Notes under the pieces: generated by a model
Told to the model about the DNA's origin: nothing
The model's database searches: none
The model's input: the letters and a program-made list of their open reading frames with translations, nothing else
Position numbers and translations under genes: made by a program
Part shown: one piece after another, positions 1 to 64,000 of the stretch
Layout of the letters: each line of letters starts with the position of its first letter
Position numbering within the stretch: position 1 is the first letter of the stretch
Source of the DNA: Endomicrobiales bacterium
GTDB lineage: Bacteria; Elusimicrobiota; Endomicrobiia; Endomicrobiales; CAWCFT01
Assembly: GCA_963794945.1 (NCBI GenBank)
Contig: CAWCFT010000003.1
Span: 32,001-96,000 of the forward strand
Direction of reading: 5' to 3'
DNA length: 64,000 nucleotides

Positions 1-1
1 C

Positions 2-1127
2 ATAACTCTGTCGGATGCACTAGCTTCTTCTGCTCAGTCAAAAGGCGATCTTGCCGTAGCCTTTGATAAGATGCAAGGTGAACTGAGAAAACTTACAATA
101 CAGGCTAGAAGGATATCAACTGACGATTTGAACAATCCGCTTCTTGAAGAAAGGATCGCAGGTGAACTTGGCGAAGCTTTTAATCAGATGACGTTCAATC
201 TAAAAGAGCTGGCAAAAATAGCGGAACAAATATCCAACAACGACCTGAGCGCGAACGTGATGATCCATTCCGACAAAGACGTGCTCGGTAAAGCATTTTT
301 TAAGATGGTAAGTAACCTTAAGAACCTTATAGGTGTTGTTGTGCAGCTTGCCAACACATCGCACAATTCAGCGAGTTCAATGGCCGAGTCAACAAAGCAG
401 GTTAACCAGACGATGGACCAGGTACAGAACTCAATTCAGCAGATAGCCTCAGCAACGAACCAGGTCGCGAAGAGCACGCAGGAAATATCGGTGCTTATGC
501 GCAATGCGAACAACGCAGTTAACACGGGAAGCGACAACATCAATAAAGTTATTGACAAATTCGGTTCCGTTCAGAACCACTATAGAGAATACTGGAATGT
601 CGATAAACAAGCTTGAGCAGCGTTCTCAGGAGATATCTGAGATAGTGGGGCTTATAACTAAAATAGCCGACCAAACCAATCTCCTGGCCCTAAATGCAGC
701 GATCGAGGCAGCTCGTGCCGGAGAGGCCGGTAGAGGCTTTGCGGTCGTCGCAGATGAAGTACGCAAGCTTGCCGAGTCTTCGGGCAACTCTGCGGAAAAA
801 ATATCAAAAATAATAAAAGAGATACAATCGGACATGGTAGGCGTGGTTTCATCTTCCCAAAATTCGCTCGAAGAAGCCAAGATCGTTTTTGAGCTGACAA
901 ACAACATGCAGGCCGGATATTCCGACATTGTGGAAGCGATAAAGGCGATGAACCAGCAGGTGGAGCAGATTGCCGCCATATCAGAAGAAACAGCGGCCTC
1001 AGCGGAAGAAATAACGGCCGGCGCGCAGGAACAAACGTTTGCAGTGACCGAGATCGCAGGTAATTCGAAAACTCTGGTTGACCAGGTTAATATGCTAAAG
1101 AACGAAGTAAACAAATTCAAACTTTGA
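2..1127 (+). CDS. Methyl-accepting chemotaxis protein, multi-HAMP, 5' truncated; frameshift at about 575
   Basis: Signalling hairpin [42 protein letters not shown]-like repeats ([20 protein letters not shown]). The frame is open to the window edge. ORFs 71-616 and 504-1127 join if one A is removed from CAGAAC at 572-577. Confidence 0.93.
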
Positions 1128-1159
1128 TGTATCGCAGGAACTATAATTAACGGAAATAA

Positions 1160-2060
1160 ATGACGGACAATACAGAACATTAAAGAAATTTTTGACATAG
1201 TGTTCAGGATTTTCAAGCTAGACTGCCGATCATACAATGAATCTTATATGCACAGGCGCGTCAACGCGAGGATCATGGCGAACAATATCGCGCCTGATGA
1301 TTTTGGTTCCTACGCGGAACTGTTGCTTTCGAGCAGGGAAGAACAAAGAAGTCTCTATGATGCTCTTACAATAAACGTTACGCAGTTTTTCAGGGACATA
1401 AAGCTTTGGGATTTTATTAAGAATGATATCATCCCGAAAACAATCGAATACAAAAAAGTCAGGTCCGAAAAAGCTATTCAGATATGGTCTTGCGGAAGTT
1501 CTTCCGGAGAAGAGGCCTATTCGCTAGCCATCCTGTTAAGGGAGGCCCTAGGCGAGCGCAAAGATATAGTGCCTAGTATAATAGGCACAGATATTGACGA
1601 GCTTTCTCTCTCAAAGGCCAACGAGGCTGTTTACGATATAAACGCCTTCAAGAGCATGCCGCAGGAGTATTTCAAAAAGTATTTTAAACCTGTCACGATA
1701 AAAGGGGCAGAAAAATATACTCTTGATAGCTCAGTCAAACCGATTGTCCAGTTTAGGCGTAGTAATTTTTTAAGCGATGCGCCTCCCTTAAAAAACGCCG
1801 ACATGATATTTTGCAGGAATGTCATTATATACTTTACTCCTGCCGCGAAGGACAAGTTGATGAACGCGTTTTACCAGACCCTATCTGACTGCGGATGCCT
1901 GGTGCTTGGTAAATCAGAAGTTCTCTTTACTACAAAAATGCAACAACGTTTTTATCTATACAACGTCGAAGAAAGAATTTACCGCAAAGAGCGGAGAAAA
2001 AACCAAGTTAAAGTAGACATTGAAAGACGAAAGAACTGGTGGATTGGCTATCCAAAATAA
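1160..2060 (+). CDS. cheR: Chemotaxis methyltransferase CheR
   Basis: LTINVTQFFRD, IWSCGSSSGEEAYSLA, GTDID and IFCRNVIIYF motifs. Removing one A at CAGAAC 1173-1178 extends the ORF to ATG 1160 (MTDNTDIKEIFDIVF). Confidence 0.93.
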
Positions 2061-2102
2061 TATTTTCATAGATAAATAAATCACTAACCAGGAGCTCTCC
2101 CA

Positions 2103-2474
2103 ATGGCAAAGATCCTAATTGTTGACGATTCAAAATTCATGCGCCTTACATTGAAGAACGTGCTTGAAAAGCAGTTTAACGGCCTGCACACAGTAGTTGG
2201 TGAAGCCAGTACGGCTCAAGAGGCGGTAGAAAAATTCCTCCAGCTCAGACCTGACCTGATAACGATGGACATAATAATGCCAGAAGAATCCGGCCTTGAG
2301 GCAGTAAAAAAAATAGTCGCGCACAACCCAAACGCTAAGATAATCATGGTTTCCGCAATGGGTCAGGAGAAGATCGTTGAAGAAGCGATAGCTTTAGGCG
2401 CGAAGTCGTTCGTGGTTAAACCGGTGAAGACCGACGACCTGATAAAAACTGTCGAGAAAGTGCTGGGAGCCTGA
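2103..2474 (+). CDS. cheY: CheY response regulator
   Basis: Single receiver domain with ILIVDDS, DLITMDIIMP, VSAMGQ and VKP; located in the che operon. Confidence 0.9.
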   Translation: MAKILIVDDSKFMRLTLKNVLEKQFNGLHTVVGEASTAQEAVEKFLQLRPDLITMDIIMPEESGLEAVKKIVAHNPNAKIIMVSAMGQEKIVEEAIALGAKSFVVKPVKTDDLIKTVEKVLGA

Positions 2475-2479
2475 CATTT

Positions 2480-4093
2480 ATGATAAAACTGCTCATCGTT
2501 GATGATTCGACTTTCATGCGTAAGGCATTCAAGCATATGGTGACCTCCGACCCCGAGATCGAGGTAATAGGTGAAGCCGGGGACGGGAAAGAGGCTATGG
2601 ATAAGGTACTTACGCTTAAGCCTGATGTTGTTACTATGGATCTCATAATGCCTGGAGTTGACGGGCTGTGGGCTCTAGAAGAGATAATGAAACAAAGACC
2701 GACCCCGGTAGTTATTGTAAGTTCTGTTGGGACGAAGACATCTGAGATCACAAAAGAAGCATTTGCGATGGGTGTTGTTGATGTATTGTGCAAGCCCGAC
2801 AACCCGCAAAATATCGCTGTTATCCAGAAAGAATTCATTGAAACAATAAAAGCTGCATCCAGGGTGAGCAGGATGCGGCTTCTTGAATATAAATCGACGG
2901 CCATCGCAAAAAAAACCTCATCAACATTGATGGCGCATCAGGTAGTAGTAATAGCCACTTCGGCCGGCGGCCCGACATCTCTATACGAAGTTATGCCTCG
3001 GTTCTCTAACAATTTCTACGGATCTGTCGTAATCGCCCAGCATATGCCGCCCCAATTCATGACCTCTTTTGTGGGGCATATCCAGACAATGACTCCTTTC
3101 CCTGTAAAGATATCTGAAAAGGGTGACCTGCTTTATTCAAGAAGAGTGCTTTTTTCACCCACGGATTCCACCCTGGAAGTGCACAGAACCAAAAAGGGTT
3201 GTATCGCCGATATGGTTGATTTTAAAGTGCGGCTGCAGCCGGATATAAACCACGTGATAATTTCCTGCGCCGAGGCTTTTAAATCCTCAACTGTTCTTGT
3301 AGTACTTTCCGGGTTGGGTAATGACGGAGTGAAGGGAGCGGAAGCGGTCAGGAGCTATGGCGGTAAGGTGATAGTAGAGGACGAATCAACAGCGAGCGTA
3401 TATTCAGGGATGCCTTCGAATGTTGTAAGGTCCGGAAATTATGACATCTTGTGCCCGTCGTACAAAATTGCCGAGGCTATTGAGAGCTGTCTGGCGAACA
3501 AACCGTTTAAGCAGGACAAGAAGGAGTTCATGGTCAAAGGGATAGTAATAAGGAACGCGTTGCAGTTCATTAAAAATAAATTTTCGCAGGAAACAGCGGA
3601 TAAAATAGTTTTAATGCTTACAGAGGAGAACCGTGTTCTTATAACAAGTAATCTGAAACAGTACAACTACTATTCAAGCACAATTTATTACGATCTATAT
3701 CAGAAGATCCAGAATACGCTTGGCGCGACTTCAACGGGGATACTTGAGGAATTGGGCGAAGAGAACGCACGCGAGTGTATAGAATCATACAAGACTGCTC
3801 TGGCACTTTCGTCTCTGTCAGATTTCGACACGTTCTTGAAAGGTCTTTATAAGATTATATTTCCCGGTATATCAAGCGATCACCTGGAAATAAAAACAGA
3901 AATGAAATCAGCGTCCTACATTCTTAGGAGCGGCGGCTATAACGAAGAGAACATAAAAATATCAGAAAAGACCGTAAAAGGCTGGCTAAACTATATCACA
4001 AAATACTTAAAACTAAATTTGGTCTCGAGCTCCTGCACGGGGGCGAAAGATGAGAACGGTATCAAGATCACATGCGAATTTAACTGGAAATGA
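2480..4093 (+). CDS. cheB: CheB methylesterase with an extra C-terminal domain of about 190 aa
   Basis: REC domain followed by the esterase motifs ATSAGGP (Ser), AQHMP (His) and LSGLGNDG (Asp). The tail begins at FMVKGIVIRNALQFIK. Confidence 0.88.
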   Translation: MIKLLIVDDSTFMRKAFKHMVTSDPEIEVIGEAGDGKEAMDKVLTLKPDVVTMDLIMPGVDGLWALEEIMKQRPTPVVIVSSVGTKTSEITKEAFAMGVVDVLCKPDNPQNIAVIQKEFIETIKAASRVSRMRLLEYKSTAIAKKTSSTLMAHQVVVIATSAGGPTSLYEVMPRFSNNFYGSVVIAQHMPPQFMTSFVGHIQTMTPFPVKISEKGDLLYSRRVLFSPTDSTLEVHRTKKGCIADMVDFKVRLQPDINHVIISCAEAFKSSTVLVVLSGLGNDGVKGAEAVRSYGGKVIVEDESTASVYSGMPSNVVRSGNYDILCPSYKIAEAIESCLANKPFKQDKKEFMVKGIVIRNALQFIKNKFSQETADKIVLMLTEENRVLITSNLKQYNYYSSTIYYDLYQKIQNTLGATSTGILEELGEENARECIESYKTALALSSLSDFDTFLKGLYKIIFPGISSDHLEIKTEMKSASYILRSGGYNEENIKISEKTVKGWLNYITKYLKLNLVSSSCTGAKDENGIKITCEFNWK

Positions 4094-4140
4094 TGTAAGC
4101 AGCAGGCTAAGCGTTAACGGTTGATAACAGGGCAAATATT

Positions 4141-5937
4141 ATGGATGAGATGGATCTGTCTCAATTTAAAGAAGTCTTCGTTTCTGAATCTAAAGAGCAT
4201 CTCGTGGCCCTTAATGCCGCTCTTATAGAACTAGAAAAGAGGCCTTCGAATAAAGAAGTCTTGAACGACATTTTCAGGGTGGCCCACACGCTCAAGGGGA
4301 TGTCAGCGACGATGGGTTACGATAAATTAACCAATCTCGCACATCATATGGAAGATGTTCTGGACAGCTTGCGCAAGGGCGAAGCACAGGCCAAGGGCAA
4401 CATTGTAGATGTGATCTTTGAATGTTTTGACAAGATTGAAAGCCTGATAGAGGAAATAGAGACCGGTGTCGAATCTAAAGCTGACATAGACGGGCTCGTG
4501 GCTAGATTAGAGGGACTTATAAGCGAAGAAGAAGTTAAGCCGCAGGAGCCAAAAGCTCAGCCAGAGCCGCAAACTGTCCCGGCACAGACACAGACGACGC
4601 AACCTCAACCACAATCGCTTGCCAAGGAACAAATACAAACGCCGACACCTCAGCCTGTCCCTGAGCAAAAACAAACTCAGCCTCAGTCTGCGGCGCAGGA
4701 ATCGCAGGCGATGGCAAAAGCGCCCGAAGAGGAAGCCAAAAGCACCGATGAAATCGAAGCGACAGCAGGCGCGGCCGGCAAGAAATCTAAGACCAGCATC
4801 AGAATTAATATTTCCCACCTTGATAAAATGATGAACTTAGTTGGGGAAATGGTTATAAGTAAGTCTCAGCTTGAGCAGATAGCTGTTGTTCACGGCATCG
4901 AAGAACTTAAGGAAACACTCCAGCAGCTTGATAGAATAGCGGTTGAGCTGCAGGAAGCTGTGTTGAAAACCCGCATGGTTCCGTTATCGCAGATATTCGA
5001 CAGGTATCCGCGCATGGCAAGGGACCTCGCGCTTAAGCTCGGCAAAGAAGTAGAGTTTGAGATAATCGGAGCGGACATTGAAATAGACCGCATGCTGATT
5101 GAAGAGATCAATGAGCCTCTTGTGCATCTTCTGCGAAACGCGCTTGATCACGGCATAGAAACTCCGGAAAAACGTCTTGAGGCCGGAAAACCTCGGAAGG
5201 GGAAGGTGGTCCTTTCAGCGAGGAGAGAACGCGGGTATATATCCATAAATGTTTCAGACGATGGCAAGGGTCTCGATCCGGAGCAAATAAGACGAAAAAG
5301 CGTTGAAAAAGGAATATTAACCGCTGAAGAAGCCAAGGCGACAAGTGATGAAGATTCATTTCTTGTGATTTGCGACCCCAGGTTTACAACCGCCGAAAAG
5401 ATCACTGATATTTCCGGGCGCGGCGTTGGAATGGACGTGGTAAAAAATGCGATAGAATCTTTCGCGGGCAGGCTGGTAATTAATTCTAAAAAAGGCGAAG
5501 GCTCATCGTTTACTGTAAATCTTCCTTTAAGCATCGCCATAATTACATCTTTGCTTGTGAAAGTAAAAACAGAGATCTATGCCATACCGCTTAATAATAT
5601 TACAGAAGTCGTCCCATTCTCTCAAAACGACGTAAAAAGCATAGAAAAACGCGAGGTAATTGTGCTCAGGGACGAAGTATTGCCGCTCGTTTGGCTTGAA
5701 AAACTGCTCGGGGTAAGCGCTCACCCTGAAACTAAGCAGAGCGCAAACAGATATATACTCAGGGTGGAGATCGGCAACAAGTCGGTCGGGCTTGTAGTAG
5801 ATAATTTTATAGGTAGAAAAGAAATAGTGATAAAATCTTTGAGCGGTCTCATTAAGAAAGCCAAAGGTTTTTCAGGAGCAACGATTCTTGGCGATGGTTC
5901 TGTTGTTTTAATACTTGACGTAAATTCGTTGTTTTAA
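4141..5937 (+). CDS. cheA: Chemotaxis histidine kinase CheA
   Basis: Hpt FRVAHTLKGMS, a Gln/Pro-rich linker, LDKMMNLVGE, HLLRNALDHGIE, DDGKG, SGRGVGMDVV and a C-terminal CheW domain (GATILGDGSVVLILD). Confidence 0.96.
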   Translation: MDEMDLSQFKEVFVSESKEHLVALNAALIELEKRPSNKEVLNDIFRVAHTLKGMSATMGYDKLTNLAHHMEDVLDSLRKGEAQAKGNIVDVIFECFDKIESLIEEIETGVESKADIDGLVARLEGLISEEEVKPQEPKAQPEPQTVPAQTQTTQPQPQSLAKEQIQTPTPQPVPEQKQTQPQSAAQESQAMAKAPEEEAKSTDEIEATAGAAGKKSKTSIRINISHLDKMMNLVGEMVISKSQLEQIAVVHGIEELKETLQQLDRIAVELQEAVLKTRMVPLSQIFDRYPRMARDLALKLGKEVEFEIIGADIEIDRMLIEEINEPLVHLLRNALDHGIETPEKRLEAGKPRKGKVVLSARRERGYISINVSDDGKGLDPEQIRRKSVEKGILTAEEAKATSDEDSFLVICDPRFTTAEKITDISGRGVGMDVVKNAIESFAGRLVINSKKGEGSSFTVNLPLSIAIITSLLVKVKTEIYAIPLNNITEVVPFSQNDVKSIEKREVIVLRDEVLPLVWLEKLLGVSAHPETKQSANRYILRVEIGNKSVGLVVDNFIGRKEIVIKSLSGLIKKAKGFSGATILGDGSVVLILDVNSLF

Positions 5938-5969
5938 GTGCGGGAAAACATATTCTCGCCAGGTTATAA

Positions 5970-6737
5970 ATGATGATAAAGCGTGTATTGCTTGTTGACG
6001 ATGATGAAGGTGTTCTGGCTCTTCTCTCGGCTACATTGGAAAGAGCGGGTTACGGCACATCCGGGGTGGAGAACGGGAAGCAGGCCCTAAACAAGCTTAG
6101 TGAAGAATTTTTTCCGGTCATAATTTCGGATATCATGATGCCGGATATGGATGGCTTGACGTTACTTAAACGGGTCAAAGAAATAAATCCTGACATTCAG
6201 GTAATAATGGTAACCGCACATGCGACCGTAGATGTTGCGATTACGGCACTGAGAAATTCGGCCACAAGCTTTTTAAAAAAGCCGTTCGATCCGGACGACC
6301 TGGTTTCGCAGACAGGGCAGGCATTTGAAAAATACAGGCTTCTTGAAGATAATAGAAAACTTATAGCTGAGCTCAGGTACGCAAAAGAATATAATGAGAA
6401 GATAATAGAGAACCTTGTGTATACGTTGATCGTTATCGATGAACAAGGTAAAATAGTGAAGATAAACAGGGCGCTGGAAGATATGCTTGGCTACTCGCAA
6501 AAAGATGTAGCCGGCGCGCCTCTCTCAAAGATATTTGCGGATGAACTCAAGAATACAAGCTGGGAAGAACTCGCTAAAGAAAAAAAGCTTGAAGACTTTC
6601 CGGTTGAATTCATTGCCAGAGACGGAAACAAGATAAAAGCTCTATTCACAGGCACTATAATAAAGGGACCTGATGGAAATGTGGCGGGTTTTATCGGGAC
6701 CACAAAAAACATCAAAGATAAGGCAGACTTAAAATGA
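5970..6737 (+). CDS. Response regulator, REC plus PAS domain
   Basis: LLVDDD / ISDIMMPDMDG / KP receiver, then a PAS-like domain (VIDEQGKIVKINRALEDMLGYS...ARDG). Confidence 0.85.
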   Translation: MMIKRVLLVDDDEGVLALLSATLERAGYGTSGVENGKQALNKLSEEFFPVIISDIMMPDMDGLTLLKRVKEINPDIQVIMVTAHATVDVAITALRNSATSFLKKPFDPDDLVSQTGQAFEKYRLLEDNRKLIAELRYAKEYNEKIIENLVYTLIVIDEQGKIVKINRALEDMLGYSQKDVAGAPLSKIFADELKNTSWEELAKEKKLEDFPVEFIARDGNKIKALFTGTIIKGPDGNVAGFIGTTKNIKDKADLK

Positions 6738-8960
6738 ACGATACAATATTCTCGCTTGATATTGGAACAAGGAAGATCGGGATATTCGCTACCAGGCACT
6801 ACGATGATTATGCTGAGGTCCTGGTCAACAAGATCGTAGAACATAAGAGCAGGGCTGTCCGCGCGGGGCAGATCCATGATATTGATAAGGTAGCTGCGCT
6901 GGTTTCGGAGATAAAGGCAGTTGTTGAAAAAGAGAGTGGTCTTGAAGTTAAAAAAGTTGCGACGGCCATCGCGGGCAGGAATCTTAAATCAATGAGAGCA
7001 GTTGGTGAAATCAAATTTGACGCGTCGCGTGAGATAACTGAAAGCGAGCTGCGCCAGGTTGAGCTCTCTGCGATCCAGGATGCCATCAACCGTTCGCAGG
7101 ATGAAATAGACGATTACCTTTTTGTCGGGTATACAGTCGTTTCCTGGCAGCTTGACGGGGAAGACATGACAAACCCGTTGAACCATTATGCGAACAGTCT
7201 GCGGACCAATATCATTACCACTTTTCTTCCCAAAAAGGTGTTAGAAAGTCTTTTTGCGGTGATAAAAAAAGCAGGCCTTGAGATATCGTATCTTACGCTT
7301 GAACCCATAGCCGCGGCCGAGGCCGTGCTTCCCGCGGAAATGAGGCATATACCGCTCGTTTTGGTAGACATCGGAGCCGGTACGTCTGACATCGCTATTG
7401 TCTCAAGGGGAAGCATTCAGTCTTTCGGCATGATACCTTCGGCTGGCGATTTCATGACTGAATATATCTGCGGTGAGATGCTGGTAGATTTTATCGAAGC
7501 GGAAAGGATAAAACGTGAGTTTGGCAGTGATACCGGCGCCGAATCTGACGATACCCGGACCATCAAGTATAAAGACATATTTTCCAGAGAATACGAAAAA
7601 AGCTTTAAAGAGATACGCGAACTTACGGCTCCTGCGGTTAAAGAACTCTCTGAAAAGATCGCTTCTGAAATAAAGACCCTGGTGTCCAGCCCCGACGTTG
7701 CGTTAAAGAATTATGCGGTCGTGCTTGTGGGAGGTGGAAGCCTTACGTATGGGCTCGTGTCTCGCCTGGCTGCCACACTAGGCATCCCTGAAAACCGCGT
7801 GGGCCTGCGTTCGCCGGCCATGGTTAACAGGTTCATACTTAATCTTCAACTAATAAAAGACCTACAGCTTAACGAGGCAGGCAGTTACAGCCTCAATAAT
7901 GTATTTGGGCCGCAAACGGCTGTACTGCTGGGGGTTTCGTGCCTATCAGCAAAAATGCCAGCCGCGGCACTAATTCATGTGACGATAAACGACAAAAAAT
8001 CTGAAATAATAAATTTTAAGGAAGGCGGATTAACAGTCATTTCGGCGCTTGTAGCTGAAGGTATCAACAGGCAAAAGATCACCGGCAGGGTCGGTCTTGC
8101 AAAGATATTCTCCTTGAATGGAGTTCAAAGGGTCATTAAAGGGAAACTTCCGGAGCCGGCCAGGATAATAGTTAACGGTGAGCCAGCCGGAATAAATACC
8201 CTGCTTAAAGAAGGCGACAGGATAGAGTTTTTCCAGGCCTCAGACGGCAATGACGCCCGCGTGAGGGTCGCTGATATTCTGCCCCCGCCGGAAACATTTT
8301 TATTTAATCAAAAGCTTTTAAGCTTCCCGGTCAAAGTTACTATAAACGGACAGAGTGCAGTACTAGAAGAAGAAATCCCCGACAACGCGAAGATCGAGAT
8401 CGTAAATGATTATTCGTTATCATCCGCTCTCGTTGTGGCGGGCGTAGCGCCAGAGAACCTTATGGAGCAGACCGTCTCATTTGATGTTCTGGGGCAAAAG
8501 ATTGAAAAAAAGGTCAGGAACTGCATTTTGAAGGTCAATGGGAAAGAGTTTGTTGGCCCGAGTGACATCATTAACGCCACTATCAGCCCATGCGACGGTA
8601 TAATATGTGAAAATATCAGAACCGGCGATAAGAGCTGGAGAACTTGTTGCGGTACCGGGCAAGGGAAGGGACCTCAGGATAAAAATTAACACCGAAGAAT
8701 TTATTTTCCCTGGATCGCACGGAAAAATATTGTTGAACGGCAGAGAAGTTTCGGAAGAGACCGAAGTCAACGACGGGGATATTTTGCGTACTATGTCAGG
8801 CCGCGACGCGGAGGCGGTGCTAGTAGATATTTTTCGCTATATATCACTTGAACCGCGCGACACAGCAGGCAAACGCCTTAAGTTGCTGGTAAACCAGCAG
8901 GAAGCGAATTTCACGACGCCGTTGAGTCATGATGCGGATGTTAAGATCAGTTTTGAGTGA
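6734..8960 (+). CDS. FtsA-family actin-like ATPase with C-terminal ThiS/MoaD-like repeats; frameshift at about 8620 (about 741 aa repaired)
   Basis: LDIGTRKI, EPIAAAEAVL, LVDIGAGTSDIA, AERIKR and LVGGGS motifs, then repeated (I/V)NG...L..GD.I units. The two ORFs join by removing one A at CAGAAC 8617-8622. ATGA overlap with the upstream gene. Confidence 0.82.
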
Positions 8961-8968
8961 GGGTTTAA

Positions 8969-9589
8969 ATGAAAAACATGACATTTTCAGAGATCCAGGT
9001 AGACGCGATAAAAGAAATATGCAGCATAGCCTCCGGGACCGCTGCGGGTGCTCTCTCGCAGATCCTCAACAAAAAGATAACCATGAAAGTGCCTGAGATA
9101 AAGATAGTGCCTATAGAGGTCGCTGTCGACACAATGGGCGACCCGAATTCAATAGTGGCCGGCGTATATTCAAGGCTTATGGGAGACTTTAGTGGCGGGC
9201 TTCTGCTTACTTTTCCAAGAGAAGACGTGATAATGCTGGTCGATAAACTCACAGGCAGTGAAGTCAAGGTTCATAGCTTAAGCGAATTGGACGTTTCCGC
9301 TGTGTCGGAAGTGGGTAACATTATTGCCGCTTCTTTTGTCTCGGCTATAGCGAAAATTATCAATAAAACTATTCTTATCTCGGTTCCAAAGCTAGCTTTT
9401 GACATGATGGGCGCGATAGTTGATTTCATACTTATAGAGCTCGCGGAAAACGCCGAGCAGGCCTTAATAATGAAAATTGAATTCGAAGATGTGCCAAGGA
9501 CTATATCAGGGCATTTTTTCATTATTCCGAACCCGGGCTCACTCGAGATGCTCCTAAACAGCATAGAATTATACCATCCGGGCAAATGA
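8969..9589 (+). CDS. cheC: CheC-family phosphatase
   Basis: DAIKEICSIASGTAAGALS and SAVSEVGNIIAASF. The first ExxN site is degenerate (EICS). Confidence 0.88.
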   Translation: MKNMTFSEIQVDAIKEICSIASGTAAGALSQILNKKITMKVPEIKIVPIEVAVDTMGDPNSIVAGVYSRLMGDFSGGLLLTFPREDVIMLVDKLTGSEVKVHSLSELDVSAVSEVGNIIAASFVSAIAKIINKTILISVPKLAFDMMGAIVDFILIELAENAEQALIMKIEFEDVPRTISGHFFIIPNPGSLEMLLNSIELYHPGK

Positions 9590-9596
9590 TTCATGG

Positions 9597-10232
9597 ATGA
9601 AAGCAGTTTACTATAGGATGGACGATATTATGAGAGAAGATATTCGAACAGACGCGTTGCTCGAAGTTACAAATGTTGGCGCCGGGCAGGCCGCGACCGC
9701 GCTTTCCAGGATGCTCCAGAAAAAAGTCTTGATAACGGTGCCGAGCCTGAAGCTCATGCCGATAGAAGAAATACCAAAAGCTCTGGCAGGCACCGAGTCT
9801 ACGGTAATAGGCATATACTTTTATATGGTGGGCGATCTTACAGGCCGCATCCTGCTCGTGTTTGAAAAGGACAGCGGCCACAGGTTGGCGTCTCTGATCA
9901 CCGGAGATGAAAATTTGAAGGCCGGCCAACTAGACGAGATGGGCAGGTCGGCAATGATGGAGATGGGTAACATTATAACCAATTCATATCTTAACGGCCT
10001 AGCGGGACTTATGGATATAACACTCTTCCCGTCCGTGCCGTATCTCGCCGAAGATGTTCTGGGTGCGGTGATCGATACACTGCTGATTGAGATATCGATG
10101 GTTGCTGATAAAGCCTTGCTCATTGATACGCAGATATCGATAGAGAATGAAAACCTTAACGGAAGCTTTCTGGTGTTCCCTGATGAAGAATTCATGAACA
10201 AGATATATGCTAAACTTGGCCTGTTAAGATAA
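9597..10232 (+). CDS. cheC: CheC-family phosphatase, second copy; the true start may be a downstream ATG
   Basis: DALLEVTNVGAGQAATALS and SAMMEMGNIITNSYLN, with both ExxN motifs intact. Confidence 0.9.
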   Translation: MKAVYYRMDDIMREDIRTDALLEVTNVGAGQAATALSRMLQKKVLITVPSLKLMPIEEIPKALAGTESTVIGIYFYMVGDLTGRILLVFEKDSGHRLASLITGDENLKAGQLDEMGRSAMMEMGNIITNSYLNGLAGLMDITLFPSVPYLAEDVLGAVIDTLLIEISMVADKALLIDTQISIENENLNGSFLVFPDEEFMNKIYAKLGLLR

Positions 10233-10249
10233 TAATCTGTTAAAAAGGA

Positions 10250-10747
10250 GTGTATTTAAATAATATGGAAACAGTTTGCGTAAATATAGCGGAATATGCG
10301 GTCATCAAAGCTCCGGCGACGATAGAGACTAGGAGCCTTGGCTCGTGTGTGGGCATAATACTGTACGATATTGTATCAAAGATCGGAGGCCTCGCTCACA
10401 TAATGTTGCCAGATTCCAAAAAAGTGAGCATTGGCGGTAAGCCGGGCAAATATGCCGATATCGCCATAGAACTAATGCTAAATAAGATGGTAGAGATGGG
10501 GGCGAACAGGAACAATGTCATCGCAAAAATGGCCGGTGGCGCTTGTATGTTCACAGGAACCAATATTTCCGATTTTATGAATATTGGGTTAAGAAATGTA
10601 ACCGCGATAAAAAGTATCCTTAAAGAATTCAAGATCAACCTTATAGCTGAAGATTGCGGGGGTTCTCATGGACGGACGATAGAATTCCATTCCGATACGG
10701 GAAAACTTGTAATAAAATCTTCTATGGCACCGACAAAAGAGATTTAA
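10250..10747 (+). CDS. cheD: Chemoreceptor glutamine deamidase CheD (start GTG 10250 or ATG 10265)
   Basis: SLGSCVG, GGLAHIMLP, KYAD, AKMAGGA.MF, IGLRN and EDCGGSHGRTI. Confidence 0.95.
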   Translation: MYLNNMETVCVNIAEYAVIKAPATIETRSLGSCVGIILYDIVSKIGGLAHIMLPDSKKVSIGGKPGKYADIAIELMLNKMVEMGANRNNVIAKMAGGACMFTGTNISDFMNIGLRNVTAIKSILKEFKINLIAEDCGGSHGRTIEFHSDTGKLVIKSSMAPTKEI

Positions 10748-10756
10748 AGAGGCCTT

Positions 10757-11122
10757 ATGGCGAAGATACTTATAGCAGATGATTCGGACATGATGAGAAA
10801 GATAGCGAAAATGACCGTAGCGAAGGGCGGCTACGAAGTTGTTGAGGCTGCCAACGGCGCGCAGGCTGTTGAGGTCGCGGTTAAGGAGTTGCCGCAGCTG
10901 ATATTGCTTGATGCAGAAATGCCGGAAATGGATGGCTGGGAAGCAAGCAAGGCCATAAAAGCAAATCCCATTACAGCGAGTATACCTATTCTTATCTGTA
11001 CGGGGCATGATCTGAGCGACGAGGCCGAACTTTTAAAGGAATCCGGCGTGAGCGGGTATATCACTAAACCTTACAATCCATCGCAAATGATAACGAAGAT
11101 CAAGGAAGTGCTCGGACAATAA
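10757..11122 (+). CDS. Single-domain response regulator (CheY-like)
   Basis: ILIADDS, LILLDAEMPEMDG, CTG and TKP. Confidence 0.9.
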   Translation: MAKILIADDSDMMRKIAKMTVAKGGYEVVEAANGAQAVEVAVKELPQLILLDAEMPEMDGWEASKAIKANPITASIPILICTGHDLSDEAELLKESGVSGYITKPYNPSQMITKIKEVLGQ

Positions 11123-11165
11123 GGTCAAAGCAAATTTCGACAAGCGTTAACGGAGGTACGATATT

Positions 11166-12386
11166 ATGGTAAAAATTCTGATCATGGACGACGAGCCGGG
11201 CTTAAGAAATATAGTGTACAACATTGTAAAACCGCTCGGTCATCCGGTTTTTACTTCCGAAGACGGTCATCAAGCTCTGGAGGTTGCGAAAAGGGAGAAT
11301 CCTGATATCGCCTTGCTTGATGTCAGAGTGCCGGATATGGACGGGCTGGAAGTACTGGCTGAGCTCAGAAAGATCAATCCGAACATAAAAGCTATAATGC
11401 TCTCTGGTTTTGGGGACGTGGAAAGCGCAGTTTTTGCTCTCAAACAGGGGGCGTTCGATTATATAAGCAAACCATTTAAAGTGGATGACGTAATTAAAAC
11501 GGTCAATAAGGCAATAAGCGCTATGGGTCAAGGTCAAGCAGCAGCTCCAGCAGCAAGTTCTGCTGGTCAGCAGCCAGCACAGGCACCTGCTATGGCCCGC
11601 GACAAGGCCACGAAACCGGAAACTGCCGCAACAAAGCTACAGAACAAGCCGCCCATTGGTCTTATAGCTGGCGGGGCACTGGTCCTCGCAGTGGCGGGCA
11701 TTTTTCTTTTCAAAGGTATTCTGACTAAATCACATGCCGAAAGCTATACGATACCCTACTCAAATCCTATAGGTATGTGCTGGATAAAACCATACCTTTG
11801 GGTAAGCGATTGGGTCGTGGGCAATATCTACCAACATAACAATGACGCGACACTTTCGATAGCTTCTGTTTATAAAACCAATAACACCCAGCCGACAGGC
11901 ATCACTTTTGATGGTGAAGCGTTGTGGACATGCAGTTCGGTAGAGAAAAGGATATACAAACATAGAATGGATAAAAATCTGTCGGTATCAGAGATATTCT
12001 CCACCCCGAACAGCAGCCCGGCTGGATTATACTTTGATGGAGCCAACCTCTGGGTACTAGATACCAACGCGGCGAAGATCTATAAGCATAAAATGGACGA
12101 AACTCTTTCTATTGTGAGCGTTTTCGACAGCCCAGCTGTCAGCCCTTGCGGTATGTTCCGGGACGGCGAGTATTTCTATATAGGCGACTATAAAACTTCA
12201 CGAATTTACAAGGTGTCGGTAAATGATTTTTCCGTAAGAGAAGTGTATTCAATGCCGGATTTTGAGGAAGGTAAGAATAAGCTGGCCAGCATCACATGGG
12301 ACGGTTCCAGCATCTGGGCTACGGCTGATGGTGTTGGAAAGATATTTAAAATACCGTTTAAATCTTTAAAAACAATCAAATTTTAG
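11166..12386 (+). CDS. Receiver - Ala/Pro linker - TM helix - extracytoplasmic beta-propeller
   Basis: REC domain (LLDVRVPDMDG); TM segment IGLIAGGALVLAVAGIFLF; repeated P.G(I/L).(F/W)DG..LW....IYKH units. Confidence 0.8.
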   Translation: MVKILIMDDEPGLRNIVYNIVKPLGHPVFTSEDGHQALEVAKRENPDIALLDVRVPDMDGLEVLAELRKINPNIKAIMLSGFGDVESAVFALKQGAFDYISKPFKVDDVIKTVNKAISAMGQGQAAAPAASSAGQQPAQAPAMARDKATKPETAATKLQNKPPIGLIAGGALVLAVAGIFLFKGILTKSHAESYTIPYSNPIGMCWIKPYLWVSDWVVGNIYQHNNDATLSIASVYKTNNTQPTGITFDGEALWTCSSVEKRIYKHRMDKNLSVSEIFSTPNSSPAGLYFDGANLWVLDTNAAKIYKHKMDETLSIVSVFDSPAVSPCGMFRDGEYFYIGDYKTSRIYKVSVNDFSVREVYSMPDFEEGKNKLASITWDGSSIWATADGVGKIFKIPFKSLKTIKF

Positions 12387-12503
12387 TTTAGTAAATGCTA
12401 CTATTTATTATACTGATTTTAACAAGATTACACAGATTATAGGCAACAATATACCATAAACTTTGTGCAATAGTTTGGTTCAAAAAGACTAACAAAAAAG
12501 GTC

Positions 12504-12532
12504 TTGACAAATAACAGGATCTGTGTTATATA
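12504..12532 (+). promoter_or_regulatory. Sigma70-type promoter upstream of the riboswitch leader
   Basis: TTGACA (12504-09), 17 nt, TATATA (12527-32), with TG at the extended -10 position. An ATAACA...TGTTAT inverted repeat overlaps the spacer. Confidence 0.75.
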
Positions 12533-12550
12533 GTTAGTGGAAACAAGAAG

Positions 12551-12660
12551 GCTGTCTGAAAGTTAACGACAATAGCAAACTCCGGGAAACCGGAGGACGC
12601 AAAGCCACGGGGCTAAAGATAGGGGGCTATCAACGCCAGCCGGGTTACCGAAAAGACAGC
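12551..12660 (+). ncRNA. GEMM-I riboswitch aptamer, A20 variant (predicted 3'3'-cGAMP type)
   Basis: ACGACAATA-GCAAAC-TCCGG-GAAA-CCGGA-GGACGCAAAGCCACGGGGCTAAA...CAGCCGGGTTACCGAA, closed by GCTGTC/GACAGC. The base before GCAAAC is A (12574). Confidence 0.9.
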
Positions 12661-12726
12661 TGCAAGACGGGTCTCAAAACGTTATTTGTTTGACATTAAA
12701 TCAGCAATACAAGTCCCCCTATCTTA

Positions 12727-12768
12727 AGCTACCGGGCATCACGAAAGTGAGCGGTAGTTTTTATTTTT
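12727..12768 (+). terminator. Intrinsic terminator, expression platform of riboswitch 1
   Basis: GCTACCG...TCAC-GAAA-GTGA...CGGTAGT followed by TTTTATTTTT. Adjacent CCCCCTATCTT (12715-25) is complementary to aptamer AAGATAGGGGG (12616-26). Confidence 0.8.
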
Positions 12769-12811
12769 GATGTGAGATCGCCCCCGATTTCACGCAAAGT
12801 TCTTTAAAAGA

Positions 12812-12914
12812 AGTTCCGATAAAGGCAAACTCCGGGAAACCGGAGGACGCAAAGCCACGGGCCTAAAAGGCGGAGTTGATCAGCCGCTTCAAGGTAGCCG
12901 GGTTACCGAAGACT
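12812..12914 (+). ncRNA. GEMM-I (c-di-GMP-I) riboswitch aptamer, G20 variant
   Basis: CCGATAAAG-GCAAAC-TCCGG-GAAA-CCGGA-GGACGCAAAGCCACGGGCCTAAA...GGTAGCCGGGTTACCGAA. The base before GCAAAC is G (12824). Confidence 0.92.
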
Positions 12915-13021
12915 AAGCCGTTTTCAAGTTCCGCGCGTATCGCGGGATGAGAGCCCCCAAACGGCTGATAAAGAGCAAGGGTTAACGCGATTTATGACCC
13001 GAACTCCTTAAAAGTTTAGGT

Positions 13022-13059
13022 AACCGGATTGTCCGTGGCGACGATTCGGTTTTTATTTT
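13022..13059 (+). terminator. Intrinsic terminator, expression platform of riboswitch 2
   Basis: A 12-bp stem AACCGGATTGTC / GACGATTCGGTT followed by TTTATTTT. GGTAACC (13019-25) and CCGTGGC (13033-39) are complementary to aptamer GGTTACC (12901-07) and GCCACGG (12854-60). Confidence 0.8.
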
Positions 13060-13073
13060 GCGAGGGTAAAAAG

Positions 13074-13460
13074 ATGGAGAAAAAAATGGTTTTGAAAATG
13101 ATTCTCACGGCACTGGCTCTTCTGGCTGGCTGGACGGTTCTCCCGTCTGCCGGTTCTGAGCAGGCTTACAGTATCGTTACAAATTTTCCGAATCCATTTG
13201 ATAGCCGGGAAGGGTCAACGACCATCTGTTACACACTTTCCTCCGAATCGGAAGTACAGGCAAAGATATACGATCTCCTTGGAAATCTTGTCAGGGAGTA
13301 TCCGTCCAAGATCGAAACAGCCGGGATAAAAACGGTTGTTTGGGATGGGACGGACCAGTATGGCGCCAAAGTTTCCAAAGGCGGCTATATTCTGACGGTT
13401 GAGATTAAAAGCGGTTCCGAAAGCATAATTGCTACCCGCAAGATTGGCGTGATCCACTAA
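13074..13460 (+). CDS. Small secreted protein: signal peptide plus a single FlgD-Ig / T9SS type-A CTD-like domain
   Basis: GAGGG RBS then ATG 13074; hydrophobic N-terminus; NFPNPF...IYDLLGNLVR...WDGTDQYG.KV..GGY...RKIGVIH. Confidence 0.8.
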   Translation: MEKKMVLKMILTALALLAGWTVLPSAGSEQAYSIVTNFPNPFDSREGSTTICYTLSSESEVQAKIYDLLGNLVREYPSKIETAGIKTVVWDGTDQYGAKVSKGGYILTVEIKSGSESIIATRKIGVIH

Positions 13461-13472
13461 GAGAGGAAGAAA

Positions 13473-15104
13473 ATGGAAAGGTCGATGAAAAACACGAATC
13501 TTAACAAGACCATAAGCAAAATCGCATTGATTTTGCTGACGGGATTCGTATTTTTATCGATAAATGTCATCAGTCCGGAGCGCATATTCGCTGACGCTAC
13601 CGGCGGTCAACCTGGACAATTCCTTGCGTGGGGCGCGGGCGCAAGGTCGCTTGCGATGGGCAGTGCCTTTTATTCCGTTTCGGATGACGCCTCTGCTACT
13701 TACTGGAACCCGGCGGGACTTGCCCAGATGGACCGCAAAGAATTAATGGCTCTGCATGTCAGTCTGTTTGCCGACACGAACTATGATTTTATTTCTTATG
13801 TACACCCGACCCCAAAGTACGGCGTGTTCGGGTTGAACCTGACAAGGCTTGATTCGGGCGGCTTTGAAAAGGTCAATATCACCTACGATTCGACTCAAAC
13901 CGATATAATAAATATTCAGAACATGGGCACTTTTGATGATGTGCAAACCGCGTTAACCGGCGCTTACGGCAAGAAGATCAGCGAGCATCTTTCGATAGGA
14001 GTATCAGGCAAATACATAACGCACACATTAGACACGTCAACAAACGGTTTCCTGACTTTCGATGTTGCCACAATGGTGCAGGGGGTCAGTAAAGAGCTTC
14101 CCAAGCTTAAGCTTGGGTTCGGCATACAGAACCTTATGGGCACTAAATTCGGCGATACGGATGACGTGTTGCCTATAATATTTCGCGCTGGAGTAAGTCA
14201 CCCCTTCTTAAGAGATAAACTTTTAGTAGCTTTCGATATAGATAAAAACATGAATACCAGCATGGGCTGGCACATAGGAACCGAATACTGGTTGTTGAAT
14301 TTCGCGGCCCTCCGCATCGGTTTCCAGGGCGGCAATGGTCTGACAGAAACTGACGCTGGGTTTGGAGTAAAATACAAGGATTATGGCATAGATTATGCAT
14401 TCGGTATACAAGACCTGGGGCTTTCAAGCAGGATATCGGGTACCTGGAGATTCGGGCCTTCCATCTCTGAGAACCGCGAAATCCTAGTTCGCCGCTACAT
14501 GCAGGAAGGCATGGAGGCGTACCGTCAAGGCAACTTCCTGCTTGCGTTCAACAGGCTTGAGGCAAGTCTTGACATAGACCCCGCGAACAAGGATGTTCAA
14601 AAGATGCATAGCAGGATGCAGCTTATAGTAGGATACCTCCAAACAGCTGCGGGTGAGAGCGAAGAAGCGGTATCTATCAGAAAGGGCGTTGCCGGATATG
14701 TTGAAAGCGATGAGAAGGGTGCTGTAAACGCTTTCAGATATGCTTATTACAAGAACCCAAATAATACAAAACTGCTTGCTTTATTAAACAGAATCGAAAA
14801 AGATGCCGGTATAACGACAACCGAGGCCTACAAAGAAGATGTTGTCGGCTTTACAATCATAGACCAGAAAGTTTACGACGCACGCCAGTCAATAGTAGAA
14901 GGTAAATATGATCAGGCGCTTATAAAGTGCCAAGAAATACTGAACCTTGAGCCCGCGAACCTTACAGCTATGGAAGTCATGGGTTCAGCGTTCTTCATGA
15001 TGGACCAGCCGGATAAGGCGAAACAGGTGTGGATGAAGGTTATGGAACTTGATCCGACAAACAAGGTCGTGCCCGAGTTCATTAATCAGCTCAAAGAGAA
15101 ATAA
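13473..15104 (+). CDS. PorV/PorQ-family outer-membrane barrel with C-terminal TPRs
   Basis: Signal peptide; FLAWGAGARSLAMGSA...DDASATYWNPAGL; GTEYW...LRIG; IDYAF; TPR-like helices at the C-terminus. Confidence 0.82.
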   Translation: MERSMKNTNLNKTISKIALILLTGFVFLSINVISPERIFADATGGQPGQFLAWGAGARSLAMGSAFYSVSDDASATYWNPAGLAQMDRKELMALHVSLFADTNYDFISYVHPTPKYGVFGLNLTRLDSGGFEKVNITYDSTQTDIINIQNMGTFDDVQTALTGAYGKKISEHLSIGVSGKYITHTLDTSTNGFLTFDVATMVQGVSKELPKLKLGFGIQNLMGTKFGDTDDVLPIIFRAGVSHPFLRDKLLVAFDIDKNMNTSMGWHIGTEYWLLNFAALRIGFQGGNGLTETDAGFGVKYKDYGIDYAFGIQDLGLSSRISGTWRFGPSISENREILVRRYMQEGMEAYRQGNFLLAFNRLEASLDIDPANKDVQKMHSRMQLIVGYLQTAAGESEEAVSIRKGVAGYVESDEKGAVNAFRYAYYKNPNNTKLLALLNRIEKDAGITTTEAYKEDVVGFTIIDQKVYDARQSIVEGKYDQALIKCQEILNLEPANLTAMEVMGSAFFMMDQPDKAKQVWMKVMELDPTNKVVPEFINQLKEK

Positions 15105-15162
15105 ATATCCTATTGAAATGATTGATAATTCAATCTATACTAAGTACTGTGAGGGATTAAGA

Positions 15163-16969
15163 ATGGAAAAAATTATTAAACGAATTCTAATTGTTTTTGC
15201 GGCTGTTTTTCTAACAGTAGCGCTTCGCTTTCCGCTTGGCTGGTCTCAGAGCACGCAGGATGATTCCCAGCAAAACAACCTGATGGACAAAGAGGCGAAA
15301 TTCGAGAAAGATAAAGCAGAATACCTGCAGTCGTTCGTGCTCGACAAGATACTTGGCCCCGGCAAGGCTATAGTTATAGTAGATGTACAAATGGGCACAG
15401 AGACAAAGGTTACAAAACAGGAAGCAAACCAGAAGAAATCAGAAAGAAAGAAAAGGCTGGGCGAAGTAGAATACCTACTTCCCGGAGTTCCGAACCCTAA
15501 ATCGGTAGCGCAGGAGTCAGCACCAGGCGAGTCTAAAGAAGAAACAGGCCAGGCGCAGGAAACAAAGGTGCAGGTGTTGACTGTTATAAAGAAACTTATA
15601 GTGACCGTTTTGTACGATGAAAAGATCACCCAGGATAAGCTTGATATAGTTAAAGACGCGATCATGTCTTCTATGAAGATAGACGTAAAAAGAGGAGACA
15701 AAATAGAATTTAAAAAAACAAAATTCACGCAGGGTTTTGTTGACGAACTGATGAAACCTCAGATACTCGTGCCTATCATTTTCGCTATGATGCTATTGTT
15801 TTTCCTGTTCGGCCCGGTAGCCAGTTTCCTGAGGTCTTTTGTCAAGACAATGCGCGAAAAAGGCGGAACAGAGGTCACCGTGGACTCGAAATTCGAGGGC
15901 GCTGGAGATGAAGAAGGAAAGGGCGGTGGCGGCGGCAACGGAGCCCTCACGGCATCAGAACTCGAGGCGCTGGAGAAAGAGAAAAAGAAATATCATCCTT
16001 TTGATTACATCAATGATGAAAACCTCAAGCGCATGGTTTACCTTATAAGAAGAGAGCCTCCACAGAGCGTGGCCCTTGTCGTGAGTTATCTTAAGCCCGA
16101 ATACGTCAGAGAGGTCTTGAACGCACTGACCCCTGAAATGCAGGCAAAAGTCGCTTTGGAAATGGCCACTATACGTTCCATGGATGAAGAGCAGGTCAAA
16201 AAAATAGACGACCACATCAAAGAAAAAATAGAGTTCCTAATTGGCGGTATATCGCACCTTCTTGAGGTTATCGACCAGGTAGACAAAGTTACACAGAACA
16301 ATATTTTTGATTATTTAAGGAATGAAAAACCAGAGCTCTATGATAAGGTAAGGAAATTCGTTCTTATGTGGGAAGATATACCGAATTTCCCGGATCAGGC
16401 GATGCAGGTGATAATAAGGGAGCTGAAAACACAAGATATGGCAAAGGCTCTGCGTAACGCAAGCTCAGAACGTGCTTAATAAGTATTTTGCCAATATGTC
16501 GGCCAATGCCGCGGCTATATTAAAAGAGGAAATGGAATACGGAAGGCCGCTTACGGACGCAGAGATTGAAGAGGAAAGAAAGCGAATAATAAATTTGATA
16601 AAGCAGCTTGAGAAAGACGGTCGCGTTTTCATAAGAGAAAAACCGAAGACCGACGTTCTTGAAGGAATAGAAGACAACGGCGGCGAACCCGTGCCTGAAG
16701 AGCAGGGCACGGCGAGTTACGAAGAGTATTATAACGCAGGAGCCCAATATTATGAGTTGTCGCAATTTGAAGAGGCGTTATCGTATTTTGAGTACTGCGC
16801 GCAGTTGGATCCTAACCAGCCGGCAATCTATCAGTATCTTGGAAATACATATTATGCGCTCGGCCGCAGCGCCGAAGCGATAGCGTCATTTGAAAAGGCA
16901 TTGGAACTCAATCCGGAGGATCAGGGTCTTCGGGCGTGGCTCTCAGAGCAAAAAAACGCCATAAGTTGA
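15163..16969 (+). CDS. FliF(YscJ C-terminal)-like / FliG M+C / TPR fusion; frameshift at about 16470 (about 601 aa repaired)
   Basis: N-terminal hydrophobic segment. FliF-like LDKILGPGKAIVIVDV, IKKLIVTVLYD and IDVKRGDKIEF. A TM helix. FliG-like EPPQSVALVVSYL, FVLMWEDI and ALRNAS..V..KYFANMS..AA.ILKEEME. A TPR pair. The ORFs join by removing one A at CAGAAC 16466-71. Confidence 0.82.
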
Positions 16970-17081
16970 AATAATATTTCTGTTAAAAAAGCGGTTTTAA
17001 GGCAAAATACAACAAAATTCGCTTTTTTGGCAGAAATTGATTTATTTGTGAATAAAAATAACTATTTTTACGGAGGTAAAG

Positions 17082-20000
17082 ATGGGCTTGTTCAAGAAAG
17101 ATAAACTAAAAGAAGAACAAAAACTCTCTGAGGCAAAATTGCCGAAAAGCCTAGAAGAAAAAAAGTCTATTTTGCCTGAAAGTGAAGACCTCTCACACTC
17201 AAGACAACGCGCTGAGGAACAGATAAGGGCGCTTGAAGAAAAAATTCAGAACCAGAGAGACAGCTGGGGCGCCAAAATGAAGGAGAAGGAAGAAGAAAGG
17301 ATATCTCTAGGCGCTCAGCTTGAGATGCTTGTACGTAAGGTTCAGAACGAGCGCGAGAAAAAAGAAGGTGAGTTGAACCTCCTTGAACAGCAGGTACAAA
17401 GAGACCTGGTTGAAGCCCAAAAATCTCTTGAAAATGAGATCAAAACATGGAATGAACGCCTTAGCGTTAAAGATAAAGAGATCGAACAAACAAAAGAGGA
17501 AGCGGAGTTGATCGAAACCAGAAAGAGGATAGAGAGCGATCAGAATTCAAGAGCTTTGAAATCCCAGTTGGAACAGATCGATCAAAAATATAAGACTCTT
17601 GAAAGAAAAATGCTCGAAGAGCAGAATACGTGGATAACTAGGATCAAAGGCAAAGAAGAAGAAATTTTAGGCGTAAAAACACAGGTCTCGCTTAAAGAAT
17701 CACAGATATCTATTGAAAACGAGAAGGATCAGACGCTAAAAAAAGAAAAAGAAACGGCATGGCAAGGCCAGGTTCAGGAATTAGAAACAAAGCTTAAGAC
17801 GCAGGAGCTTGAGTTCGAAAAAGAATACAAGAGGAAGCAGGATGAATTATCGGCCTTAAAAACAGCTATCGAGGCCAGGCTCAGCTCCATAACCATGGAA
17901 GCTGAGAAAAGGGAAAAAGAAACTCTGAGCCTTATTGCCAGGACCGAAGACAGGATAAAGATAATAAACGGGCATATTACCGAAGAGAATAAACATTGGC
18001 AAACTGTGCTTAAAGCCCGGGATGAGGAATTCAATAAGCTTAAAGTCGAACTTATGCTCCGCGAAAGCCAGGAAAAATCCGAAAGAGAGAAAAAGTTTCA
18101 GGAACTCGGAGAAGCTGAATCGCTGGCCAATAGAAAAATTAAGGAAATACGGCAGAAAATTAATGATGAAAAAGAAAACTGGAAAATTAGCCTCGATGCA
18201 AAAGAAGAAGAACTGAAGCTGCTGAAGATACAATCAGAACTTAAGCTCAAAGAAGTTCAGGAAATGTGGGAAAGCAGGAAGACAAGAGCTCAGGAAGAGA
18301 AATCGATCCTTGAGAAAAAACTCGTAGCGATCAGGGACAATTTTGAGCAGGAAAAGAATAACCTGAAAAAAGAACTAGATATTAAGACCGCGGATATAGA
18401 ACAGTATGAGCAAAAATGGCAGCAGAGGCAGAATGAGATCGCTGCTGCGAACACAAAAGAGCTGGAAGAGCTCAAGGCTCGCAAAGAAATACTTGAGGTG
18501 GAACTAGAGGAGCTTGAGGAAAACCTTAAAAATGAGAAGGCGAAGTGGGCAGGCCTGATACTTCAGAAAGAACAGGAAGCCAATGTCGTAAAAAATGAGC
18601 TAAAAGGCCGAGAATCTTCAGCTTTGAGGGATCTTGAGATCCTTGATATGCAGTTAAATAAGGAACAGCAACCGCTTCTCGATAAAGTCCGGGATATGGA
18701 AAAGCGTTTTGAAGACCACAAAAAACTTGTCAAGGCTGAACTCGGGCGCCGGGAAGCCGCGAAAACGGCACTTGAGGAACAATTCCGTGTAAGAGAAGAA
18801 AATTTGCTTCTGCGCCATAACAAGCAATCTGAAAAAATTAAAGTCCTTGAACAGGAAAATCTTTTAAAGATCTCAGAACTGAAAAAAAGCATGGAGGAGC
18901 AGTCTCAGTCCGCTCTTAAGAGGATAAATGAACTTAAGTCGGAAGAAAACATGGTCAAAGAAAAGCTCTCTTCGCAAGATAAGACAATAGCGGAAGAAAA
19001 GGCCAAACTTGAGGAACAGTATAAACACCGTAACAATATTTTGTTAGAATCGATACAAAATCTTGAGATAGAAAATGAGCGGCAAAGAGGACAACTGCAG
19101 GCCGAATTGGAAAATATGACAAAGGCTGCGGAAGAGATTAAAACAGAACTTGAGAAAAAAGAAAATCAGCTTTTGGCAGACCTGAAGCTTAAAGAAAAAG
19201 AGCAGGCATCGATAAAGACGTCTTCGGAAGCTGAGGTCGCAAAACTAGCCGAGGCGCTGACCAAAAACAATGAAGAATATGAGCGTGAGATAAAAGCTCA
19301 CAGGGAATCAATAGAGGCGCTGGAAAAGTCGTTCAAGAGCAAAGATGCCCAATTTCAAGCTGAAATAAAGAACATAAAAATAGAATGGGATAACAAGCTT
19401 CAACCCTTAAATGACGAACGCAAACAGCAGGAAGCGCGTCTGGCATTGTCAAAAAAAGAAGCCGAAGACAGAGCGCTCGCTATAGAGAATGCCATAAAAA
19501 TGTCCAGGGAGCAATACAAAATACAGGAAGAGAACGCCGCCAGAAATATATTGCAGGAAAATTTAAGGATTCAAGCGATAAAAGAAAAGCTTGCAAAAGA
19601 GGCTGCCGCTCTGAATCTGGAGATTGATACGCAATCCAGGCAGGCAAAGGAAATAATTGAAAAGCTTGCGCTTAGAGAGAAGGCCCTCGAAAACAATATT
19701 GCCGTTGAAGACCAGAGGCTGCACGCAGAAAGGGTCAGGGTAACCCAATTCTACGAAAATCAGCAAAAACAGCTCAACGAAACAATTAACAAGCTTGAAA
19801 AGGATTATTCGGATTTCGTAAAAAGCGTTGATGCGGATATAAAACTTAAAAATGCTGAACTGGTTCGGGAAGAAAAGAGAGTGAGAGATCTTGAGATGGA
19901 AAATCTCAAGGATATGAAACAAAAAGAGCAGGAGCTTTCGTTATTAGAAAATGAAAACAAAAAAGAACTCGCCGCGTTGTTTGCAGAGTACAATAGGATT

Positions 20001-22653
20001 AAAAATGAAAAAAGCGCTGAGATTAAATCAAAAGAAGAAACAATGGTGTCGCTTGTAAAATCACTGCAGGAGAACAAGGTCATTTATGATAGAGAGCTCG
20101 AGGCGCTCAAATCCAGTCTTGCCGCGGAACTGGAGCCGGTATCAAAGCGCAGGCAGGAGTTAAAAACGGATTTTGAACGGGCCAGAAAAGAGGCTGAAGA
20201 GAAGCTTGTCGCGGCCGCTAAAAGAATAGAATCTCTTAAAGCCGAGCAGGTAGCTTTGACCGCGGAATTTGAACGAAGACACGCTGAGTCTTCCGCGAAG
20301 ATGTCCTCCGCTAAAGCTGATTTTGACGGCCAGGTCAAAACACTGCTCGAACAGAAAGCTGGATATGAAAAAGAGGCAGCGGAAACTATAGCCGCCAAGG
20401 AATCTGAGATAAGCGCGCTAGAAAGCGAGGCCAACCAAAAGAAACTCGCTTTCGAAAAGCAAAAAGGGGGTTTGCAGTCACAGGGGCACTCGCTGATAGA
20501 AAAGGTTAAAGAAGAGATCTCGTCACTGGAAAAGGAAATGTCGCGGCTGGAAAAAGAATACCCGCAGGTCCTGCTGGAGCGTGAGAAAGAAATATCGCTG
20601 CTGACCTCCAGAATAGAGCAAAGATCTATAGAGAACAAGGACAAGTTGGACCTCGCAGAAAAAAGTACTGAAAATTATCAAAAGCGAGCTGAACGCCGTA
20701 TCACACAGCTTAAGGGGCAAATAAAGGAAGCGCAGGAGCACCACAAAAAAGAACTGGAATCGATCGAGGCCAGGCTCTCCAATATTCACTCGGATATAGC
20801 AAAGAAGGAGAATTCATACCAGGAAGAATTCTTAAGAGAAGGAAAAATATTTGCCGAGCAAAAATACGTTCTCGAGAAACAGAAAGCAGAATTTGGCGAA
20901 AAACTCAGGGACCTGCAGTTGTATTCAAGGGAGCAGTTGAGGCAAAAAGAGAAAGAAATACTTATCCTCCAGAGTGATCTGGCTGAAAAAGAAAAAGCCT
21001 GGGAAGAAAGTTGGAAGCAAAAGGAGCAGGAGCTGGCGATAGAAAAAAATTCGCTTTTGCAAGAGCTCGAGAGTCTTGACGCAAAGCTGAAAGACGAAGA
21101 GGAAACGGTCAAAAAAAGAATAAATGAAAAAGAACGTGAAATACAGTCTCTGGAAAATACATACTATACAAAACTTGAAAACATGTCGGCCGAGATGTCT
21201 TCAAAAAAGAAAGTGTGGGAAGACACTAATTTAGGCCTTAAGAACCAGGCTGAACAGCTAAAAAATAGCCTGGCCTCGCTAGAAAACAGTTGGGAAGAAA
21301 CAAAGGCACAAAAAGAGAAAGAGTTGTCCGTTCTTAAATCCAATCTTGAATTTTGGGAATTACGTTCAAAGAACGAAGAAGAAAAAAGACTGGCCGCGTG
21401 GGAAGAAGAAAGATCCGGCCTTGAGAGCAAAGTTAAAGACGCAGAAAATAAGCTGGCCGCGCTGAAAAAAGAATATTCTGCGAAGAACGAGGAGAAGGAA
21501 GCCGCGTTAAATGCCTTAAGGGTCCAGGGTGAAGAGAACGAAAAGGAAAAACTGAATGAACTAAAAAAGATTGAGACAGACTATACAGCGGCACAGAACT
21601 CACTTGCGCTGGAGATATCAGCCTGGGAAAAGAAACTCAAAGAAGAAACTCTCAGGACGGAGAAGGAAAAGAAAGAGATAGAGCGTGAGCTTGAAAAGCT
21701 GAAACTTGAAAGCGCCCTAAAAGAGAACGCAGCAATGTTCTGAGCAGCAAAAGAACGAAAGGAAATGGCGTAAACTCCAGAGAGACCTTGAAGAACAGCT
21801 GATAGACTATGAACGCCAATTTGCCGACGAAAAAGAGAGCTTAAAGAGTAAGCTTAACATGAAGGCAGAAGAGATCAGTACGCTTAAAGTAAGAATGTCG
21901 CTTAGAGAAGAAAGACGCCAGTCAGAGATAAAGCACCGCCAGGAAGAGACACAAAAGATAATATCCGGCCTGGAATCAGAGCTCAAAGTGCTAGAAGATA
22001 AATACGGTAATAATATGGGCGCCTTAAATACAAGCCTGGGAAAATCAAGAAAAGAACTTGAAATGTTGAAGCAAGAAGCTATGGAAAAAGAAGAGAAGTG
22101 GGAAAAAGAAAACGAAAGCAGGGAAAATGCCGCGTCGAGCGCATATGCTTTGATAAATAAAGATCTTGAGGATGTGGAAAACGAATTGAGAAAGGAGAGC
22201 GAAAGGCTTGAGAGGATGCTGGATATAAAGCAGAAACAAATCGCCAATTTGACAGCACAGATGCAGTCTAAAGAAGCCGGCCTTATAACTGAAAGGGATT
22301 ATTCTCAGATAATACTGCAGGGGTTGCAGAAAAAAGCCGGCGATCTTCAGGGAGTACTGAACAAGCTCCAAAGGAATGGCAAAGAAAACGAAAAAGAAGG
22401 TCTTGGGCGCGTTTTCGAAGAAGCTATCGAGCATTATAACAGTGGTAATTACGAGAAAGCGAAAGAAAAACTGGGGCAAATATTGAAATCAAATCCGGAG
22501 TTCGCCGGGGCTTATCAATATCTTGCGCTATGCAGCTGGAACCTGGGAGAAAAAGAAGAGTCTTTGAAACTTGCCAGGAAAGCGTTCGAGCTTGAACCCC
22601 ACAATGAAGAATTGAAACTCTGGATAGAATATATAGAAAAAGAAAGTAAATAA
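17082..22653 (+). CDS. Giant coiled-coil protein with C-terminal TPR; frameshift at about 21738 (about 1856 aa repaired)
   Basis: E/K/Q/L-rich helix with 61-aa periodicity. Removing one T at GTTCTG 21737-42 reads through in frame into ORF 21859-22653, which ends in a TPR (AYQYLALCSWNLG...AFELEP). Confidence 0.85.
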
Positions 22654-22678
22654 AAACAAATCACTCAGGAGGACTAAA

Positions 22679-25600
22679 ATGGCTGACGACAAAAAACCAA
22701 AAATTCCGCCTCTTCCGCCGCAGAGGCCGCCAATGCCGAAACCGGCGGGTGGAGCGACTATACCTAAAGCGGGCCTGCCACCCCAGGCGCCAAGGCCGCA
22801 AGGGGTGCCGGTTAAACCTGTGATGCCTGCGATGAAACCTCCGGTAGCCGAACAAGCTCCTGCGAAGTACGCGCAGGGAAATCTTTCTCCAGCATCTAGT
22901 GAAGTCGACGAGATAAGAAAACAAATGGAATCTCAGATCATGGGCCTGCAGTATCAGCTGCAAGAAGAAAAAGAAAAACTCCTTCTTCAGACAGTCCGCG
23001 CGAAAGAAGAAGAAGCTATGGCGGCGAAAGTCGAAGAATCTCTTAAAGATATACAAGACAGGTTGCGCCGCGAGAAACGCGAGCAGGAACTGCAGGACTC
23101 CTTAGCGAAGTCCGAGCTCCAGGTAAAGGAACTCGAGCAAAGGGTCAGTGCGGAACGCCAAACGTGGGTTGAAACTTTGAAATCGCAGGTCGGTCAGAGG
23201 GAGAGCCAGGATAAGGAGCTCGAGCGCGATTTTGAGTTGAAGCTTAAGGAACTTGAGCGGCGCTGGCACGAAGAGAAGCTTGGCTGGTCTCAGGCTCTAA
23301 GGGGTAAAGACGAAGAGGTGGCTAGGCTCAAAAGGGAAGCTGAAGCGGCCATTACCGCTGAAAAAGGCAATTCCGAAAAACGCATCTCACAGCTGGAAAC
23401 AGAAAGGGACGCTTTCAGAAGGGAGATCAAGGAGATCGTTGACGTACGTGACCAGGAACGCGCGATGACCGCCTCAAAACTCGAAGCTCGCGACAAAGAG
23501 TTCCTATCGCTCAAGGCTCAGCAGGCGATGGTAGTTACCCAGTTGCGCCAGGGAAAAGAAAAAGAGGACCAACTTAGGGCGCTTCTGGAAAGAATGCGCG
23601 CCGAGAAAAACGGCCTCATCACCCAGCTGGACGCGAAAGACAAAGAATACTTTATGCTAAAAACGCAGTTCGCTCTCTATCAGAACACGGGCAAAAACTG
23701 AGCAGGAAAAGCTGATGAAAGAGATGCTGCTCTATAAAGAACAAATGCAGAAAGACCGGGATAACTGGGAAGTGAATATAAAAACTAAAGAGAACGAGCT
23801 GAGGATAATTTCCGATAACGCTAAGGATCGCGAGAACTCTTTAAAACAGTTGCTTGAGAAAAAAGAGATTGAACATACGTCATTTGTCAGGGAATACGAG
23901 GACAAGCTGAGGGCTCAGGAAGCTGCGTTCAGTCAGGTTGTCGAGAAGAAAGAAAGCGAAGCGTCTGCAGCGGTCAGGAAGGCTGAAGAGAAGATCATTG
24001 CCCGGGAGATCGAGTTTAAACAAGCGCTTGAAAAAAAGGACCTCGAGAAGGTTTTGCAAATAAGAGAGATGGAAGAGAAGATGCGTTCCCAGGAAGCTGT
24101 TTTCAGGCAGGCCGCTGAAAAGAAAGAAATTGAATTATCGGCTTTTGCCAGAACAGGCTGAGGAAAAACTTAAAGCCAGAGAGATTGAGCTGAGGCACTT
24201 GATAGAACAGAAGGATGCTGATATAAAAGAAGCGGTTAAAGACAATGTGGTAAAGATAACGGCCCTCGAGCAAGCTCACGGTCAGCAGATCGCTCAGAAA
24301 GACCATGAATTCAGAAATCAGCAATTGCAGTGGATCGAACGTATTCAGGTGAAAGAAAAAGAGATCAACGCGGCCGCAGAAAAGGAGAACACGTTAAAGG
24401 TGAGGATCGCACAGGTAGAACAAGTTGTACACCAGCTGGAAGAAAAACTTAAAAATGAGACCGAGTCACTTATCGCTGAGCGGGCCCACAATGAACAGAA
24501 CGAGAGGGAGTTCAATGCCGCCATCGTGCGAAAAGAAAATGAGTTCAAAGAAGCAGTTTCGAAGCAGGAAGAAAAATTACGCGCCATTGGAAAAGAGCTC
24601 GCCGAGTCTCTTGCCCACTCGCAGATACTTAACCTCGAAATAGCCAAAAGAGAGCAGCAACTCATTCAATTCAAGTCTGATATAGAACGGAGCGCACAGT
24701 CGGCTGCCTTGCTAGCAAAAGAGAACGAGAGCAAATCAATAGAGCTAACAGAAGCCTTGTCTCGCGCTCAAGGCCTAAGCCTTGAAGTGGCGATGAAAGG
24801 TCAGCAGCTGATTCAGTTCAAAACGGAGCTCGATAGGAGCGAAAAAACAATTGAGGCGCTCAAGAGCGAAAACGAAATAAAAATAAAGGAATTAGCCGAT
24901 GCCGCGGCGCGTGCTCAGGGCCTCGGCCTAGAACTCGCCAAGAAAGAGCATGAGCTCGTTCAGGCAAAGATCGATATAGATAGGGCTTCACAGGCGTTCC
25001 TCGTCATGGAGAAGGAAAAAGAAGGCAGGATGAAAGAGGTGTCCGAGCTTATCGAAAAGAGCAGAGAACTCAGCTCTCGCCTTATTGAACAAGAACGTAA
25101 CAGTAGAGAGCTCTCAGAGCGCATAAGAGATAAGTCGGAAGAGGCCGCGCGTGTGACAGAAATTTTAGCGCGGACGGAGAATGAGCTTAAGGTGGCACGC
25201 TCGGGCTTCCTAACAGAACTTTCAAAAAAAGAGAATGAAATAATCTCTTTCAGGGAGAAAGACAGCGACTCAAGGGTCAAGATATCATCCTTTGAGCAAA
25301 GGATTAGAGAACTTGAGGAAAAACTTGAAAATGGGGAACAGGCCATTAAGGGAAAAGATGATATGCTGCGCGATAAGGAGACAGAACTTCTTATACAGCA
25401 GGAAAAGACGGAGCAGGCAAAAAAGGAGCTCAATGATAGACTTTTAAAAGAGCAGGAAAAATTCACACTCGCGGTCGATCAACTTAAAAAAGAGTCGGGT
25501 GATAAGTTATTACAGGAAGAATCTAAATTGAAGGCGCAAACGGATCTCTTAAAAGAAGAGGCCAGGAATGCCGTAAATTTGAAAGAGCTTGAAATAAGGG

Positions 25601-26676
25601 ACCTGAGGAATGAAAAAGAGAATCTGAAGACAGAAGCCGCGAAGATGTCGATGGAGATAGTTTCCAAGGAAAAGGATATATATGAATTAAAGAACAGCCT
25701 GCTCTCCAAGGAAAGAGAAATAACCCATGAAGTGGAGCGCAGGGAGTCTGTGTTTGCTGGCGAAAGGAACGCGATGTCGGAAAAAATACGGATGCTTGAA
25801 GATGCCCTGAGAGAGGCTCAGAACAATTCAGGGGAAGGGGCTAAGCGCCTGGAACAAGAACTCAAGGAAAAAGTAGAGGAGTTTACCGCAGAAAAGAGAA
25901 ATAAAGACGAAGCGATAACCGCCCTAAAAGCGGAGAATAATGCCTGGCGCCTGGAAAAGGAAAAGCTGCTCGAGCTTAAGGCCCAGTCTGAAGACATGAA
26001 CCAGGCGGAGCTTATGAGCGTGCAGAGGAAACTCTGGGAAAACAAAGAGAAGTCCAACGAGCAGCTCAAGGAAATGGAGCGGGAGATCACCGCACTCAGA
26101 GATGCTCAGAAAGACGTCGAAGAAAAGGTAAGAACGGAGCTACTGAATAAATACAGCGCGAAGATAATGGAGCTGGAAAAAGAGAATGAGACGCTGTCAA
26201 AAGATGTTTCTACAGAGGTGCGTACGCTCAGGAGCTCGCTGCAGGAGGAACTTAAGAAAAAAGAGGAGCAGCTAAGCACCGAACGCTCTAGCTGGGAAAT
26301 GAAGCTTAAGGAGAAAGAAGACATTATCGCCGACATGGCGAAAAAAATGGAGAGTGCCGGTGAGAAACAAAAGGAAAAGGACGTTATGTCCACCGTGCAG
26401 GCGATAAAGAACGCCGTAGAGACAAGAACTGTGGGCTCTGACGCTTCTATAAACGACAAAACGTTGGTCATAGAAAGGGCTAAAGACCTATTTGATAAAA
26501 CCGCGGTAATAGAGCCTCGTTCGAAAAGCGATGACACTATCCCGGCTGTTAAGGGCATAGACCTGCCGTCTAGCGATAAAAGGTCGCTTTCCGGTCTGAT
26601 CTGCGGTATATGGAAGAGCATCAACGAGCCCGTCATAGAAATTAACGTTAAAAAAAATGAAGATAGAAAAGGATAA
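22679..26676 (+). CDS. Giant coiled-coil protein with Pro-rich N-terminus; frameshifts at about 23684 and 24152 (about 1331 aa repaired)
   Basis: GGAGG RBS. Three ORFs join by removing one A at each of CAGAAC 23681-86 and 24149-54. Internal 29-aa and 49-aa repeats. Confidence 0.83.
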
Positions 26677-27190
26677 TTTAGCTATGGGAACAAAAACGGA
26701 ATTTGAATGGGAAAAATATGAGAAGCGATTTGCTGAGCTGGAAAATCGTATTTCCTGCCCTTCGCGCCTAAAACCATCGGCCTCTAATAATAAATCAAAT
26801 GATATAACGGACTGTTTTGGGAAACACGATAGCCAAAAACACGAAGAAACAGTTGTTTTGCCTGCTGTGCGGGACAGCTCCTCTTATATGCTCGCAGAAG
26901 AGGTCAGATTTTTGAAGGCGGAGATAGCGCAGCTAGCGCAGATTAAAGAAGAGTCACTAAAACTCAAATATGACATAGCAAACATAGCAAGCCTTAAAGA
27001 TTCCGAAATAGCCAGACTTTTCGCAAGGAATAGACTGCTTGAAGAAGAAAATAACGGGCTTAAACTGAAGATCAGTAGATACAATTTTGACACTGCGGAA
27101 AGCTTCCGTGAAAGAGAACACAGGCACCATAAGAAAGAAGGACTGCTTGGATGGCTGAAGAAGCCTATGTTAGTTATTGAACCGGAATAG
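26657..27190 (+). CDS. Small coiled-coil hypothetical protein
   Basis: Operon-like overlap with the upstream gene; heptad segment LAEEVRFLKAEIAQL...; ends GLLGWLKKPMLVIEPE. Confidence 0.7.
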   Translation: MKIEKDNLAMGTKTEFEWEKYEKRFAELENRISCPSRLKPSASNNKSNDITDCFGKHDSQKHEETVVLPAVRDSSSYMLAEEVRFLKAEIAQLAQIKEESLKLKYDIANIASLKDSEIARLFARNRLLEEENNGLKLKISRYNFDTAESFREREHRHHKKEGLLGWLKKPMLVIEPE

Positions 27191-27194
27191 GATC

Positions 27195-28315
27195 ATGGGG
27201 CATATAAAGATATACATTTCGTTTTCGTTGCTCTGCGCGGTGACTTTGTTCTGCGTGCGCGAGCAACATGTCGCGCTCAAAAAAGATGCGTCCAATCCCG
27301 ACCAGCCTGCCGGGAATGGGCAATATTAAACCCGCAAAAACAGCACCTATATCTGCAACGCCGGCCGAGCAGAAAGGGGCGCCAGAAAAGGAAAAGCCAC
27401 AAGAGGTGAAAACTCCTGAGGCCGCCGAACCGGCAGTTAAGGAAGAAGAAACAGAACACCTTAGGAAGCACAATGCCGGGCGCAGGTGTTGAAAAATCAA
27501 CAAAAAGTGAAATAGCTCCGGAACCGGCGATAAAAATCAACGCAAGCGCAAAAGAAGAGCAGAAGGCGCCAAGCTTAAATTTGCTGCCGCTCAAAATTAT
27601 TTTTAGTAATTCTGGGAACGCAAAGTCACTGGATGACAATGAATCTCACCCGAGCGTAACCGTCAAGCAGCCTGTGCCTGAAGTCAAGCAGGAACAGACT
27701 AAGCCGCCAGAACCTGTTATAAAAGAAGAACAAAAGCCTGTACCAGCGCCCATTGAAGAAAAACCGCAGGAAACAGAAGAAACAATAAATACTCCGCCTC
27801 CTGTTCCAGTGCCAGAGCAAAAGCCGTTAGTTCAAGAAGAAGAGAAACAGGCGCCGGCCGCTCCGGTAAAAGAAACACAGGAAAATGTGGCCCAGCCTGA
27901 GCCGGTAAATAGCGCCGAGCCCGAAGTTAAAGAAAAAGAGGAACAGAAAAGCGTTATTGAGAAGAAGGCGGAGCCTGTCGAAGTGGAGCCGGCCCCCACG
28001 GCACCGGCAAAGGTGCCCGCACCGGTTCCTGCACTCATCCCGGCTCCCGTGAAGAGTGCGGCCAGCGTTGCAGGCGTTAAAATTGACAAACAGGCAAAGA
28101 AAAAATTATTTCTAGAGCATAAAAAGTCGCAACAGGCAAAAGCCGAAAACCAGCGCCAGGCCAGGATGCATACGGTTGTCGTTGGGGACAACCTGCAGTC
28201 GCTGGCCGAAAAATATTATGGTGATAAATCCATGTGGGTAAAATTATACGACGCAAATAAAGATAAGTTAGAGAAAGGCACGCTGGAAGCAGGCCAAACA
28301 ATTTTGATCCCATAA
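27195..28315 (+). CDS. Lipoprotein with long Pro/Glu/Ala-rich linker and C-terminal LysM; frameshifts at about 27250 and 27455 (about 372 aa repaired)
   Basis: Removing one T at GTTCTG 27248-53 creates the lipobox L-S-A-C. Removing one A at CAGAAC 27452-57 joins to the LysM HTVVVGDNLQSLAEKYYGD...W..LYDAN...GQTILIP. Confidence 0.83.
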
Positions 28316-28365
28316 ATTTCAGAACCGTTTTACATATGGGCCCATTAAACCGGGCGGAGGCTATA

Positions 28366-30424
28366 ATGGACGAATTTAAAGACATCGATACCGAACTCAT
28401 GAGGCTCAAGGAAGAGCTCAACTCAAAACATGAAGATTTCAGTCACGTGAAATTCCCATCGTCCGGTGATTACTGGCGTTCGCGCCTTGATGAAGAAAGG
28501 GTGCTCTGGGATAAAAAAGTTGTGCTTGGCAGCGAAGAGAGAAAGGCGCTCGAGAAGAAGCTAAACGAGCAGGAAGAGCTCCTTTCGCGCTACAACCAGA
28601 GCGTCAGGGAAATGGAAAGAAAGATAGAGAACGATACAAAACTCTGGGAGGACCGCCTAAGGATCAAAGAAGCCGACATAATGATCGAAAAAAGCCGGCT
28701 ACAAAGCGAAGCCAGGGTCAAAGAGATCGAGCTCGAAAGGCAGAGCCTCATGAAACACGTAACCGAGCTCTCTCTTAAAATATCAGAACTGCGCGACGAC
28801 CAGGCAGCAGAGATAGAAATACTGAACATGCATGCGAAGCAAGACGCCGACCTTTATGAACAAAAACTCAAGGTTGCTGCGGCCGAATCCGACGCGCTGA
28901 AGAACAGGATGTCCGATGCGGAGAGCGTACTGAAAGCCCGTATATCGGAACTTGAAAAGCTTAAAGAAGAGTACAGGGTAAGGCTTGAGGCAGCGGAAAA
29001 GAAGGCCGAAGAGGAAGCACGAGCAAGGTTCGCAAGCGATGAAGCGGCGTCAAAAACAAGAGCTAAGTCGGAAGAAGACAAGATCCAGATAAGAAAATCA
29101 TTTGAAACCACAACTATTAAATTCGCCGGTATCATCAATAAAGATGTGGGTGCCCTGGCCGGCCTTTCCGGCATTGCCGCCGATCACGAGCTAAAAAAAG
29201 AGACACTACTTATCATTAAAGGTTTGACCGGAAAACTGCAGTCGGAGTTGGGCGGGTTCGAGAAAGAACTTAACTTAAAATTCGATGTGGACGACAATTT
29301 CAAAGCCGCTATCATCATGAGTGAAGATGAAGCCGCCTACTGGGAAGCGGCCCTCTCCGGCACGCGCGTGACGATGGAAAAACTCGGCGTAAAATCGAAT
29401 GTCAAAAAGTCGATTCCCGCTTTGAAACCGTGCGTTTGTGTCGTTTCGTTAAAAAAAATCAAGGCGGCGAGAACGATCAAAGCCAGGTGGCCATTCGTCC
29501 CGGTTATAATATATGGAGAACTCCCCGAGAAACGCAAGGCAAAACTTGAAAAGGGCGGTTTCATAACGGTATCTTCATACGGAACAGCGGACGATATGTA
29601 CCAGTCGCTTTGCGACGCTGCAAAGAACAGCGCTGCCCAGCCGGACTACTGGGGCAAAGTAAAAATTAAAAGCAGGTGGGTCCTGCCTACTATGTACGCG
29701 GCCGCGACTATGTTGCTTGCCGGCCGGCTTCATTTACATGAACAACCCTGCCCTGCTCGAAAGGTTCGGCAGGGTGGCATCCTACAGCGTGCCTTACAGC
29801 CAGCCTTCCAATATAACATTTGACGGCGCATACCTCTGGGGCTGCGATTGGTACGGCCAGAGCATATACAAACATGACACAACCCAGGGGCTGAAGCTCC
29901 TTAGGATATTCTGTTTTCCCGGCAAGCATTTTACGGCTATAACCTGGGCCGGCGGCTACCTCTGGAGCGCGGACGCTTGGGAAAATAAGATATACAAACA
30001 CAACACGGACGATAACTTCACCGTGCTTGAGACCTTCTCTACGCCCGGCACCGCAATAAGCGGCCTCGCTTTCGACGGGAAAAACCTATGGTCGTGCGAT
30101 TCCTCGGCTGGCATGATATACCGCCACACAATCGACGCCAACCTTACCGTTGAGGACGCTTTCGAGAGCCCCGGCGCGAGCCCGTCAGGGTTGTTCTTCG
30201 ATGGGAAAAATCTCTGGAGCGTCGATTCAAAGATAAACAGGATATTCCGCCACAAGATGGATGCTACCCTCAGCGTTGAGAAGTCGTTCATCCCGCCGCT
30301 TTACGACCAGAAGAATTACAACCTCAGCGGTATCGCCATAAAGAACAACAAGTTCTACGTGTGTTCAGAAAAGCTTGGAAAAGTATTTAGTTTTCCCGCG
30401 GAGAAAATGGAAGAGGTAAAGTGA
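28366..30424 (+). CDS. Coiled coil - degenerate receiver-like domain - TM - beta-propeller; frameshift at about 29722 (about 685 aa repaired)
   Basis: GGAGG RBS before ATG 28366. A hydrophobic segment (WVLPTMYAAATMLLA.AGFIYM) spans the break. Propeller repeats (SGLAFDGKNLWSCD, SGLFFDGKNLWSVD) resemble those of 11166-12386. Confidence 0.75.
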
Positions 30425-30468
30425 GCGCCTGCGGCGAGGCGTTTAAACCATAAATATTCAAATATAAT

Positions 30469-30504
30469 AAAAAAGCCCCGAGTCTCAAGACCGCGGGCTT
30501 TTTT
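30469..30504. terminator. Bidirectional intrinsic terminator between convergent operons
   Basis: AAAAAAGCCC...GGGCTTTTTT. Confidence 0.8.
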
Positions 30505-30528
30505 ATTTATAGTCAGTTAAGGAATATG

Positions 30529-30896
30529 CTATTTCGCTTTACGGCCCGCCTTCGCCAGAATTACTTTCCTTGCGCCGAACCATATTTTTTCTAGCGCGAA
30601 AGTGTCCCTCGATTCCTTGTTCATTACATGCACCACAAGACCGCCATAGTCGATAACGGCCCAGTGCGGCGAGCCTATCCCGTCCCGGTGCGACGGCAGT
30701 ATATCGTGTTCGTCGCGGAATGTCCTGTAAATACCGTCCGCTATCGCCCTTATCTGCGGCGAGGATTCCCCGTGACAATCAGGAAGTAATCCGCGATAGT
30801 CGTCAGCCGCGCGACGTTAAGCAAAACGGGTTTCAGCGCTTTCTTTGAGTCCGCGATCTCGTAAGCTTTCCGTGCGAGTTTAAGGTACTTGCTCAT
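30529..30896 (-). CDS. rsfS: Ribosome silencing factor RsfS; frameshift in a G-run at about 30770; not in the ORF track
   Basis: Manual translation gives MSKYLKLARKAYEIADSKKALKPVLLNVARLTTIADYFLIVTG/ESSPQIRAIAD...WAVIDYGGLVVHVM...FALEKIW. Confidence 0.88.
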
Positions 30897-30902
30897 AGTT
30901 GT

Positions 30903-31837
30903 TTAGTATGACTGCTTCGCGTTCGTCAGGCGTTGCCTGTCACGTTCCTCCTGTTGGTGTCGTATGTTCTTTATGGCTTCCGCGAGCTGGCTTGAGACGG
31001 TTGTGACGAGAAGCAGATGGCTGCTCCTGAATGCTCCCGCCGCGGATTTGCTCCACAGCAGAATAAAACCCATCAGCGCCGAATCCTTTGTTATGGGCGA
31101 AACAAGCAGCGATTTCGCGCCTTCTAAAATACTCTCGCCGAGCGGGCTTATGCTTTCAGGTGAAGCGAGGAGCGTGCCCGTCGCCTTCTGCTTTAACAAA
31201 ACCGCCAGAGGGCTTGCCGGGGAGACCTCTCTGGCGTCAGGGGGTGCGCGGCCGGATCAAATTCGTCGTTGAACTCGTTGTAAATGTAACCGCCCCGTCC
31301 TCTGCTTCCGGTATGGCGAGCAGCACCTCATCGAGTATGTTCTTAAGCATATCGCTTTCTTTCTTGTCGCCGGATATTATCTTGCCCGTGTGATAAATGG
31401 TCGCGAGCTCTCTCGAGGTCTCGGTCCAGCCTGTCCATCGTCACCTGCAGAAGGCCCGAAAGCACGCGAAGCCCGGCCCTGGGCTCGTTTGAAATGAACC
31501 TTACGAAATCGCCCCGCTCTATCTTCCACAGGGCCGAGTCCGTCATTGAAACGGCGCCTGCAGTCCTCGGCGAATCCGAGAAAAAGGCCATCTCGCCGAA
31601 AACGCTTCCCGGCCCAAGCACCGCCAGCGTTTTCTCGTGGCCTGGCCCCAGCTTCTTGGATATAGAGATTTCTCCCGAGCTTACTATAAAAAACGAATCC
31701 GCCGCGCGCCCCTGCGGGAATATCTCGGCGCCGGCGCTGAATTTTACTTCTTTCAGCATTTCTGATATTTTCAAAAAAAGGTTCTCTTCCAGGCCGCGGA
31801 AAACGAAAACAGTCCTCAAAAGCGCAAGTTTGTCCAT
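30903..31837 (-). CDS. Cyclic-nucleotide-binding domain plus GAF-like domain protein, several frameshifts
   Basis: cNMP motifs IFPQG, IVSSGEI and GSVFGEMAFF...PRTA. The downstream frame reads LLVSPI....LMGFILL...AF...HLLLVTTVSSQLAEAI, which is GAF-like. Confidence 0.7.
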
Positions 31838-31858
31838 CTTATTCCCTCCGGTACCTGC

Positions 31859-32933
31859 TTACAACGCTCCGCTAGAGCCTCTGCCGCCGCTGCGGATAAA
31901 CTCCGGGTCGTGCGCCTTCGCCGCCGCGTCTTCGGGCGAAACCAGGCCTTCCTGAACAAGTGTAAGGAGCGCCCTGTCGAGGCTCACCATGCCGAACTTA
32001 GAGCCAGTCATAATCGCCGAATATATCTGGTGCGATTTGCCTTCTCGCACCAGGTTCGCTATCGCCGGCGTCACAACCATGACCTCTCTGGCGGCCACCC
32101 TGCCAATGCCGTCGGCTTTCGGCAGCAGTATCTGCGAGACCACCCCTTTGAGCGTAGTCGAAAGCATAACGCGCACCTGCTGCTGCTGGTGCGGCGGAAA
32201 AACGTCTATTATCCTGTCAATGGTCTGCGCGGCGTCGGTTGTGTGCAGCGTGCCGAACACAAGGTGCCCGGTCTCGGCTATGGTCAGCGCCGCGGATATC
32301 GTCTCGAGGTCCCGCATCTCGCCTATAAGCACTATGTCGGGGTCTTCCCTCAGCGCTGACTTAAGCGCGTTAGGAAAACTCTTTGTCTGCAGGCCTATCT
32401 CTCTCTGGCGGACGATGCACTTGAGGTTGTCATAGACATACTCTATCGGGTCTTCTATCGTAAGTATGTGTTCTTCGCGTTTCTGGTTGATAAGGTTTAA
32501 AAGGCAGGCAAGCGTTGTAGATTTGCCCGATCCCGTGGGCCCGGTCACAAGCACGAGGCCCCTCGGCAGGTCGGTGAACTGGATTATGGCCGGTGTCAGC
32601 TTCAGCTCGTCCGGCGAAGGTATTTTCGGCGAGATCACCCTCAGCACCGCTTCGGTGCCGTTCTTCTGCAGGAAAACGTTGATCCTGAAACGGGATATTC
32701 CTGGCACCGAGAAAGAGCAGTCCAGCTCCATGTTCTCTTCGAATTTTGACCTCTGCTCCGTTGTCAACAGCGAGTAGATGAGCCTCTTGGATTCTTCAGC
32801 GGCAACCACCGAAAATTCTTCAAGCTGGCCTCACGCTGCCCCTCACGCGGACCACCGGCGGCCGCCCAATGACCATATGGATGTCTGAAGCCCCTCTTTG
32901 AACAGCTGTTTTCAGTATCTCAGCCATTTCCAT
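31859..32933 (-). CDS. pilT: Type IV pilus retraction ATPase PilT; frameshift at about 32826
   Basis: GPTGSGKSTT, TIEDPIE, ALREDPD, GEMRD, ETGHLVFGTLHT and AIANLVRE. The N-terminus MEMAEILKTAVQRGASDIH is recovered upstream of the indel. Confidence 0.93.
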
Positions 32934-33058
32934 ACAGAACCTCCATCAAACCAGTGATAGTGTTAAGCGGTAAGTAAGGGCAGGCTGAATTAACATTTAA
33001 AGGGCTCTGTTTGTAACTTATCCCTTAACCCTTACCACTTGCCCCTAAGGAACTATTT

Positions 33059-34232
33059 CTATTTAACATCGCAGTCTTCGCCGAGGGTGACGGAAATATC
33101 AACATAGCGTTTGTTGTCGTAAGCGGGTAACCACTTCGCCGCAGGAGAGTATGTCCGCTATCCTCTGCGCCGAGCGCAGGTCGCCGGTAAGGTCTTTTAT
33201 AAGAGTTTTCTTCTGCCTTGTGGCGTAAGTGCCGTAGTTGATGACGTCGAACCCCTGGTTGCGCAGTATCCAGGTCACCTTTTCGGCCAGCTTCACCTTG
33301 CTCGAAGCGTTCCAAACCTCTATGCGCGCCCTCGGACCCTGCGCGGCCGCGGCCGCGGTAGACGTCGAGCAGAGTATCTTGTCAAAAAGCCCCGAGCAGT
33401 TTTCCGCGTCAACTTCCCACATCAGGTCTTTGCGCGGAGCGCCGGGCAGCTGGGCCAGGCGTATGTCGTTAGTGCGCAGGTCCTTAAGCTCGGCCATGCA
33501 CGTTAGCATGTCCCAGAACGAAAGGTTGGTCTTAACTTCCTGAAAGATTATGTTTGCCAGCTGGGGTATGCGCACTATAAGGACGGGGTTCCTAAACTTC
33601 GAAAGGACGGACTTAAGGAACCTCTGCTGGCGGAACACCCTGCCAAGGTCACCGGATTTACCGCGGTACCGCACAAACTCAAGCGCGCCTTTGCCGTCCA
33701 GATGGTGCTTGCCCGCCTCAAAATGTATGTGGAGGTCCTGCGCGTTGTCGTCGTAGTTCATAGGCTCTTCTATCTCGATGTCCGCGCCGCCGATAAGGTC
33801 GATAAACTTCTTAAAACCCGCGTAGTTTAACTGCACGTAATAAGGTATGTTCACCCTGCCGCCCAAAAGCTCTTCAACTGCCAGGCAGGTCTGCCTGCAG
33901 GCGTAGTGGTCGTCTTTCTTTGCGCGGTAGGCTGAAGCGTAAACCTCGTTTATGCGTGAAATGTGGTATCCAGTGGGAGAGAAATGCGTGTCGCGCGGAA
34001 TGGAAACAAGGTTAAGGAACCTGTTCTTTGGGCTGTAATTGACGTAGACCAGCGTGTCGGAGTGCCGCGCGTAGTCTACCCAGTCTGTTCCTATAAGCAG
34101 GCCGTTGATGGGTTTGCCGTCCCTAACCAGCCTCGCTATGGGGCTCGTAACCGTTAAGTATATCGAGGCCGCAACTATCGCGACCACCGCCATCAGTATT
34201 ATCTGGCCTTTGTTGAGCTTAAGATAGGACAT
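33059..34232 (-). CDS. LCP-family protein with LytR_C domain; frameshift at about 33121
   Basis: N-terminal TM; HSDT, VSIPRDT, ALEFVRYR and DLGRVFRQQ; C-terminal IEVWNAS...LA....LRNQGF...DISVTLGED. Confidence 0.88.
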
Positions 34233-34234
34233 TC

Positions 34235-34810
34235 TTATTCCTCTATTATGGAGTTCCAGGCCGCCGCCGCGCAAGGGTGCAGCCAAGCTCTCTTCTTTAT
34301 CACGTAATATATCTTATTCGCCATCGCTTTCCGCACGGCGGTATCAATTTTTGAATAAGCGAGCCTGCGCAGTTTGTTTACGCCCGGGTACCTGCGGTCG
34401 AACGACACCGCATCGGAAATATATATTATCTTGCCAAGCAGGCTCATGTGCTGCGCGCCCAGCGTGTGCGTTTCTATGGCGCGCAGTATATCGGGGTCAG
34501 TTATGCCGAACTCCCGTTTCGCTATGTCGGCGCTTATGTAGCCGTGAAGAAGCGACGGGTTGTGCTTTATAACAAGTTCTTTCTCGGGCACTTTCAAACG
34601 GTATCTGGCCGCGTACTTTACCATGCCTTTTTTATCAAGGCTCTTGCCCGCGTCGTGCAAAAGAGCCGCAAGCTCGGCTTTTTGTTCCTGCACGCCGTAC
34701 TTCGCGGCCAGGTTTTTTGCTATCCTGCATGTCCCGAGCGTGTGTTTGAACCGGCTGCTGCGCAGGCGTTTTTCTAAATATTCGATTATTCTTTCAGTTA
34801 GGTCTTTCAC
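34235..34810 (-). CDS. yqeK: HD-domain Ap4A hydrolase YqeK
   Basis: RFKHTLG, LLHDAGK, LLHG, HTLG and IIYISD; directly downstream of nadD. Confidence 0.88.
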   Translation of the reverse strand: MKDLTERIIEYLEKRLRSSRFKHTLGTCRIAKNLAAKYGVQEQKAELAALLHDAGKSLDKKGMVKYAARYRLKVPEKELVIKHNPSLLHGYISADIAKREFGITDPDILRAIETHTLGAQHMSLLGKIIYISDAVSFDRRYPGVNKLRRLAYSKIDTAVRKAMANKIYYVIKKRAWLHPCAAAAWNSIIEE

Positions 34811-35393
34811 TGTATACGCCGTTCCCCGATATTATTTTAGCGACCTGAGCCGCCACCAGCCCTTTTAACGGCATGCCTTTGGAAGCAAGCCCGCGTATCT
34901 GCGTGGAGGAAACCGCCGGTATCTTTCCCCGCAGGAACTTCACGTAACCGCCGGCGGATCTCTTGGCCGGGACTTTGATACCGCGCCTCTTGCCTGCGAT
35001 AAATACCAGCTGTTTAGTCAGCCTGCCGATATTTTTCCAGGTTTTTAGTTCGGCCAGCGAATCCATGCCGATGATAAAAAATAGCTTGGCGCCCGGGTAA
35101 AGTTTCTTAAAATGGCCGACGGTTTGGTATGTGTAGGTTGCGGGTTTTCTGCCGGTCTCGTAGCGGCTTATGGCGAAATATTTGTAAGGCTTTACCGCTG
35201 CGGAAAGCATCTTAAGTCGTACACCGGCCGGCGCGAGGTTTTTTTTAAGCTTGTGCGGCGGGCATTTCGCCGGGATAAAGATAACTTTGTCCAGCCTGAA
35301 CTCGTCCCGGGCCGCCTTCGCGAGCCCGATGTGCCCGTTGTGCACGGGGTCGAACGAGCCGCCGAATAAACCGATCCTTAAATTGCATTTCAT
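34794..35393 (-). CDS. nadD: Nicotinate-nucleotide adenylyltransferase
   Basis: IGLFGGSFDPVHNGH, PPHK, FIIGMD and VSSTQIR. Confidence 0.95.
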   Translation of the reverse strand: MKCNLRIGLFGGSFDPVHNGHIGLAKAARDEFRLDKVIFIPAKCPPHKLKKNLAPAGVRLKMLSAAVKPYKYFAISRYETGRKPATYTYQTVGHFKKLYPGAKLFFIIGMDSLAELKTWKNIGRLTKQLVFIAGKRRGIKVPAKRSAGGYVKFLRGKIPAVSSTQIRGLASKGMPLKGLVAAQVAKIISGNGVYSERPN

Positions 35394-35622
35394 GTAAAAA
35401 TATTCCTGCTAAAGTCTATCAAAAAGCTGCCCTAAAATCAAACGTTTCCTTGAATAATGCGTTAAAAAGAGATAGAATTTGCTTACCATGGGGCGAGAAA
35501 GAACCTTTACCGGGGAATTCCGTTTATAATTACAAGTCCACATTGCGCCTTGCGCGCGGTGTGGCTTTTTGTTTTACGATGTATCGCATTTTGCGATACC
35601 ATAATGAGGAATGGGTTAATGT

Positions 35623-36697
35623 ATGCACGCAAATAAAAAAATCACATTAATAGGTATTGTTTTAAGCGTGGTGTCCATCGGGTTTGTCTATGGAGACTAC
35701 ACCATATCTACTTTCGCGGGTAATGGGAACCGGGGGTATTCGGGCGACGGGGGGCAGGGCCGATACTGCTGAACTCAACGGGCCTTCCGGCTTAGCGGTA
35801 GATACTTCAGGGTATGTTTACATTGCGGATTTCGGCAATAACGTGATAAGGAAAGTAAACCCCAGGGGCGTCATATCAACTATAGCAGGCAGCGGCGCGC
35901 GTGGTTATTCAGGCGACGCCAGTACAGCAACATTGGCCCAGCTTAACGGCCCTTCCGCTGTGGCTGTGGATGCTTTGGGTAATGTTTACATAGCCGACAG
36001 CGGCAACAACGTAATAAGGAAAGTGGACACCTCGGGCGTCATAACTACTATTGCCGGCACCGGCACGGCGGGTTATTTAGGCAAAAGGGGCCCCGCCACA
36101 TCAATTGAACTTGACGACCCTTCCGGCGTAGCGGTAGACGCCTCGGGCAATGTCTACATAGCCGACAGCAACAACAGCATGGTAAGGAAAGTAAACACCT
36201 CTGGCATGATGTCCACTTTTGCCGGCAACGGTAACCGCGGCGATTACGGCAACAACTGCAATGCAGGTTCGGCTGAACTTAACTCGCCCCGCGGCATAGC
36301 GGTAGACGCTTCCGGCAATGTCTATATAGCTGAAGAATTAAGCCAGCGGATAAGGAAGGTTAACACTTCAGGCATCATATCAACTATTGCCGGAAATGGG
36401 AGAAGCGGCTATTCAGGCGACGGCGGCAGCGCGGTTTCGGCAAAACTTAATACACCCCTCGGTGTTGCGGTAGACGCCGCGGGCAATATCTATATCGCCG
36501 ACGTTGGCAATAATAGGATAAGGAAAGTAGACACTTCCGGCATAATTTCAACCGTAGCTGGTAACGGCACGCGCGGCTATTCGGGAGACGGCGACGCCGC
36601 CTCTTCAGCCCAGCTCAATTCTCCCCGCGGGGTGGCAGTAGACGCTTCGGGGAATATTTATATAGCTGATATTGGGAATGACAGGATAAGGAAATAA
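35623..36697 (+). CDS. Secreted NHL-repeat protein; frameshift at about 35758
   Basis: Six repeats of about 56 aa (L..P.GVAVD.SGNVYIAD..N..IRKV.TSG.I.T.AG.G..GYSGDG). A signal peptide from ATG 35623 lies in a different frame. Confidence 0.9.
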
Positions 36698-36822
36698 AGA
36701 CTACAGAGGAAGCAATAAAATAGAAAAAGAAGAGCATCGAAAGTCATGCGTCATAAGATACAAATTGTGGCAAAACCTAAGTAATCAATATCTGTGTCAT
36801 TAGGCAATCCGGATTGCGTAAG

Positions 36823-38619
36823 ATGAGATCATTATCTAAAATTAACTTCATTACCTTTGCTGTTTTTTTTATTTTACAGTTAACCGCCTGTTCAACCTTG
36901 CCGCCTTTGAAGAAGGGATCTGTTTCTGATGAAAAATATTCCGCCGCGATAGAATCGATAAGGAAAGATATACGCAGCGAGATGAAGAAGCATCATGTTG
37001 TAGGGCTCAGCATTGCAGTGGTGGACGACCAGAAGATAGTTTGGTCGGAAGGGTTCGGGTATGCTTCAAAAACGCAGAAAGTACCGGCTACGGCAGACAC
37101 TATTTACCGCATTGGATCGGTTAGCAAACTATTTACAGCTACAGCGGTTATGCAGCTTTCGGACCGTGGAGAGATCGATATTGATAAACCCCTGAAAGCA
37201 TACCTTCCGGAGTTCAACATAAAAAGCAGGTTTACCGATACCGCGCCTATCACTGTGCGTTCCGTTCTAACCCATCACGCTGGATTACCGAGGGACTATT
37301 TAAAAGGGTGGTTCACGCAGACTTCAACGGGGGCCGTGCAGTCCTGGCAGAACCTCGCGGGTGATGTCGGCAGTGAATATGTGTTGTTCCCTCCAAAATT
37401 CGTTTACGCTTATTCTAACCTCGGGTTCTCGCTTCTTGGGCGGGCGGTGGCGCGAGTTAGCGGGCAGGATTACGACAAGTTTATCTCTTCTAACATTTTT
37501 ACTCCTCTGGGCATGAACCACTCTTCGGTAATGTACAAACCGGAGTTTAAAGCCTATTATTCGGAAGGATATTTCGGCAAGCGGGAAGTGAAGAACGCCG
37601 ACATACACATGCGAGATATGAGCGCCGGGGCTCTGCTCTCCAGCGCTAACGACATGGCCCAATTCATTAAAATGGTGTTCGCGGACGGCGCCTCAGGGCA
37701 GGGTGCTATCCTTAAACCTGGAACGCTTAAAGAAATGCTTACCCCGCAAAACACGTCCGTTAAACTCGACGGTAAAATTCACGGCGGCCTCGCTTACGGG
37801 CTGAGCGGCATAAAGGAGCTTGACTATGTTTTTACCGCGACGCACGGCGGGTATCTGCCTCCATTCCACAGCATGGTCATTATGGCGCCGGACCAGAAAC
37901 TGGGAGTGGTAGTGCTTGTCAACACCGACGGCAGCAACCCTAACAAGCTGGCTGTTAAAATGCTTTCTACGATGATCGAGGCAAAAACCGGCTTGAAAGC
38001 CCCGGAAAAAACAAAGGCCGTGCTGAAAGTAGTGCCGCTGTCGAAACAGGAGCAGGGCCTTTACCGTGCATATTTCGGAGCCTACAACCTTTTAGGGGAA
38101 GACGGCAGTTTGCTTGAGATCGAGCCGTCGGCCAAGGATCTTGCTGTAAAAGTTGATGGTCGCAGGACAATTCATCTTATACCCACAGGAAAAAACGCCT
38201 TTTACTTTAAGGTAAACCTTTTGAGCGTTTTTCCGGTAAGGTTGAAAAATAAAAACCTGAACATTGATTTTATCGATGATAACACCGCGGTGGTGCGCTC
38301 GCTCGGCGTACCGTACATGATAATAGAGCGCGTGGCCAAGGCTCCTCTTCCCGAAACATGGAAAAAGCGGTGGGCAAATATGGGTTAACCAACCCAGACC
38401 TGAATTTCCCGATAAAAAGCAAGGCAGCGGAATTATGCTGGGACGATAAACACAGTGTTCTCTTTATTAGATGGGGCTGGCAAAAAACTCCCCTTAAAAC
38501 CGTTTTCGGACGATAACGCGGTGATGTACGGGATGGGCGCTACTATCCGCGCTGAAAAACGCGGAGGAGAAGAACACTTGACGTTTTCGGGGTTTGATTT
38601 TGCCAAAGGCAGAAAGTAG
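36823..38619 (+). CDS. Serine hydrolase (beta-lactamase-like) lipoprotein; C-terminal frameshifts after about 38370
   Basis: Lipobox LTAC; SVSK (SxxK), LTHHAG, YSN and HGG motifs. A plausible continuation runs to TAG 38619. Confidence 0.85.
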
Positions 38620-38758
38620 TGCAATAAATGGTGTCAGCTGTAAAGTAATAAGTCAAGGAAAGCCAACTTGACAACTTAAGGAATACGACTAAATTATATA
38701 TTGTTAAAAATTAGGAAGCAAAAATAATTTTCAAGAATAATTTTCAAGGAGGCAGTTT

Positions 38759-38966
38759 ATGACACTTTTTAGAGATTATACTTTTCACTGGTGGCAGTTT
38801 AGTTTGTTGAAGTTATGTATATTGGCGCTGGGGATACTGGTGGGTAGTTACTGGCACGAGTATTTCCATGGCTGGCGGCGTTATAGCCCTGCTTTGGGCG
38901 GTGTTTATTTTGATAGCTGCATATCTCTTGGCCGTTGTATTTAAAAAAATGAAAAGCGCGCAATAA
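38759..38966 (+). CDS. Small two-TM membrane protein; frameshift at about 38878
   Basis: GGAGG RBS; two hydrophobic helices once the frames are joined (...VIALLWAVFILIAAYLLAVVF). Confidence 0.6.
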
Positions 38967-38993
38967 TACTTAAAAAATAAGGGGAGACGCAAA

Positions 38994-39359
38994 ATGAACA
39001 AAAAAGTCATGATAGTTGACGATGAACTTGATGTGAGGGATACAGTCGTTCGCAATCTTACGCTAAGAGGGCTGGAGGCTGTGTCCGCGTCCGGATATGA
39101 GGAATGCCTCGAACACCTTAAAGGCGGTTTTACGGGTGTCATCTTCATGGACCTGATCATGCCGAAGAAAGACGGCTGGGATACGATACGCGAAATAGTA
39201 AAGCGCGGGTACGATAGTAAAGTCGTTATCGCTCTTCTTACCGCGAGCCTCGACCCCACCCCCGCCAAATCGGAAGGCCTGGTAAAATACGTAGCGGATT
39301 ATGTGCACAAACCAACTGACCTTAACGAGATATTTGATACTGCAAAAAAGTATCTCTGA
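38994..39359 (+). CDS. Single-domain response regulator
   Basis: VMIVDDE, IFMDLIMPKKDG, LTA and HKP. Confidence 0.88.
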   Translation: MNKKVMIVDDELDVRDTVVRNLTLRGLEAVSASGYEECLEHLKGGFTGVIFMDLIMPKKDGWDTIREIVKRGYDSKVVIALLTASLDPTPAKSEGLVKYVADYVHKPTDLNEIFDTAKKYL

Positions 39360-39360
39360 C

Positions 39361-39583
39361 TTGTGTAATTCCGCCCAGCTTGCCGGGCAGTTACCTTGGG
39401 TTGGTAGTGCCCTAAAGGGTACTTCCAAAAGATATTCTAATAGTTGGTTGTCTTTGCGGGCGAAGCAGCTTGCCCGCCTGTATGTAGTGGCGGGAAGCAA
39501 TCTCAAACAATATTGAAAGCGAACATCGAGATCGCCACGGCCATCTGCGATGGCCTCGCGAAGACAATCATTTGATACCGCCC
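39361..39583 (+). repeat. Structured dispersed repeat of about 220 bp, copy 1
   Basis: Aligns with 47081-47301 and shares CCAAAAGATATTCTAATAGTTGGT and GCGAAGCAGCTTGCCCGCCTGTATGTAGTGGCGGGAAGCAATCTCAAA exactly. Confidence 0.9.
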
Positions 39584-39623
39584 AGTATGCAGGGCGGAGG
39601 TTTATTAGTAAAGGAGCAAGTTT

Positions 39624-40199
39624 ATGGAGATCACGCAAGAACTAAGAAGTATAGTCAGCCCAGGCAAGACGGCGTTGTTGGTTTGGGACGTGCAGAACAG
39701 GCTGGTTAGCTCTATTTTTAACCGCGATGAGTTTTTGGCAAATACCAACAAGCTTATTGCCAGGGCTCGGGAGAAGGGGGTACCTGTAATATTTTCTAAG
39801 TCCACTCCCCTGCCGGACAAGTTCGCGTCGCCGGTTATGAAGTTTATCTGGCGGGAGCGTTTCAAGAAAATGGCGCAGGCGCCAAACGGGCAAGACCTGA
39901 CTATTCCGGCGCTTGAAAATGATATTGTGATACCTAAAAATACCGCCAGTATGTTCGTCGGCACCAACTTTGAGCTTATACTCAGGAACGCCGGGCTTAC
40001 AACCATTGTTTTTACCGGTATAGCCACTGAGTTTGGCGTGGAATCCAGCGCGCGCGACGCGTCAAACAGGGGCTTTTTTCCGGTTATCGCGACCGACGCT
40101 GTGTCCTCGTTTGACCAGGAAGCCCACAAGCGTTCGCTTGCGAACATGGCCAACATGATGATACTTTTAAGTAGTGATGAGATCGTTAAGCTGTGGTAA
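39624..40199 (+). CDS. Isochorismatase-family cysteine hydrolase
   Basis: TALLVWDVQN, IPKNTASMF and TGIATEFGVESSARDA. Confidence 0.88.
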   Translation: MEITQELRSIVSPGKTALLVWDVQNRLVSSIFNRDEFLANTNKLIARAREKGVPVIFSKSTPLPDKFASPVMKFIWRERFKKMAQAPNGQDLTIPALENDIVIPKNTASMFVGTNFELILRNAGLTTIVFTGIATEFGVESSARDASNRGFFPVIATDAVSSFDQEAHKRSLANMANMMILLSSDEIVKLW

Positions 40200-40299
40200 G
40201 TCCTGTTAGAGCGGTATAAACGAAAATACAGTCTCGGCATGGAGTCACCTATGAAAGAAAAAGTCAAGGTGACAAAAAGTATCTCCGCAGTAGTTTCTA

Positions 40300-41595
40300 A
40301 CTACTGATCTGTTCTGTTAAACAAGTTCTTTGGCCGTTCGCCCGCTTTGTATCGTAAGAAGCTCCGAAAATATCCGGACTTCAGTCACCTATTGGCAGCT
40401 CTGCACTTGGCGGACTGCATGATAGAATCGGGCGACGCCCCTCCGCTAATCAGACTTGTTGAAGCTGTCAGCCTTGCGGCGGACACTTCAGGCACCATTG
40501 AGCGCGAGGGACGCCGTAGTCCGTATATAATATGGCCGCTTATCTTTCAAAACTCGATACACAATTTTCAATAAATCTCTGGCAAGAGCCACTCGCGCCA
40601 CGTTGGGCGCTTTCCGTTTGGCTATAGCTTCATACTTTTCTGTTCGTTCAACGCTGCTCTTTGAAAAATGGTGAACTGCCTCAATCAATATCCACTGTAG
40701 GTGTTTACGCCGATTCTTATTTAAAGAACCGTGATATTCTTTGTCGGCGCTCTGGAATGTTCTCGGTGCAAGGCCTGCGTACGCGCAGAGGCGGTTAAAT
40801 GTTGTAAAACGGCTAATATCGCCTATCTCGCTTTTAATAAGCAACGCACCAAAACTGCCTATCCCAGGAATACTTTCAAGATTCCGCGCGTCGGGATCAC
40901 TTTCGGCTATTGCATGTAGTTGCCACCCGATACGGTTTTCACGCGCATTCAAAGCGCCTATTTGCTCAATCCAGTTTTCTGCGGCAATCCGGCACGGTTC
41001 AGATAATTTGTTCACCGCAATACTATTCAATTGCTTCATTGAAGTATAGTCACCCGTTGACATCTGTCCATGGCGATCAAGCAGTGACTTTAACCGTGCT
41101 GTGTTCCGCGTTCGTTCACTGACAATGCTCATCCGGCAATGCAATAGTTCTTTAATAGCTCGTATCTTCTTGTCTGGCAGCTCTACTGTAGGTAAATAGC
41201 CCTTACGGAGCACATCGGCTATAAGCCGGGCATCTATCTTGTCTGTTTTCTTGTTTCGTTTTGTAAATGCTTTCAGCTCGTACGAATTCGCCAGGTATAC
41301 TTTATCAGCATATTCTTCGGCGAGATCAACGAAATAGTACCAATTGTAAGTCGTTTCAACTGCAAGCGTAAATGGTCGTGGGAGCGTTTTATAATATGAT
41401 CGCAACACTTCTGGCAAATTTGCTATACTCTGGCTGTCAATCCGTTTGCCCTGCTCGTTCGTCACGTAAAACCAAGAACGCTCTTTGTGCAAGTCTACAC
41501 CAACATAATTCATGGCAACCTCCTCGTTTTGTCTTATTGCTCGATACAATAAGTTTAACAAAACTAGATGGAGGTTGCTTTCATATTATCAGGCT
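40300..41595 (-). mobile_element. IS110-family element (ends approximate)
   Basis: Transposase with a short hairpin-forming 5' end (41515-41578) and about 190 nt of non-coding sequence 3' of the gene. Confidence 0.75.
40488..41513 (-). CDS. IS110-family DEDD recombinase/transposase, apparently intact
   Basis: YVGVDLHK, AVETT, KTDKIDA, SIPGIG, EIGDISRF and AYAGLAP...QSA; GGAGG RBS before ATG 41513. Confidence 0.93.
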   Translation of the reverse strand: MNYVGVDLHKERSWFYVTNEQGKRIDSQSIANLPEVLRSYYKTLPRPFTLAVETTYNWYYFVDLAEEYADKVYLANSYELKAFTKRNKKTDKIDARLIADVLRKGYLPTVELPDKKIRAIKELLHCRMSIVSERTRNTARLKSLLDRHGQMSTGDYTSMKQLNSIAVNKLSEPCRIAAENWIEQIGALNARENRIGWQLHAIAESDPDARNLESIPGIGSFGALLIKSEIGDISRFTTFNRLCAYAGLAPRTFQSADKEYHGSLNKNRRKHLQWILIEAVHHFSKSSVERTEKYEAIAKRKAPNVARVALARDLLKIVYRVLKDKRPYYIRTTASLALNGA

Positions 41596-41618
41596 TAGCG
41601 TAGAGGTAATGGAAAAAC

Positions 41619-42023
41619 ATGAAGAATAATATAGCTATACTTCGCATTAGTTATTGGTTCGGAGCTATTCTCGATGGCATTATGGTCATTCCGATGTTAT
41701 TTCCAAATATTGGCGGAATAATGTTTGGAATAAATAATTTTCATCCGGGTAATGATTATAAGTACGCAATGATGATAGGCGCTTCATTAATGTTGGGTTG
41801 GGCTATCTTGCTGTTATGGGCCGACAGGAAACCGCTTGAACGTAAAGGTGTAATCCTGATAACCATGTTTCCGGTTGTAACAGGCATGATACTGTCCGGT
41901 GTCTATGCTGTAAGTACCGGGCTGATAAGAATAGAAAAGATGGCCCCGACCTGGATACTTCAAGCGGTTCTTCTGCTATTATTTATGTACGGTTATTTTT
42001 CGGCTTGCAAAGAGACTGCATAA
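41619..42023 (+). CDS. Four-TM membrane protein
   Basis: Four hydrophobic segments; GASLMLGW..LLLWADRKP.ERKG. Confidence 0.75.
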   Translation: MKNNIAILRISYWFGAILDGIMVIPMLFPNIGGIMFGINNFHPGNDYKYAMMIGASLMLGWAILLLWADRKPLERKGVILITMFPVVTGMILSGVYAVSTGLIRIEKMAPTWILQAVLLLLFMYGYFSACKETA

Positions 42024-42045
42024 ATTCAGATAAAAAGAGGCACAT

Positions 42046-42447
42046 ATGAAACTTAGAATTGAAATTCCAAAGGGGCGGGGGCTGGAATACAAAATTGCCG
42101 TGGCCACGCTTAAAAAGGCTGACATCTATCAAATAACCACAACCAAAAACGGGACATTTCATAGCGGCGACTTCGATACTATCAATGATGAACTTTTCGT
42201 TGTGTGCCTGTTTTGTTCCATGCTGGATACCTCGCGCTTCTTTGTAGAAGGCAAGCCCAGCTCCAACGTAGAGGCGCTCAGTTTTTTAAGGGAGCAGGTG
42301 TTCAAAGGCGGGGATGAAAAAGGGATGTGGAGCCTGGATGTAAATATAGACTTTAAAAAAGGCATCACGTCGTGTTTCGTTGGCCGCAAGAAAACAGGTG
42401 ATGAGCTTCTGCAGGAGATAAAGGCTCAGATCAATCGCCTTAAGTAA
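42046..42447 (+). CDS. Hypothetical protein
   Basis: GAGG RBS; co-directional and closely spaced with the upstream gene. Confidence 0.65.
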   Translation: MKLRIEIPKGRGLEYKIAVATLKKADIYQITTTKNGTFHSGDFDTINDELFVVCLFCSMLDTSRFFVEGKPSSNVEALSFLREQVFKGGDEKGMWSLDVNIDFKKGITSCFVGRKKTGDELLQEIKAQINRLK

Positions 42448-42475
42448 GTTGCCGGTCTGGTTGTGCCCCCCTGCT

Positions 42476-42565
42476 TGTCATATCGAATCCCGCTGTTGCG
42501 GGTGAGAGATCTGTTGTTCGCACGGCAGAAGATTTCTCTCCCGCCCTGGCGGGATCGAAATGACA
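42476..42565. repeat. Palindromic intergenic element (TGTCA...TGACA, REP-like)
   Basis: Its 3' arm CCGCCCTGGCGGGATCGAAATGACA is the reverse complement of TGTCATTTCGATCCCGCCAGGGCGG at 49227. A looser relative lies at 56879-56982. Confidence 0.7.
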
Positions 42566-42593
42566 GAAGTGGCTTGGCTTAACCCGTTAAACC

Positions 42594-43148
42594 ATGAACT
42601 ACATATTCGTCCTCATCATCTACCTCATCTGGTTCATCGTTGCCGTATACCTTACAATCGCCGCGCTAGGCGCGAAGCCCGAACCCAACAGGCGCCTGGG
42701 CCAGAGCTTTGGCCTGCTGTTCGGCATCATAGCCGCCTTCCTCATTCCCCGCCTGCACGTATTCAACTTTCTTAGATATCCCGCGCCAGGCAATGTTGTA
42801 ACCGGCATAGGCGCAGCGCTGTGCGCCCTGGGCATGGCCCTGCTGGTTTGGGGGCGGCAAAGCCTTGGCAGGAACTGGAGCCAAACCGTATCTGTTAAGC
42901 AGAAGCCGGAACTTGTAACTTCCGGGCCTTACCATTGGGTGCATCACCCCATATACGCGGGCGGACTTGTGGCGAGCCTGGGCTCTGCTGTAGCCTGCCG
43001 CGGAGGCTGGATATTCCTTTTTTTAATTCTGGGGTCCATATTTATATTGCGGATATTCGCGGAAGACAGGCTGATGGCCAGCCAATTCCCTAGCGATTAC
43101 CCGGCCTACAAGAAGCGCACCTGGGCGCTTATACCGTTCATTTGGTAG
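42594..43148 (+). CDS. Isoprenylcysteine carboxyl methyltransferase (ICMT/PEMT) family membrane protein
   Basis: LGRNWS, LVTSGPYHWVHHPIY, EDRLM...F..DY..YKKRT..LIPFIW. Confidence 0.85.
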   Translation: MNYIFVLIIYLIWFIVAVYLTIAALGAKPEPNRRLGQSFGLLFGIIAAFLIPRLHVFNFLRYPAPGNVVTGIGAALCALGMALLVWGRQSLGRNWSQTVSVKQKPELVTSGPYHWVHHPIYAGGLVASLGSAVACRGGWIFLFLILGSIFILRIFAEDRLMASQFPSDYPAYKKRTWALIPFIW

Positions 43149-43335
43149 GGCAATAGCCCGCAGGCAAGACAGCAATTAATATTGTAAATTCAATCAGTTC
43201 TACGAATTGTTATTGAATGCGTGATAAAATCTTGACAAAACTACGACAAAAACTAAATAAATTTGTGACAAAAACGTAATAAGATAGTAACAAGATTTTA
43301 ACAAGACATGAAGATCGATCAAAAGGAGGGTTTAC

Positions 43336-43953
43336 ATGGCTGAAATGAAGGGCATCGGAATGGTTAAGAAGAGCGATATATTGCTCAGAGGTATCAAGAA
43401 CAGGCCATTGATAGAAGACATGCTAAAGCAGTTAAAAGATAATAAAGACCCGGAATATGTTTATGAAATAGAAACAGCGGCAGCAACGAAAGAAGAGGTT
43501 CAAAAAGACTTAAGGGAGTTGAAATACGATTTAAGTAAACTTTGCAAGAGCAGCGAGACCGGCAAGATAGTGTTCACTATAACCGATTGCGGCAATAACA
43601 AGTTCTGCATATCTGCGGCTATAAACAACAAACCTAACAAACCAAAGCCGGCAAATAAAAAAAAGAGCGATCATGAAAAGGTTCCGCAAACCGTTGCGCA
43701 GCCCGTTCAAAAGCAGCCGCAAACTGTTCAAGAATATAAAGAGCAGATGCTGAAACAGGTTGAAGAAACGCCTGTCCAGGCATTACCTGTATTTTTAACG
43801 CAGCAACAAACCATGCTTGCGGTACAACAACAACAGCTTTCTGTGCCGGATATAAAAGAAGAGGACGCGGCAAAGGCCAAAGAAAAGATACAAGCGCTTC
43901 AGGAAATAATTGAAGCAATCAAATTAAAGCAAGCACGAAATCCTAATATCTAA
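43336..43953 (+). CDS. Hypothetical protein, Gln-rich C-terminal half
   Basis: AAGGAGG RBS; 205-aa ORF with no recognised motif. Confidence 0.7.
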   Translation: MAEMKGIGMVKKSDILLRGIKNRPLIEDMLKQLKDNKDPEYVYEIETAAATKEEVQKDLRELKYDLSKLCKSSETGKIVFTITDCGNNKFCISAAINNKPNKPKPANKKKSDHEKVPQTVAQPVQKQPQTVQEYKEQMLKQVEETPVQALPVFLTQQQTMLAVQQQQLSVPDIKEEDAAKAKEKIQALQEIIEAIKLKQARNPNI

Positions 43954-44271
43954 ATCCGAAAAAATATTCAAAACTCAAATATAGTTGTTTTGTCTTTTTT
44001 GAATTTGTCTATTGGTCTGCCACGTTAAACCCCCCAAGCTCCTGCTTGGTGATGGATTGGCGGTCGCCGAAGGCGAAACTTAGGTTGTTGGCGTAGTAAA
44101 AGAAGCCGTCTGCTCCTGCTGGCGGAGTTTCACCTGTTTGATATTGTTTAGGAATTCGGTATTCGTGCCTAGAAATTGCTTGTTAAAGCTCTGGAGCTGC
44201 AATGGCAAGGTAATTCGGTATGGAGGCAAGAAGTTGGTTAAAACGTTAAGTATCATCAGCCCAGCTGCCCC

Positions 44272-44325
44272 TTGACAAACCCCGGCATTTTGATTAAAAT
44301 ATATTTGTAATACAATGTATTTCAT
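44272..44325 (+). promoter_or_regulatory. Sigma70 promoter and probable autoregulatory operator of the TA pair
   Basis: TTGACA (44272-77), 17 nt, TAAAAT (44295-300), followed by the imperfect palindrome TGTAATACA-A-TGTATTTCA. Confidence 0.7.
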
Positions 44326-44337
44326 TGAGGTGAAATT

Positions 44338-44559
44338 ATGAAGAGCGTATTTTCGATAAGGTTGACCGAGTTTGAGAGAAAAGAGCTCGGCCAGATAAGC
44401 AAAGAAGATAAATCCCCCGTGGGGAAATTGATAAGAGAATCTATAGACCGGTTTATAGCGGTTAAAAGGTTCAGACAGTTAAGAAAAAAGGGAATGGCTT
44501 TCGCGGAAAAGAAGGGAATTTATACGGATGAAGACGCCTTCAAGGCCTTTGAAAGATGA
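44338..44559 (+). CDS. Ribbon-helix-helix (CopG-like) antitoxin
   Basis: FSIRL...L..ISK.......LIRESI; C-terminal GIYTDED; ATGA overlap with the PIN gene. Confidence 0.8.
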   Translation: MKSVFSIRLTEFERKELGQISKEDKSPVGKLIRESIDRFIAVKRFRQLRKKGMAFAEKKGIYTDEDAFKAFER

Positions 44560-44954
44560 GGATCGTAATAGATTCAAACGTTCTTTTTTCCGCTTTTGTC
44601 GCCAGAGGTATCTGCGCTGAGATAGTCGAATCGGTATTAATGAGGCACGATTTGATAATATGCGAAGAGATACTGGCTGAACTGAAAAGAAATCTGTCTA
44701 AAAAAGCCGGCGCGCCCGGCTCAGTAATTGAAGAATACATTAAGTTGCTGAAAATGTATTCGGTTGTCCATAAGCCCTGTAGTGTTGAAATTAATGCCTG
44801 CAGGGATAAGGATGACTTAATGGTTCTTGGCACGGCGGACGCCGGCAATGCCGATGTTATTATTACAGGCGATAATGACCTTCTGTCGGTAAAAACTTAC
44901 AAAAACATTAACATACTGAGCCCAAGGGACTCAATAAAACTTTTAAAAACATAA
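44556..44954 (+). CDS. PIN-domain toxin
   Basis: MRIVIDSNVLFSA, ILAEL, CRDKDD and ADVIITGDNDLL. Confidence 0.9.
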   Translation: MRIVIDSNVLFSAFVARGICAEIVESVLMRHDLIICEEILAELKRNLSKKAGAPGSVIEEYIKLLKMYSVVHKPCSVEINACRDKDDLMVLGTADAGNADVIITGDNDLLSVKTYKNINILSPRDSIKLLKT

Positions 44955-45118
44955 AACATTCCTTTGTTCCTGTTTGTCAATCTTAAATACCCAGCCAATA
45001 ACCCAGCATCTCCCGTCTATTATTTAAATCATTTTACTTTGAAAGAGCTTATTATATTTGGTATAATTTTTGAGGCTTTGGGAAAAATGATTATCTTCCG
45101 TATAAAAGGGGAATCCGA

Positions 45119-46239
45119 ATGAAAAACATTTATATTTTAGCGCTCGCGCTGGTATTTCTCTCGCGGCTCCTGCGCACGCGGGCAGAATATATACTGTAGC
45201 CGTGGCCGATTTTGAAGCCCAGAACATGTCGGGGTACGATTCCATGGCGATAAGCGAGTTTTTCAGGAGCGGGATGGTCAACGCCGGCCTCTGCAGGATA
45301 ATCAGCCGGGGCAGTATGGAAACCGTGCTAGCAGAGCAAAGATTCCAAATGAGCGGCTGCACCGAGCAGGACTGTGTGGTTAAAATGGGCAAGCTGTTGA
45401 ATGCCGAAAAAATAATTTCCGGAAAGATAGTGAGCTTTAACGAGGAATACTACATAAACGCAAAAGTAATAGATGTCGAAACAGGAGAGATACAGTATTC
45501 GGAACAGATTAAGTGCAAAGACAAAGCCGAAATGCCAAAAAAAGCCGAGGAACTCGCGTGGACGGTCTCGGAATGCGTATCAAAAAAGAAACCATTTTTT
45601 AGGGAAATTCAAGAAGGACGTAAAAAATTTGCTATTTATGCCTGTGGGGTAACACCATTTATAAGTATTCCAGCAACTACTCAAAAATTTGTCGGTACAC
45701 AAGATATGAACGTCAAAATTGACGGCTCGCAATTTCCATTGCTCAATAGTGGGGTAGGTATCAAGATATTGCCATGGAAAAATATCTGCGCAGATATATC
45801 AGTTATGAATGATTTGACACAATATATTAATGTCAATCAAAAATCGCTGTCTAATTCATTCTCAAATAATGCAACCGCTTCTTTCAAGAATTGCAATACA
45901 TTGTACAATTTATCTTATATTTTTCTTCCAGAGAATAGATTGAGCTATACGGTTGGAGGTGGTATCGATAAGGCGGCTATGAGTTGGGGATATGATTCCT
46001 TCAACTCGAACAACGGTTACTGGTTAAGGCTTTTGGATAGCCACCTTGAAACTATATACTTCCTTAGCATTGGGGTTGAATATAAATTGTATGATAGTAT
46101 AAGTGTTTCATTAAGCTCGTTATATTTGGTAAATAATTACAATACAATCGATTTAAATGGGGGCGGTAACATATTAGAGCTCAAACCGCAGTCGCCTTTA
46201 GTTTTTAAACTTTCAGCTGCTTACCACTTCAATTTCTAA
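45119..46239 (+). CDS. CsgG/TolB_N-like domain plus outer-membrane beta-barrel; frameshift in the signal peptide at about 45160
   Basis: TVAVADF, SRGSMETVLAEQRFQMSGCTEQDCVVKMGKLLNA and VIDVETGEI; a C-terminal alternating beta pattern ending AAYHFNF. Confidence 0.75.
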
Positions 46240-46318
46240 TTTTTTTGAAAATACACAGAGCATATTTTAATCTGTGTAACCTTTTTTGTTATCTGAATAT
46301 TCAAGGCCGCGAAGCGGC

Positions 46319-47059
46319 CTAAATCTCTTCGATGTACTTTTTCTCTATCCAGCCTTTAAGGCCTTCGCTCTTTAGGCCCACAGCAATCCAATCGTCTTTC
46401 GCGCCGAGTATCATCAGTTTGCGGCCTTCGGGGAGGGTGAAACCAACCGAGTTCTCGCTGCCCGGGCCGTTGCGCACGTTTGCGGGGCCAGCTATAACTA
46501 TCGCCTCGTGATTTAAAACTTCCTGATTGATCTTAATAACCAGCCAGCCTGCAAATACAACCACAAGTGAGACCAGGACGATATTCAATATAAGTATGCC
46601 CTGCTGTTTTAGAATAGTATAAAATATTATCCCAAATATGAGCAGGAAGAATAGTGCCGAACAAAGCACTGTCAGCTCGTTTAGCGATATAAGGTTGTTG
46701 AGAGCCGTGAACATTATTTCGGGGAACGGCTCACCCGGTTCTTTTACCAGCGTGCGCATGAAGTTGAGGTTGAAACGTATGTCGGAGTCGCGGGGTTTGA
46801 GCCTTGCCGCCCGCTCGTACATGAGCACTGCCCTGCCTGTCCTCTGCGTCCTGTAATACGAGTTCCCGAGGTTATAGTAGAGCGCCGCGTTTACGCCGCT
46901 CTGCGCGAGTATGCTTTCATATATATCGGCGGCTTTGTTGAACTGCCCCTTGGAATAAAGGCCGTTTGCCTGGTTAAAAAGCGCAAGAGGGCTATCCTGC
47001 GACGCGAAAGCGCCCGCCGCGCAAAGTATAAAAGTGAACATAAATAATAAACGTTTCAT
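46319..47059 (-). CDS. batE: BatE-like TPR/SH3 protein
   Basis: FNQAN.LY, LYYNLGNSYYR and YERAARLKPRD.DIRFNL; two TM helices; SH3b-like VRNGPG...GWI. Confidence 0.85.
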   Translation of the reverse strand: MKRLLFMFTFILCAAGAFASQDSPLALFNQANGLYSKGQFNKAADIYESILAQSGVNAALYYNLGNSYYRTQRTGRAVLMYERAARLKPRDSDIRFNLNFMRTLVKEPGEPFPEIMFTALNNLISLNELTVLCSALFFLLIFGIIFYTILKQQGILILNIVLVSLVVVFAGWLVIKINQEVLNHEAIVIAGPANVRNGPGSENSVGFTLPEGRKLMILGAKDDWIAVGLKSEGLKGWIEKKYIEEI

Positions 47060-47080
47060 GATAAGGCCTTGACCTCTATT

Positions 47081-47301
47081 TTGCATAATTCCACCCAGGT
47101 TGCTAGGCAGTTGTATTGATTTGGTTGCGCTCTAAAGGGCGCTCCCAAAAGATATTCTAATAGTTGGTCATCTTTGCGAGCGAAGCAGCTTGCCCGCCTG
47201 TATGTAGTGGCGGGAAGCAATCTCAAAATACTTAAAACGAACATCGAGATCGCCACGGTCATCTGCGATGACCTCGCGAAGACAATCATTTGATACCACC
47301 C
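47081..47301 (+). repeat. Structured dispersed repeat of about 220 bp, copy 2 (batD-batE junction)
   Basis: Direct-orientation homologue of 39361-39583. Confidence 0.9.
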
Positions 47302-47387
47302 TGCTTGCTGCGCGTAGGTTCATTAAATACTTCTAAGAACTGTAATCAATGTAATCTCTGCAAAAATCTGTGTAATCGTTTTTCCGC

Positions 47388-49190
47388 TTAACGCATCTCT
47401 TTTTCCAGTCTGCCTATAACGTCCCCCGCCTCTTCAAATATCGCGCGCATCATTTCCGGCGTAACGCTTGTGGGCGCGAAGCGCACAAGGTTGCACTCGT
47501 CAAGTATCTTCGATACTTTTGAAATAGTATCAGCTTCAACTTTTTTGGATAACAGAATCTCGCTTATAGAGACCGTTACAAGGCCGTCGGCCGAGACGTT
47601 CGTTTTATTGGCTATAAATTCCAAGAGGGCCCTTGAGATGGCGTTATAGTAGTCAGCGGGCGAGGCGTTAGATGCCAGCATCGCTTTGGCTTTCTTCAAA
47701 TACTTTTTGGCCGTGGACGAAGCGCGCAGGCGCCTTGCGAAAGCTACGTCTCCCGAAAGCTTTTCCTGCCATTTTACGTAGCCCAAAAATACGCCCAGCA
47801 GGCAAAGAGGAAAAACGTTTACCGCGATAAACCAGGGTTTTTCGTAAAGGATGCCGCCGGAGGCCTTCCAGGAGTTCAGCGATTTTATGTAGCGTATGTC
47901 GCTCTGCATGACGTGGATATCATTCTTTATCCCGAGCATGGCCGCGCTTACGGACTGGCCTGCAGCCGCGGGCTTTACGTCAAGCGGCATGTCCGGTGTG
48001 GAAACCGTGCGGTAGGCTCTCAGCTGGGGGTCAAAATACGAGAAAGCTATGGGCCTGATATTCTTCTGCCCTGCCGTGAGCGGGACGATGATGGTCTTGA
48101 ACTCTTTCGAGCCTTTTAATATGTCGCCGTCCTTGTTTATGTTAAGCGAGTTGACTGTTTCGTACTTTTTGAAATCCTGCCAGTCGGGCAGGACGGGGTC
48201 GGGCACGGTTTTTATATTGCCGGTGCCGGAGATGGTTAAGGAAAGAGTAACGGGCTCGTTGGCGCGGACAAACTTTTTGTCGAGGGAAGCCGATATCTTG
48301 AACTGCCCCACGGCGCCGGAAAAACCGGCCGGCTTGCCGTTCTCGGGCAGGGGCAGGACGTTTATTGTCACAGGGTTCGTGTGGACTACCTGGGTTTTGC
48401 CGCCGGAAAAAAAGCTCGAGAAGAAGGCGTCGCCGGCTTCGTTCTGGCTGAAATCTTCAACGCTGCACTGCAGCGCGCCCGCGCCGAGGTCGAACCTACC
48501 GGACTTGGTGGGGAACAAAAGTGTTTTTACTTCGGTCACCAGGTACTGTATGCCGTTTATGGTGGAATAGTAGCTCTTGGGCGCGGTGTCCTCTGTCCAG
48601 AAGCCGCTGAAGTTGGCCGGGGTGTACTGCGGGTTGGCAAGCAGGCGGATGCGCCTGTAGAACTTGAAAGTATAGTTTACCTGCTCGCTTACGTATGCCG
48701 TGCTCTTGTCTACGCCCGCCGTTATGAATAGGTTCCGTCCCGCGTCGGTCGCCTGCACCCCGCTGTTGCCGCTGCCGGACGCCTGGGCCTGTTTAGGCGC
48801 TTTACCCGCGGGAAGTACTTCCACCTGTATGGGCTCGGTACGGTACGTTTTGCCGTCTTTCTCGAGAGTTATTGGCTGTATCGTGTATTTACCTGTATTT
48901 TTCGGGGCGAGTGTGTAGCGGTATATTATTGAGCTGGACATTTGCCCGTTCATTATGGACATGCTCTGCGACCGGCCGGAAGAATAGACCGTGAAATTGC
49001 CCATGTCCGGTATTGTGGGGTTGGGCAGGTTTGCCATGTTGCCTGAGACTGTGAGCTCGAGCACTATCTGGTCGTCAAGGGAGATGGAATTCTTGTCTAC
49101 CGACGCCGATATGGCAATGCCGTCCGCGAAAAGCGGCATGGCGTTAAGCAACAATATTAAGGAAAACGCAGCGATAAAAAGTTTTTTCAT
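47388..49190 (-). CDS. batD: BatD family protein
   Basis: Signal peptide; ASVDK, SQSMSIMNG, LPLP...KP..FSGAVGQF, ISGTGN and FSYFDP; C-terminal TM. Confidence 0.9.
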   Translation of the reverse strand: MKKLFIAAFSLILLLNAMPLFADGIAISASVDKNSISLDDQIVLELTVSGNMANLPNPTIPDMGNFTVYSSGRSQSMSIMNGQMSSSIIYRYTLAPKNTGKYTIQPITLEKDGKTYRTEPIQVEVLPAGKAPKQAQASGSGNSGVQATDAGRNLFITAGVDKSTAYVSEQVNYTFKFYRRIRLLANPQYTPANFSGFWTEDTAPKSYYSTINGIQYLVTEVKTLLFPTKSGRFDLGAGALQCSVEDFSQNEAGDAFFSSFFSGGKTQVVHTNPVTINVLPLPENGKPAGFSGAVGQFKISASLDKKFVRANEPVTLSLTISGTGNIKTVPDPVLPDWQDFKKYETVNSLNINKDGDILKGSKEFKTIIVPLTAGQKNIRPIAFSYFDPQLRAYRTVSTPDMPLDVKPAAAGQSVSAAMLGIKNDIHVMQSDIRYIKSLNSWKASGGILYEKPWFIAVNVFPLCLLGVFLGYVKWQEKLSGDVAFARRLRASSTAKKYLKKAKAMLASNASPADYYNAISRALLEFIANKTNVSADGLVTVSISEILLSKKVEADTISKVSKILDECNLVRFAPTSVTPEMMRAIFEEAGDVIGRLEKEMR

Positions 49191-49226
49191 AGTTACATTT
49201 CAAGCTGATTGAAAAATCCTCTATTG

Positions 49227-49316
49227 TGTCATTTCGATCCCGCCAGGGCGGTAGAGAAATCTTGCTTTATATCCGAGACAAGATCCCTCTCCGCATCTGG
49301 CGGATCGGGATGATAT
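49227..49316. repeat. Palindromic intergenic element related to 42476-42565
   Basis: TGTCATTTCGATCCCGCCAGGGCGG...CCGCATCTGGCGGATCGGGATGATA. Confidence 0.7.
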
Positions 49317-49429
49317 CTTTGGATAGATTTTTCAATATCCTCAATCTACAAAATATTCAACCCCAAATCAAGAAGCGCCTTCTTATATTTTAGAAATTAG
49401 GATTTCGATATTAGATATTGCCTTTAATG

Positions 49430-50086
49430 CTACCAGTCCTCATCCGTTTTGGGCTGCTCGGGCTGCTTCATTTTCCGCTTGTCGGCGCCCATTTTTTCCT
49501 GGTCGTTGTAGTACTGCAGTATCCTCTGGGCGTCTTCCTTGGACATTTGGTTCTTGTTCTTATCTTTTTTATCTTTGTCGTCCTGTTTGCCGGCGCCGGC
49601 GTTCTGCTTTTTGTCCTTGTCGTTATCTTTGCCGTTCTTGTTCTTGTCGTTCTTCTGTTTCGGCATGTTCTTGTTGTTCAAGAGGTATTCGAGGTTGTAC
49701 TTGGCGTCCATGTCCCTGGGGTTTAGCTCGAGGCATTTTATGTAATTTTTGATAGCTTCATCCGGCTTTTGCTGGGCGTAAGCGTTGTTGCCCATGTTGT
49801 AGTAGACCTTGCTGCGGAGCATCTTGTCCTTGGTGTTGAGCGCCTTCGTATATTCTGTGTTAGATTCGTCGTAACTGCCGGTCTTGTGCAGAGCGTCGCC
49901 GATGTTGTAGTACACAATGGGGTTATCCGGCGCGGCCATCTGCGCCTCCCTGTATTTATCGAGCGACTTATCGTACTCGCTGCTTTTGTAAAGGCTGTTG
50001 CCGGAAAGGACGTTACCATAAGCCGTGGCAAAGGCATTCCGCGAGAAGAGAATTAGGAGTGTTGACAAAATTAAGTATTTTTTCAT
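49430..50086 (-). CDS. batC: BatC-like TPR protein
   Basis: TPRs (YNIGDAL, YYNMGN, DAKYNLE); a K/D/N-rich linker; MSKEDAQRIL; ends DW. Confidence 0.87.
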   Translation of the reverse strand: MKKYLILSTLLILFSRNAFATAYGNVLSGNSLYKSSEYDKSLDKYREAQMAAPDNPIVYYNIGDALHKTGSYDESNTEYTKALNTKDKMLRSKVYYNMGNNAYAQQKPDEAIKNYIKCLELNPRDMDAKYNLEYLLNNKNMPKQKNDKNKNGKDNDKDKKQNAGAGKQDDKDKKDKNKNQMSKEDAQRILQYYNDQEKMGADKRKMKQPEQPKTDEDW

Positions 50087-50137
50087 ATCTGTTCCAATAA
50101 AGAAGTCATTTCTGTGAAAGCAGCAGCTCCATATAAT

Positions 50138-50228
50138 CCCTTCTCCCCTTGCGGGAGAAGGTGGGGATGAGGGGGGGGGGTACTAACTTTCACCCTCACC
50201 TCAATCCTCTCCCGTCAAGGGAGAGGAT
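50138..50228. repeat. Palindromic CCCTCTCCC/GGGAGAGG-type intergenic element
   Basis: CCTTCTCCCCTTGCGGGAGAAGG...CCCTCACC...TCCTCTCCCGTCAAGGGAGAGGA. Confidence 0.7.
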
Positions 50229-50271
50229 TCAAACAAAAACAACCGATATCGCATAGCTGCAATGCAATGGT

Positions 50272-51276
50272 TTAATTGTCTCTCCTCTTTGTTTCTGGTA
50301 TAAAATATTCAGCCAGCAGAAGCAGGAGCCCCAGGAAAAGGAAATACTGGTAGCGGTCCTCCAGCTGCCTGTTGAGCCGGGAAGACACCTTGCTTTTCTC
50401 AAGGCCGCTTATCCCGTCCACTATCCTTATCACGTCAACGTTACCGCCCTCGGCCCTAAAATATTCGCCGCCGGTGGTGGATGCTATCTTAGAAAGGAGA
50501 GTTTCGTCCATCTTTGACATCACAACTTCGCCCTTTTTGTTCTTCTTGTAGCCGGCGAACTTGCCGGCCTCGTCTTTTAGAGGTATAGGCTCGCCGTTAA
50601 CGCTGCCGTAGCCTATGGTGAATATCTTGACCCCCTGGCTGCGGGCGAGGTCTGCCGCGCCGAGCGGGTCGGAATCGTGGTCCTCGCCGTCGGTCAGGAG
50701 CACTATGGCCTTTGAGCCCGGGGCGGATTTTGAAAGCCCCTTGAGCCCCAGCCTTATGGCGCCGCCGATGGACGTGCCAGGCATGGGTATGAGGTTCGTG
50801 TCCATGATCTCCAGGAAAAGGTTAACGCTCGCTATATCAAGCGTGAGCGGGCACTGCCAGAAAGGGACACCAGCGAAAGCTATTATGCCCACCCGGTTGC
50901 CGCTCAGCTGGTTTATAAGCATCGCGAGCGTGCTCTTGGCTTTATCGAGCCGGCTGGGCTTAATATCTTCGGCCAGCATGCTCTTTGAGACGTCCACCGC
51001 TATGACGACATCAGAGGCTTTCTGTTTTACTTCGACGAGCTTCGAACCGAACTGCGGCCGCGCGAGCGAGAATATTATGAAGAACAGCGCGAGGAGCAGT
51101 ATCACCGCTTTCAATTTCTGGAGCGACGGGTTTGCCGATGATATCTTGCCTAGCATCTTGTCTTCGGCGAAAGCCAGCAGAGCTTTCTTCTTTGCCCTGA
51201 AAGAGAACATGAAAAAGACCGCGAGCGCCGGCACCGCGAGCAGAAAGAATAAAATGTTTTGGTTAGCGAAATTCAT
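50272..51276 (-). CDS. batB: BatB-like VWA protein
   Basis: LARPQFG, DVSKSM (MIDAS), PSRL, PLTLD and LLTDGEDH. Confidence 0.88.
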   Translation of the reverse strand: MNFANQNILFFLLAVPALAVFFMFSFRAKKKALLAFAEDKMLGKISSANPSLQKLKAVILLLALFFIIFSLARPQFGSKLVEVKQKASDVVIAVDVSKSMLAEDIKPSRLDKAKSTLAMLINQLSGNRVGIIAFAGVPFWQCPLTLDIASVNLFLEIMDTNLIPMPGTSIGGAIRLGLKGLSKSAPGSKAIVLLTDGEDHDSDPLGAADLARSQGVKIFTIGYGSVNGEPIPLKDEAGKFAGYKKNKKGEVVMSKMDETLLSKIASTTGGEYFRAEGGNVDVIRIVDGISGLEKSKVSSRLNRQLEDRYQYFLFLGLLLLLAEYFIPETKRRDN

Positions 51277-51371
51277 GGTTAAACCTTATTATAAGATTAA
51301 AAATTATAAGATTTCGAAAATTAAGTCGTCAATCTTAAATCTTCATAATTTTCAATCTTCAATTGTCTTTA

Positions 51372-52364
51372 TTAAGGCAGTTTCCTCAGCCAGAAACTGG
51401 ACAAAAATATTTCCAGGCCGAACAACAAGAACGCCGGCCAGAGAAAATACATAAAGTGTTCTATGTAGCTAGTGTATTTAAGCGATTTTATCTCGGTTTT
51501 TTCCATGCTGTTTATGGTCTTGATGATGTTCTCCAGCGAGGCGCTGTCCGTGGCCCTGAAATACCTGCCGCCTGTTGCTTCGGCTATCTTGAGAAGCGTG
51601 TCTTCGTCCAGCTCCTGCTCCGGGATCTTAACGTAGTGCTTGCCCCACATGTCTTCTACGGGGTAAAGCGCGCCGCCCGGCGCCCCCGTGCCGATAGTGT
51701 ATATCTTTACACCCAGCGCGCCGGCCGCCTGCGCCGCGGTTATTGGGTCGATCTCGCCCGCGTTGTTGCGCCCGTCCGTAAGCAGTATCATCACCTTGCT
51801 TTTGCCCGGGCTGTCCTTAAGGCGGTTTGTGGCCGTTGCAATAGCCGAGCCGATGGCCGTGCCGTCGCCGCCGGTCATGTTGACCTCAACCTGGTCGATG
51901 AAGTTCATCACGGCTTCGTGGTCGATCGTAAGAGGGCACTGCGTGAAAGCAAGGCCTGAAAATATGACCACGCCTATCCTGTCGTATTTCCTTCCTTCAA
52001 CGAACTCTTTGGCGACCCTCTTGGCCGCTTCTATCCGGTTGGCGGGCTTAAAATCTATAGCCAGCATGCTTGAAGATGTGTCGAGCACCATCATAATGTC
52101 TATACCCTGGTTGTATATCTCCTCGGTATTCTGCCCGGACTGGGGCCGCGCCATTGCCACCAGCAAAAGCGTGACAGCCATGAGCCTTAACACCTTGGGG
52201 AGAAAAGCGAGCTTTACCCTGGGCGACGGGTTTATGCCTTCAAAGCCCTGCCCGGGAAACGTTATAACAGAGTTATCGTTCCGCGAACGGTATTTTTCTT
52301 TTAGAAAAACCGCTATCGCTATTATTATCAATAAAAAAAGGTAAATTGGGTTAGCGAATCTCAT
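51372..52364 (-). CDS. batA: BatA-like VWA protein
   Basis: MRFANP, MARPQ, DTSSSM, GTAIG, LLTDGRNNAG and TGGRYFRA. Confidence 0.9.
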   Translation of the reverse strand: MRFANPIYLFLLIIIAIAVFLKEKYRSRNDNSVITFPGQGFEGINPSPRVKLAFLPKVLRLMAVTLLLVAMARPQSGQNTEEIYNQGIDIMMVLDTSSSMLAIDFKPANRIEAAKRVAKEFVEGRKYDRIGVVIFSGLAFTQCPLTIDHEAVMNFIDQVEVNMTGGDGTAIGSAIATATNRLKDSPGKSKVMILLTDGRNNAGEIDPITAAQAAGALGVKIYTIGTGAPGGALYPVEDMWGKHYVKIPEQELDEDTLLKIAEATGGRYFRATDSASLENIIKTINSMEKTEIKSLKYTSYIEHFMYFLWPAFLLFGLEIFLSSFWLRKLP

Positions 52365-52453
52365 AGAAATTCCTGTTTCGAGTTACGGGTTTTGAGTTCC
52401 TGGTTAGGAGCCTAAAGTCTTTAAACACGAAACTCGAAACTTATAACGCGAAA

Positions 52454-53359
52454 CTATATTTCAACTATCTGTTTCGCCTTGTCAAAATCTTCCCAGACCG
52501 TCTTTTCGTCAGGTTTATATTTGGCGAATTTCACTAGGTCGCACTCTTCAAAAAATTCCTTTATGAAGACCAGCGCTTTCTTGTCCGGCTCGGCTGCGCG
52601 CAGCAGCTGGTATATCTCGCCCGTGGTCTTGTCCAGCGTGTCTATGGAATAGACCGCGCCGAGGTATTTGCGGATTATGTCGGTCAGTGCGATATAGAAT
52701 TCTTTTTTCCTCTCTTCTTTGACAAGGCCGGAATTCTTAAGTTTTTCGAGCTCTTCCATCGCTATCTCGTAAGGCGGCACCGCGGGTATAACCGGGCCCG
52801 CGGGAAGCTGGGGCAGTGATTTCCTGTATTTCTGGTACCAGTACCATGCGCCAAAACCGATACCGGCGATGATGATGATTATAAGGAGATAGACTCCTGC
52901 CGGTATCCTGAGGCTGAGCGGCGGTTTTATGTCCCGCAGCGCAGGCGGGCCTTTAACCAGGCCCATCACGCTTTCTATCGTTATGGGAATTGCCTGCGTT
53001 GTCGCGGTGAACGTGGAGTTGGCGGCGTCAAAAAAGTTGAAAGTTATTTCCGGGACCGGTATCTGGCCGGTAGTAAAAACAGCGAGGGTATAGTTGAGCT
53101 TTGTGACAAGGTTGCCTTTTGTCTCCTGGGAAACTTTTACGTCTCTGACTTCCCAGGGCCCTATCTCTTCTTGTTTTTCCGGGATGGCGGGCTTATAACC
53201 GGCCGGGCAGGTGAGCGTGACGGTAAGGGCCAATGGATCGCCGATAGTAATTTGGGCCTTGTCCGCCTTCGCGGCCGCGGAAACGTTTGCGTCGTCCGCG
53301 TACAATGCCGCGGCACCCAAAAGAAGCGGTATGGTTAATGTCAAAAATATTTTGCGCAT
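52454..53359 (-). CDS. Conserved bat-operon membrane protein
   Basis: Signal peptide, ITIGDP, RDIKPP, a TM helix, PPYEIA..EL, IIRKYL and DLVKFAK; in the usual position between DUF58 and batA. Confidence 0.82.
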   Translation of the reverse strand: MRKIFLTLTIPLLLGAAALYADDANVSAAAKADKAQITIGDPLALTVTLTCPAGYKPAIPEKQEEIGPWEVRDVKVSQETKGNLVTKLNYTLAVFTTGQIPVPEITFNFFDAANSTFTATTQAIPITIESVMGLVKGPPALRDIKPPLSLRIPAGVYLLIIIIIAGIGFGAWYWYQKYRKSLPQLPAGPVIPAVPPYEIAMEELEKLKNSGLVKEERKKEFYIALTDIIRKYLGAVYSIDTLDKTTGEIYQLLRAAEPDKKALVFIKEFFEECDLVKFAKYKPDEKTVWEDFDKAKQIVEI

Positions 53360-53377
53360 ATTATATTATAAAGGAGT

Positions 53378-54256
53378 TTAGCTTAGCCTCTTTTCCCTGC
53401 GTTTAAAGAACTGTATGAGCGGCTTTATGTAAGACTCGCCAGTCGAAACTGAAATGGAGTCAACGCCAGCCTTTACAAAAAGCCTCTTGAGGCTCTCGCT
53501 GCGGGCCGCTTTGCGTTTCAAGTATTCGCCTATAAAGAACCTGTCGGACGCGTCAATGTCCATGCGCCTGCCGGTCTCGGGGTCCTCGATGCTGACCATG
53601 CCGATCGGAGGAATGTCGGCCTCACGGGGGTCCTGGAACTTTACCGCAATTAGATCGTGTTTCCTGCTGGTTATCCTCAGGGCGGGTTCGAAATCCTTGT
53701 CCTCAAAATCAGAAAGGAGGAAGACCACCGCCTTCCTGCGCCAGAGCTCGTTTAAGTACTGCATTGCGAGCGTGAGGTCGGTGCCTTTACCGCTGGGCTT
53801 GAAATACAACGCCTCGCGGATCAGCCTCAATATGTGGTTCCTTCCCTTTTTGGGCCGGATAACTTTTTCTATACGGTCTGTGAACATTATCATGCCGACG
53901 CGGTCGTTGTTCCTGATCGCCGAGAAGGCTATGACTGAGGCGAGCTCGGCCGTGAGCTCGGATTTGAACTTGTCCTTTGTGCCGAACTTCTGCGACGCAG
54001 AAACGTCAACAAGAAGGATGACGGTGAGCTCCCTTTCCTCTGTGAACTTCTTTATGAAAGGGCGCCCGTAGCGGGCCGTGACGTTCCAGTCTATGGAGCG
54101 CACATCGTCGCCCGGCATGTACTCGCGCACTTCGGCGAACTCCATGCCTCGGCCCTTGAAGACGCTGGAATACTGGCCGGCGAATATCTCGTTAACGAGC
54201 TTGCCAGAACGGATCTCTATTTTGCGGACTTGAGCGAGTATTTCTTTTGGGATCAT
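53378..54256 (-). CDS. DUF58 protein
   Basis: FKGRGMEFAEVREY.PGDDVRSIDWNVTAR, EERE, DVSAS and SDF. Confidence 0.93.
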   Translation of the reverse strand: MIPKEILAQVRKIEIRSGKLVNEIFAGQYSSVFKGRGMEFAEVREYMPGDDVRSIDWNVTARYGRPFIKKFTEERELTVILLVDVSASQKFGTKDKFKSELTAELASVIAFSAIRNNDRVGMIMFTDRIEKVIRPKKGRNHILRLIREALYFKPSGKGTDLTLAMQYLNELWRRKAVVFLLSDFEDKDFEPALRITSRKHDLIAVKFQDPREADIPPIGMVSIEDPETGRRMDIDASDRFFIGEYLKRKAARSESLKRLFVKAGVDSISVSTGESYIKPLIQFFKRREKRLS

Positions 54257-54347
54257 TGTAAAACCTCAGTTATAAACTTTAAGCTATAAGCTGTAAGAAA
54301 TTCAAAGACTTTTCTTATAACTTACAGCTTACCGCTTATAGCTTGTG

Positions 54348-55343
54348 TCACGGAACTTCAACACCGTCGAATATCTGTTTGATTATGTCTTCTGACGTCA
54401 TTTCTTCGGCTTCGGCTTCGTACGACAGAAGCACGCGGTGGCGCAGGACGTCGAGGCCGATTATCTTCACGTCTTCAGGGGTAACGTAGCCGCGGCCCTG
54501 CAGGAACGCGTAGGCCTTGGAAGCGAGCGTGAGGTAAATTGTCGCACGGGGAGAAGCGCCGAAAGCTATAAGGGGTTTTAGGTCCTTTAAGTTGTAGTTC
54601 TCGGGTTCCCTGGTCGCGAACACTATGTCAACTATGTAATTTTTCACTTTCTCGTCTACGTATATCTCTTTGACCGTGTCCTGGGCCTTTCTTATGTCTT
54701 CCGGGGTGATCACGGGTTTTATCTTTATATCCTGGCCGGAAGTCATTCTTTCTAGTATCTGTTTTTCTTCCTGCTTGTTGGGGTAGGTGATCTTAAGCTT
54801 GAGCATGAAACGGTCAACCTGCGCTTCGGGCAGCGGGTAAGTGCCTTCCTGCTCGATGGGGTTCTGCGTGGCTAGCACAAGGAACGGGCTGGGAAGGGGG
54901 AAAGTTGTGTCGCCGATGGTAACCTGGTTTTCCTGCATCGCTTCAAGGAGAGCGCTCTGCACCTTGGCGGGCGCGCGGTTAATTTCGTCGGCTAAAATGA
55001 GGTTGGCGAAAATGGGGCCCTTTTTCACCGAGAAAGTAGCGTCTTTCGGGCTGTAGACAAGCGTGCCGATGATATCCGCCGGTAGGAGGTCGGGCGTAAA
55101 CTGCAGCCTCTGGAATTTAGTTTGTATGGCGGACGAAAGTGTTTTTACCGCGAGCGTTTTCGCGAGGCCCGGCACGCCTTCCAAAAGTATGTGCCCGTTG
55201 GACAGGAGGCCGATGAGCATGCGCTCGACAACGTAAGACTGGCCCACTATCACTTGGCTTATCTCGTTGGTAAGCTGGACTATGAAAGTACTTTCCTTCT
55301 TTACCTTCTCATTGATCTCCCTGATGTCCCTTGATTCAACCAT
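54348..55343 (-). CDS. moxR: MoxR-family AAA+ ATPase
   Basis: LLEGVPGLAKT, QFTPDLLPADI, DEINRAPAKVQSALLEAM and ATQNPIEQEGTYPLPEAQ.DRF. Confidence 0.96.
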   Translation of the reverse strand: MVESRDIREINEKVKKESTFIVQLTNEISQVIVGQSYVVERMLIGLLSNGHILLEGVPGLAKTLAVKTLSSAIQTKFQRLQFTPDLLPADIIGTLVYSPKDATFSVKKGPIFANLILADEINRAPAKVQSALLEAMQENQVTIGDTTFPLPSPFLVLATQNPIEQEGTYPLPEAQVDRFMLKLKITYPNKQEEKQILERMTSGQDIKIKPVITPEDIRKAQDTVKEIYVDEKVKNYIVDIVFATREPENYNLKDLKPLIAFGASPRATIYLTLASKAYAFLQGRGYVTPEDVKIIGLDVLRHRVLLSYEAEAEEMTSEDIIKQIFDGVEVP

Positions 55344-55375
55344 GGTTTCCTCCTGGTAACGATCTTTTTTTGAAA

Positions 55376-55406
55376 ATTATATATAAAATTTTTAAATTCT
55401 TGTCAA
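55376..55406 (-). promoter_or_regulatory. Sigma70 promoter of the moxR-bat operon
   Basis: Minus-strand TTGACA (55406-01), 17 nt, TATATA; an overlapping TATAAT lies 2 nt further on. Confidence 0.7.
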
Positions 55407-55594
55407 GAGTTTCTGTTTAAAATCAATATCAAGCGCTAAAAAACTAATTTTACCGTCAATCAGTGCAGTCCACCCGGTTTGCATTTTTAGACACTGTATC
55501 ATGCGGAAAAGTTTCAGCGCGGTTGGGCTGGCAACACAAAACAGCGAAGTGCAGGTTGGGTAAAGCGCAAGTAACTCTTGCGAAAGGTGAACGG

Positions 55595-56859
55595 TCAAGA
55601 CCGGATCTCACCGTTGCCATAGACTTTATATTTTGTGCTGGTAAGCTCTTTAAGCCCCATGGTGCCCCGGGCGTGCAGCTTCTGTGTGGATATGCCTATC
55701 TCCGAGCCGAAACCGAAAATGCCGCCGTCGTGGAGCCTTGTTGACGCGTTGTGCATGACAGCCGCGGAGTCCACCTCATTTAGGAATCTCTCGGCAGCGG
55801 TTTTGTCCTGGGTTACTATGGCATCGGAATGGCCCGAGCCGTGTTTGTTTATATGGTTGATAGCCTCGTCAAGCGAGCCCACGACCTTGATGGAGATTAT
55901 CATGGCGAGGTATTCCTCAGACCAGTCTTCCTCAACGGCCGGTATAACGTTCGGGACGAGCTTTTTTGTTACAGGGCAGCGCGCACTTCTACGCCGGCTT
56001 TCTTGTAGTCGGTGCATGCGGCCGGCAAAAATTTATCAGCTATGTCCTTGTGGACGAGAAGCGTTTCCATAGCGTTGCAGACGCCCGGCCTTTGGCACTT
56101 GGCGTTGAACGCGATCTTCCTTGCCATCTCTATGTTTGCCGCTTTGTCAACGTAGGTGTGGCAGAGGCCCTTGCCGTGCGAAAGCACCGGCACGGTAGCG
56201 TTTTCACGCACGAAACGTATCATCTCTTCCCCGCCGCGCGGGATGACGAGGTCTATGAACTGGTCGAGCTTTATCATCTCAAGTATGGCCTTGCGGTCGG
56301 TTGTCTCAATGAACTCGATGGCTCCTTCTGGAAGGCCTGCGGCGTAGGCTGCCGGAGCGATAGTTTTTATCAGCATATGGTTTGAGTTTATGGCTTCAGA
56401 GCCGCCCCTGAGTATCACGGCGTTGCCGGATTTAAGGCAAAGGCCTGCGGCTTCTACCGTTACGTTCGGGCGCGATTCGTATACCATGGCCACGACGCCA
56501 AGCGGCACGCGAACTTTCTGTATATGAATGCCTGCCGGAGGGGTCCAGTCGGCTATTATTTCACCGATGGGGTCGGCAAGGGCGGCGATATCCCTAAGAG
56601 CCCTGGCCATATCCTGGATCCTGCTCTCATCTAGTTTGAGCCGGTCTAAAAGCGCGTCATTTAAGCCTGCTTCTTTTGCGGCTTCAACATCTATCTCGTT
56701 GTGGAATATTATATCGTCTTTGCCTTTGATGAGGGCTTCTGCCATCGCTACCAGTATCTTGTTCTTTGTTTCAGTAGGCACAAGCGAAAGCTTCCTGGAA
56801 GCGATCTTCGCTCTCATGGCGTGAGTAACAACTACCTGCTTGATCTCTTTTTCTTCCAT
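55595..56859 (-). CDS. proA: Gamma-glutamyl phosphate reductase; frameshift at about 55981
   Basis: [29 protein letters not shown] and [10 protein letters not shown]; the second frame has [18 protein letters not shown]. Confidence 0.95.
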
Positions 56860-56995
56860 AAATCACTCCCCAAAATTTTGTCATCCGCCAATGATTTGTG
56901 GCGGATCCACTTCGTTAATCTATTATCGATGCATTATAACAGCATATGTTCTGGACCCCCGATTGAACCCTCGGGGATGACAGTCTAATTTTTAA

Positions 56996-58942
56996 TCAAT
57001 TGTTAACTTTACGATTCTTGATCCAGTTCAAAAGCCCGCCCGCGAAAAGTATATCTTTTTGCCTGGGAGTCAGGTCGTAAGCGAGCACGGTCTCTTCCCT
57101 GCCGAGCCGGTTCTTGTTGCTTATCACGGCGTTTATGGTCCCCTTGCCGGGCTTAATGTTTCCGGAAACAGACGGCATCTCAAAAACCGAGCCCTGGGTT
57201 ATATAATCGAAGTCAGCCGCGTTGATAAATGTCAGGGGCAAAATTCCGAAGTTGATAAGGTTGGCGAGGTGTATCCTCGCGAACGATTTCGCCACAACCG
57301 CGCGCACGCCCAGGTATTTTGGAGCGAGAGCCGCGTGTTCCCTTGACGAGCCCTGCCCGTAATTCTCACCGGCCACTATGACCCCGGACTTAGCGTTCTT
57401 CGCGCGTTTAGCGAAATCCTTATCAACCGCCGCGAAAGTATATTCCGATATCGCGGGCAGGTTCGAGCGCAGCGGCAGTATTTTTGAGCCAGCCGGCAGT
57501 ATGTGGTCGGTGGATATATTGTCGCCGAGCTTGATCAGGACCTCTGAATTGAAACTCTTTTCGAGCGGCGCGAACTCGGGCAGTGGCTTTATGTTCGGGC
57601 CGCGCGATATTTCGATCTTAGAGCCGTTCTTGGAAGGCAATATAAACAGTTTGTCGGCATCGGTAAAGCTTTTCGGGAGCTTTATTTTTGGGTAAGCTCC
57701 AAAAAAATCTCTCGGATCGGTTATTTTTCCGGAGAGGGCTGCCGCGGCCGCGACTTCGGGAGAGCACAAGTAGACCTTCGCGTCTTTTGTGCCGGACCTT
57801 CCCTCGAAATTACGGTTGAATGTCCGCAAGGACACAGCTCCGCTGGAAGGAGCCTGGCCCATGCCTATGCAGGGACCGCACGCGCACTCGAGCACTCTCG
57901 CGCCGCTCATGATGATGTCGGCCAGAGCCCCGGAATCGGCCAGCATGGACATAACCTGCCTGGAGCCCGGAGATATAACGAGGCTAACGTCGGGGTGAAC
58001 CTTTTTGCCTTTCAGAACCGCCGCCACAAGCAGCATATCTTTCAGAGACGAATTTGTGCAGGAGCCTATCGCTACCTGCTGAACGGCGGTACCCGCGACT
58101 TCACTGACCTTTTTGACGTTGTCCGGGCTGTGGGGCAGAGCTATCAGAGGCTCAAGCATTGAGAGGTCGATCGTTATCTCCTCATCGTACTCCGAGCCTT
58201 CTTCGGCAATCAATTCGTTATAGTTTTTAACGCGTCCCTGGGAGGCGAGAAAATCTCTTGTTATATCATCTGACGGGAATATAGTGGTCGTTGCTCCAAG
58301 CTCCGTGCCCATGTTGGTGATCGTCGCGCGCTCCGGCACCGAAAGCGTTTTGACGCCGGGCCCAGCGAACTCAAATATCTTGCCTCTTCCGCCCTTGACC
58401 GATAAGCGGCGAAGTAGCTCAAGTATAATATCTTTCGCGCTTACCCACGCACTCAGTTTCCCTTTGAGCGTGACCTTTACGACCTTAGGCATCGTGATAA
58501 AGAACGGCTCGCCTGCCATAGCGCAGGCCACGTCAAGCCCGCCCGCACCGAACGCAAGCATGCCTATTCCGCCGCCTGTTGGCGTGTGCGAGTCGGAACC
58601 TATAAGCGTTTTGCCGGGTATGCCGAAACGCTCCAGGTGCAGCTGGTGACATATACCGTTGCCGGCCGGAGAAAATATTACACCGTATTTCGCTGCCGCC
58701 GACTGCAGGTAGCGGTGGTCGTCCGCATTCTCAAAACCGTTCTGTAGGGTGTTGTGGTCAACGTAGCTTACCGAAAGCTCTGTCTTTACTTTAGGCACGC
58801 CCATAGCCTCGAACTGGAGATAGGCCATGGTTCCGGTCGCGTCCTGTGTGAGGGTTTGGTCTATCTTGAGGCCCACTTCTTCGCCTATGTTCATTTTTCC
58901 TGAAACAAGGTGCGCGGATATGATCTTTCTGGTGATGTTCAT
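56996..58942 (-). CDS. Aconitate hydratase (short, about 650-aa type)
   Basis: TQDATGT, YVDHN, GSDSHT, IGSCTN, CGPCIG, FNRNF.GR, STDHI and NYGQGSSREHA. Confidence 0.93.
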   Translation of the reverse strand: MNITRKIISAHLVSGKMNIGEEVGLKIDQTLTQDATGTMAYLQFEAMGVPKVKTELSVSYVDHNTLQNGFENADDHRYLQSAAAKYGVIFSPAGNGICHQLHLERFGIPGKTLIGSDSHTPTGGGIGMLAFGAGGLDVACAMAGEPFFITMPKVVKVTLKGKLSAWVSAKDIILELLRRLSVKGGRGKIFEFAGPGVKTLSVPERATITNMGTELGATTTIFPSDDITRDFLASQGRVKNYNELIAEEGSEYDEEITIDLSMLEPLIALPHSPDNVKKVSEVAGTAVQQVAIGSCTNSSLKDMLLVAAVLKGKKVHPDVSLVISPGSRQVMSMLADSGALADIIMSGARVLECACGPCIGMGQAPSSGAVSLRTFNRNFEGRSGTKDAKVYLCSPEVAAAAALSGKITDPRDFFGAYPKIKLPKSFTDADKLFILPSKNGSKIEISRGPNIKPLPEFAPLEKSFNSEVLIKLGDNISTDHILPAGSKILPLRSNLPAISEYTFAAVDKDFAKRAKNAKSGVIVAGENYGQGSSREHAALAPKYLGVRAVVAKSFARIHLANLINFGILPLTFINAADFDYITQGSVFEMPSVSGNIKPGKGTINAVISNKNRLGREETVLAYDLTPRQKDILFAGGLLNWIKNRKVNN

Positions 58943-59094
58943 TTAAGGTCCTTTAGTTGTATTGCGAGCATAAAACAGGGTTGTACCCGCTCTATTGGGT
59001 TATATTTTATCAAATTATCCGTGTCAAGACAACACGACGAATTGCCTGGGGATGAATAGATTACAGAGGGCAGGGGGAATGAAAAAGTGAGGAT

Positions 59095-60104
59095 TTACAG
59101 TTTTAAGGTAAGGGAAATACGATTTGTGGCGTCAAACCCGTTCGTGGTGACGTAAGCGTAGTCGATGCGGACTACATTGTGTGAAAGATCCCTGTTATTG
59201 GAGGCTTCTTTCCACCATGAATCGTCGCTGTTGCCTCCGCCGAAAGATATCGGCGTAAGAATTCCTATGCCCGCCGTGAAGCCTCCCGCGGACGAAGTGT
59301 TGTATCCGGCGCGCAGAGTGAAAACATCGCTTACGGCGTATTCCGTGCCTAGGTGCATGCAGGTGTCGGAATCAACAGGTTGTTCTCCGTCAACGGCCAC
59401 GCAGAACTTTTTTGTTACGTTATATGCCAGCCCTGCCCTGACGTCCATGGGAAGCTTATTGTCGAAATCAAGCCCCAAGTCATTTACCGTGGTTTTAAGG
59501 CTTGCGCCTATGTTCTGCCCGGAAATACCAAAACGGAGGTTTGGTGAAAGTTTTAAAGCAAGCCGCAATCGCAGGCGATACCGGTGCTGCTGTCGCTGCC
59601 GAGGTTCTGCTGTATATCTTTTGCCATGAAGCCGAAAGACATTGTAGGGGTTATGTTCAGCGCGACGCCCGCGCCTATCACAAGCCCGCTCGGGCTAATG
59701 CTGCCGGCGCTGTTGCCCTGGGCATCCCTCGCGTCGACAGAACCCAGCGAAATCGATGTAGCGTTGACAAGTATCGAGCTTGCCCTCTTCGGCCCGAAAG
59801 GGATCGCAAGGGCCGCGTAAGTTGCGGATATATCCTCGATAAAACTGTTGTAAGCTGCGGTAAACTGCGGCCCGCCAAGCGCCACCGGGCCCGCGGGGTT
59901 CCACCACGCGCATTCGACGTCGCTGCTTTGCCCCACGAACGCGCCGCCCATGCCCTGCGCCCTCGCGCCCTGGTCCATCCTCAAGAAAACAGCGGTAGCG
60001 GTACCGCTCTGGTCACTGGCAAAAAGATTCAGCGGGACAGCCGAAAGAACGATCGCCGTTATCGCGGACAAGGCAGTTAATTTTGTGATCTTTGTGATAT
60101 CCAT
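59095..60104 (-). CDS. PorV/PorQ-family outer-membrane protein; frameshift at about 59555
   Basis: Signal peptide; FLRMDQGARAQGMGGA...WWNPAG; GTEY...LRAGY; IDYAY...NRISLTLKL. Confidence 0.82.
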
Positions 60105-60121
60105 AGTTTTTTAAACCGCGG

Positions 60122-62372
60122 CTATTGTATTATTATAAGCTTCTGGAACTTAGGCGTACTCGAGACCGACGGGGACGACAGCCTATAAAGGTAAACGCCT
60201 GTCGCCAGCTTGCTGCCGGATTGGTTGACGAGAGCCCAGGTTTTTGTCTGTGCTCCGGATTGCGTTACGCTCCAGCTATCCTGATAGAGCTGTTCTCCGA
60301 GTATATTGTAAACCTCAAGCTTTATAGTTGCGGGCGCGTTGATAGTGTAGGCGAACGTTACAAAGTTGGCGCCCCTGACAGGGTTAGGATAGGCGAAAGT
60401 AGATTGCGCAAACGCCGTGGAAACACCCGTGGCGGAGATGTTAACGGTGAAATTATATATGGTTGCGGAAGCTGTGTTGCCATTCGTGTCCACAGGAACT
60501 ATTTTAACCGTATATACGCCGTTCGTTGACTGCTGGGGAAATGTTAATGTGACCGTATTCGAGCCGTTGTTGGAGACTGTCACCGGAATTGTATTTGTTG
60601 TTGGCCCCGTAAGGGTTACCTGTGAGTTCGTAAGGCTGATGCCGGGTCCGCCGGTGTCGCTCATCTGCACGGAAAGAGTGGCAAAAGGCTGGGTCAGTAC
60701 GACTCCGCCAGTAAGCGCAAGGCTAGTGCCGCCGGCGGATATTCCTGAGATTGTTGGTGGTGTTGTGACTGTGCCTGTTTGGGAAGCTGTGCGGTCAATT
60801 GTGACGTTTCCTGTGATGACCCTGTCGTTTCCGGAATTGTCTATGGCATGGTTGCCGGAATCATCGGTTCCGGATATGGCAAAGACATAGTTATTGTTAG
60901 GCAGTGAAACACCTGTGTCATCAAAGCCATTCCATGTTTCAGTTTGAGAGCCTGCTGTTCTTTGAAATACAAAAACTTTTTTTAGGTTTGAAGCAACATA
61001 AGGGACAGGGTCTCCAGCGACGTAGGTATAGGTGGAAGCACCATTCAGGTAATTCATAGAGCCGGATACGGACGCCATGTAAAAAGTCGTTCCCGGTGTG
61101 CATATTACTATTTTAATAGTCGCGCCGCCATCATCGGAGCTCGCTCCCGCAAGGGTGTACTTTATATTCGCAAGCGGGATAGTTTGGGTTATGCCTGTAG
61201 AGGCAACGTCAACAATACGCAGGACGTCGTATGCAATAACGCCTCCAGCAGTTATCGCTGCACCATTTCCATCTAGACTATTATAGGCGTCAAAAGTGAA
61301 AGAATAAAGGCCATTTGGCACAATAAGCCCTGAATCATTTCTGCCGTCCCACATTTCTTCATTAGCATTCTGGTCCCATTTGCCCGGATTGGAATCAGCA
61401 CTTCCGTCTCCGTCAACTCTCGGGACCGTGCTTACTATCACCCTAACTTCTGAGCCGGTTTGGTCGAAAATTTTCCACGTCGCATAAGCGTTATCGCTTA
61501 AATAATAGTCATAATAAAAAGGTGCTCCGTAACTTAACTGACTAGTGCCTAACATAGTATATTCAAGCCCTTTACCGGCGTTAGTGTGAACTACGCTGAC
61601 TGTTGTAGCTTTTTGAAAAGTAGCTCCGATTGAGGTATTTGCGTTACCGCTTCCATCGATCGCAGTCGCCGTAAGAATATATGTGCCGTTGCGTTTATCC
61701 CCGTTGTGCACATAAATGGTGCCGTCCCATTGAAAAGTAGTCGTGGCTGAATAGTTTGATGAACTAACCACAACATTTAATGGAACTGTAGGGGTTTGGA
61801 GGAAAATGGATTCTGGAGAAACAGATGTTTGTATGTCAATGCCGACATAAGCAGGCGGGAATATTGGGTCGCCATATTGGCCTCTGACAGTTATTGTATA
61901 GGTCATAACGCTACCGTCAGGAGTAATAACATTGCTTGTCACTCCTCCAACCTTAGAAGTGACACTTGTAACGACGGGTTTTTCAACTGTACAGGTGACA
62001 AATTGCTGGTTTGATATATCCTGGCCGCCGTTGCCGTCATCGATACCTATTCTCACGTAATATATCTGACCGCTGGCCCCATTCAGCCATGTGGCGTTCT
62101 GGTTGATATGAGGTGTACCAACACAAGGCGCGGTTCTGCGTGGCAATTGCCGCAGCTTGGCATTGCGCAAAGGTAAAGCTATTCATAGAAGTAGTGGAAA
62201 TAAAAATTAAATATGTTGCGGCAACATTATTAGTGGATGTGTTCCAAAAGAAAACTATTGGCCCGGAGTAGTTTACAGCCGCATCAAATTGGGGGGCAAT
62301 GACTGCAAATGAAATAGCAGGTATTAAGGAGAGGAAAAGGAAAGTAAACAAAAGTCTACAAAATTTTCCCAT
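60122..62372 (-). CDS. Secreted multi-FlgD-Ig protein with T9SS type-A CTD-like C-terminus; frameshift at about 62098 or 62135 (about 749 aa repaired)
   Basis: Signal peptide MGKFCRLLFTFLFLSLIPAISFA; repeated WDG(T/R)..G...PNG.Y units; terminal AYPNP...VYNILGE...LATGVYLYRL...KLIIIQ. Confidence 0.83.
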
Positions 62373-62382
62373 AAGTAACACC

Positions 62383-62411
62383 AATATAATAAAACATTGT
62401 TCAAATGTCAA
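62383..62411 (-). promoter_or_regulatory. Sigma70 promoter
   Basis: Minus-strand TTGACA (62411-06), 17 nt, TATATT (62388-83). Confidence 0.7.
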
Positions 62412-62581
62412 GGCTTTTGGCAAAAAATAGCAGGCAAGAATTAATAAGACAGGGTTGCGATTCCCAAAACATTTTCTATGCAAGGCAGAAAAATCGGACA
62501 TCGCGATAGGTTTGACTTGAAAAGACGTTTTTGTTTTGCACTATACTATTATACTGCGTCATGTTCTTTAGTCTATAGTTA

Positions 62582-63043
62582 TTATAATGTTGACTTTTTA
62601 AGTCTTTTTAAATCTTTGATGTCTTTGTCCCTGCCGAAATATTCTTTCAATTTAATCAAATCTTCTTTTGAAATGAAATGCGCCACTGTCCCTTTAAAGG
62701 TTCCGGTTTGTTTATGGGAATAAGCATCTTCAAATGAAAGCTTTTCCTGCGAGTTGAAAATATCTATTCTGTTTGGCTCTTTGCCTATAAAGAATATCTC
62801 TTTATCACCCAACAGTTCTGCCTTGTCGATTTCCAGCCCGCAGAATTCCTTGATCGCTTTAGCGCAACGTTCGGCGTTAGGCTCGGTTTTCCTTATCCAA
62901 AAATCAATATCTTGAGTTTCTCTAGGAATTTTTGTGTGAAATATGGTAGAGTACGCCCCTATAACAAGATAATCTACCTTATTAATATTTAGAAGGTCTA
63001 TGAACTCTTTATAGTCATTCTCAACTTGTTTTTCTTCTACCAT
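62582..63043 (-). CDS. Nucleotidyltransferase-fold protein
   Basis: YLVIGAY...H..PRETQDIDFW, RIDIF and LIKLK...GRDKD..DL. Confidence 0.83.
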   Translation of the reverse strand: MVEEKQVENDYKEFIDLLNINKVDYLVIGAYSTIFHTKIPRETQDIDFWIRKTEPNAERCAKAIKEFCGLEIDKAELLGDKEIFFIGKEPNRIDIFNSQEKLSFEDAYSHKQTGTFKGTVAHFISKEDLIKLKEYFGRDKDIKDLKRLKKSTL

Positions 63044-63230
63044 GGGTGTTCCTGTCTATCCGTGCCGGCTCATTACTGCAAAAGAAACCTTTTCTTGCGG
63101 TTCTGATCTTGCCCAATACATTAAGGGCTGTCTCGAAATCCTTTGCCACATTTAAGGATTCCACTTCTTCATGAGTGCCAGTCCCGTAAAGTATTTCGCG
63201 GTTGTTTTTAACGACCTTATTTAATTTCAT
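63021..63230 (-). CDS. Small hypothetical protein overlapping the NTase start
   Basis: 69-aa ORF, co-directional, with a 23-nt overlap. Confidence 0.55.
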   Translation of the reverse strand: MKLNKVVKNNREILYGTGTHEEVESLNVAKDFETALNVLGKIRTARKGFFCSNEPARIDRNTHGRRKTS

Positions 63231-63296
63231 GATATTTTTATACCATATCCTTGTATATATTTCAAGGCTCGGCGTGAAAAATAGAGGCGCAGAAAA

Positions 63297-64000
63297 TCAC
63301 GCTTTATTGGTTTTATTAAAAACTATCGTCTCGCCCGAGTAGTCGCGTTTGAGGTCGGCGGCGACTTCATCGCCTTCTTTAAACTCTCCGGAAATTATTT
63401 TTGTGGAGAGCGGGTTAAGTATCAGTTTCTGGAGAACGCGCTTGAGCTGGCCTCGCGCCGAAGGCTGGGTCGTAGCCTTCTTTCGCTATAAAGTTCCGGG
63501 CGCTTTTCGAAAGAATCAGTGTTATTTTCCTTTCACCGAGACGTTTTTCTATAAGTTTAAGCTGTATGTCTATTATACCCTGAAGCTCGTCGGCTCCCAG
63601 CCGCCTGAATATAATGGTTTCATCTATGCGGTTTAGGAACTCGGGTTTGAAATGGGCGCTCAGCGCTTCGAGGACACGTTTTTTTATCTCGTTATAATCT
63701 GTGCTTTCCTGTATCCAGTTGGAGCCAATGTTGGACGTCATTATCACAACGGTGTTTTTGAAATCTACGGTCCTGCCCTGGCCGTCTGTCAGCCTGCCGT
63801 CATCAAGTATCTGCAGGAAAATGTTAAAGACCTCCGCGCTCGCTTTTTCTATTTCATCAAAAAGGATGACAGAATAAGGCCTGCGCCGCACAGCCTCGGT
63901 AAGCTGGCCGCCTTCTTCGAAGCCCACGTAGCCGGGAGGGGCGCCTATGAGCCGGGCAACCGAGTGTTTTTCCATGTATTCCGACATATCGATGCGTATG
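63297..64000 (-). CDS. clpB: ClpB/ClpC-family chaperone, 3' part only; frameshift at about 63448
   Basis: [47 protein letters not shown] and [15 protein letters not shown] is restored by removing one A. Confidence 0.9.

Follow-up and report, generated by a model that had tools for sequence, protein, structure and literature searches.

We read the operon described here, which lies in a window of 64,000 nucleotides (the whole stretch of DNA analysed), as encoding a MotAB-driven, flagellum-independent FliFG ring machine that is coupled to surface proteins held by a PorV-like barrel and is probably switched off by c-di-GMP, a function that we infer with a probability of roughly 0.55. The combination of a FliFG fusion with a PorV-like barrel and giant coiled coils in a setting devoid of flagellar genes points to an undescribed machine made from flagellar motor parts. 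Our literature search found no publication describing this gene set, which the sequence-only reading had likewise not recognised as a named system. In this soil bacterium, tandem c-di-GMP-I riboswitches, each with its own terminator, are followed by a single co-directional operon (Table 1). All elements previously listed between 12504 and 30424 are present, and the block does end at a terminator, given before as 30469, where we find a hairpin and a T-run.

Table 1. Features of the operon and of the region upstream, with positions counted from the first letter of the window
Feature	Position	Strand	Evidence and remarks
che operon	2..12386	+	Pfam
RRx, last gene of the che operon: receiver, TM, beta-propeller	11166..12386	+	Pfam; propeller a lead
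Promoter-like TTGACA, 17 nt spacer, TATATA	12504..12532	+	By eye; weak
c-di-GMP-I aptamer 1	12564..12652	+	Rfam RF01051, 83.9 bits (gathering score 35), E 4.5e-15
Intrinsic terminator 1, expression platform of aptamer 1	12727..12775	+	Hairpin and U-run
c-di-GMP-I aptamer 2, GGC variant	12815..12911	+	Rfam RF03167, 72.1 bits (gathering score 59)
Intrinsic terminator 2, immediately 5' of the first gene	13022..13060	+	12-pair stem and T-run
Small secreted protein: signal peptide and T9SS type-A sorting domain (CTD / FlgD_ig) only	13074..13460	+	Pfam, NCBIfam
PorV-family OM barrel with C-terminal TPR	13473..15104	+	NCBIfam, AF2, Foldseek
FliFG fusion: TM1, FliF RBM3/beta-collar, TM2, Gly-rich linker, FliG_M, FliG_C, TPR	15163..16969	+	Pfam
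CC1, cytoplasmic coiled-coil giant of ~1,860 aa, C-terminal TPR	17082..22653	+	Break at 21721-21752
CC2, ~1,330 aa: Pro-rich N-terminus, conserved N-terminal domain, coiled coil	22679..26676	+	Two breaks
Small 177-aa protein	26657..27190	+	Orthologues in G151 and G169
LysM lipoprotein with Pro/Glu/Lys-rich linker	~27195..28315	+	LysM 24.5 bits (Pfam); two frame breaks
Cytoplasmic coiled coil, TM, beta-propeller-like domain	28336..30424	+	Break at 29736-29777
End-of-operon terminator	30470..30506	+	Hairpin between A-run and T-run, two-way; scan reports minus strand

The FliFG fusion has Pfam matches to YscJ_FliF_C, FliG_M, FliG_C and a C-terminal TPR, the last being an addition to the inner-membrane FliF-FliG fusion first described, and it can be aligned, across a single frame break near 16470 within FliG_C, with 15 unbroken orthologues (600-690 aa). 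Its FliG part aligns with T. maritima FliG (1lkv, E 1.4e-42) and scores under the NCBIfam FliG cut-off (TIGR00207, 86.5 vs 226.7 bits). Foldseek searches with the AF2 model of the orthologue from a related genome, G151, recovered both FliG (1lkv, 1.1e-12) and the FliF RBM3/collar (6sd1_A, 5.6e-5; 8z4d, 1e-4). The FliF part corresponds to the S-ring portion only, RBM3 and beta-collar with ~165 periplasmic residues, and is matched by Pfam YscJ_FliF_C alone; domain comparison found neither RBM1 nor RBM2 in the fusion, nor FliG_N, in whose position the Gly-rich linker lies. The MS/C-ring proposed from the sequence does not stand in that form, since there is no C-ring: FliM/N is unmatched and FliG_N is missing.

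The conventional flagellar genes found wanting in the window (fliM/N, export gate, rod, hook and flagellin) are wanting in the whole genome too, where FHIPEP (PF00771), Flg_bb_rod (PF00460), Flagellin_N (PF00669) and FliMN_C (PF01052) gave 0 matches in an assembly that is 86% (85.9%) complete with 5.9% contamination, figures at which this absence is not proof for this genome alone. That the fusion serves as rotor in a conventional flagellum encoded elsewhere, an outcome that the sequence-only reading had named as telling against itself, is not borne out by this search or by the phylum sample below. Its statement that mot genes are missing holds for the window and not for the genome, which has two pairs of MotA and MotB_plug outside it, on C4 (~256 kb) and C12, the MotB having a plug motif and an OmpA domain and the MotA being of flagellar type. 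The C4 MotA aligns with a solved flagellar MotA (6ysf, E 1e-47), retains the R90 and E98 equivalents, and falls under the NCBIfam MotA cut-off (231.5 vs 340). Among relatives, 39/45 short-form loci carry a co-directional MotA further downstream, and all five loci checked with Pfam have both MotA and MotB; no mot gene was found in the present operon, or within 14 kb at 10 long-form loci. The putative stator in this genome is assigned by orthology: when compared with MotAs encoded inside the operon at 5 distant loci, the C4 MotA is 66-73% identical and that of C12 33-37%, so that by sequence the C4 pair is orthologous to the relatives' in-operon stators.

The domain that would face these stators, FliG_C, is highly conserved among orthologues. 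In the torque helix, K264 is replaced by R, D288/D289 by EE, R281 by N and R297 by S, and in an alignment of six MotAs (two from this genome and the in-operon MotAs of relatives) the R90 equivalent is R or K in all six, with E98 kept in 4/6 and replaced by Q in 2/6; we take these positions to follow E. coli numbering. The putative rotor-stator interface would be only partly flagellar, because the R281 and R297 equivalents are non-basic and E98 is Q in those two MotAs.

Ahead of the fusion, the lone sorting-domain protein is there as described, with FlgD_ig at 42.8 bits in Pfam and Por_Secre_tail above the cut-off of 23 in NCBIfam (TIGR04183, 26.1 bits), the Pfam version of the latter scoring 20.9, under its cut-off of 27. 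The PorV-TPR barrel is likewise what it was said to be: it exceeds the NCBIfam PorV_fam cut-off (NF033709, 140.3 bits vs 90), remains below the equivalog cut-offs for PorV (52.8 vs 250) and PorQ (56.1 vs 220), and is modelled by AF2 with 14 strands and 11 TPR-type helices (pLDDT 77.5), the TPR domain (~210 aa) being presumably periplasmic. Its top fold match in Foldseek is PorV of the SprA translocon complex (8gl6_F, 1.4e-11, or 6h3i_F, E 1e-11). The triad of CTD protein, barrel-TPR and FliFG occurs in three copies in this genome.

Behind the fusion, the predicted ~3,200 aa of coiled coil in two proteins come to ~3,190 aa in CC1 and CC2, with a heptad signal 2.4-2.8x that of shuffled sequence and P+G at <=3% in the long pieces. 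CC1 is colinear with a 1,851-aa G151 orthologue, has neither a TM nor a signal peptide by sequence prediction, and ends in a TPR that is 31% identical to the TPR of FliFG (E 1.5e-13). The small protein that follows CC2 is without any family match in Pfam. The LysM lipoprotein with its long linker was recovered by a three-frame reading; its start looks signal- and lipobox-like by eye, and its orthologue in G151 carries both a signal peptide and LVLGC. The coiled-coil/TM/beta-propeller protein is present as well, colinear with a 683-aa orthologue in G151 (TM at 434-452), and its propeller, like that of RRx, is a weak Pfam match with an Atlas score of 0.94-0.95 that we treat as a lead only.

That these genes form a conserved co-directional unit, for which the sequence-only reading had proposed a synteny comparison, is apparent from 15 orthologous loci, of which 10 keep the order CTD, barrel-TPR, FliFG, CC1, CC2 and 14 keep the core. 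The barrel lies directly 5' of the fusion in 62/71 loci, and a CC2a-like ORF follows the fusion in 48/61 loci, directly in 37 of the 45 short-form ones. In a phylum sample of 201 genomes, 69 carry the fusion and 132 do not; a MotB plug match is found in 68/69 of the former and 10/132 of the latter (hand count of lists). FHIPEP (FlhA) occurs in 5 of the 201 genomes, and 67/69 of the fusion-bearing genomes are without it. In two large families of the sample the fusion is found in 1/63 and 0/58 genomes; we take these to be the animal-associated families.

The riboswitch noted earlier is present, with the correction that two c-di-GMP-I aptamers stand in tandem (Rfam), both above their gathering scores, in the 5' leader and on the strand of the genes. 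The promoter-like element before them is weak, because a consensus scan called no promoter there. The P1 stem of aptamer 1 reaches 12551-12661 in the fold, and the 11-pair hairpin of terminator 1 has 0.36 of its pairs in the free MFE vs 1.00 with the aptamer enforced; terminator 2 folds in both states and so points to neither sense of switching. Six first aptamers had a clear terminator, which in 6/6 formed completely only with the aptamer enforced, and a riboswitch lies 5' of 12/14 orthologous loci by Rfam and 46/66 loci by a sequence-only profile. If the folding is a fair guide, high c-di-GMP most likely terminates transcription at the tandem riboswitches, an OFF logic of the sort expected for a motility-type organelle.

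Upstream lies, as claimed, a che operon with an FtsA-like gene and a paralogous TM/propeller gene at its end. It encodes an MCP (two frames), CheR, CheY, CheB-HNOB, CheA-CheW, RR-PAS and the FtsA-like protein, followed by two CheC-like proteins, CheD, CheY and RRx, which in its C-terminal part is a paralogue of the gene that closes the FliFG operon (tblastn E 1.5e-35 and 2.9e-42). The FtsA-like gene (651 aa) reaches 144.5 bits for NCBIfam ftsA, under the cut-off of 175.85, and scores weakly as PilM. The suggested link between the two operons stands as adjacency here and in G151 and is otherwise not kept among 5 relatives checked; synteny, riboswitch and CC2-type partner are phylum-wide, and che adjacency is not.

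If these parts work together, the putative FliFG ring would sit at the core of an envelope-spanning machine, and MotAB stators, for which the C4 pair is the candidate in this genome, would turn, or at least push on, its FliG face. A periplasmic collar would transmit this work to the PorV-like barrel, and since the barrel would hold the sorting-domain surface protein, the output would be the handling or movement of surface proteins, not a filament. The cytoplasmic CC1 and CC2 could replace the missing FliM/FliN C-ring as a scaffold, and transcription would cease through the tandem riboswitches when c-di-GMP is high.

The same parts could be arranged around a different output. If the MotAB-FliFG unit substituted for the GldLM/PorLM motor, the system would be a T9SS-like one for export or attachment, in which sorting-domain proteins are transported or anchored via PorV-like barrels and the result is secretion, not movement. 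PorV_fam and TIGR04183 above their curated cut-offs speak for this, as do the 22 FlgD_ig/CTD matches and ~15 loci for PorV-like barrels that the genome contains, many of which adjoin one another, CTD-bearing genes of 122 to >1,350 aa upstream of the fusion in 30/66 loci, and GldM_1st in 0/21 genomes searched, this one included. However, FliFG stands beside only 3 CTD-barrel loci and most pairs in the genome are without it, so the barrels seem able to work without FliFG; an SprA-type translocon depends on a single 38.7-bit SprA_N match to a 1,754-aa ORF on C5, for which hmmscan gave no family and phmmer against the PDB no SprA; and an OFF switch for c-di-GMP suits motility more than adhesin export. 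We regard secretion as the least improbable of the alternatives, though an unlikely one. The ring might also not move at all. SctJ and SpoIIIAG rings are ring-building platforms in the inner membrane, and an immobile FliFG ring of this kind could fix PorV-like barrels and surface proteins at one site, such as a pole, where the coiled-coil giants would position it. The large cytoplasmic coiled coils with TPR ends do resemble tethers, the operon includes a LysM peptidoglycan anchor, two basic torque-helix residues are lost, and neither the operon nor the 10 long-form loci contain a stator gene. Yet in the phylum sample the fusion is almost always accompanied by MotB_plug, most short-form loci have MotAB in the operon, and FliG_C is conserved together with the R90 equivalent of MotA; all of this runs against a static scaffold, which we likewise doubt.

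Far less probable is that MotAB and FliFG are accessories of type IV pili that modulate twitching, with the che operon and its PilM/FtsA-like gene controlling the pili and not the FliFG operon. The orthologous MotAB pair does adjoin pilB/pilT/pilC, the FtsA-like gene does have its weak PilM score, and a preprint raises twitching as a possible role (10.1101/2022.07.08.499144), but neither the operon nor any of 15 related loci contains a pilus gene, the conserved partners are PorV-like barrels and sorting-domain proteins, and the mot-pil adjacency is an observation on this one genome. We think it just as improbable that the operon is a pseudogenised flagellar leftover that is decaying in this strain and no longer has a function there. 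Within 17 kb, five operon genes are interrupted by seven frame breaks, away from obvious long homopolymers; of 14 sequence pieces that could be placed, the 8 listed span none of these breaks. The breaks could reflect operon decay in this strain, but the frame is open and conserved past every break (with 64% identity to G151 after that in FliFG, for example), and splits of this kind also occur in unrelated genes (MotB, an MCP, a Ni-insertion protein and the paralogues on C4 and C16). In 77/80 related loci the fusion is intact and 560 aa or longer, the parts are new fusions rather than relics, and the breaks are probably assembly errors.

A motor working on surface proteins, the reading that we prefer, would share with the flagellar motor (FliF MS-ring, FliG, MotA5B2) the RBM3/beta-collar fold, FliG_M/FliG_C and MotAB with its plug, as well as the two acidic residues kept in the torque helix and MotA's R90 equivalent. 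Unlike in the flagellum, RBM1/RBM2 and FliG_N are missing, FliF and FliG form one chain with a TPR, the genome gave no match for FliM/FliN, for the export gate or for parts of rod, hook and filament, and the fusion is accompanied by giant coiled coils, a PorV-like barrel and a protein with a sorting domain. With type IX secretion and gliding it has in common a PorV-family barrel, a type-A sorting domain on a cargo-like protein and, presumably, an ion-driven stator family of the 5:2 type as energy source, but here GldLM would be replaced as the motor by MotAB working on FliG, and the barrel bears a TPR tail. In Clostridioides difficile, a c-di-GMP-I aptamer and terminator precede the flagellar operon, which is shut off as c-di-GMP rises. 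The leader described here resembles that arrangement and differs in having tandem aptamers and a non-flagellar target, with an OFF logic predicted by folding alone.

For the Elusimicrobiota, orphan motAB, flbD and fliG have been reported from free-living lineages that lack flagellar structural genes, with a role called enigmatic or unclear (bioRxiv 10.1101/2022.07.08.499144, section 13). Our genes match these in phylum and phyletic pattern, whereas its passages on these genes describe neither the FliF fusion nor its operon, riboswitch, PorV-like barrel or coiled coils. Covalent FliF-FliG chains are themselves familiar from structural work on Salmonella and Vibrio (PMC6079021, PMC11481574). Those are full-length laboratory or mutant fusions within a complete flagellum, while the fusion here is natural, truncated (S-ring part only, no FliG_N) and carried by genomes without flagellar genes; in both cases the two proteins are joined in one chain, and the Salmonella and Vibrio fusions are reported to assemble into rings.

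Behind its riboswitch leader, the operon listed in the table encodes FliFG, a single protein (15163-16969) that joins the RBM3/collar part of FliF to the middle and C-terminal domains of FliG and a TPR tail, and we consider it very probable (about 0.9) that this operon is a real and conserved envelope system of a non-flagellar kind. The operon elements that the sequence-only reading had recognised, from an outer-membrane barrel and a lone sorting-domain protein through the fusion and the giant coiled coils to a propeller protein, were all found in place. The closest relative, G151, has these proteins intact, and with them as tblastn queries all operon genes prove colinear with their orthologs there; FliFG is 74% identical between the two genomes. 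The operon closes with a gene for 177 aa that matches no family, followed by genes for a LysM lipoprotein and for a protein with coiled coil, TM helix and propeller-like domain; this LysM and propeller tail is common to the window and G151 only, other relatives having a different protein of ~1,200 aa at this position.

Features of the window and of related loci on contigs C4 and C16 of the same genome
Feature	Position	Strand	Remarks
che operon	2-12386	+	MCP, CheR, CheY, CheB-HNOB, CheA-CheW, RR-PAS, FtsA-like, two CheC-like, CheD, CheY, receiver-TM-propeller protein
Leader	690 bases between che operon and FliFG operon	+	two c-di-GMP-I aptamers
c-di-GMP-I aptamer 1	12564-12652	+	Rfam, 83.9 bits
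c-di-GMP-I aptamer 2	12815-12911	+	Rfam GGC variant model, 72.1 bits
Hairpins with U-runs after aptamers 1 and 2	12727-12775 and 13022-13060	+	one per aptamer
FliFG operon	13074-30424	+	ends at hairpin with T-run, 30470-30506
Sorting-domain protein	13074-13460	+	only signal peptide and T9SS type-A sorting domain
PorV-family barrel	13473-15104	+	NF033709 140.3 bits, cut-off 90
CC1 (coiled-coil giant)	17082-22653	+	about 1,860 aa
CC2 (coiled-coil giant)	22679-26676	+	about 1,330 aa
Frame change, FliFG	16470/16472	+	tblastn vs G151
Frame change, CC1	21721-21752	+	tblastn vs G151
Frame changes, CC2	23637-23683 and 24047-24466	+	tblastn vs G151
Frame changes, LysM gene		+	two; three-frame reading
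Frame change, last gene (coiled coil/TM/propeller)	29736-29777	+	tblastn vs G151
Sorting-domain protein and PorV-like barrel pair	59095-62170	-	682-aa ORF with FlgD_ig; barrel ORFs split; no adjoining FliFG
Paralogous triad	C4:13869-21240 (13.9-21.2 kb)	-	first gene 1,429 aa, sorting domain at end
Paralogous triad	C16:8373-14445 (8.4-14.4 kb)	-	sorting-domain protein 274 aa

Seven frame breaks, spread over five genes, interrupt the operon in this assembly (2.90 Mb in 19 contigs, 85.9% complete, 5.9% contamination). Downstream of every one of them the reading frame is open and conserved, and similar splits occur in unrelated genes of the genome (MotB, the Ni-insertion protein, the MCP) as well as in the paralogous FliFG loci, so the breaks are probably assembly errors. 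No homopolymers are evident at the breaks, and one soil-metagenome run yielded 14 short pieces that match the stretch to at least 99%; among the 8 listed ones, none crosses a break. The split MCP gene, at the start of the window (2-1127, +), lies in two overlapping frames, 2-616 and 504-1127. Terminator-like sites within the operon number 29 against 25.8 in shuffles, which is no excess and is uninformative on internal transcription units.

The structure of the fusion is best followed in the AF2 model of the G151 ortholog (pLDDT 71.4), where TM1 is followed in the periplasm by a helix (32-61), two long strands (66-83 and 130-149), a second helix (154-168) and a further strand (177-183), and then by TM2 (196-230), a disordered Gly-rich linker, FliG_M and FliG_C (287-483) and the TPR (515-599). 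Foldseek matches this model to FliG (1lkv, E 1.1e-12; FliG_C of 8ucs_H, target TM-score 0.92) and to the RBM3/collar of FliF (6sd1_A, 5.6e-5; 8z4d, 1e-4; 7bk0_B, 2.5e-5), and RBM1, RBM2 and FliG_N are missing. Although modeled as disordered, the loop that joins the long strands has an L-P-G-x-P-x-P motif that is invariant in 15 orthologs. In the torque helix, the window protein and its orthologs carry EE at the equivalents of D288/D289 and R at K264, with N, G or S at the R281 equivalent and S at R297. The FliM-binding motif of FliG_M, EHPQ, reads EPPQ in the window protein, its E being invariant and its second P (P299) nearly so among the orthologs; this motif is partly kept although the genome gave no FliM/FliN match.

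The sorting-domain protein scores 42.8 bits with FlgD_ig and 26.1 bits with TIGR04183 (cut-off 23). Its neighbor, in an AF2 model with a pLDDT of 77.5, has 14 strands at 89-327 followed by 11 helices at 331-542, and its top Foldseek matches are 8gl6_F (E 1.4e-11) and 6h3i_F (5.2e-11), the chain labeled PorV in the structure list, followed by FadL and TodX. Both ends of a PorV-type barrel are expected on the periplasmic side, which presumably puts the ~210-aa TPR tail in the periplasm. A complex prediction with barrel residues 42-543 and the periplasmic part of FliFG (27-200) scored 0.08, short of the mark of 0.32, and is uninformative either way.

If FliFG were simply the rotor of a conventional flagellum, the remaining flagellar genes should lie elsewhere in the genome. 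Profiles for FHIPEP, Flagellin_N, FliMN_C and Flg_bb_rod, each positive in four flagellated control genomes, found nothing in the 85.9%-complete assembly. The sequence-only reading had seen no mot gene in the window, correctly, and the genome holds two MotA and MotB (plug, OmpA) pairs, on C4 at ~256 kb and on C12 at ~71 kb. Against solved structures, the C4 MotA finds flagellar MotA and PomA with E-values from 1e-47 to 1e-41. It has retained residues equivalent to R90 and E98 (E. coli numbering), the E98 equivalent being Q in two of the six aligned MotAs. Taken with the torque helix, the alignments suggest that one of the two classic rotor-stator charge pairs is kept and that the other is lost. 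Five distant orthologous loci have MotA and MotB behind the fusion in the same operon, and the C4 MotA is 66-73% identical to these in-operon MotAs, where the fusions reach just 31-41%, whereas the C12 MotA is 33-37% identical to them, so the C4 pair is likely the cognate stator of FliFG, relocated from the operon in this lineage. The C4 pair (C4:254000-261000, L015) is flanked by opposite-strand pilB/pilT/pilC and by a protein of 994 aa that has a FlgD_ig sorting domain at its end.

Most fusion-bearing genomes in a sample of the phylum show the same separation from flagellar genes. Among 201 sampled genomes, for which counts are descriptive since relatives are not independent, the fusion was found in 69 genomes and 51 of 77 genera, with two large families holding it in 1 of 63 and 0 of 58 genomes. 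FHIPEP occurs in 5 of the 201 and is absent from 67 of the 69 fusion-bearing genomes. MotB_plug occurs in 78 in all, including 68 of the 69 with the fusion (the exception is G123) and 10 of the 132 without it; of those 10, three also carry FHIPEP and another three match MotB_plug only weakly.

Fifteen orthologous loci drawn from this sample were used for synteny, and 10 of them keep the order sorting-domain protein, barrel-TPR, FliFG, CC1 with TPR, and CC2, with an unbroken FliFG of 600-690 aa, CC1 of 1,546-2,103 aa and CC2 of 828-1,244 aa. The barrel and a CC2-type (CC2a-like) protein are each present in 14 of the 15. A further 80 loci came from named MAG records that partly overlap with the same genomes and are titled Elusimicrobia, Elusimicrobiota, Endomicrobia or Endomicrobiales, except for six generic "bacterium" records and one "Ignavibacteria". 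The fusion ORF is unbroken and at least 560 aa long in 77 of these 80, the barrel lies directly upstream in 62 of the 71 with enough flank, 30 of 66 have an upstream sorting-domain ORF (122 to >1,350 aa), and 48 of 61 have a downstream CC2a-like ORF. Two operon forms emerge. In the short form, barrel and FliFG are followed by a CC2-type protein (457-1,220 aa), mostly starting -7 to +38 nt from the fusion stop, and then by MotA (39/45 loci). In the long form, that of the window, the fusion is followed by an inserted CC1 giant and no MotA lies close by (0/16 within 5.4 kb; 0 within 14 kb in ten 20-kb loci). Because CC2-type proteins occur in both forms and CC1 in the long form alone, CC2 is the phylum-wide core partner of the fusion and CC1 is a lineage addition.

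Neither giant has a signal peptide or TM helix. Their long pieces consist to 42-46% of E, K, R and Q and to at most 3% of P and G, and carry a heptad signal 2.4-2.8 times that of shuffles, with none in control proteins. Tandem Repeats Finder gave 0 arrays in 17000-30500, so the periodicity of this region is one of heptads and not of DNA repeats. The C-terminal TPR of CC1 is 31% identical to that of FliFG, and an Atlas search with the N-terminal part of CC2 returned generic coiled-coil and crescentin-like leads only, with low recognition.

FliG_C matches fall at three loci of the genome, and on C4 and C16 a sorting-domain protein and a TPR-tailed PorV-like barrel again form a triad with a FliF-FliG fusion, in both cases with no c-di-GMP-I riboswitch. 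The C16 triad has a PD40/fn3 protein inserted and 741-aa and 2,741-aa ORFs upstream. FlgD_ig matches number 22 in the genome, 10 of them scoring over the cut-off, and PorV-like barrels are encoded at about 15 loci; many of the two kinds are neighbors, and about a dozen pairs resemble the sorting-domain/barrel pair found farther along the window. The TPR part of the barrel profile was matched only at the three FliFG loci and at one further hit on C11. A six-frame search gave one SprA_N match (38.7 bits) in a 1,754-aa ORF at C5:39154-44418 (-; L054:2155-7419), which a DDE transposase gene adjoins; the SprA identity was not reproduced, the ORF giving no hmmscan family and no match to solved SprA.

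Predicted control by c-di-GMP is a recurrent feature of these operons. Of 14 related loci, 12 have same-strand c-di-GMP-I aptamers upstream according to Rfam, seven of them in tandem and five as a single copy, and two have none; with a profile built on sequence alone, aptamers turn up in 46 of 66 loci. In a crude test, unconstrained minimum-energy folding was compared with folding in which the aptamer is made to form. Without the constraint, the 5' half of aptamer 1 (12604-12628) pairs with the 5' flank and arm of the terminator (12711-12738), and the terminator forms fully once the aptamer is enforced. In all six loci with a clear terminator the fraction of hairpin pairs kept rises from 0.00-0.73 to 1.00, so the first aptamer and its terminator are predicted to be an OFF switch; aptamer 2 gave no clear answer in the same comparison. 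The genome has only four such aptamers. The two outside the window are at C7:46452-46542 (+; L055), upstream of genes for two fn3-rich proteins of 561 and 1,238 aa and for a LysM protein of 576 aa, and at C4:320937-321066 (-; L056), preceding large proteins without family match.

The sequence-only reading had noted that the system lies beside a che operon, and this link is confined to few genomes. The che operon is adjacent here and in G151, but not in G065, G119, G177 or G169. The ortholog of its FtsA-like gene adjoins the FliFG operon in G151 only, lying 100 kb away in G065 and on another contig in G119, with none found in G177 or G169, so the adjacency is recent and outside the conserved system. 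In its TM and C-terminal domain, the receiver-TM-propeller protein is a paralogue of the product of the last FliFG operon gene (E 1.5e-35 and 2.9e-42), which hints at sensory input from che into the FliFG system in this lineage. The che operon also encodes a CheB (receiver and methylesterase; 2480-4093, +) fused at its C-terminus to a haem-NO-binding (HNOB) domain, which is unusual as a sensory fusion, and a 651-aa FtsA/PilM-like actin-fold protein (6734-8689, +) with an extra C-terminal part of ~290 aa and orthologs in three of five relatives. Its two CheC-like proteins belong to a family related to the FliM middle domain.

How such a system might work is less certain than that it exists. A MotAB-driven FliFG ring coupled to PorV-held surface proteins is the mechanism that the evidence favors, at odds slightly better than even. 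MotAB would power a ring of the FliF(S-ring)-FliG fusion that has neither axle nor filament, with the giant coiled coils substituting for a C-ring. Torque would leave the ring via the periplasmic collar, with the invariant LPGxPxP loop at its tip, to the TPR-tailed PorV-like barrels, and barrels so driven would move or load sorting-domain surface proteins. c-di-GMP would turn the operon off, the chemosensory pathway would feed in, in this lineage, through the receiver-TM-propeller paralogue of one machine subunit, and the CheC-like proteins could perhaps dock on the partly kept FliM-binding motif of FliG_M. As output, surface proteins may be moved, exported or anchored, or the machine may do something different. 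That all of these steps hold together, making this a further kind of ion-driven envelope motor of the Elusimicrobiota and a hybrid of flagellar motor and T9SS, is a tentative proposal that we consider rather unlikely to be right in full.

Full-text literature searches yielded no paper describing the fusion, its operon or the partner proteins, and the accessible parts of PMC12505986 and PMC13277936 do not treat this system. The accessible part of one preprint notes numerous motAB, flbD and fliG homologues in free-living Elusimicrobiota, which by its account lack flagellar structural genes, and calls their role unclear (10.1101/2022.07.08.499144); its supplements may list the genes. If the mechanism is true, it would give these "enigmatic" motAB/fliG genes a function, and wiring the bare flagellar torque core to T9SS-type outer-membrane parts, in a conserved operon and without a flagellum, would be a new use of it, bearing on how flagella were assembled from modules or dismantled into them. 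FliFG also offers structural study a compact, single-chain ring-rotor.

Proton-driven rotary machines are counted as three only, ATP synthase, the flagellar motor and T9SS, in the abstract of one review (PMC9127263). The window system lacks most of the features that define a flagellum and has just two of those of T9SS. In working principle its nearest models are the rotor-stator core of the flagellum and T9SS, in which an ion-driven stator acts across the periplasm on outer-membrane PorV-type parts.

Follow-up and report, generated by a model that had tools for sequence, protein, structure and literature searches.

A conserved A20/G20 tandem of predicted c-di-GMP-I OFF riboswitches upstream of a FliF-FliG gene cluster in an Endomicrobiales bacterium

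A mixed tandem of OFF riboswitches, the first with A and the second with G at specificity position 20, is, as judged from sequence and orthologs, a real and conserved element upstream of a surface and motor gene cluster in an Endomicrobiales bacterium. This cluster is probably shut off by both switches at high c-di-GMP, and both probably read c-di-GMP because no known cGAMP-making enzyme was found in the bacterium. Here, the window denotes the whole stretch of DNA analysed (64,000 nucleotides of contig CAWCFT010000003.1), and G000 the assembly it belongs to. The leader comprises the following features.

12504..12532, + strand: sigma70-type promoter (TTGACA, 17 nt, TATATA), recognised from the sequence and not called by a strict scan
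12550..12661 (Rfam 12564-12652), + strand: GEMM-I aptamer 1 (RF01051, 83.9 bits; constrained fold)
12574, + strand: A20 specificity base in J1/2 context CGACAAUA (U19-A20); context and base the same in L081, L082 and G004
12715..12735, + strand: unit-1 antiterminator strand, pairing with the aptamer P3 5' strand 12608-12626 and overlapping the terminator 5' arm
12728..12768, + strand: intrinsic terminator 1 (stem 12728-12758, U tract to 12768), -13.3 kcal/mol
12814..12910, + strand: GEMM-I aptamer 2, canonical G20/A47/C92 (RF01051, 83.6 bits)
12824, + strand: G20 specificity base in context CGAUAAAG; G in all orthologous leaders (8 of 9) but L082, which has A
13019..13039, + strand: unit-2 antiterminator strands (13019-25 with 12901-07; 13031-39 with 12854-62)
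13022..13059, + strand: intrinsic terminator 2 (stem 13022-13051 and U tract), -15.2 kcal/mol, with two-sided pair changes in G005 and G011
13062..13076, + strand: ribosome-binding site GAGGGT and start codon (13074), from the sequence

The two c-di-GMP-I aptamers were returned by an Rfam scan of the window, with covariance-model scores to be read against a gathering threshold of 35 bits for RF01051. An earlier note on this DNA had described two GEMM aptamers with an identical core and different preceding bases, and this description holds: a 37-nt core starts at 12575 and, 250 nt further on, at 12825. The base just before it, A12574 in the first copy and G12824 in the second, is position 20 in Vc2 numbering, giving pockets A20/A47/C92 (with a G21-C46 pair) and G20/A47/C92. 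The P1/P2/P3 junction with its GNRA tetraloop, A47 and C92 is present, P2 pairs covary in 10 sequences, and the constrained fold adds a distal P1 extension (12550-57/12654-61) to aptamer 1. The G at position 20 that characterises c-di-GMP-I is found in aptamer 2 (G12824) and not in aptamer 1 (A12574), which instead has the A20 and C92 of GEMM-Ib. Compared with the pocket of the Geobacter aptamer Gs1761 (A11 A12 U13 A14 C15 ... G74 C75 C76; PMC7288161), aptamer 1 agrees in AAUA and differs in G21 and A91, which stand in place of C15 and G74. For aptamer 2 the GGC-variant model RF03167 was the match with the best E-value, but position 47 is A, not G, and the aptamer is therefore canonical.

The spacing of the two units is not conserved (232-290 nt in six other leaders in which both aptamers were located by script). 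Further, the identical core is less striking than it appears, because much of it is family consensus and two GEMMs from the same genome often share an identical P2 hairpin (11 of 76 such pairs, against 16 of 1005 pairs from different genomes). Assembly collapse of a repeated core is an unneeded explanation, as L082, G003 and G006 likewise have identical P2 in both units. Two more GEMMs are found by RF01051 elsewhere in G000, on contigs C7 and C4. The first (L001, G000:C7:46452-46660), upstream of an fn3 protein, has G20 and is paralogous to unit 1, with which it shares P2 and the layout of antiterminator and terminator, its P3 being near-identical; it is a natural control for aptamer 1. The second (L004, G000:C4:320937-321066) also has A20; the ribosome-binding site overlapped by its 3' strand belongs to the gene for a conserved 168-aa protein without a Pfam match, making it a probable translational OFF switch. 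In unit 2 of G003, G012 and G004 (L055, L056 and L058), an inserted hairpin of 40-60 nt follows the P1 5' strand, ahead of position 20; this form of J1/2 is unusual and common to that clade.

Because A20 recurs in three orthologous leaders (L081, L082 and G004), we regard A12574 as real. A sequencing error was considered and set aside on this recurrence and on the end of a contig from sequencing run X2, a loose end in which A20 is accompanied by a different P2 and joined to the unit-1 platform. A12574 was not confirmed in data from the same strain: the only contig identical to the window starts at 12575, one base after A12574, and no same-strain read covers the base. A contig from run X4 covers the two aptamers; all but 2 of its 37 differences are listed, none of these at either specificity base, and it apparently carries the A/G arrangement; these comparisons concern DNA only and cover at most 14% of the stretch.

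Transcription would start near 12539, given the promoter at 12504, and a TTGAC(A) -35 box precedes aptamer 1 in all nine orthologous leaders. An internal promoter between the units was rejected: the TTGACA at 12690 is without a correctly spaced -10 box and is not kept in L081. Each unit has its own terminator, and the three complementarities given in the earlier note are exact (12715-25 with 12616-26, 11/11; 13019-25 with 12901-07, 7/7; 13033-39 with 12854-60, 7/7). The unit-1 antiterminator is in fact longer than first noted, pairing roughly 12611-26 with 12715-30, including the terminator 5' arm. Its duplex (-38.0 kcal/mol) was equalled in none of 500 dinucleotide shuffles, and across 10 homologous units 95.3% of cells are paired, with two two-sided changes (18 of 500 shuffles reached as high a value, and slid registers gave 30-68%). 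In G005 and G011 its G-run and C-run shorten together. The base stem of terminator 1 is kept in 10 of 10 units, and in the run X4 contig a U-A pair at 12739/12750 has changed to C-G. For unit 2 the duplex alone is not significant (34 of 500 shuffles were as strong), so the case for its antiterminator lies in the first helix, GGUAACC/GGUUACC, which is invariant in 9/9 leaders; the second helix (13033-39) is broken in 3/9 orthologs.

When the aptamer fold was enforced, the predicted terminator pairing probability rose from 0.003 to 1.0 in unit 1 and from 0.12 to 0.999 in unit 2. This is in line with the earlier proposal that ligand binding turns each unit off; based on the folding and on conservation in nine orthologous leaders, both units are predicted to be OFF switches in one transcript from one upstream promoter.

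The most probable explanation, and one that we hold with reasonable though far from complete confidence, is a c-di-GMP OFF tandem that is pseudo-cooperative, with A20 tuning affinity and both units reading c-di-GMP in the cell. The promoter at 12504 would produce a single transcript with two complete and independent transcriptional OFF riboswitches. Without ligand, a downstream strand would invade the aptamer P3 or 3' strand and capture the terminator 5' arm, allowing read-through into the operon, while bound ligand would lock the aptamer and free the terminator, so that transcription stops. The G20 unit would be the canonical high-affinity c-di-GMP sensor, and the U19-A20 unit a bispecific or lower-affinity variant binding c-di-GMP via protonated A20 and adding a second termination step for a deeper and steeper shut-off. 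The operon would thereby be on at low c-di-GMP. Sequence, family membership, conservation, predicted folds and enzyme signatures are what the analysis shows; the ligand, the affinities and the switching in vivo are inferred.

The earlier note had taken A20 as the mark of the 3'3'-cGAMP class, a use that published measurements and the orthologous operons, which swap A and G, do not bear out. A20 alone is not selective: Vc2 G20A binds c-di-GMP at 53 nM and cGAMP at 120 nM, and the natural Cbe 1-2 aptamer (A20) binds them at 30 nM and 463 nM (PMC6140456). In the same source, the cGAMP preference of Gs1761 varies from about 1200-fold to about 3-fold by construct and assay, and A20 aptamers as reported there range from about 1200-fold cGAMP-selective to c-di-GMP-preferring and are often bispecific; what beyond A20 sets selectivity is left open by that study. 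In a Desulfobacca aptamer with A20, the gain in cGAMP affinity came at little cost in affinity for c-di-GMP (PMC9481103). Those that are single, bispecific aptamers combine A20 with a c-di-GMP-I scaffold (G21-C46, as in Vc2) and are able to bind c-di-GMP via protonated A20, as aptamer 1 may; they have measured KD values, whereas aptamer 1 is a putative binder paired with a G20 unit. As G000 has a DAC, c-di-AMP was also considered as the ligand, and was rejected: the c-di-AMP-binding mutant needs G20A together with C92U (PMC7288161), and both aptamers here have C92.

The enzyme repertoire of G000, an assembly that is 85.87% complete and contains frameshifts, points to c-di-GMP. This reading is supported because the c-di-GMP machinery is present, with 9 Asp-type GGDEF domains (from 11 GGDEF matches) and 8 HD_5 (HD-GYP) matches. 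Hypr enzymes carry Ser at the site of PleD D344 (PMC6456294; PMC8835794), located here by its 26-residue spacing to the GGDEF motif, and this Ser is absent from all nine G000 domains, which have Asp, in the 86% of the genome assembled. Nor was Ser found at the readable sites of G003, G004, G016, G063 and G119, where 28 of 44 matches were read at the site and 14 were not fetched. Profile searches for SMODS, DncV-like, cGAS and Mab-21 proteins were blank in G000, at the same completeness; NF041078 and PF03281 matched nowhere and had no positive control, which makes these two blanks weak. The Rxx(Q/N) motif, the signature of cGAMP phosphodiesterases of the HD-GYP type (bioRxiv 10.1101/600031), occurs in none of the eight HD_5 matches of G000. 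The cGAMP synthase that the earlier note predicted for this genome was consequently not recovered by any of these searches. Several frameshifts in GGDEF and UPF0164 genes on G000 contigs C11, C14, C4 and C16 suggest indel errors in the assembly.

The incomplete assembly gives room for a NOR gate whose cGAMP is extracellular or is made by a Hypr or CD-NTase enzyme encoded in the missing 14%, and the phylum does hold related genes, namely a Thr-type GGDEF in G390 and a DncV-like gene in the relative G005. We consider this extremely improbable, as the DncV-bearing G005 has only G20 GEMMs and completeness is 90% or more in 28 of the 35 A20 genomes, none of which has a Hypr-type GGDEF by motif. We know of no uptake route for cGAMP that would serve an external source. 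In the underlying scan, which required exact spacing and had no known Hypr enzyme as a control, the Asp-site motif gave 213 matches, present in 35/35 A20 genomes, and no Hypr-type GGDEF appeared in any of the 35. Across 401 phylum genomes the Ser/Thr motif matched 13, with 14 matches of which 8 were translated, the other 6 being near-copies of a non-GGDEF match; one true GGDEF (Thr) resulted, in G390, a genome without an A20 pattern match. This protein (L171, G390:C8:10195), in which the Hypr site is Thr and the cross-dimer position Met, is the only Hypr-like enzyme seen in the 401 Elusimicrobiota genomes.

A true two-input NOR gate would alternatively have unit 1 selective for cGAMP and unit 2 for c-di-GMP, with 3'3'-cGAMP made by an enzyme that lacks the Hypr Ser and has escaped recognition, a reading we consider unlikely. 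It draws on the conservation of the U19-A20 subclass across the phylum, on the recurrence of A/G in G000, L081, G004 and apparently the run X4 contig, and on a precedent in Geobacter, where the riboswitches were known before the cGAMP synthase (PMC6456294). One candidate synthase would be a Rec-GGDDF subfamily (NPLTGLPGN, G-F/Y-x-x-G-D) without the cross-dimer Arg and the His, of which G000 has three Rec-GGDEF genes. However, the Asp that reads guanine is retained in this subfamily, which occurs equally in G005, G006, G008, G011 and G012, whose GEMMs are only G20. The corresponding proteins (G000:C8:30643-33716 and C11:136601-137293), which lack the conserved Asn-Arg and His, are widespread in the phylum, and a PDB search with one of them returned PleD as the closest structure; no GGDEF subfamily restricted to A20 genomes was seen by eye. 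The lack of a recognisable cGAMP phosphodiesterase also counts against this gate. In 42 genomes the Rxx(Q/N) motif gave 22 matches, of which one is a true HD-GYP, with RxxN (L322, G013:C9:12858); this candidate cGAMP phosphodiesterase belongs to a genome in which both of the two GEMMs have G20. Further, A/G pairing is not required, given six G/G tandems and one A/A tandem among the orthologs.

The orthologous tandems, written as unit 1/unit 2, are A/G in G000, L081 and G004, A/A in L082, and G/G in G003, G005, G006, G011 and G012. Since the A/G-bearing G004 groups in the tree with the G/G-bearing G003 and G012 (100/100), apart from G000, position 20 of unit 1 has changed at least twice; whether G/G is ancestral was not resolved by the trees, and we dropped that claim. 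Toggling also occurs at other loci: the GEMM of the fn3 gene has G in G000 and A in G003, G004 and G016, while at the small C4 gene A is found in G000, G016 and G119, and G in 7 others. Within the order, 7 of 43 GEMMs are A20, in 4 of 11 genomes, and their clustering by genome is not significant (P 0.12). Because A and G are interchangeable at one operon while the enzyme repertoire is unchanged, a single ligand is the simplest account.

For a phylum-wide view, a loose A20 pattern was run over 401 genomes and matched 106, most of them without a P2 hairpin; 34 were kept by eye and, with G016, form the set of 35 A20 genomes, in which RF01051 confirmed 29 of 29 and 4 more, and G063 and G119 stand on pattern and sequence only. 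Among 29 genomes chosen for an A20 match, 41 parsed GEMMs are A20 and 20 are G20, after 4 of 65 rows were dropped as duplicate mis-registers; 31 loci were unparsed, many of which were then read by eye. U19 accompanies A20 in 38 of 41 GEMMs of this set vs 3 of 20 with G20, and the corresponding figures for the order are 9 of 10 and 9 of 37, the relatives not being independent. This coupling suggests a selected subclass rather than drift, because it is strong and reproduces the A11-A12-U13-A14 contacts of the cGAMP-selective Gs1761. The tie of A20 to U19 also counts against a reading by c-di-GMP only, as do the several genomes of family f24 in which every readable GEMM is A20, a situation also known from Geobacter, and the retention of CGACAAUA, which is the same in G004 as in G000 at a protein identity of 68%.

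For leaders of the same operon, a hand tally in a sample enriched for A counts 20 genomes with one A20 switch, 4 with one G20 switch, 6 with G/G, 3 with A/G and 1 with A/A. Many of the single A20 and G20 leaders have one architecture, abutting the start codon. These counts bear on a third reading, in which A20 is close to neutral: unit 1 would accept A or G, or respond only weakly, control would lie mainly with unit 2 and the A/G difference would be functionless. The repeated toggling at three orthologous loci without clustering by genome is consistent with it, and so is the stability of the unit-1 antiterminator, which lies 11-15 kcal/mol below the enforced aptamer fold, a gap that a weak binder would struggle to close at equilibrium. 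It is nevertheless very improbable in our judgement, since aptamer, antiterminator and terminator of unit 1 are all conserved with compensatory changes, and in the 20 genomes with one A20 switch that switch is the sole GEMM before the operon.

An illustrative two-terminator model used published A20 KD values (PMC6140456), an assumed unit-2 midpoint of 50 nM and 90% maximal termination, and gave a read-through of 0.02-0.07 at 1 uM c-di-GMP and 0.09-0.35 at 1 uM cGAMP. Based on this model, a NOR table would be expected in vitro if cGAMP were added, whichever type of A20 aptamer is present. Of the two-messenger NOR gate proposed in the earlier note, the two predicted OFF units and this modelled in vitro table thus remain, and the second input in the cell is unsupported, as no known cGAMP enzyme was found in G000.

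Several known systems resemble this arrangement in part. Sherlock et al. 2022 report 347 c-di-GMP-I doublets, and their Table 2 has no c-AMP-GMP/c-di-GMP-I gate (PMC9481103). Tandem c-di-GMP-I riboswitches, including the triple tandem of B. thuringiensis, are likewise complete switches in series with their own terminators and pseudo-cooperative control (PMC9481103); here, in contrast, the aptamers differ at position 20 and the expression platforms are unrelated, and in the available text of that survey the doublets are not split by position 20. The Geobacter GEMM-Ib riboswitches (Gs1761, Gm0970 and the tandem before GSU2885) share with aptamer 1 the A20, the A-A-U-A in J1/2 and C92, and tandem GEMM-Ib ON switches are known there (PMC6456294). 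Those are, however, ON switches in cells with the Hypr enzymes GacA and GSU1937, whereas the wiring here is predicted to be OFF and no Hypr enzyme was found in the assembly; Gs1761 further has C15 where aptamer 1 has a Vc2-like G21 in the G21-C46 P2 pair (PMC7288161). The SAM-I/AdoCbl NOR gate of Bacillus clausii metE and the Desulfobacca AdoCbl/c-AMP-GMP tandem (PMC9481103) are also two serial switches with Boolean output, OFF/OFF giving NOR, but they join two aptamer classes, whereas here there is one class and the second input is putative. In our literature search no paper was found on a mixed A20/G20 tandem or on these riboswitches in Elusimicrobiota. Examples of such tandems, and further bases that determine selectivity, may be given in Kellenberger 2015, Nelson 2015 and Ren 2015 or in the supplements to them.

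If both units read c-di-GMP, as we consider most probable, A20 is an unsafe marker of cGAMP signalling and many A20 riboswitches of Elusimicrobiota would be mis-called. Aptamer 1 (A20), aptamer 2 (G20, same P2) and the C7 paralog (G20, same P2) differ mainly in J1/2, and these three G000 RNAs constitute a near-isogenic natural set for the determinants of cGAMP selectivity beyond A20. If, on the other hand, aptamer 1 were cGAMP-selective, at least 35 genomes would need an unrecognised synthase, and the logic gate would be of a type absent from the table of the 2022 survey (PMC9481103). A genuine cGAMP/c-di-GMP NOR gate requires such a synthase or a missing or external source of cGAMP; if true, it would be built from two copies of one aptamer fold, and in the first case would reveal a new cGAMP enzyme. 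A bolder proposal, which we think doubtful, is that the U19-A20 subclass of Elusimicrobiota senses 3'3'-cGAMP from a third synthase type, neither Ser-type Hypr nor CD-NTase, yielding a natural NOR gate over a flagellum-free FliF-FliG machine.

The genes downstream of the leader are the following.

13074..13460, + strand: first regulated gene, a small secreted-looking FlgD-Ig / sorting-domain-like protein (PF13860, E 4e-11)
13473..15104, + strand: UPF0164 and TPR protein (PF03687 and TPR matches), presumably PorV-like
15163..16969, + strand: FliF_C-FliG_M-FliG_C-TPR fusion by domain matches, in two ORFs split inside FliG_C; the halves abut in relatives
17082..30424, + strand: downstream co-oriented ORFs for giant coiled-coil, TPR, LysM and propeller-like proteins

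The split of the FliF-FliG fusion is a probable frameshift, and the ORFs at 17082..30424 probably belong to the same operon as the three genes before them. Among 17 genomes a single one gave a flagellin match; G000 gave none, yet has three FliG_C loci and four MotA/ExbB matches. Two further paralogous FlgD/UPF0164/FliG clusters are located on contigs C4 and C16. Upstream of the riboswitches lies a full chemotaxis cluster, which includes a CheB methylesterase fused to an H-NOX (HNOB) domain (window 2480-4093) and an FtsA/PilM-like ATPase with extra C-terminal repeats (window 6734-8960).

Follow-up and report, generated by a model that had tools for sequence, protein, structure and literature searches.

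What does a natural fusion of flagellar rotor parts do outside a flagellum? The question is posed by a gene in a 64,000-nucleotide stretch of an Endomicrobiales genome (contig CAWCFT010000003.1; hereafter the window), in which part of FliF is joined to FliG and to TPRs. Judged from sequence and a structure model, the fusion looks like the rotor of an ion-driven envelope motor that is free of the flagellum. On balance we lean to the view that a MotAB-driven ring of this fusion acts on a T9SS-like shuttle, a dedicated PorV-TPR barrel, and on its surface adhesin cargo.

The protein is ordered as signal peptide, RBM3, transmembrane (TM) helix, Gly linker, FliG-M, FliG-C and TPRs, and RBM1, RBM2, TM1 and FliG-N are absent (Table 1). 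The original prediction had described the C-terminal ring part of FliF, one TM helix, a Gly-rich linker, FliG-M, FliG-C and TPRs, and both Pfam and the fold agree: YscJ_FliF_C matches at amino acids (aa) 60-188 (27.3 bits, cut-off 23.8) and FliG_M at aa 292-357, together with FliG_C and the TPRs. Absent from that description was a hydrophobic N-terminal segment preceding RBM3, which looks from its hydropathy like a cleavable signal peptide. The periplasmic part (residues 24-228) was modelled from 115 sequences with a pLDDT of 79; a single-sequence model of the intact orthologue P0002, with a pLDDT of 42, was set aside. The proposed check of the RBM3 model with Foldseek bore out the FliF assignment, as all 18 matches at E ≤ 0.001 were FliF/MS-ring entries and SpoIIIAG came next. 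VIA-align superposed the model on residues 230-438 of Salmonella FliF with a Z of 12.8 and an rmsd of 1.9 Å over 97 residues, above the Z obtained for PrgK (8.5) and SpoIIIAG (7.9), and FliF was also matched from sequence by the family profile (E 9e-9). The FliG part of P0002 was most similar to Thermotoga FliG (E 1e-39) and matched enteric FliG weakly (6e-13); with TIGR00207 the fusion scored 135 bits and, lacking FliG-N, stays under the cut-off of 227, which is set for the whole protein. Among flagellar rotor features, the ring-building domain of FliF is present as RBM3 only, and FliG-M and FliG-C are both present. A full FliF, with TM1 and the RBM1/RBM2 for the export gate, is not contained in the protein, and PF01514 is absent from its own genome, with four controls positive.

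Table 1 Features of the fusion gene and its neighbours in the window
Feature	Position	Strand	Basis or remark
Chemotaxis cluster: MCP, CheR, CheB, CheA, FtsA/MreB-like actin, two CheC, CheD, receivers	71..12386	+	Pfam
First of two tandem riboswitch aptamers in the cluster leader (c-di-GMP-I)	12564..12652	+	Rfam RF01051, 83.9 bits (cut-off 35)
Second c-di-GMP riboswitch aptamer (c-di-GMP-I-GGC)	12815..12911	+	Rfam RF03167, 72.1 bits (cut-off 59)
Intrinsic-terminator-like hairpin and T run, candidate expression platform	13022..13061	+	12-pair stem; consensus match only
Small secreted protein with T9SS type A-like C-terminal sorting domain (FlgD-Ig fold)	13074..13460	+	TIGR04183, 26.1 bits (cut-off 23); PF13860, PF18962
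PorV/PorQ-family outer-membrane barrel with C-terminal TPR domain	13473..15104	+	NF033709, 140 bits (cut-off 90); PorV 6h3i, E 4e-5
Fusion gene, first frame	15163..16479	+	438 aa; from the signal peptide through FliF RBM3, TM and Gly linker to FliG-M and the first half of FliG-C
Signal-peptide-like N-terminal segment	15163..15240	+	Hydropathy scan, 45 family members; cleavage inferred
FliF RBM3 (S-ring) domain with collar insertion	15259..15729	+	Model, Foldseek, VIA-align, profile
Conserved LPGxP motif of the collar insertion	15478-15492	+	Inside the RBM3 domain
Single TM helix at the position of FliF TM2	15763..15819	+	Hydropathy 2.65; helix in the model
Gly-rich acidic linker in place of the FliF-C/FliG-N joint	15898..15948	+	Sequence
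FliG middle domain	15991..16233	+	PF14841, E 4e-15
EPPQ in place of EHPQ	16054-16065	+	Inside FliG-M
One extra base, approximate site	16471..16471	+	Comparison with P0002, P0003 and P0005; frame shifted inside FliG-C
Fusion gene, second frame	16472..16969	+	165 aa; torque helix, end of FliG-C, acidic linker, two TPRs; PF01706 and TPR matches
Torque helix	16493-16561	+	Within the second frame
Two TPRs	16721-16942	+	Within the second frame
Giant E/K/Q/R-rich coiled-coil gene ending in TPRs	17082..22653	+	Two ORFs, probably one frameshifted gene
Coiled-coil gene with Pro-rich head and C-terminal amphipathic Trp-Pro motif	22679..26676	+	Three ORFs, probably one frameshifted gene

The occurrence of the fusion was surveyed in 80 genomes of our own choosing, 55 with strong P0002 matches among 151 sampled and 25 others; since they are related to one another, the counts cannot be treated as independent, and no statistic is given. 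The search with P0002 was inflated by TPR matches (137 of 151), and the genomes were recounted with an RBM3-TM profile, which matched 54 of the 80. One to five copies per genome were found across most families, including shorter paralogues without the TPRs, and none in families f2 (0/11) and f19 (0/7), which, judging by kinship and size, are presumably gut-dwelling lineages. At E ≤ 1e-10 the same profile matched 768 clusters; similar Atlas clusters, led by Cloacimonadota, Bdellovibrionota and Balneolota among others, are to be taken as leads.

Few of these genomes hold a flagellum to which the fusion could belong. FlhA and FliMN_C were found in four of the 68 genomes searched, a set that included all 54 fusion genomes, and only two of the 54 have them together with the fusion; uncoupling from the FliM/FliN switch, which the original prediction had suggested, and from the flagellum is supported. 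The genome that carries the window (86% complete) contained no match to flagellin, FliM, full FliF or rod proteins, with positive controls, and neither an FlhA export gate nor FliM/FliN was found in it. PF00669 and PF00460, which stood for rod, hook and flagellin, likewise gave no match in this genome, the only one searched with them, and matched in the controls. The SctV/FlhA gate and SctQ/FliN platform of a non-flagellar T3SS (PF00771, PF01052) were not found, and flbD is present. By these membership tests the fusion system lies outside the flagellum.

Gene neighbourhoods were compared in 40 fetched loci with 42 fusions. The gene immediately upstream belongs to the barrel cluster for 30 of the 42, and a barrel-cluster gene lies within 4 kb of 40; in TPR-type loci it is directly upstream in 19 of 20. 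Adjacency to a barrel is weaker evidence than adjacency to a single-copy gene would be, because PorV-family barrels are abundant, with up to 32 per genome. Loci of the third subfamily (L151-L155) have no PorV-family barrel; barrel labels there reflected TPR matches only and were left out of the counts. Further upstream are genes for small or giant proteins with C-terminal T9SS-like sorting domains; for the small one in the window the ORF caller places the start at 13029. Downstream, a large E/K/Q/R-rich ORF occurs within five genes in 19 of 21 TPR-type loci, and coiled-coil counterparts of 1546-1854 aa follow the fusion in loci L073-L080. We regard the PorV/PorQ-family barrel with its TPR domain as the candidate shuttle and rotor partner; the fusion may also have partners reached through its TPRs, as originally suggested.

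Further parts of a T9SS-like pathway were found in the same genome. Cargo with a C-terminal sorting domain is present (Table 1), as is a PorV-family shuttle barrel, two tested members of which passed NF033709 and did not reach the PorV and PorQ equivalog cut-offs. With locally built profiles, 33 ORFs were counted as barrels and 22 as CTD-like, most of them adjacent to one another; in the type B CTD/SprF arrangement of Flavobacterium, as excerpts of PMC12618676 describe it, a shuttle gene lies directly downstream of the CTD cargo gene. A 1754-aa SprA-like protein matched TIGR04189 with an E of 7e-41, yet with 140 bits against a cut-off of 200. Its gene passed the cut-off of PF14349 in the genome search, and the protein had no sequence match in the PDB and no Pfam match at E ≤ 1e-5 in hmmscan. 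Of 80 genomes, 78 have the SprA-like gene, and 55 of 56 have PorV-family genes, in both cases including genomes that lack both the rotor and MotB, which argues that export is independent of the motor and speaks against a general role of the motor in it. GldM and GldN gave no match in five genomes, nor did any control genome match. T9SS membership is left undecided. In the available parts of two reports on T9SS, the energy-requiring step is the release of the cargo-carrier complex (PMC10994853) and GldLM drives both secretion and the motion of adhesins (PMC8986121).

The tandem c-di-GMP riboswitches that head the cluster recur at the equivalent place in six of the seven relatives scanned; ten promoter-like sites were found where 7.2 ± 2.7 were expected by chance, which is not above chance. 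Four PilT-family genes of the genome exceed the cut-off, one of them adjoining the C4 motAB, and the chemotaxis genes may serve type IV pili. From this setting comes an alternative in which rotor and stator do engage and the output is sensing, with ring load or envelope stress read out, for instance to control type IV pili. The riboswitch pair, the che cluster upstream, the PilT genes and several homologues fused to HisKA-HATPase (P0204, P0209, P0231, P0255 and P0266) would all fit such a role. We consider it unlikely: the most constant neighbour is the barrel, che linkage is seen in some relatives only (cheC beside the fusion in two of 40 fetched loci, L073 and L085), and riboswitch control of a cluster does not imply that the cluster signals.

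The reading in which MotAB drives the ring calls for a stator, and a flagellar-type one (MotA, and MotB with Asp32, plug and OmpA domain) is present. MotB_plug was found in all 54 fusion genomes and in four of 26 non-fusion genomes, two of those four being flagellated. One genome (G121) was rejected as a fusion genome lacking MotB, since what it has, on a 3.4-kb contig, is a canonical fliF-fliG pair. A motA gene lies within 1.6 kb of 20 of the 42 fusions and within the fetched stretch of 28, often with two MotBs beside MotA. There is no motAB in the window, and the genome has two motAB loci elsewhere; the C4 motB is split into plug and OmpA pieces. Among 20 TPR-type genes motA is nearby in nine. 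Its being unlinked in the other 11 and in the window was counted against our preferred reading. In a quick rotor tree, whose search was unfinished, the TPR-type rotors, P0002 included, form one clade (SH-aLRT 99). In a FastTree of MotA, the MotAs linked to them also form one clade (support 98), which contains the unlinked C4 MotA, whose R90 and E98 are both kept; separate MotA clades correspond to the short-type and the third-type rotors. Both trees are unrooted, and no direction of origin is claimed.

Torque and switch residues were counted in 116 homologues of at least 540 aa, out of 119 listed relatives, aligned to E. coli FliG. The by-eye mapping in the original prediction (R281 to N, R297 to T, D288/D289 to E/E, EHPQ to EPPQ) was correct, and the changes are family-wide. 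The R281 position holds G in 73, N in 38, S in five and R in none; at D288 every one of the 116 has E; D289 is replaced by E in 75, S in 37 and A in four; R297 is T in 89, S in 14 and R in at most one. The His of EHPQ is kept in at most two and its Glu in 114. The claim that the basic torque residues are lacking stands for R281 and R297 but not for the region as a whole, as R/K occupies position K264 in 108 homologues and, newly, position 294 in 103; the Trp of LMWEDI, a motif that the original prediction had also listed, is no family trait, with Phe in 111. R281 is kept in three of three flagellar FliGs from this phylum, and the full flagellar set (R281, D288, D289, R297 and EHPQ) is not present in the fusion family. 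According to the accessible text of PMC12505986 and PMC7564593, MotA R90 pairs with D288/D289 and E98 with R281. Excerpts of a further study (10.1101/2021.01.07.425829) report that E. coli FliG R281C lost motility and that in Vibrio these charges are important, though not critical. That R281 matters in E. coli and is lost in the TPR-type fusions was also counted against the preferred reading.

On the stator side, 28 of 30 MotA sequences have R/K at position 90; at position 98, 10 have E and 15 have Q. The TPR and short subfamilies have lost R281 and keep MotA R/K90 in 27 of 28 cases; the five loci of the third subfamily keep FliG R281 and MotA E98 (5/5) and have no MotA R90 (0/5). This reciprocal pattern stands for three lineages and not for 35 separate events, and flagellar MotAs vary at position 98 too. 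One-to-one co-loss of E98 and R281 was rejected: TPR-linked MotAs keep E98 in six of nine despite the loss of R281, and two of four flagellar MotAs have Q98. Asp32 is kept in at least one MotB at every aligned motB locus, and one copy lacks it in eight of the 16 loci with two motB genes.

These residues bear on two further alternatives. The ring might not rotate at all and be a scaffold or conduit like SpoIIIAG or PrgK, with FliG docking and unplugging MotAB, which would pull a periplasmic partner in the manner of ExbBD/TolQR. RBM3 does build the static SpoIIIAG ring, the family has lost R281 and R297, a copy without D32 occurs in half of the two-motB loci, and there is no rod to carry rotation; still, MotB keeps the plug and the OmpA wall anchor, marks of flagellar-type stators in the available part of PMC12505986, and a wall-anchored stator acts only through the cytoplasmic face of MotA, where the complementary charges are kept. 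We hold this to be rather improbable. Less likely still is the version put forward in the original prediction, a ring uncoupled from the standard stator that acts through TPR partners only. It can draw on the loss of both arginines, the absence of motAB from the window and the unlinked motA genes; it is contradicted by plugged MotB in every fusion genome, by motA in 28 of 42 loci, in many of them in an operon with motB, by the matching rotor and MotA clades and by the invariant E288.

The copy in the window is interrupted. A protein of about 601 aa had been proposed; the window holds two ORFs in different frames, and 601 aa is the length of P0002, which is intact and 89% identical to the window copy. 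The extra base near 16471 is probably an assembly error, since frameshifts affect 19 of the 73 genes that were tested in this assembly against the proteins of relatives (21 frame breaks in 99.7 kb), including genes that we take to be polA, lon and rho. Three DNA runs yielded only short pieces, none of which spans the site. The intact fusion gave 140 matches at E ≤ 0.001, the best 120 of them mostly about 600 aa long, and orthologues whose source names carry a lineage come from Elusimicrobiota/Endomicrobiales. The fusion might also be the decaying remnant of a flagellum since lost, and the frameshift the mark of a pseudogene. The splitting of this copy and of both paralogues in the same genome suggests as much, but this reading is most improbable given over 100 intact orthologues, the multiple copies across most families, the hundreds of matching clusters and the general frameshifting of the assembly.

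We return to the reading in which MotAB turns the fusion ring and the ring acts on the PorV-TPR barrel. Some 30 copies would assemble into two rings, RBM3 above the membrane and FliG below, and wall-anchored MotA5B2 stators would turn them through the contact of MotA R/K90 with FliG E288/E289; lacking a switch, the rings would turn by default in a single direction. Without a rod, the open RBM3 collar, with its LPGxP motif, could pass force to the periplasmic TPR domain of the PorV-like barrel, which would hold a surface adhesin exported through the SprA-like translocon. In lieu of FliM/FliN, the C-terminal TPRs may brace the FliG ring or hold it in position, as may the giant coiled coils of the cytoplasm. 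We infer the whole of this scheme, from the assembly of the ring to its rotation and each contact. Excerpts of PMC6445934 describe in Salmonella a deletion fusion of FliF and FliG without FliF-C and FliG-N that still generates torque and rotates. In a Vibrio FliF-FliG fusion without FliM/FliN (PMC10941966, in part), the FliG region was fuzzy and flexible; with that region disordered, something else must brace the ring. As output we would somewhat sooner expect the movement or release of a specific set of adhesins than general export, with surface motility slightly favoured over the release of cargo. A wider proposal, to which we give rather less than even credence, is that a FliF-FliG polypeptide with MotAB replaces GldLM/GldKN in a T9SS-like pathway and moves adhesins for gliding, in Elusimicrobiota and probably several other phyla, either as the flagellum's second exaptation, the injectisome being the first, or as a survivor related to a pre-flagellar rotor-stator module.

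Uzun et al. (10.1101/2022.07.08.499144), in the main-text parts available, report that non-flagellated, free-living Elusimicrobiota have numerous homologues of motAB, flbD and fliG, call their role "enigmatic" and make no mention of a fusion or operon. A study of MotAB evolution has Elusimicrobium minutum and Endomicrobium proavitum among the supplement rows listed. A word search of the accessible text of Meheust et al. (10.1101/765248) returned no passage on motility, and the available parts of PMC12204202 and PMC13277936 do not cover the fusion or the operon. Our literature search, which took in a minority of the subscription papers, found no description of either. The machine is best treated as undescribed and built from known families; the novelty would lie in the machine, and its function is predicted. 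To our knowledge, torque coupling between FliG and MotA is known only from flagella. If the reading is right, a flagellum-free rotor-stator pair would be a minimal motor of one rotor protein, one stator and no switch. It could be rebuilt in E. coli, and it would test whether a FliG ring can turn when FliM/FliN are absent and just one of the two classic charge pairs is left. It would bear on the origin of the flagellar motor, suggest T9SS-like export and gliding beyond Bacteroidota with a different engine, and account mechanistically for the orphan fliG/motAB and chemotaxis genes that free-living and magnetotactic Elusimicrobiota carry and that have so far lacked an explanation.

Among known systems, T9SS/gliding in Bacteroidota (SprA/Sov, PorV/SprF, CTD cargo) shares the SprA-like gene, the PorV-family barrels, CTD cargo with a downstream shuttle gene, and a PMF motor beside a ring. 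There the motor and ring are GldLM and GldKN, whereas here they would be MotAB and an inner-membrane FliF/FliG ring; the SprA-like protein falls below its family cut-off, and GldM/GldN were not found in the five genomes searched, where positive controls were lacking. The AglRQS gliding motor of Myxococcus, of the MotA/TolQ family, has two B subunits and coiled-coil and actin-like neighbours, analogous to the fusion loci. It is a transporter of the generic type without a FliG rotor, whereas the stator here is flagellar-type, plugged and wall-anchored; AglRS is named in the available part of PMC12505986. SpoIIIAG and PrgK/EscJ also use the RBM fold outside the flagellum (Z 7.9-8.5); their rings are static and, unlike the fusion, they have neither FliG nor a stator. 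Also close is the flagellar motor's core (FliF, FliG, MotA5B2/PomA5B2), with which the system shares the RBM3 fold, the TM helix, FliG-M/C, the Gly-Gly hinge, the acidic torque residue, and a stator with MotA R/K90, MotB Asp32, plug and OmpA domain, as well as flbD in the genome of the window. It differs in being a single polypeptide without RBM1/RBM2, TM1 and FliG-N and with added TPRs, in the loss of R281, R297 and the EHPQ His, and in the absence of export gate, rod, hook, filament and FliM/FliN from 52 of 54 fusion genomes (for rod, hook and flagellin, from the genome of the window only). The laboratory FliF-FliG fusions of Salmonella (PMC6445934) and Vibrio (PMC10941966), as far as the accessible text describes them, have the covalent FliF-FliG joint in common with it, and the torque-generating Salmonella one, like the natural protein, does without FliF-C and FliG-N. 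Both laboratory constructs keep all RBMs, and that of Salmonella works within a flagellum with FliM/FliN, whereas the fusion described here is natural, conserved and flagellum-free.

Five homologues of the rotor fusion (P0204, P0209, P0231, P0255 and P0266; 788-847 aa) carry a HisKA-HATPase kinase at the N-terminus, fused to RBM3-TM-FliG-M/C. A third, divergent rotor type comprises five genes, encoding a ~640-aa fusion, an unknown protein of ~360 aa, a TPR protein, MotA and MotB. In this type the FliG torque residue R281 (E. coli numbering) and the MotA partner residue E98 are retained, and MotA R90 is lost.

In the window's own genome, the motAB pair matching the rotor (G000:C4:245000-258000) adjoins, in back-to-back arrangement, a cluster of type IV pilus genes, in which PilT was confirmed and the remaining gene names were assigned by eye. 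TPR-clade motAB genes are present in genomes G067 (locus L157) and G107 (L158), though the fusion was found in neither. Genome G121 includes a canonical fliF-fliG pair on a 3.4 kb contig (G121:C153, L156); neither FlhA nor MotB was found alongside it in this genome, and the contig is possibly bin contamination.

Alignment of the motB loci showed that 16 carry a tandem pair of these genes; in 8 of them one member of the pair has no proton-binding Asp32, which is replaced by Asn (seven copies) or Gly (one). This hints at a heterodimeric stator axle that would have a single working channel.

Genes and loci noted in the window, its genome and relatives
Feature	Location	Remarks
CheB methylesterase fused to C-terminal HNOB (haem-NO-binding) domain	window 2480-4093	one protein
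FtsA/MreB-like actin, C-terminal ThiS-like repeats	window 6734-8960	within che cluster; frameshifted in window
Coiled-coil proteins, Pro-rich head, conserved C-terminal Trp-Leu-x-x-Pro amphipathic motif	window 22679-27190	relatives L073-L092
Pro/Glu-rich protein, C-terminal LysM domain	window 27473-28315	last gene of coiled-coil run
SprA/Sov-like gene	G000:C5:38924-44418 (L144)	about 1750 aa
Third-type rotor	L151-L155	genomes G117, G016, G010, G001, G013
One motB copy without Asp32	L094, L097, L100, L101, L102, L105, L108, L087	

The amphipathic motif of the coiled-coil proteins encoded downstream of the rotor was matched in 10 of 21 loci and is possibly a membrane anchor. The actin gene of the chemotaxis cluster is also close to the fusion in two relatives (L073 and L085).

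About 22 ORFs in the whole G000 genome carry a T9SS-type C-terminal sorting domain, most with their own PorV-family barrel gene immediately 3'. Because an SprA/Sov-like gene was found in 78 of the 80 Elusimicrobiota genomes searched, gene content suggests T9SS-like export throughout the phylum.
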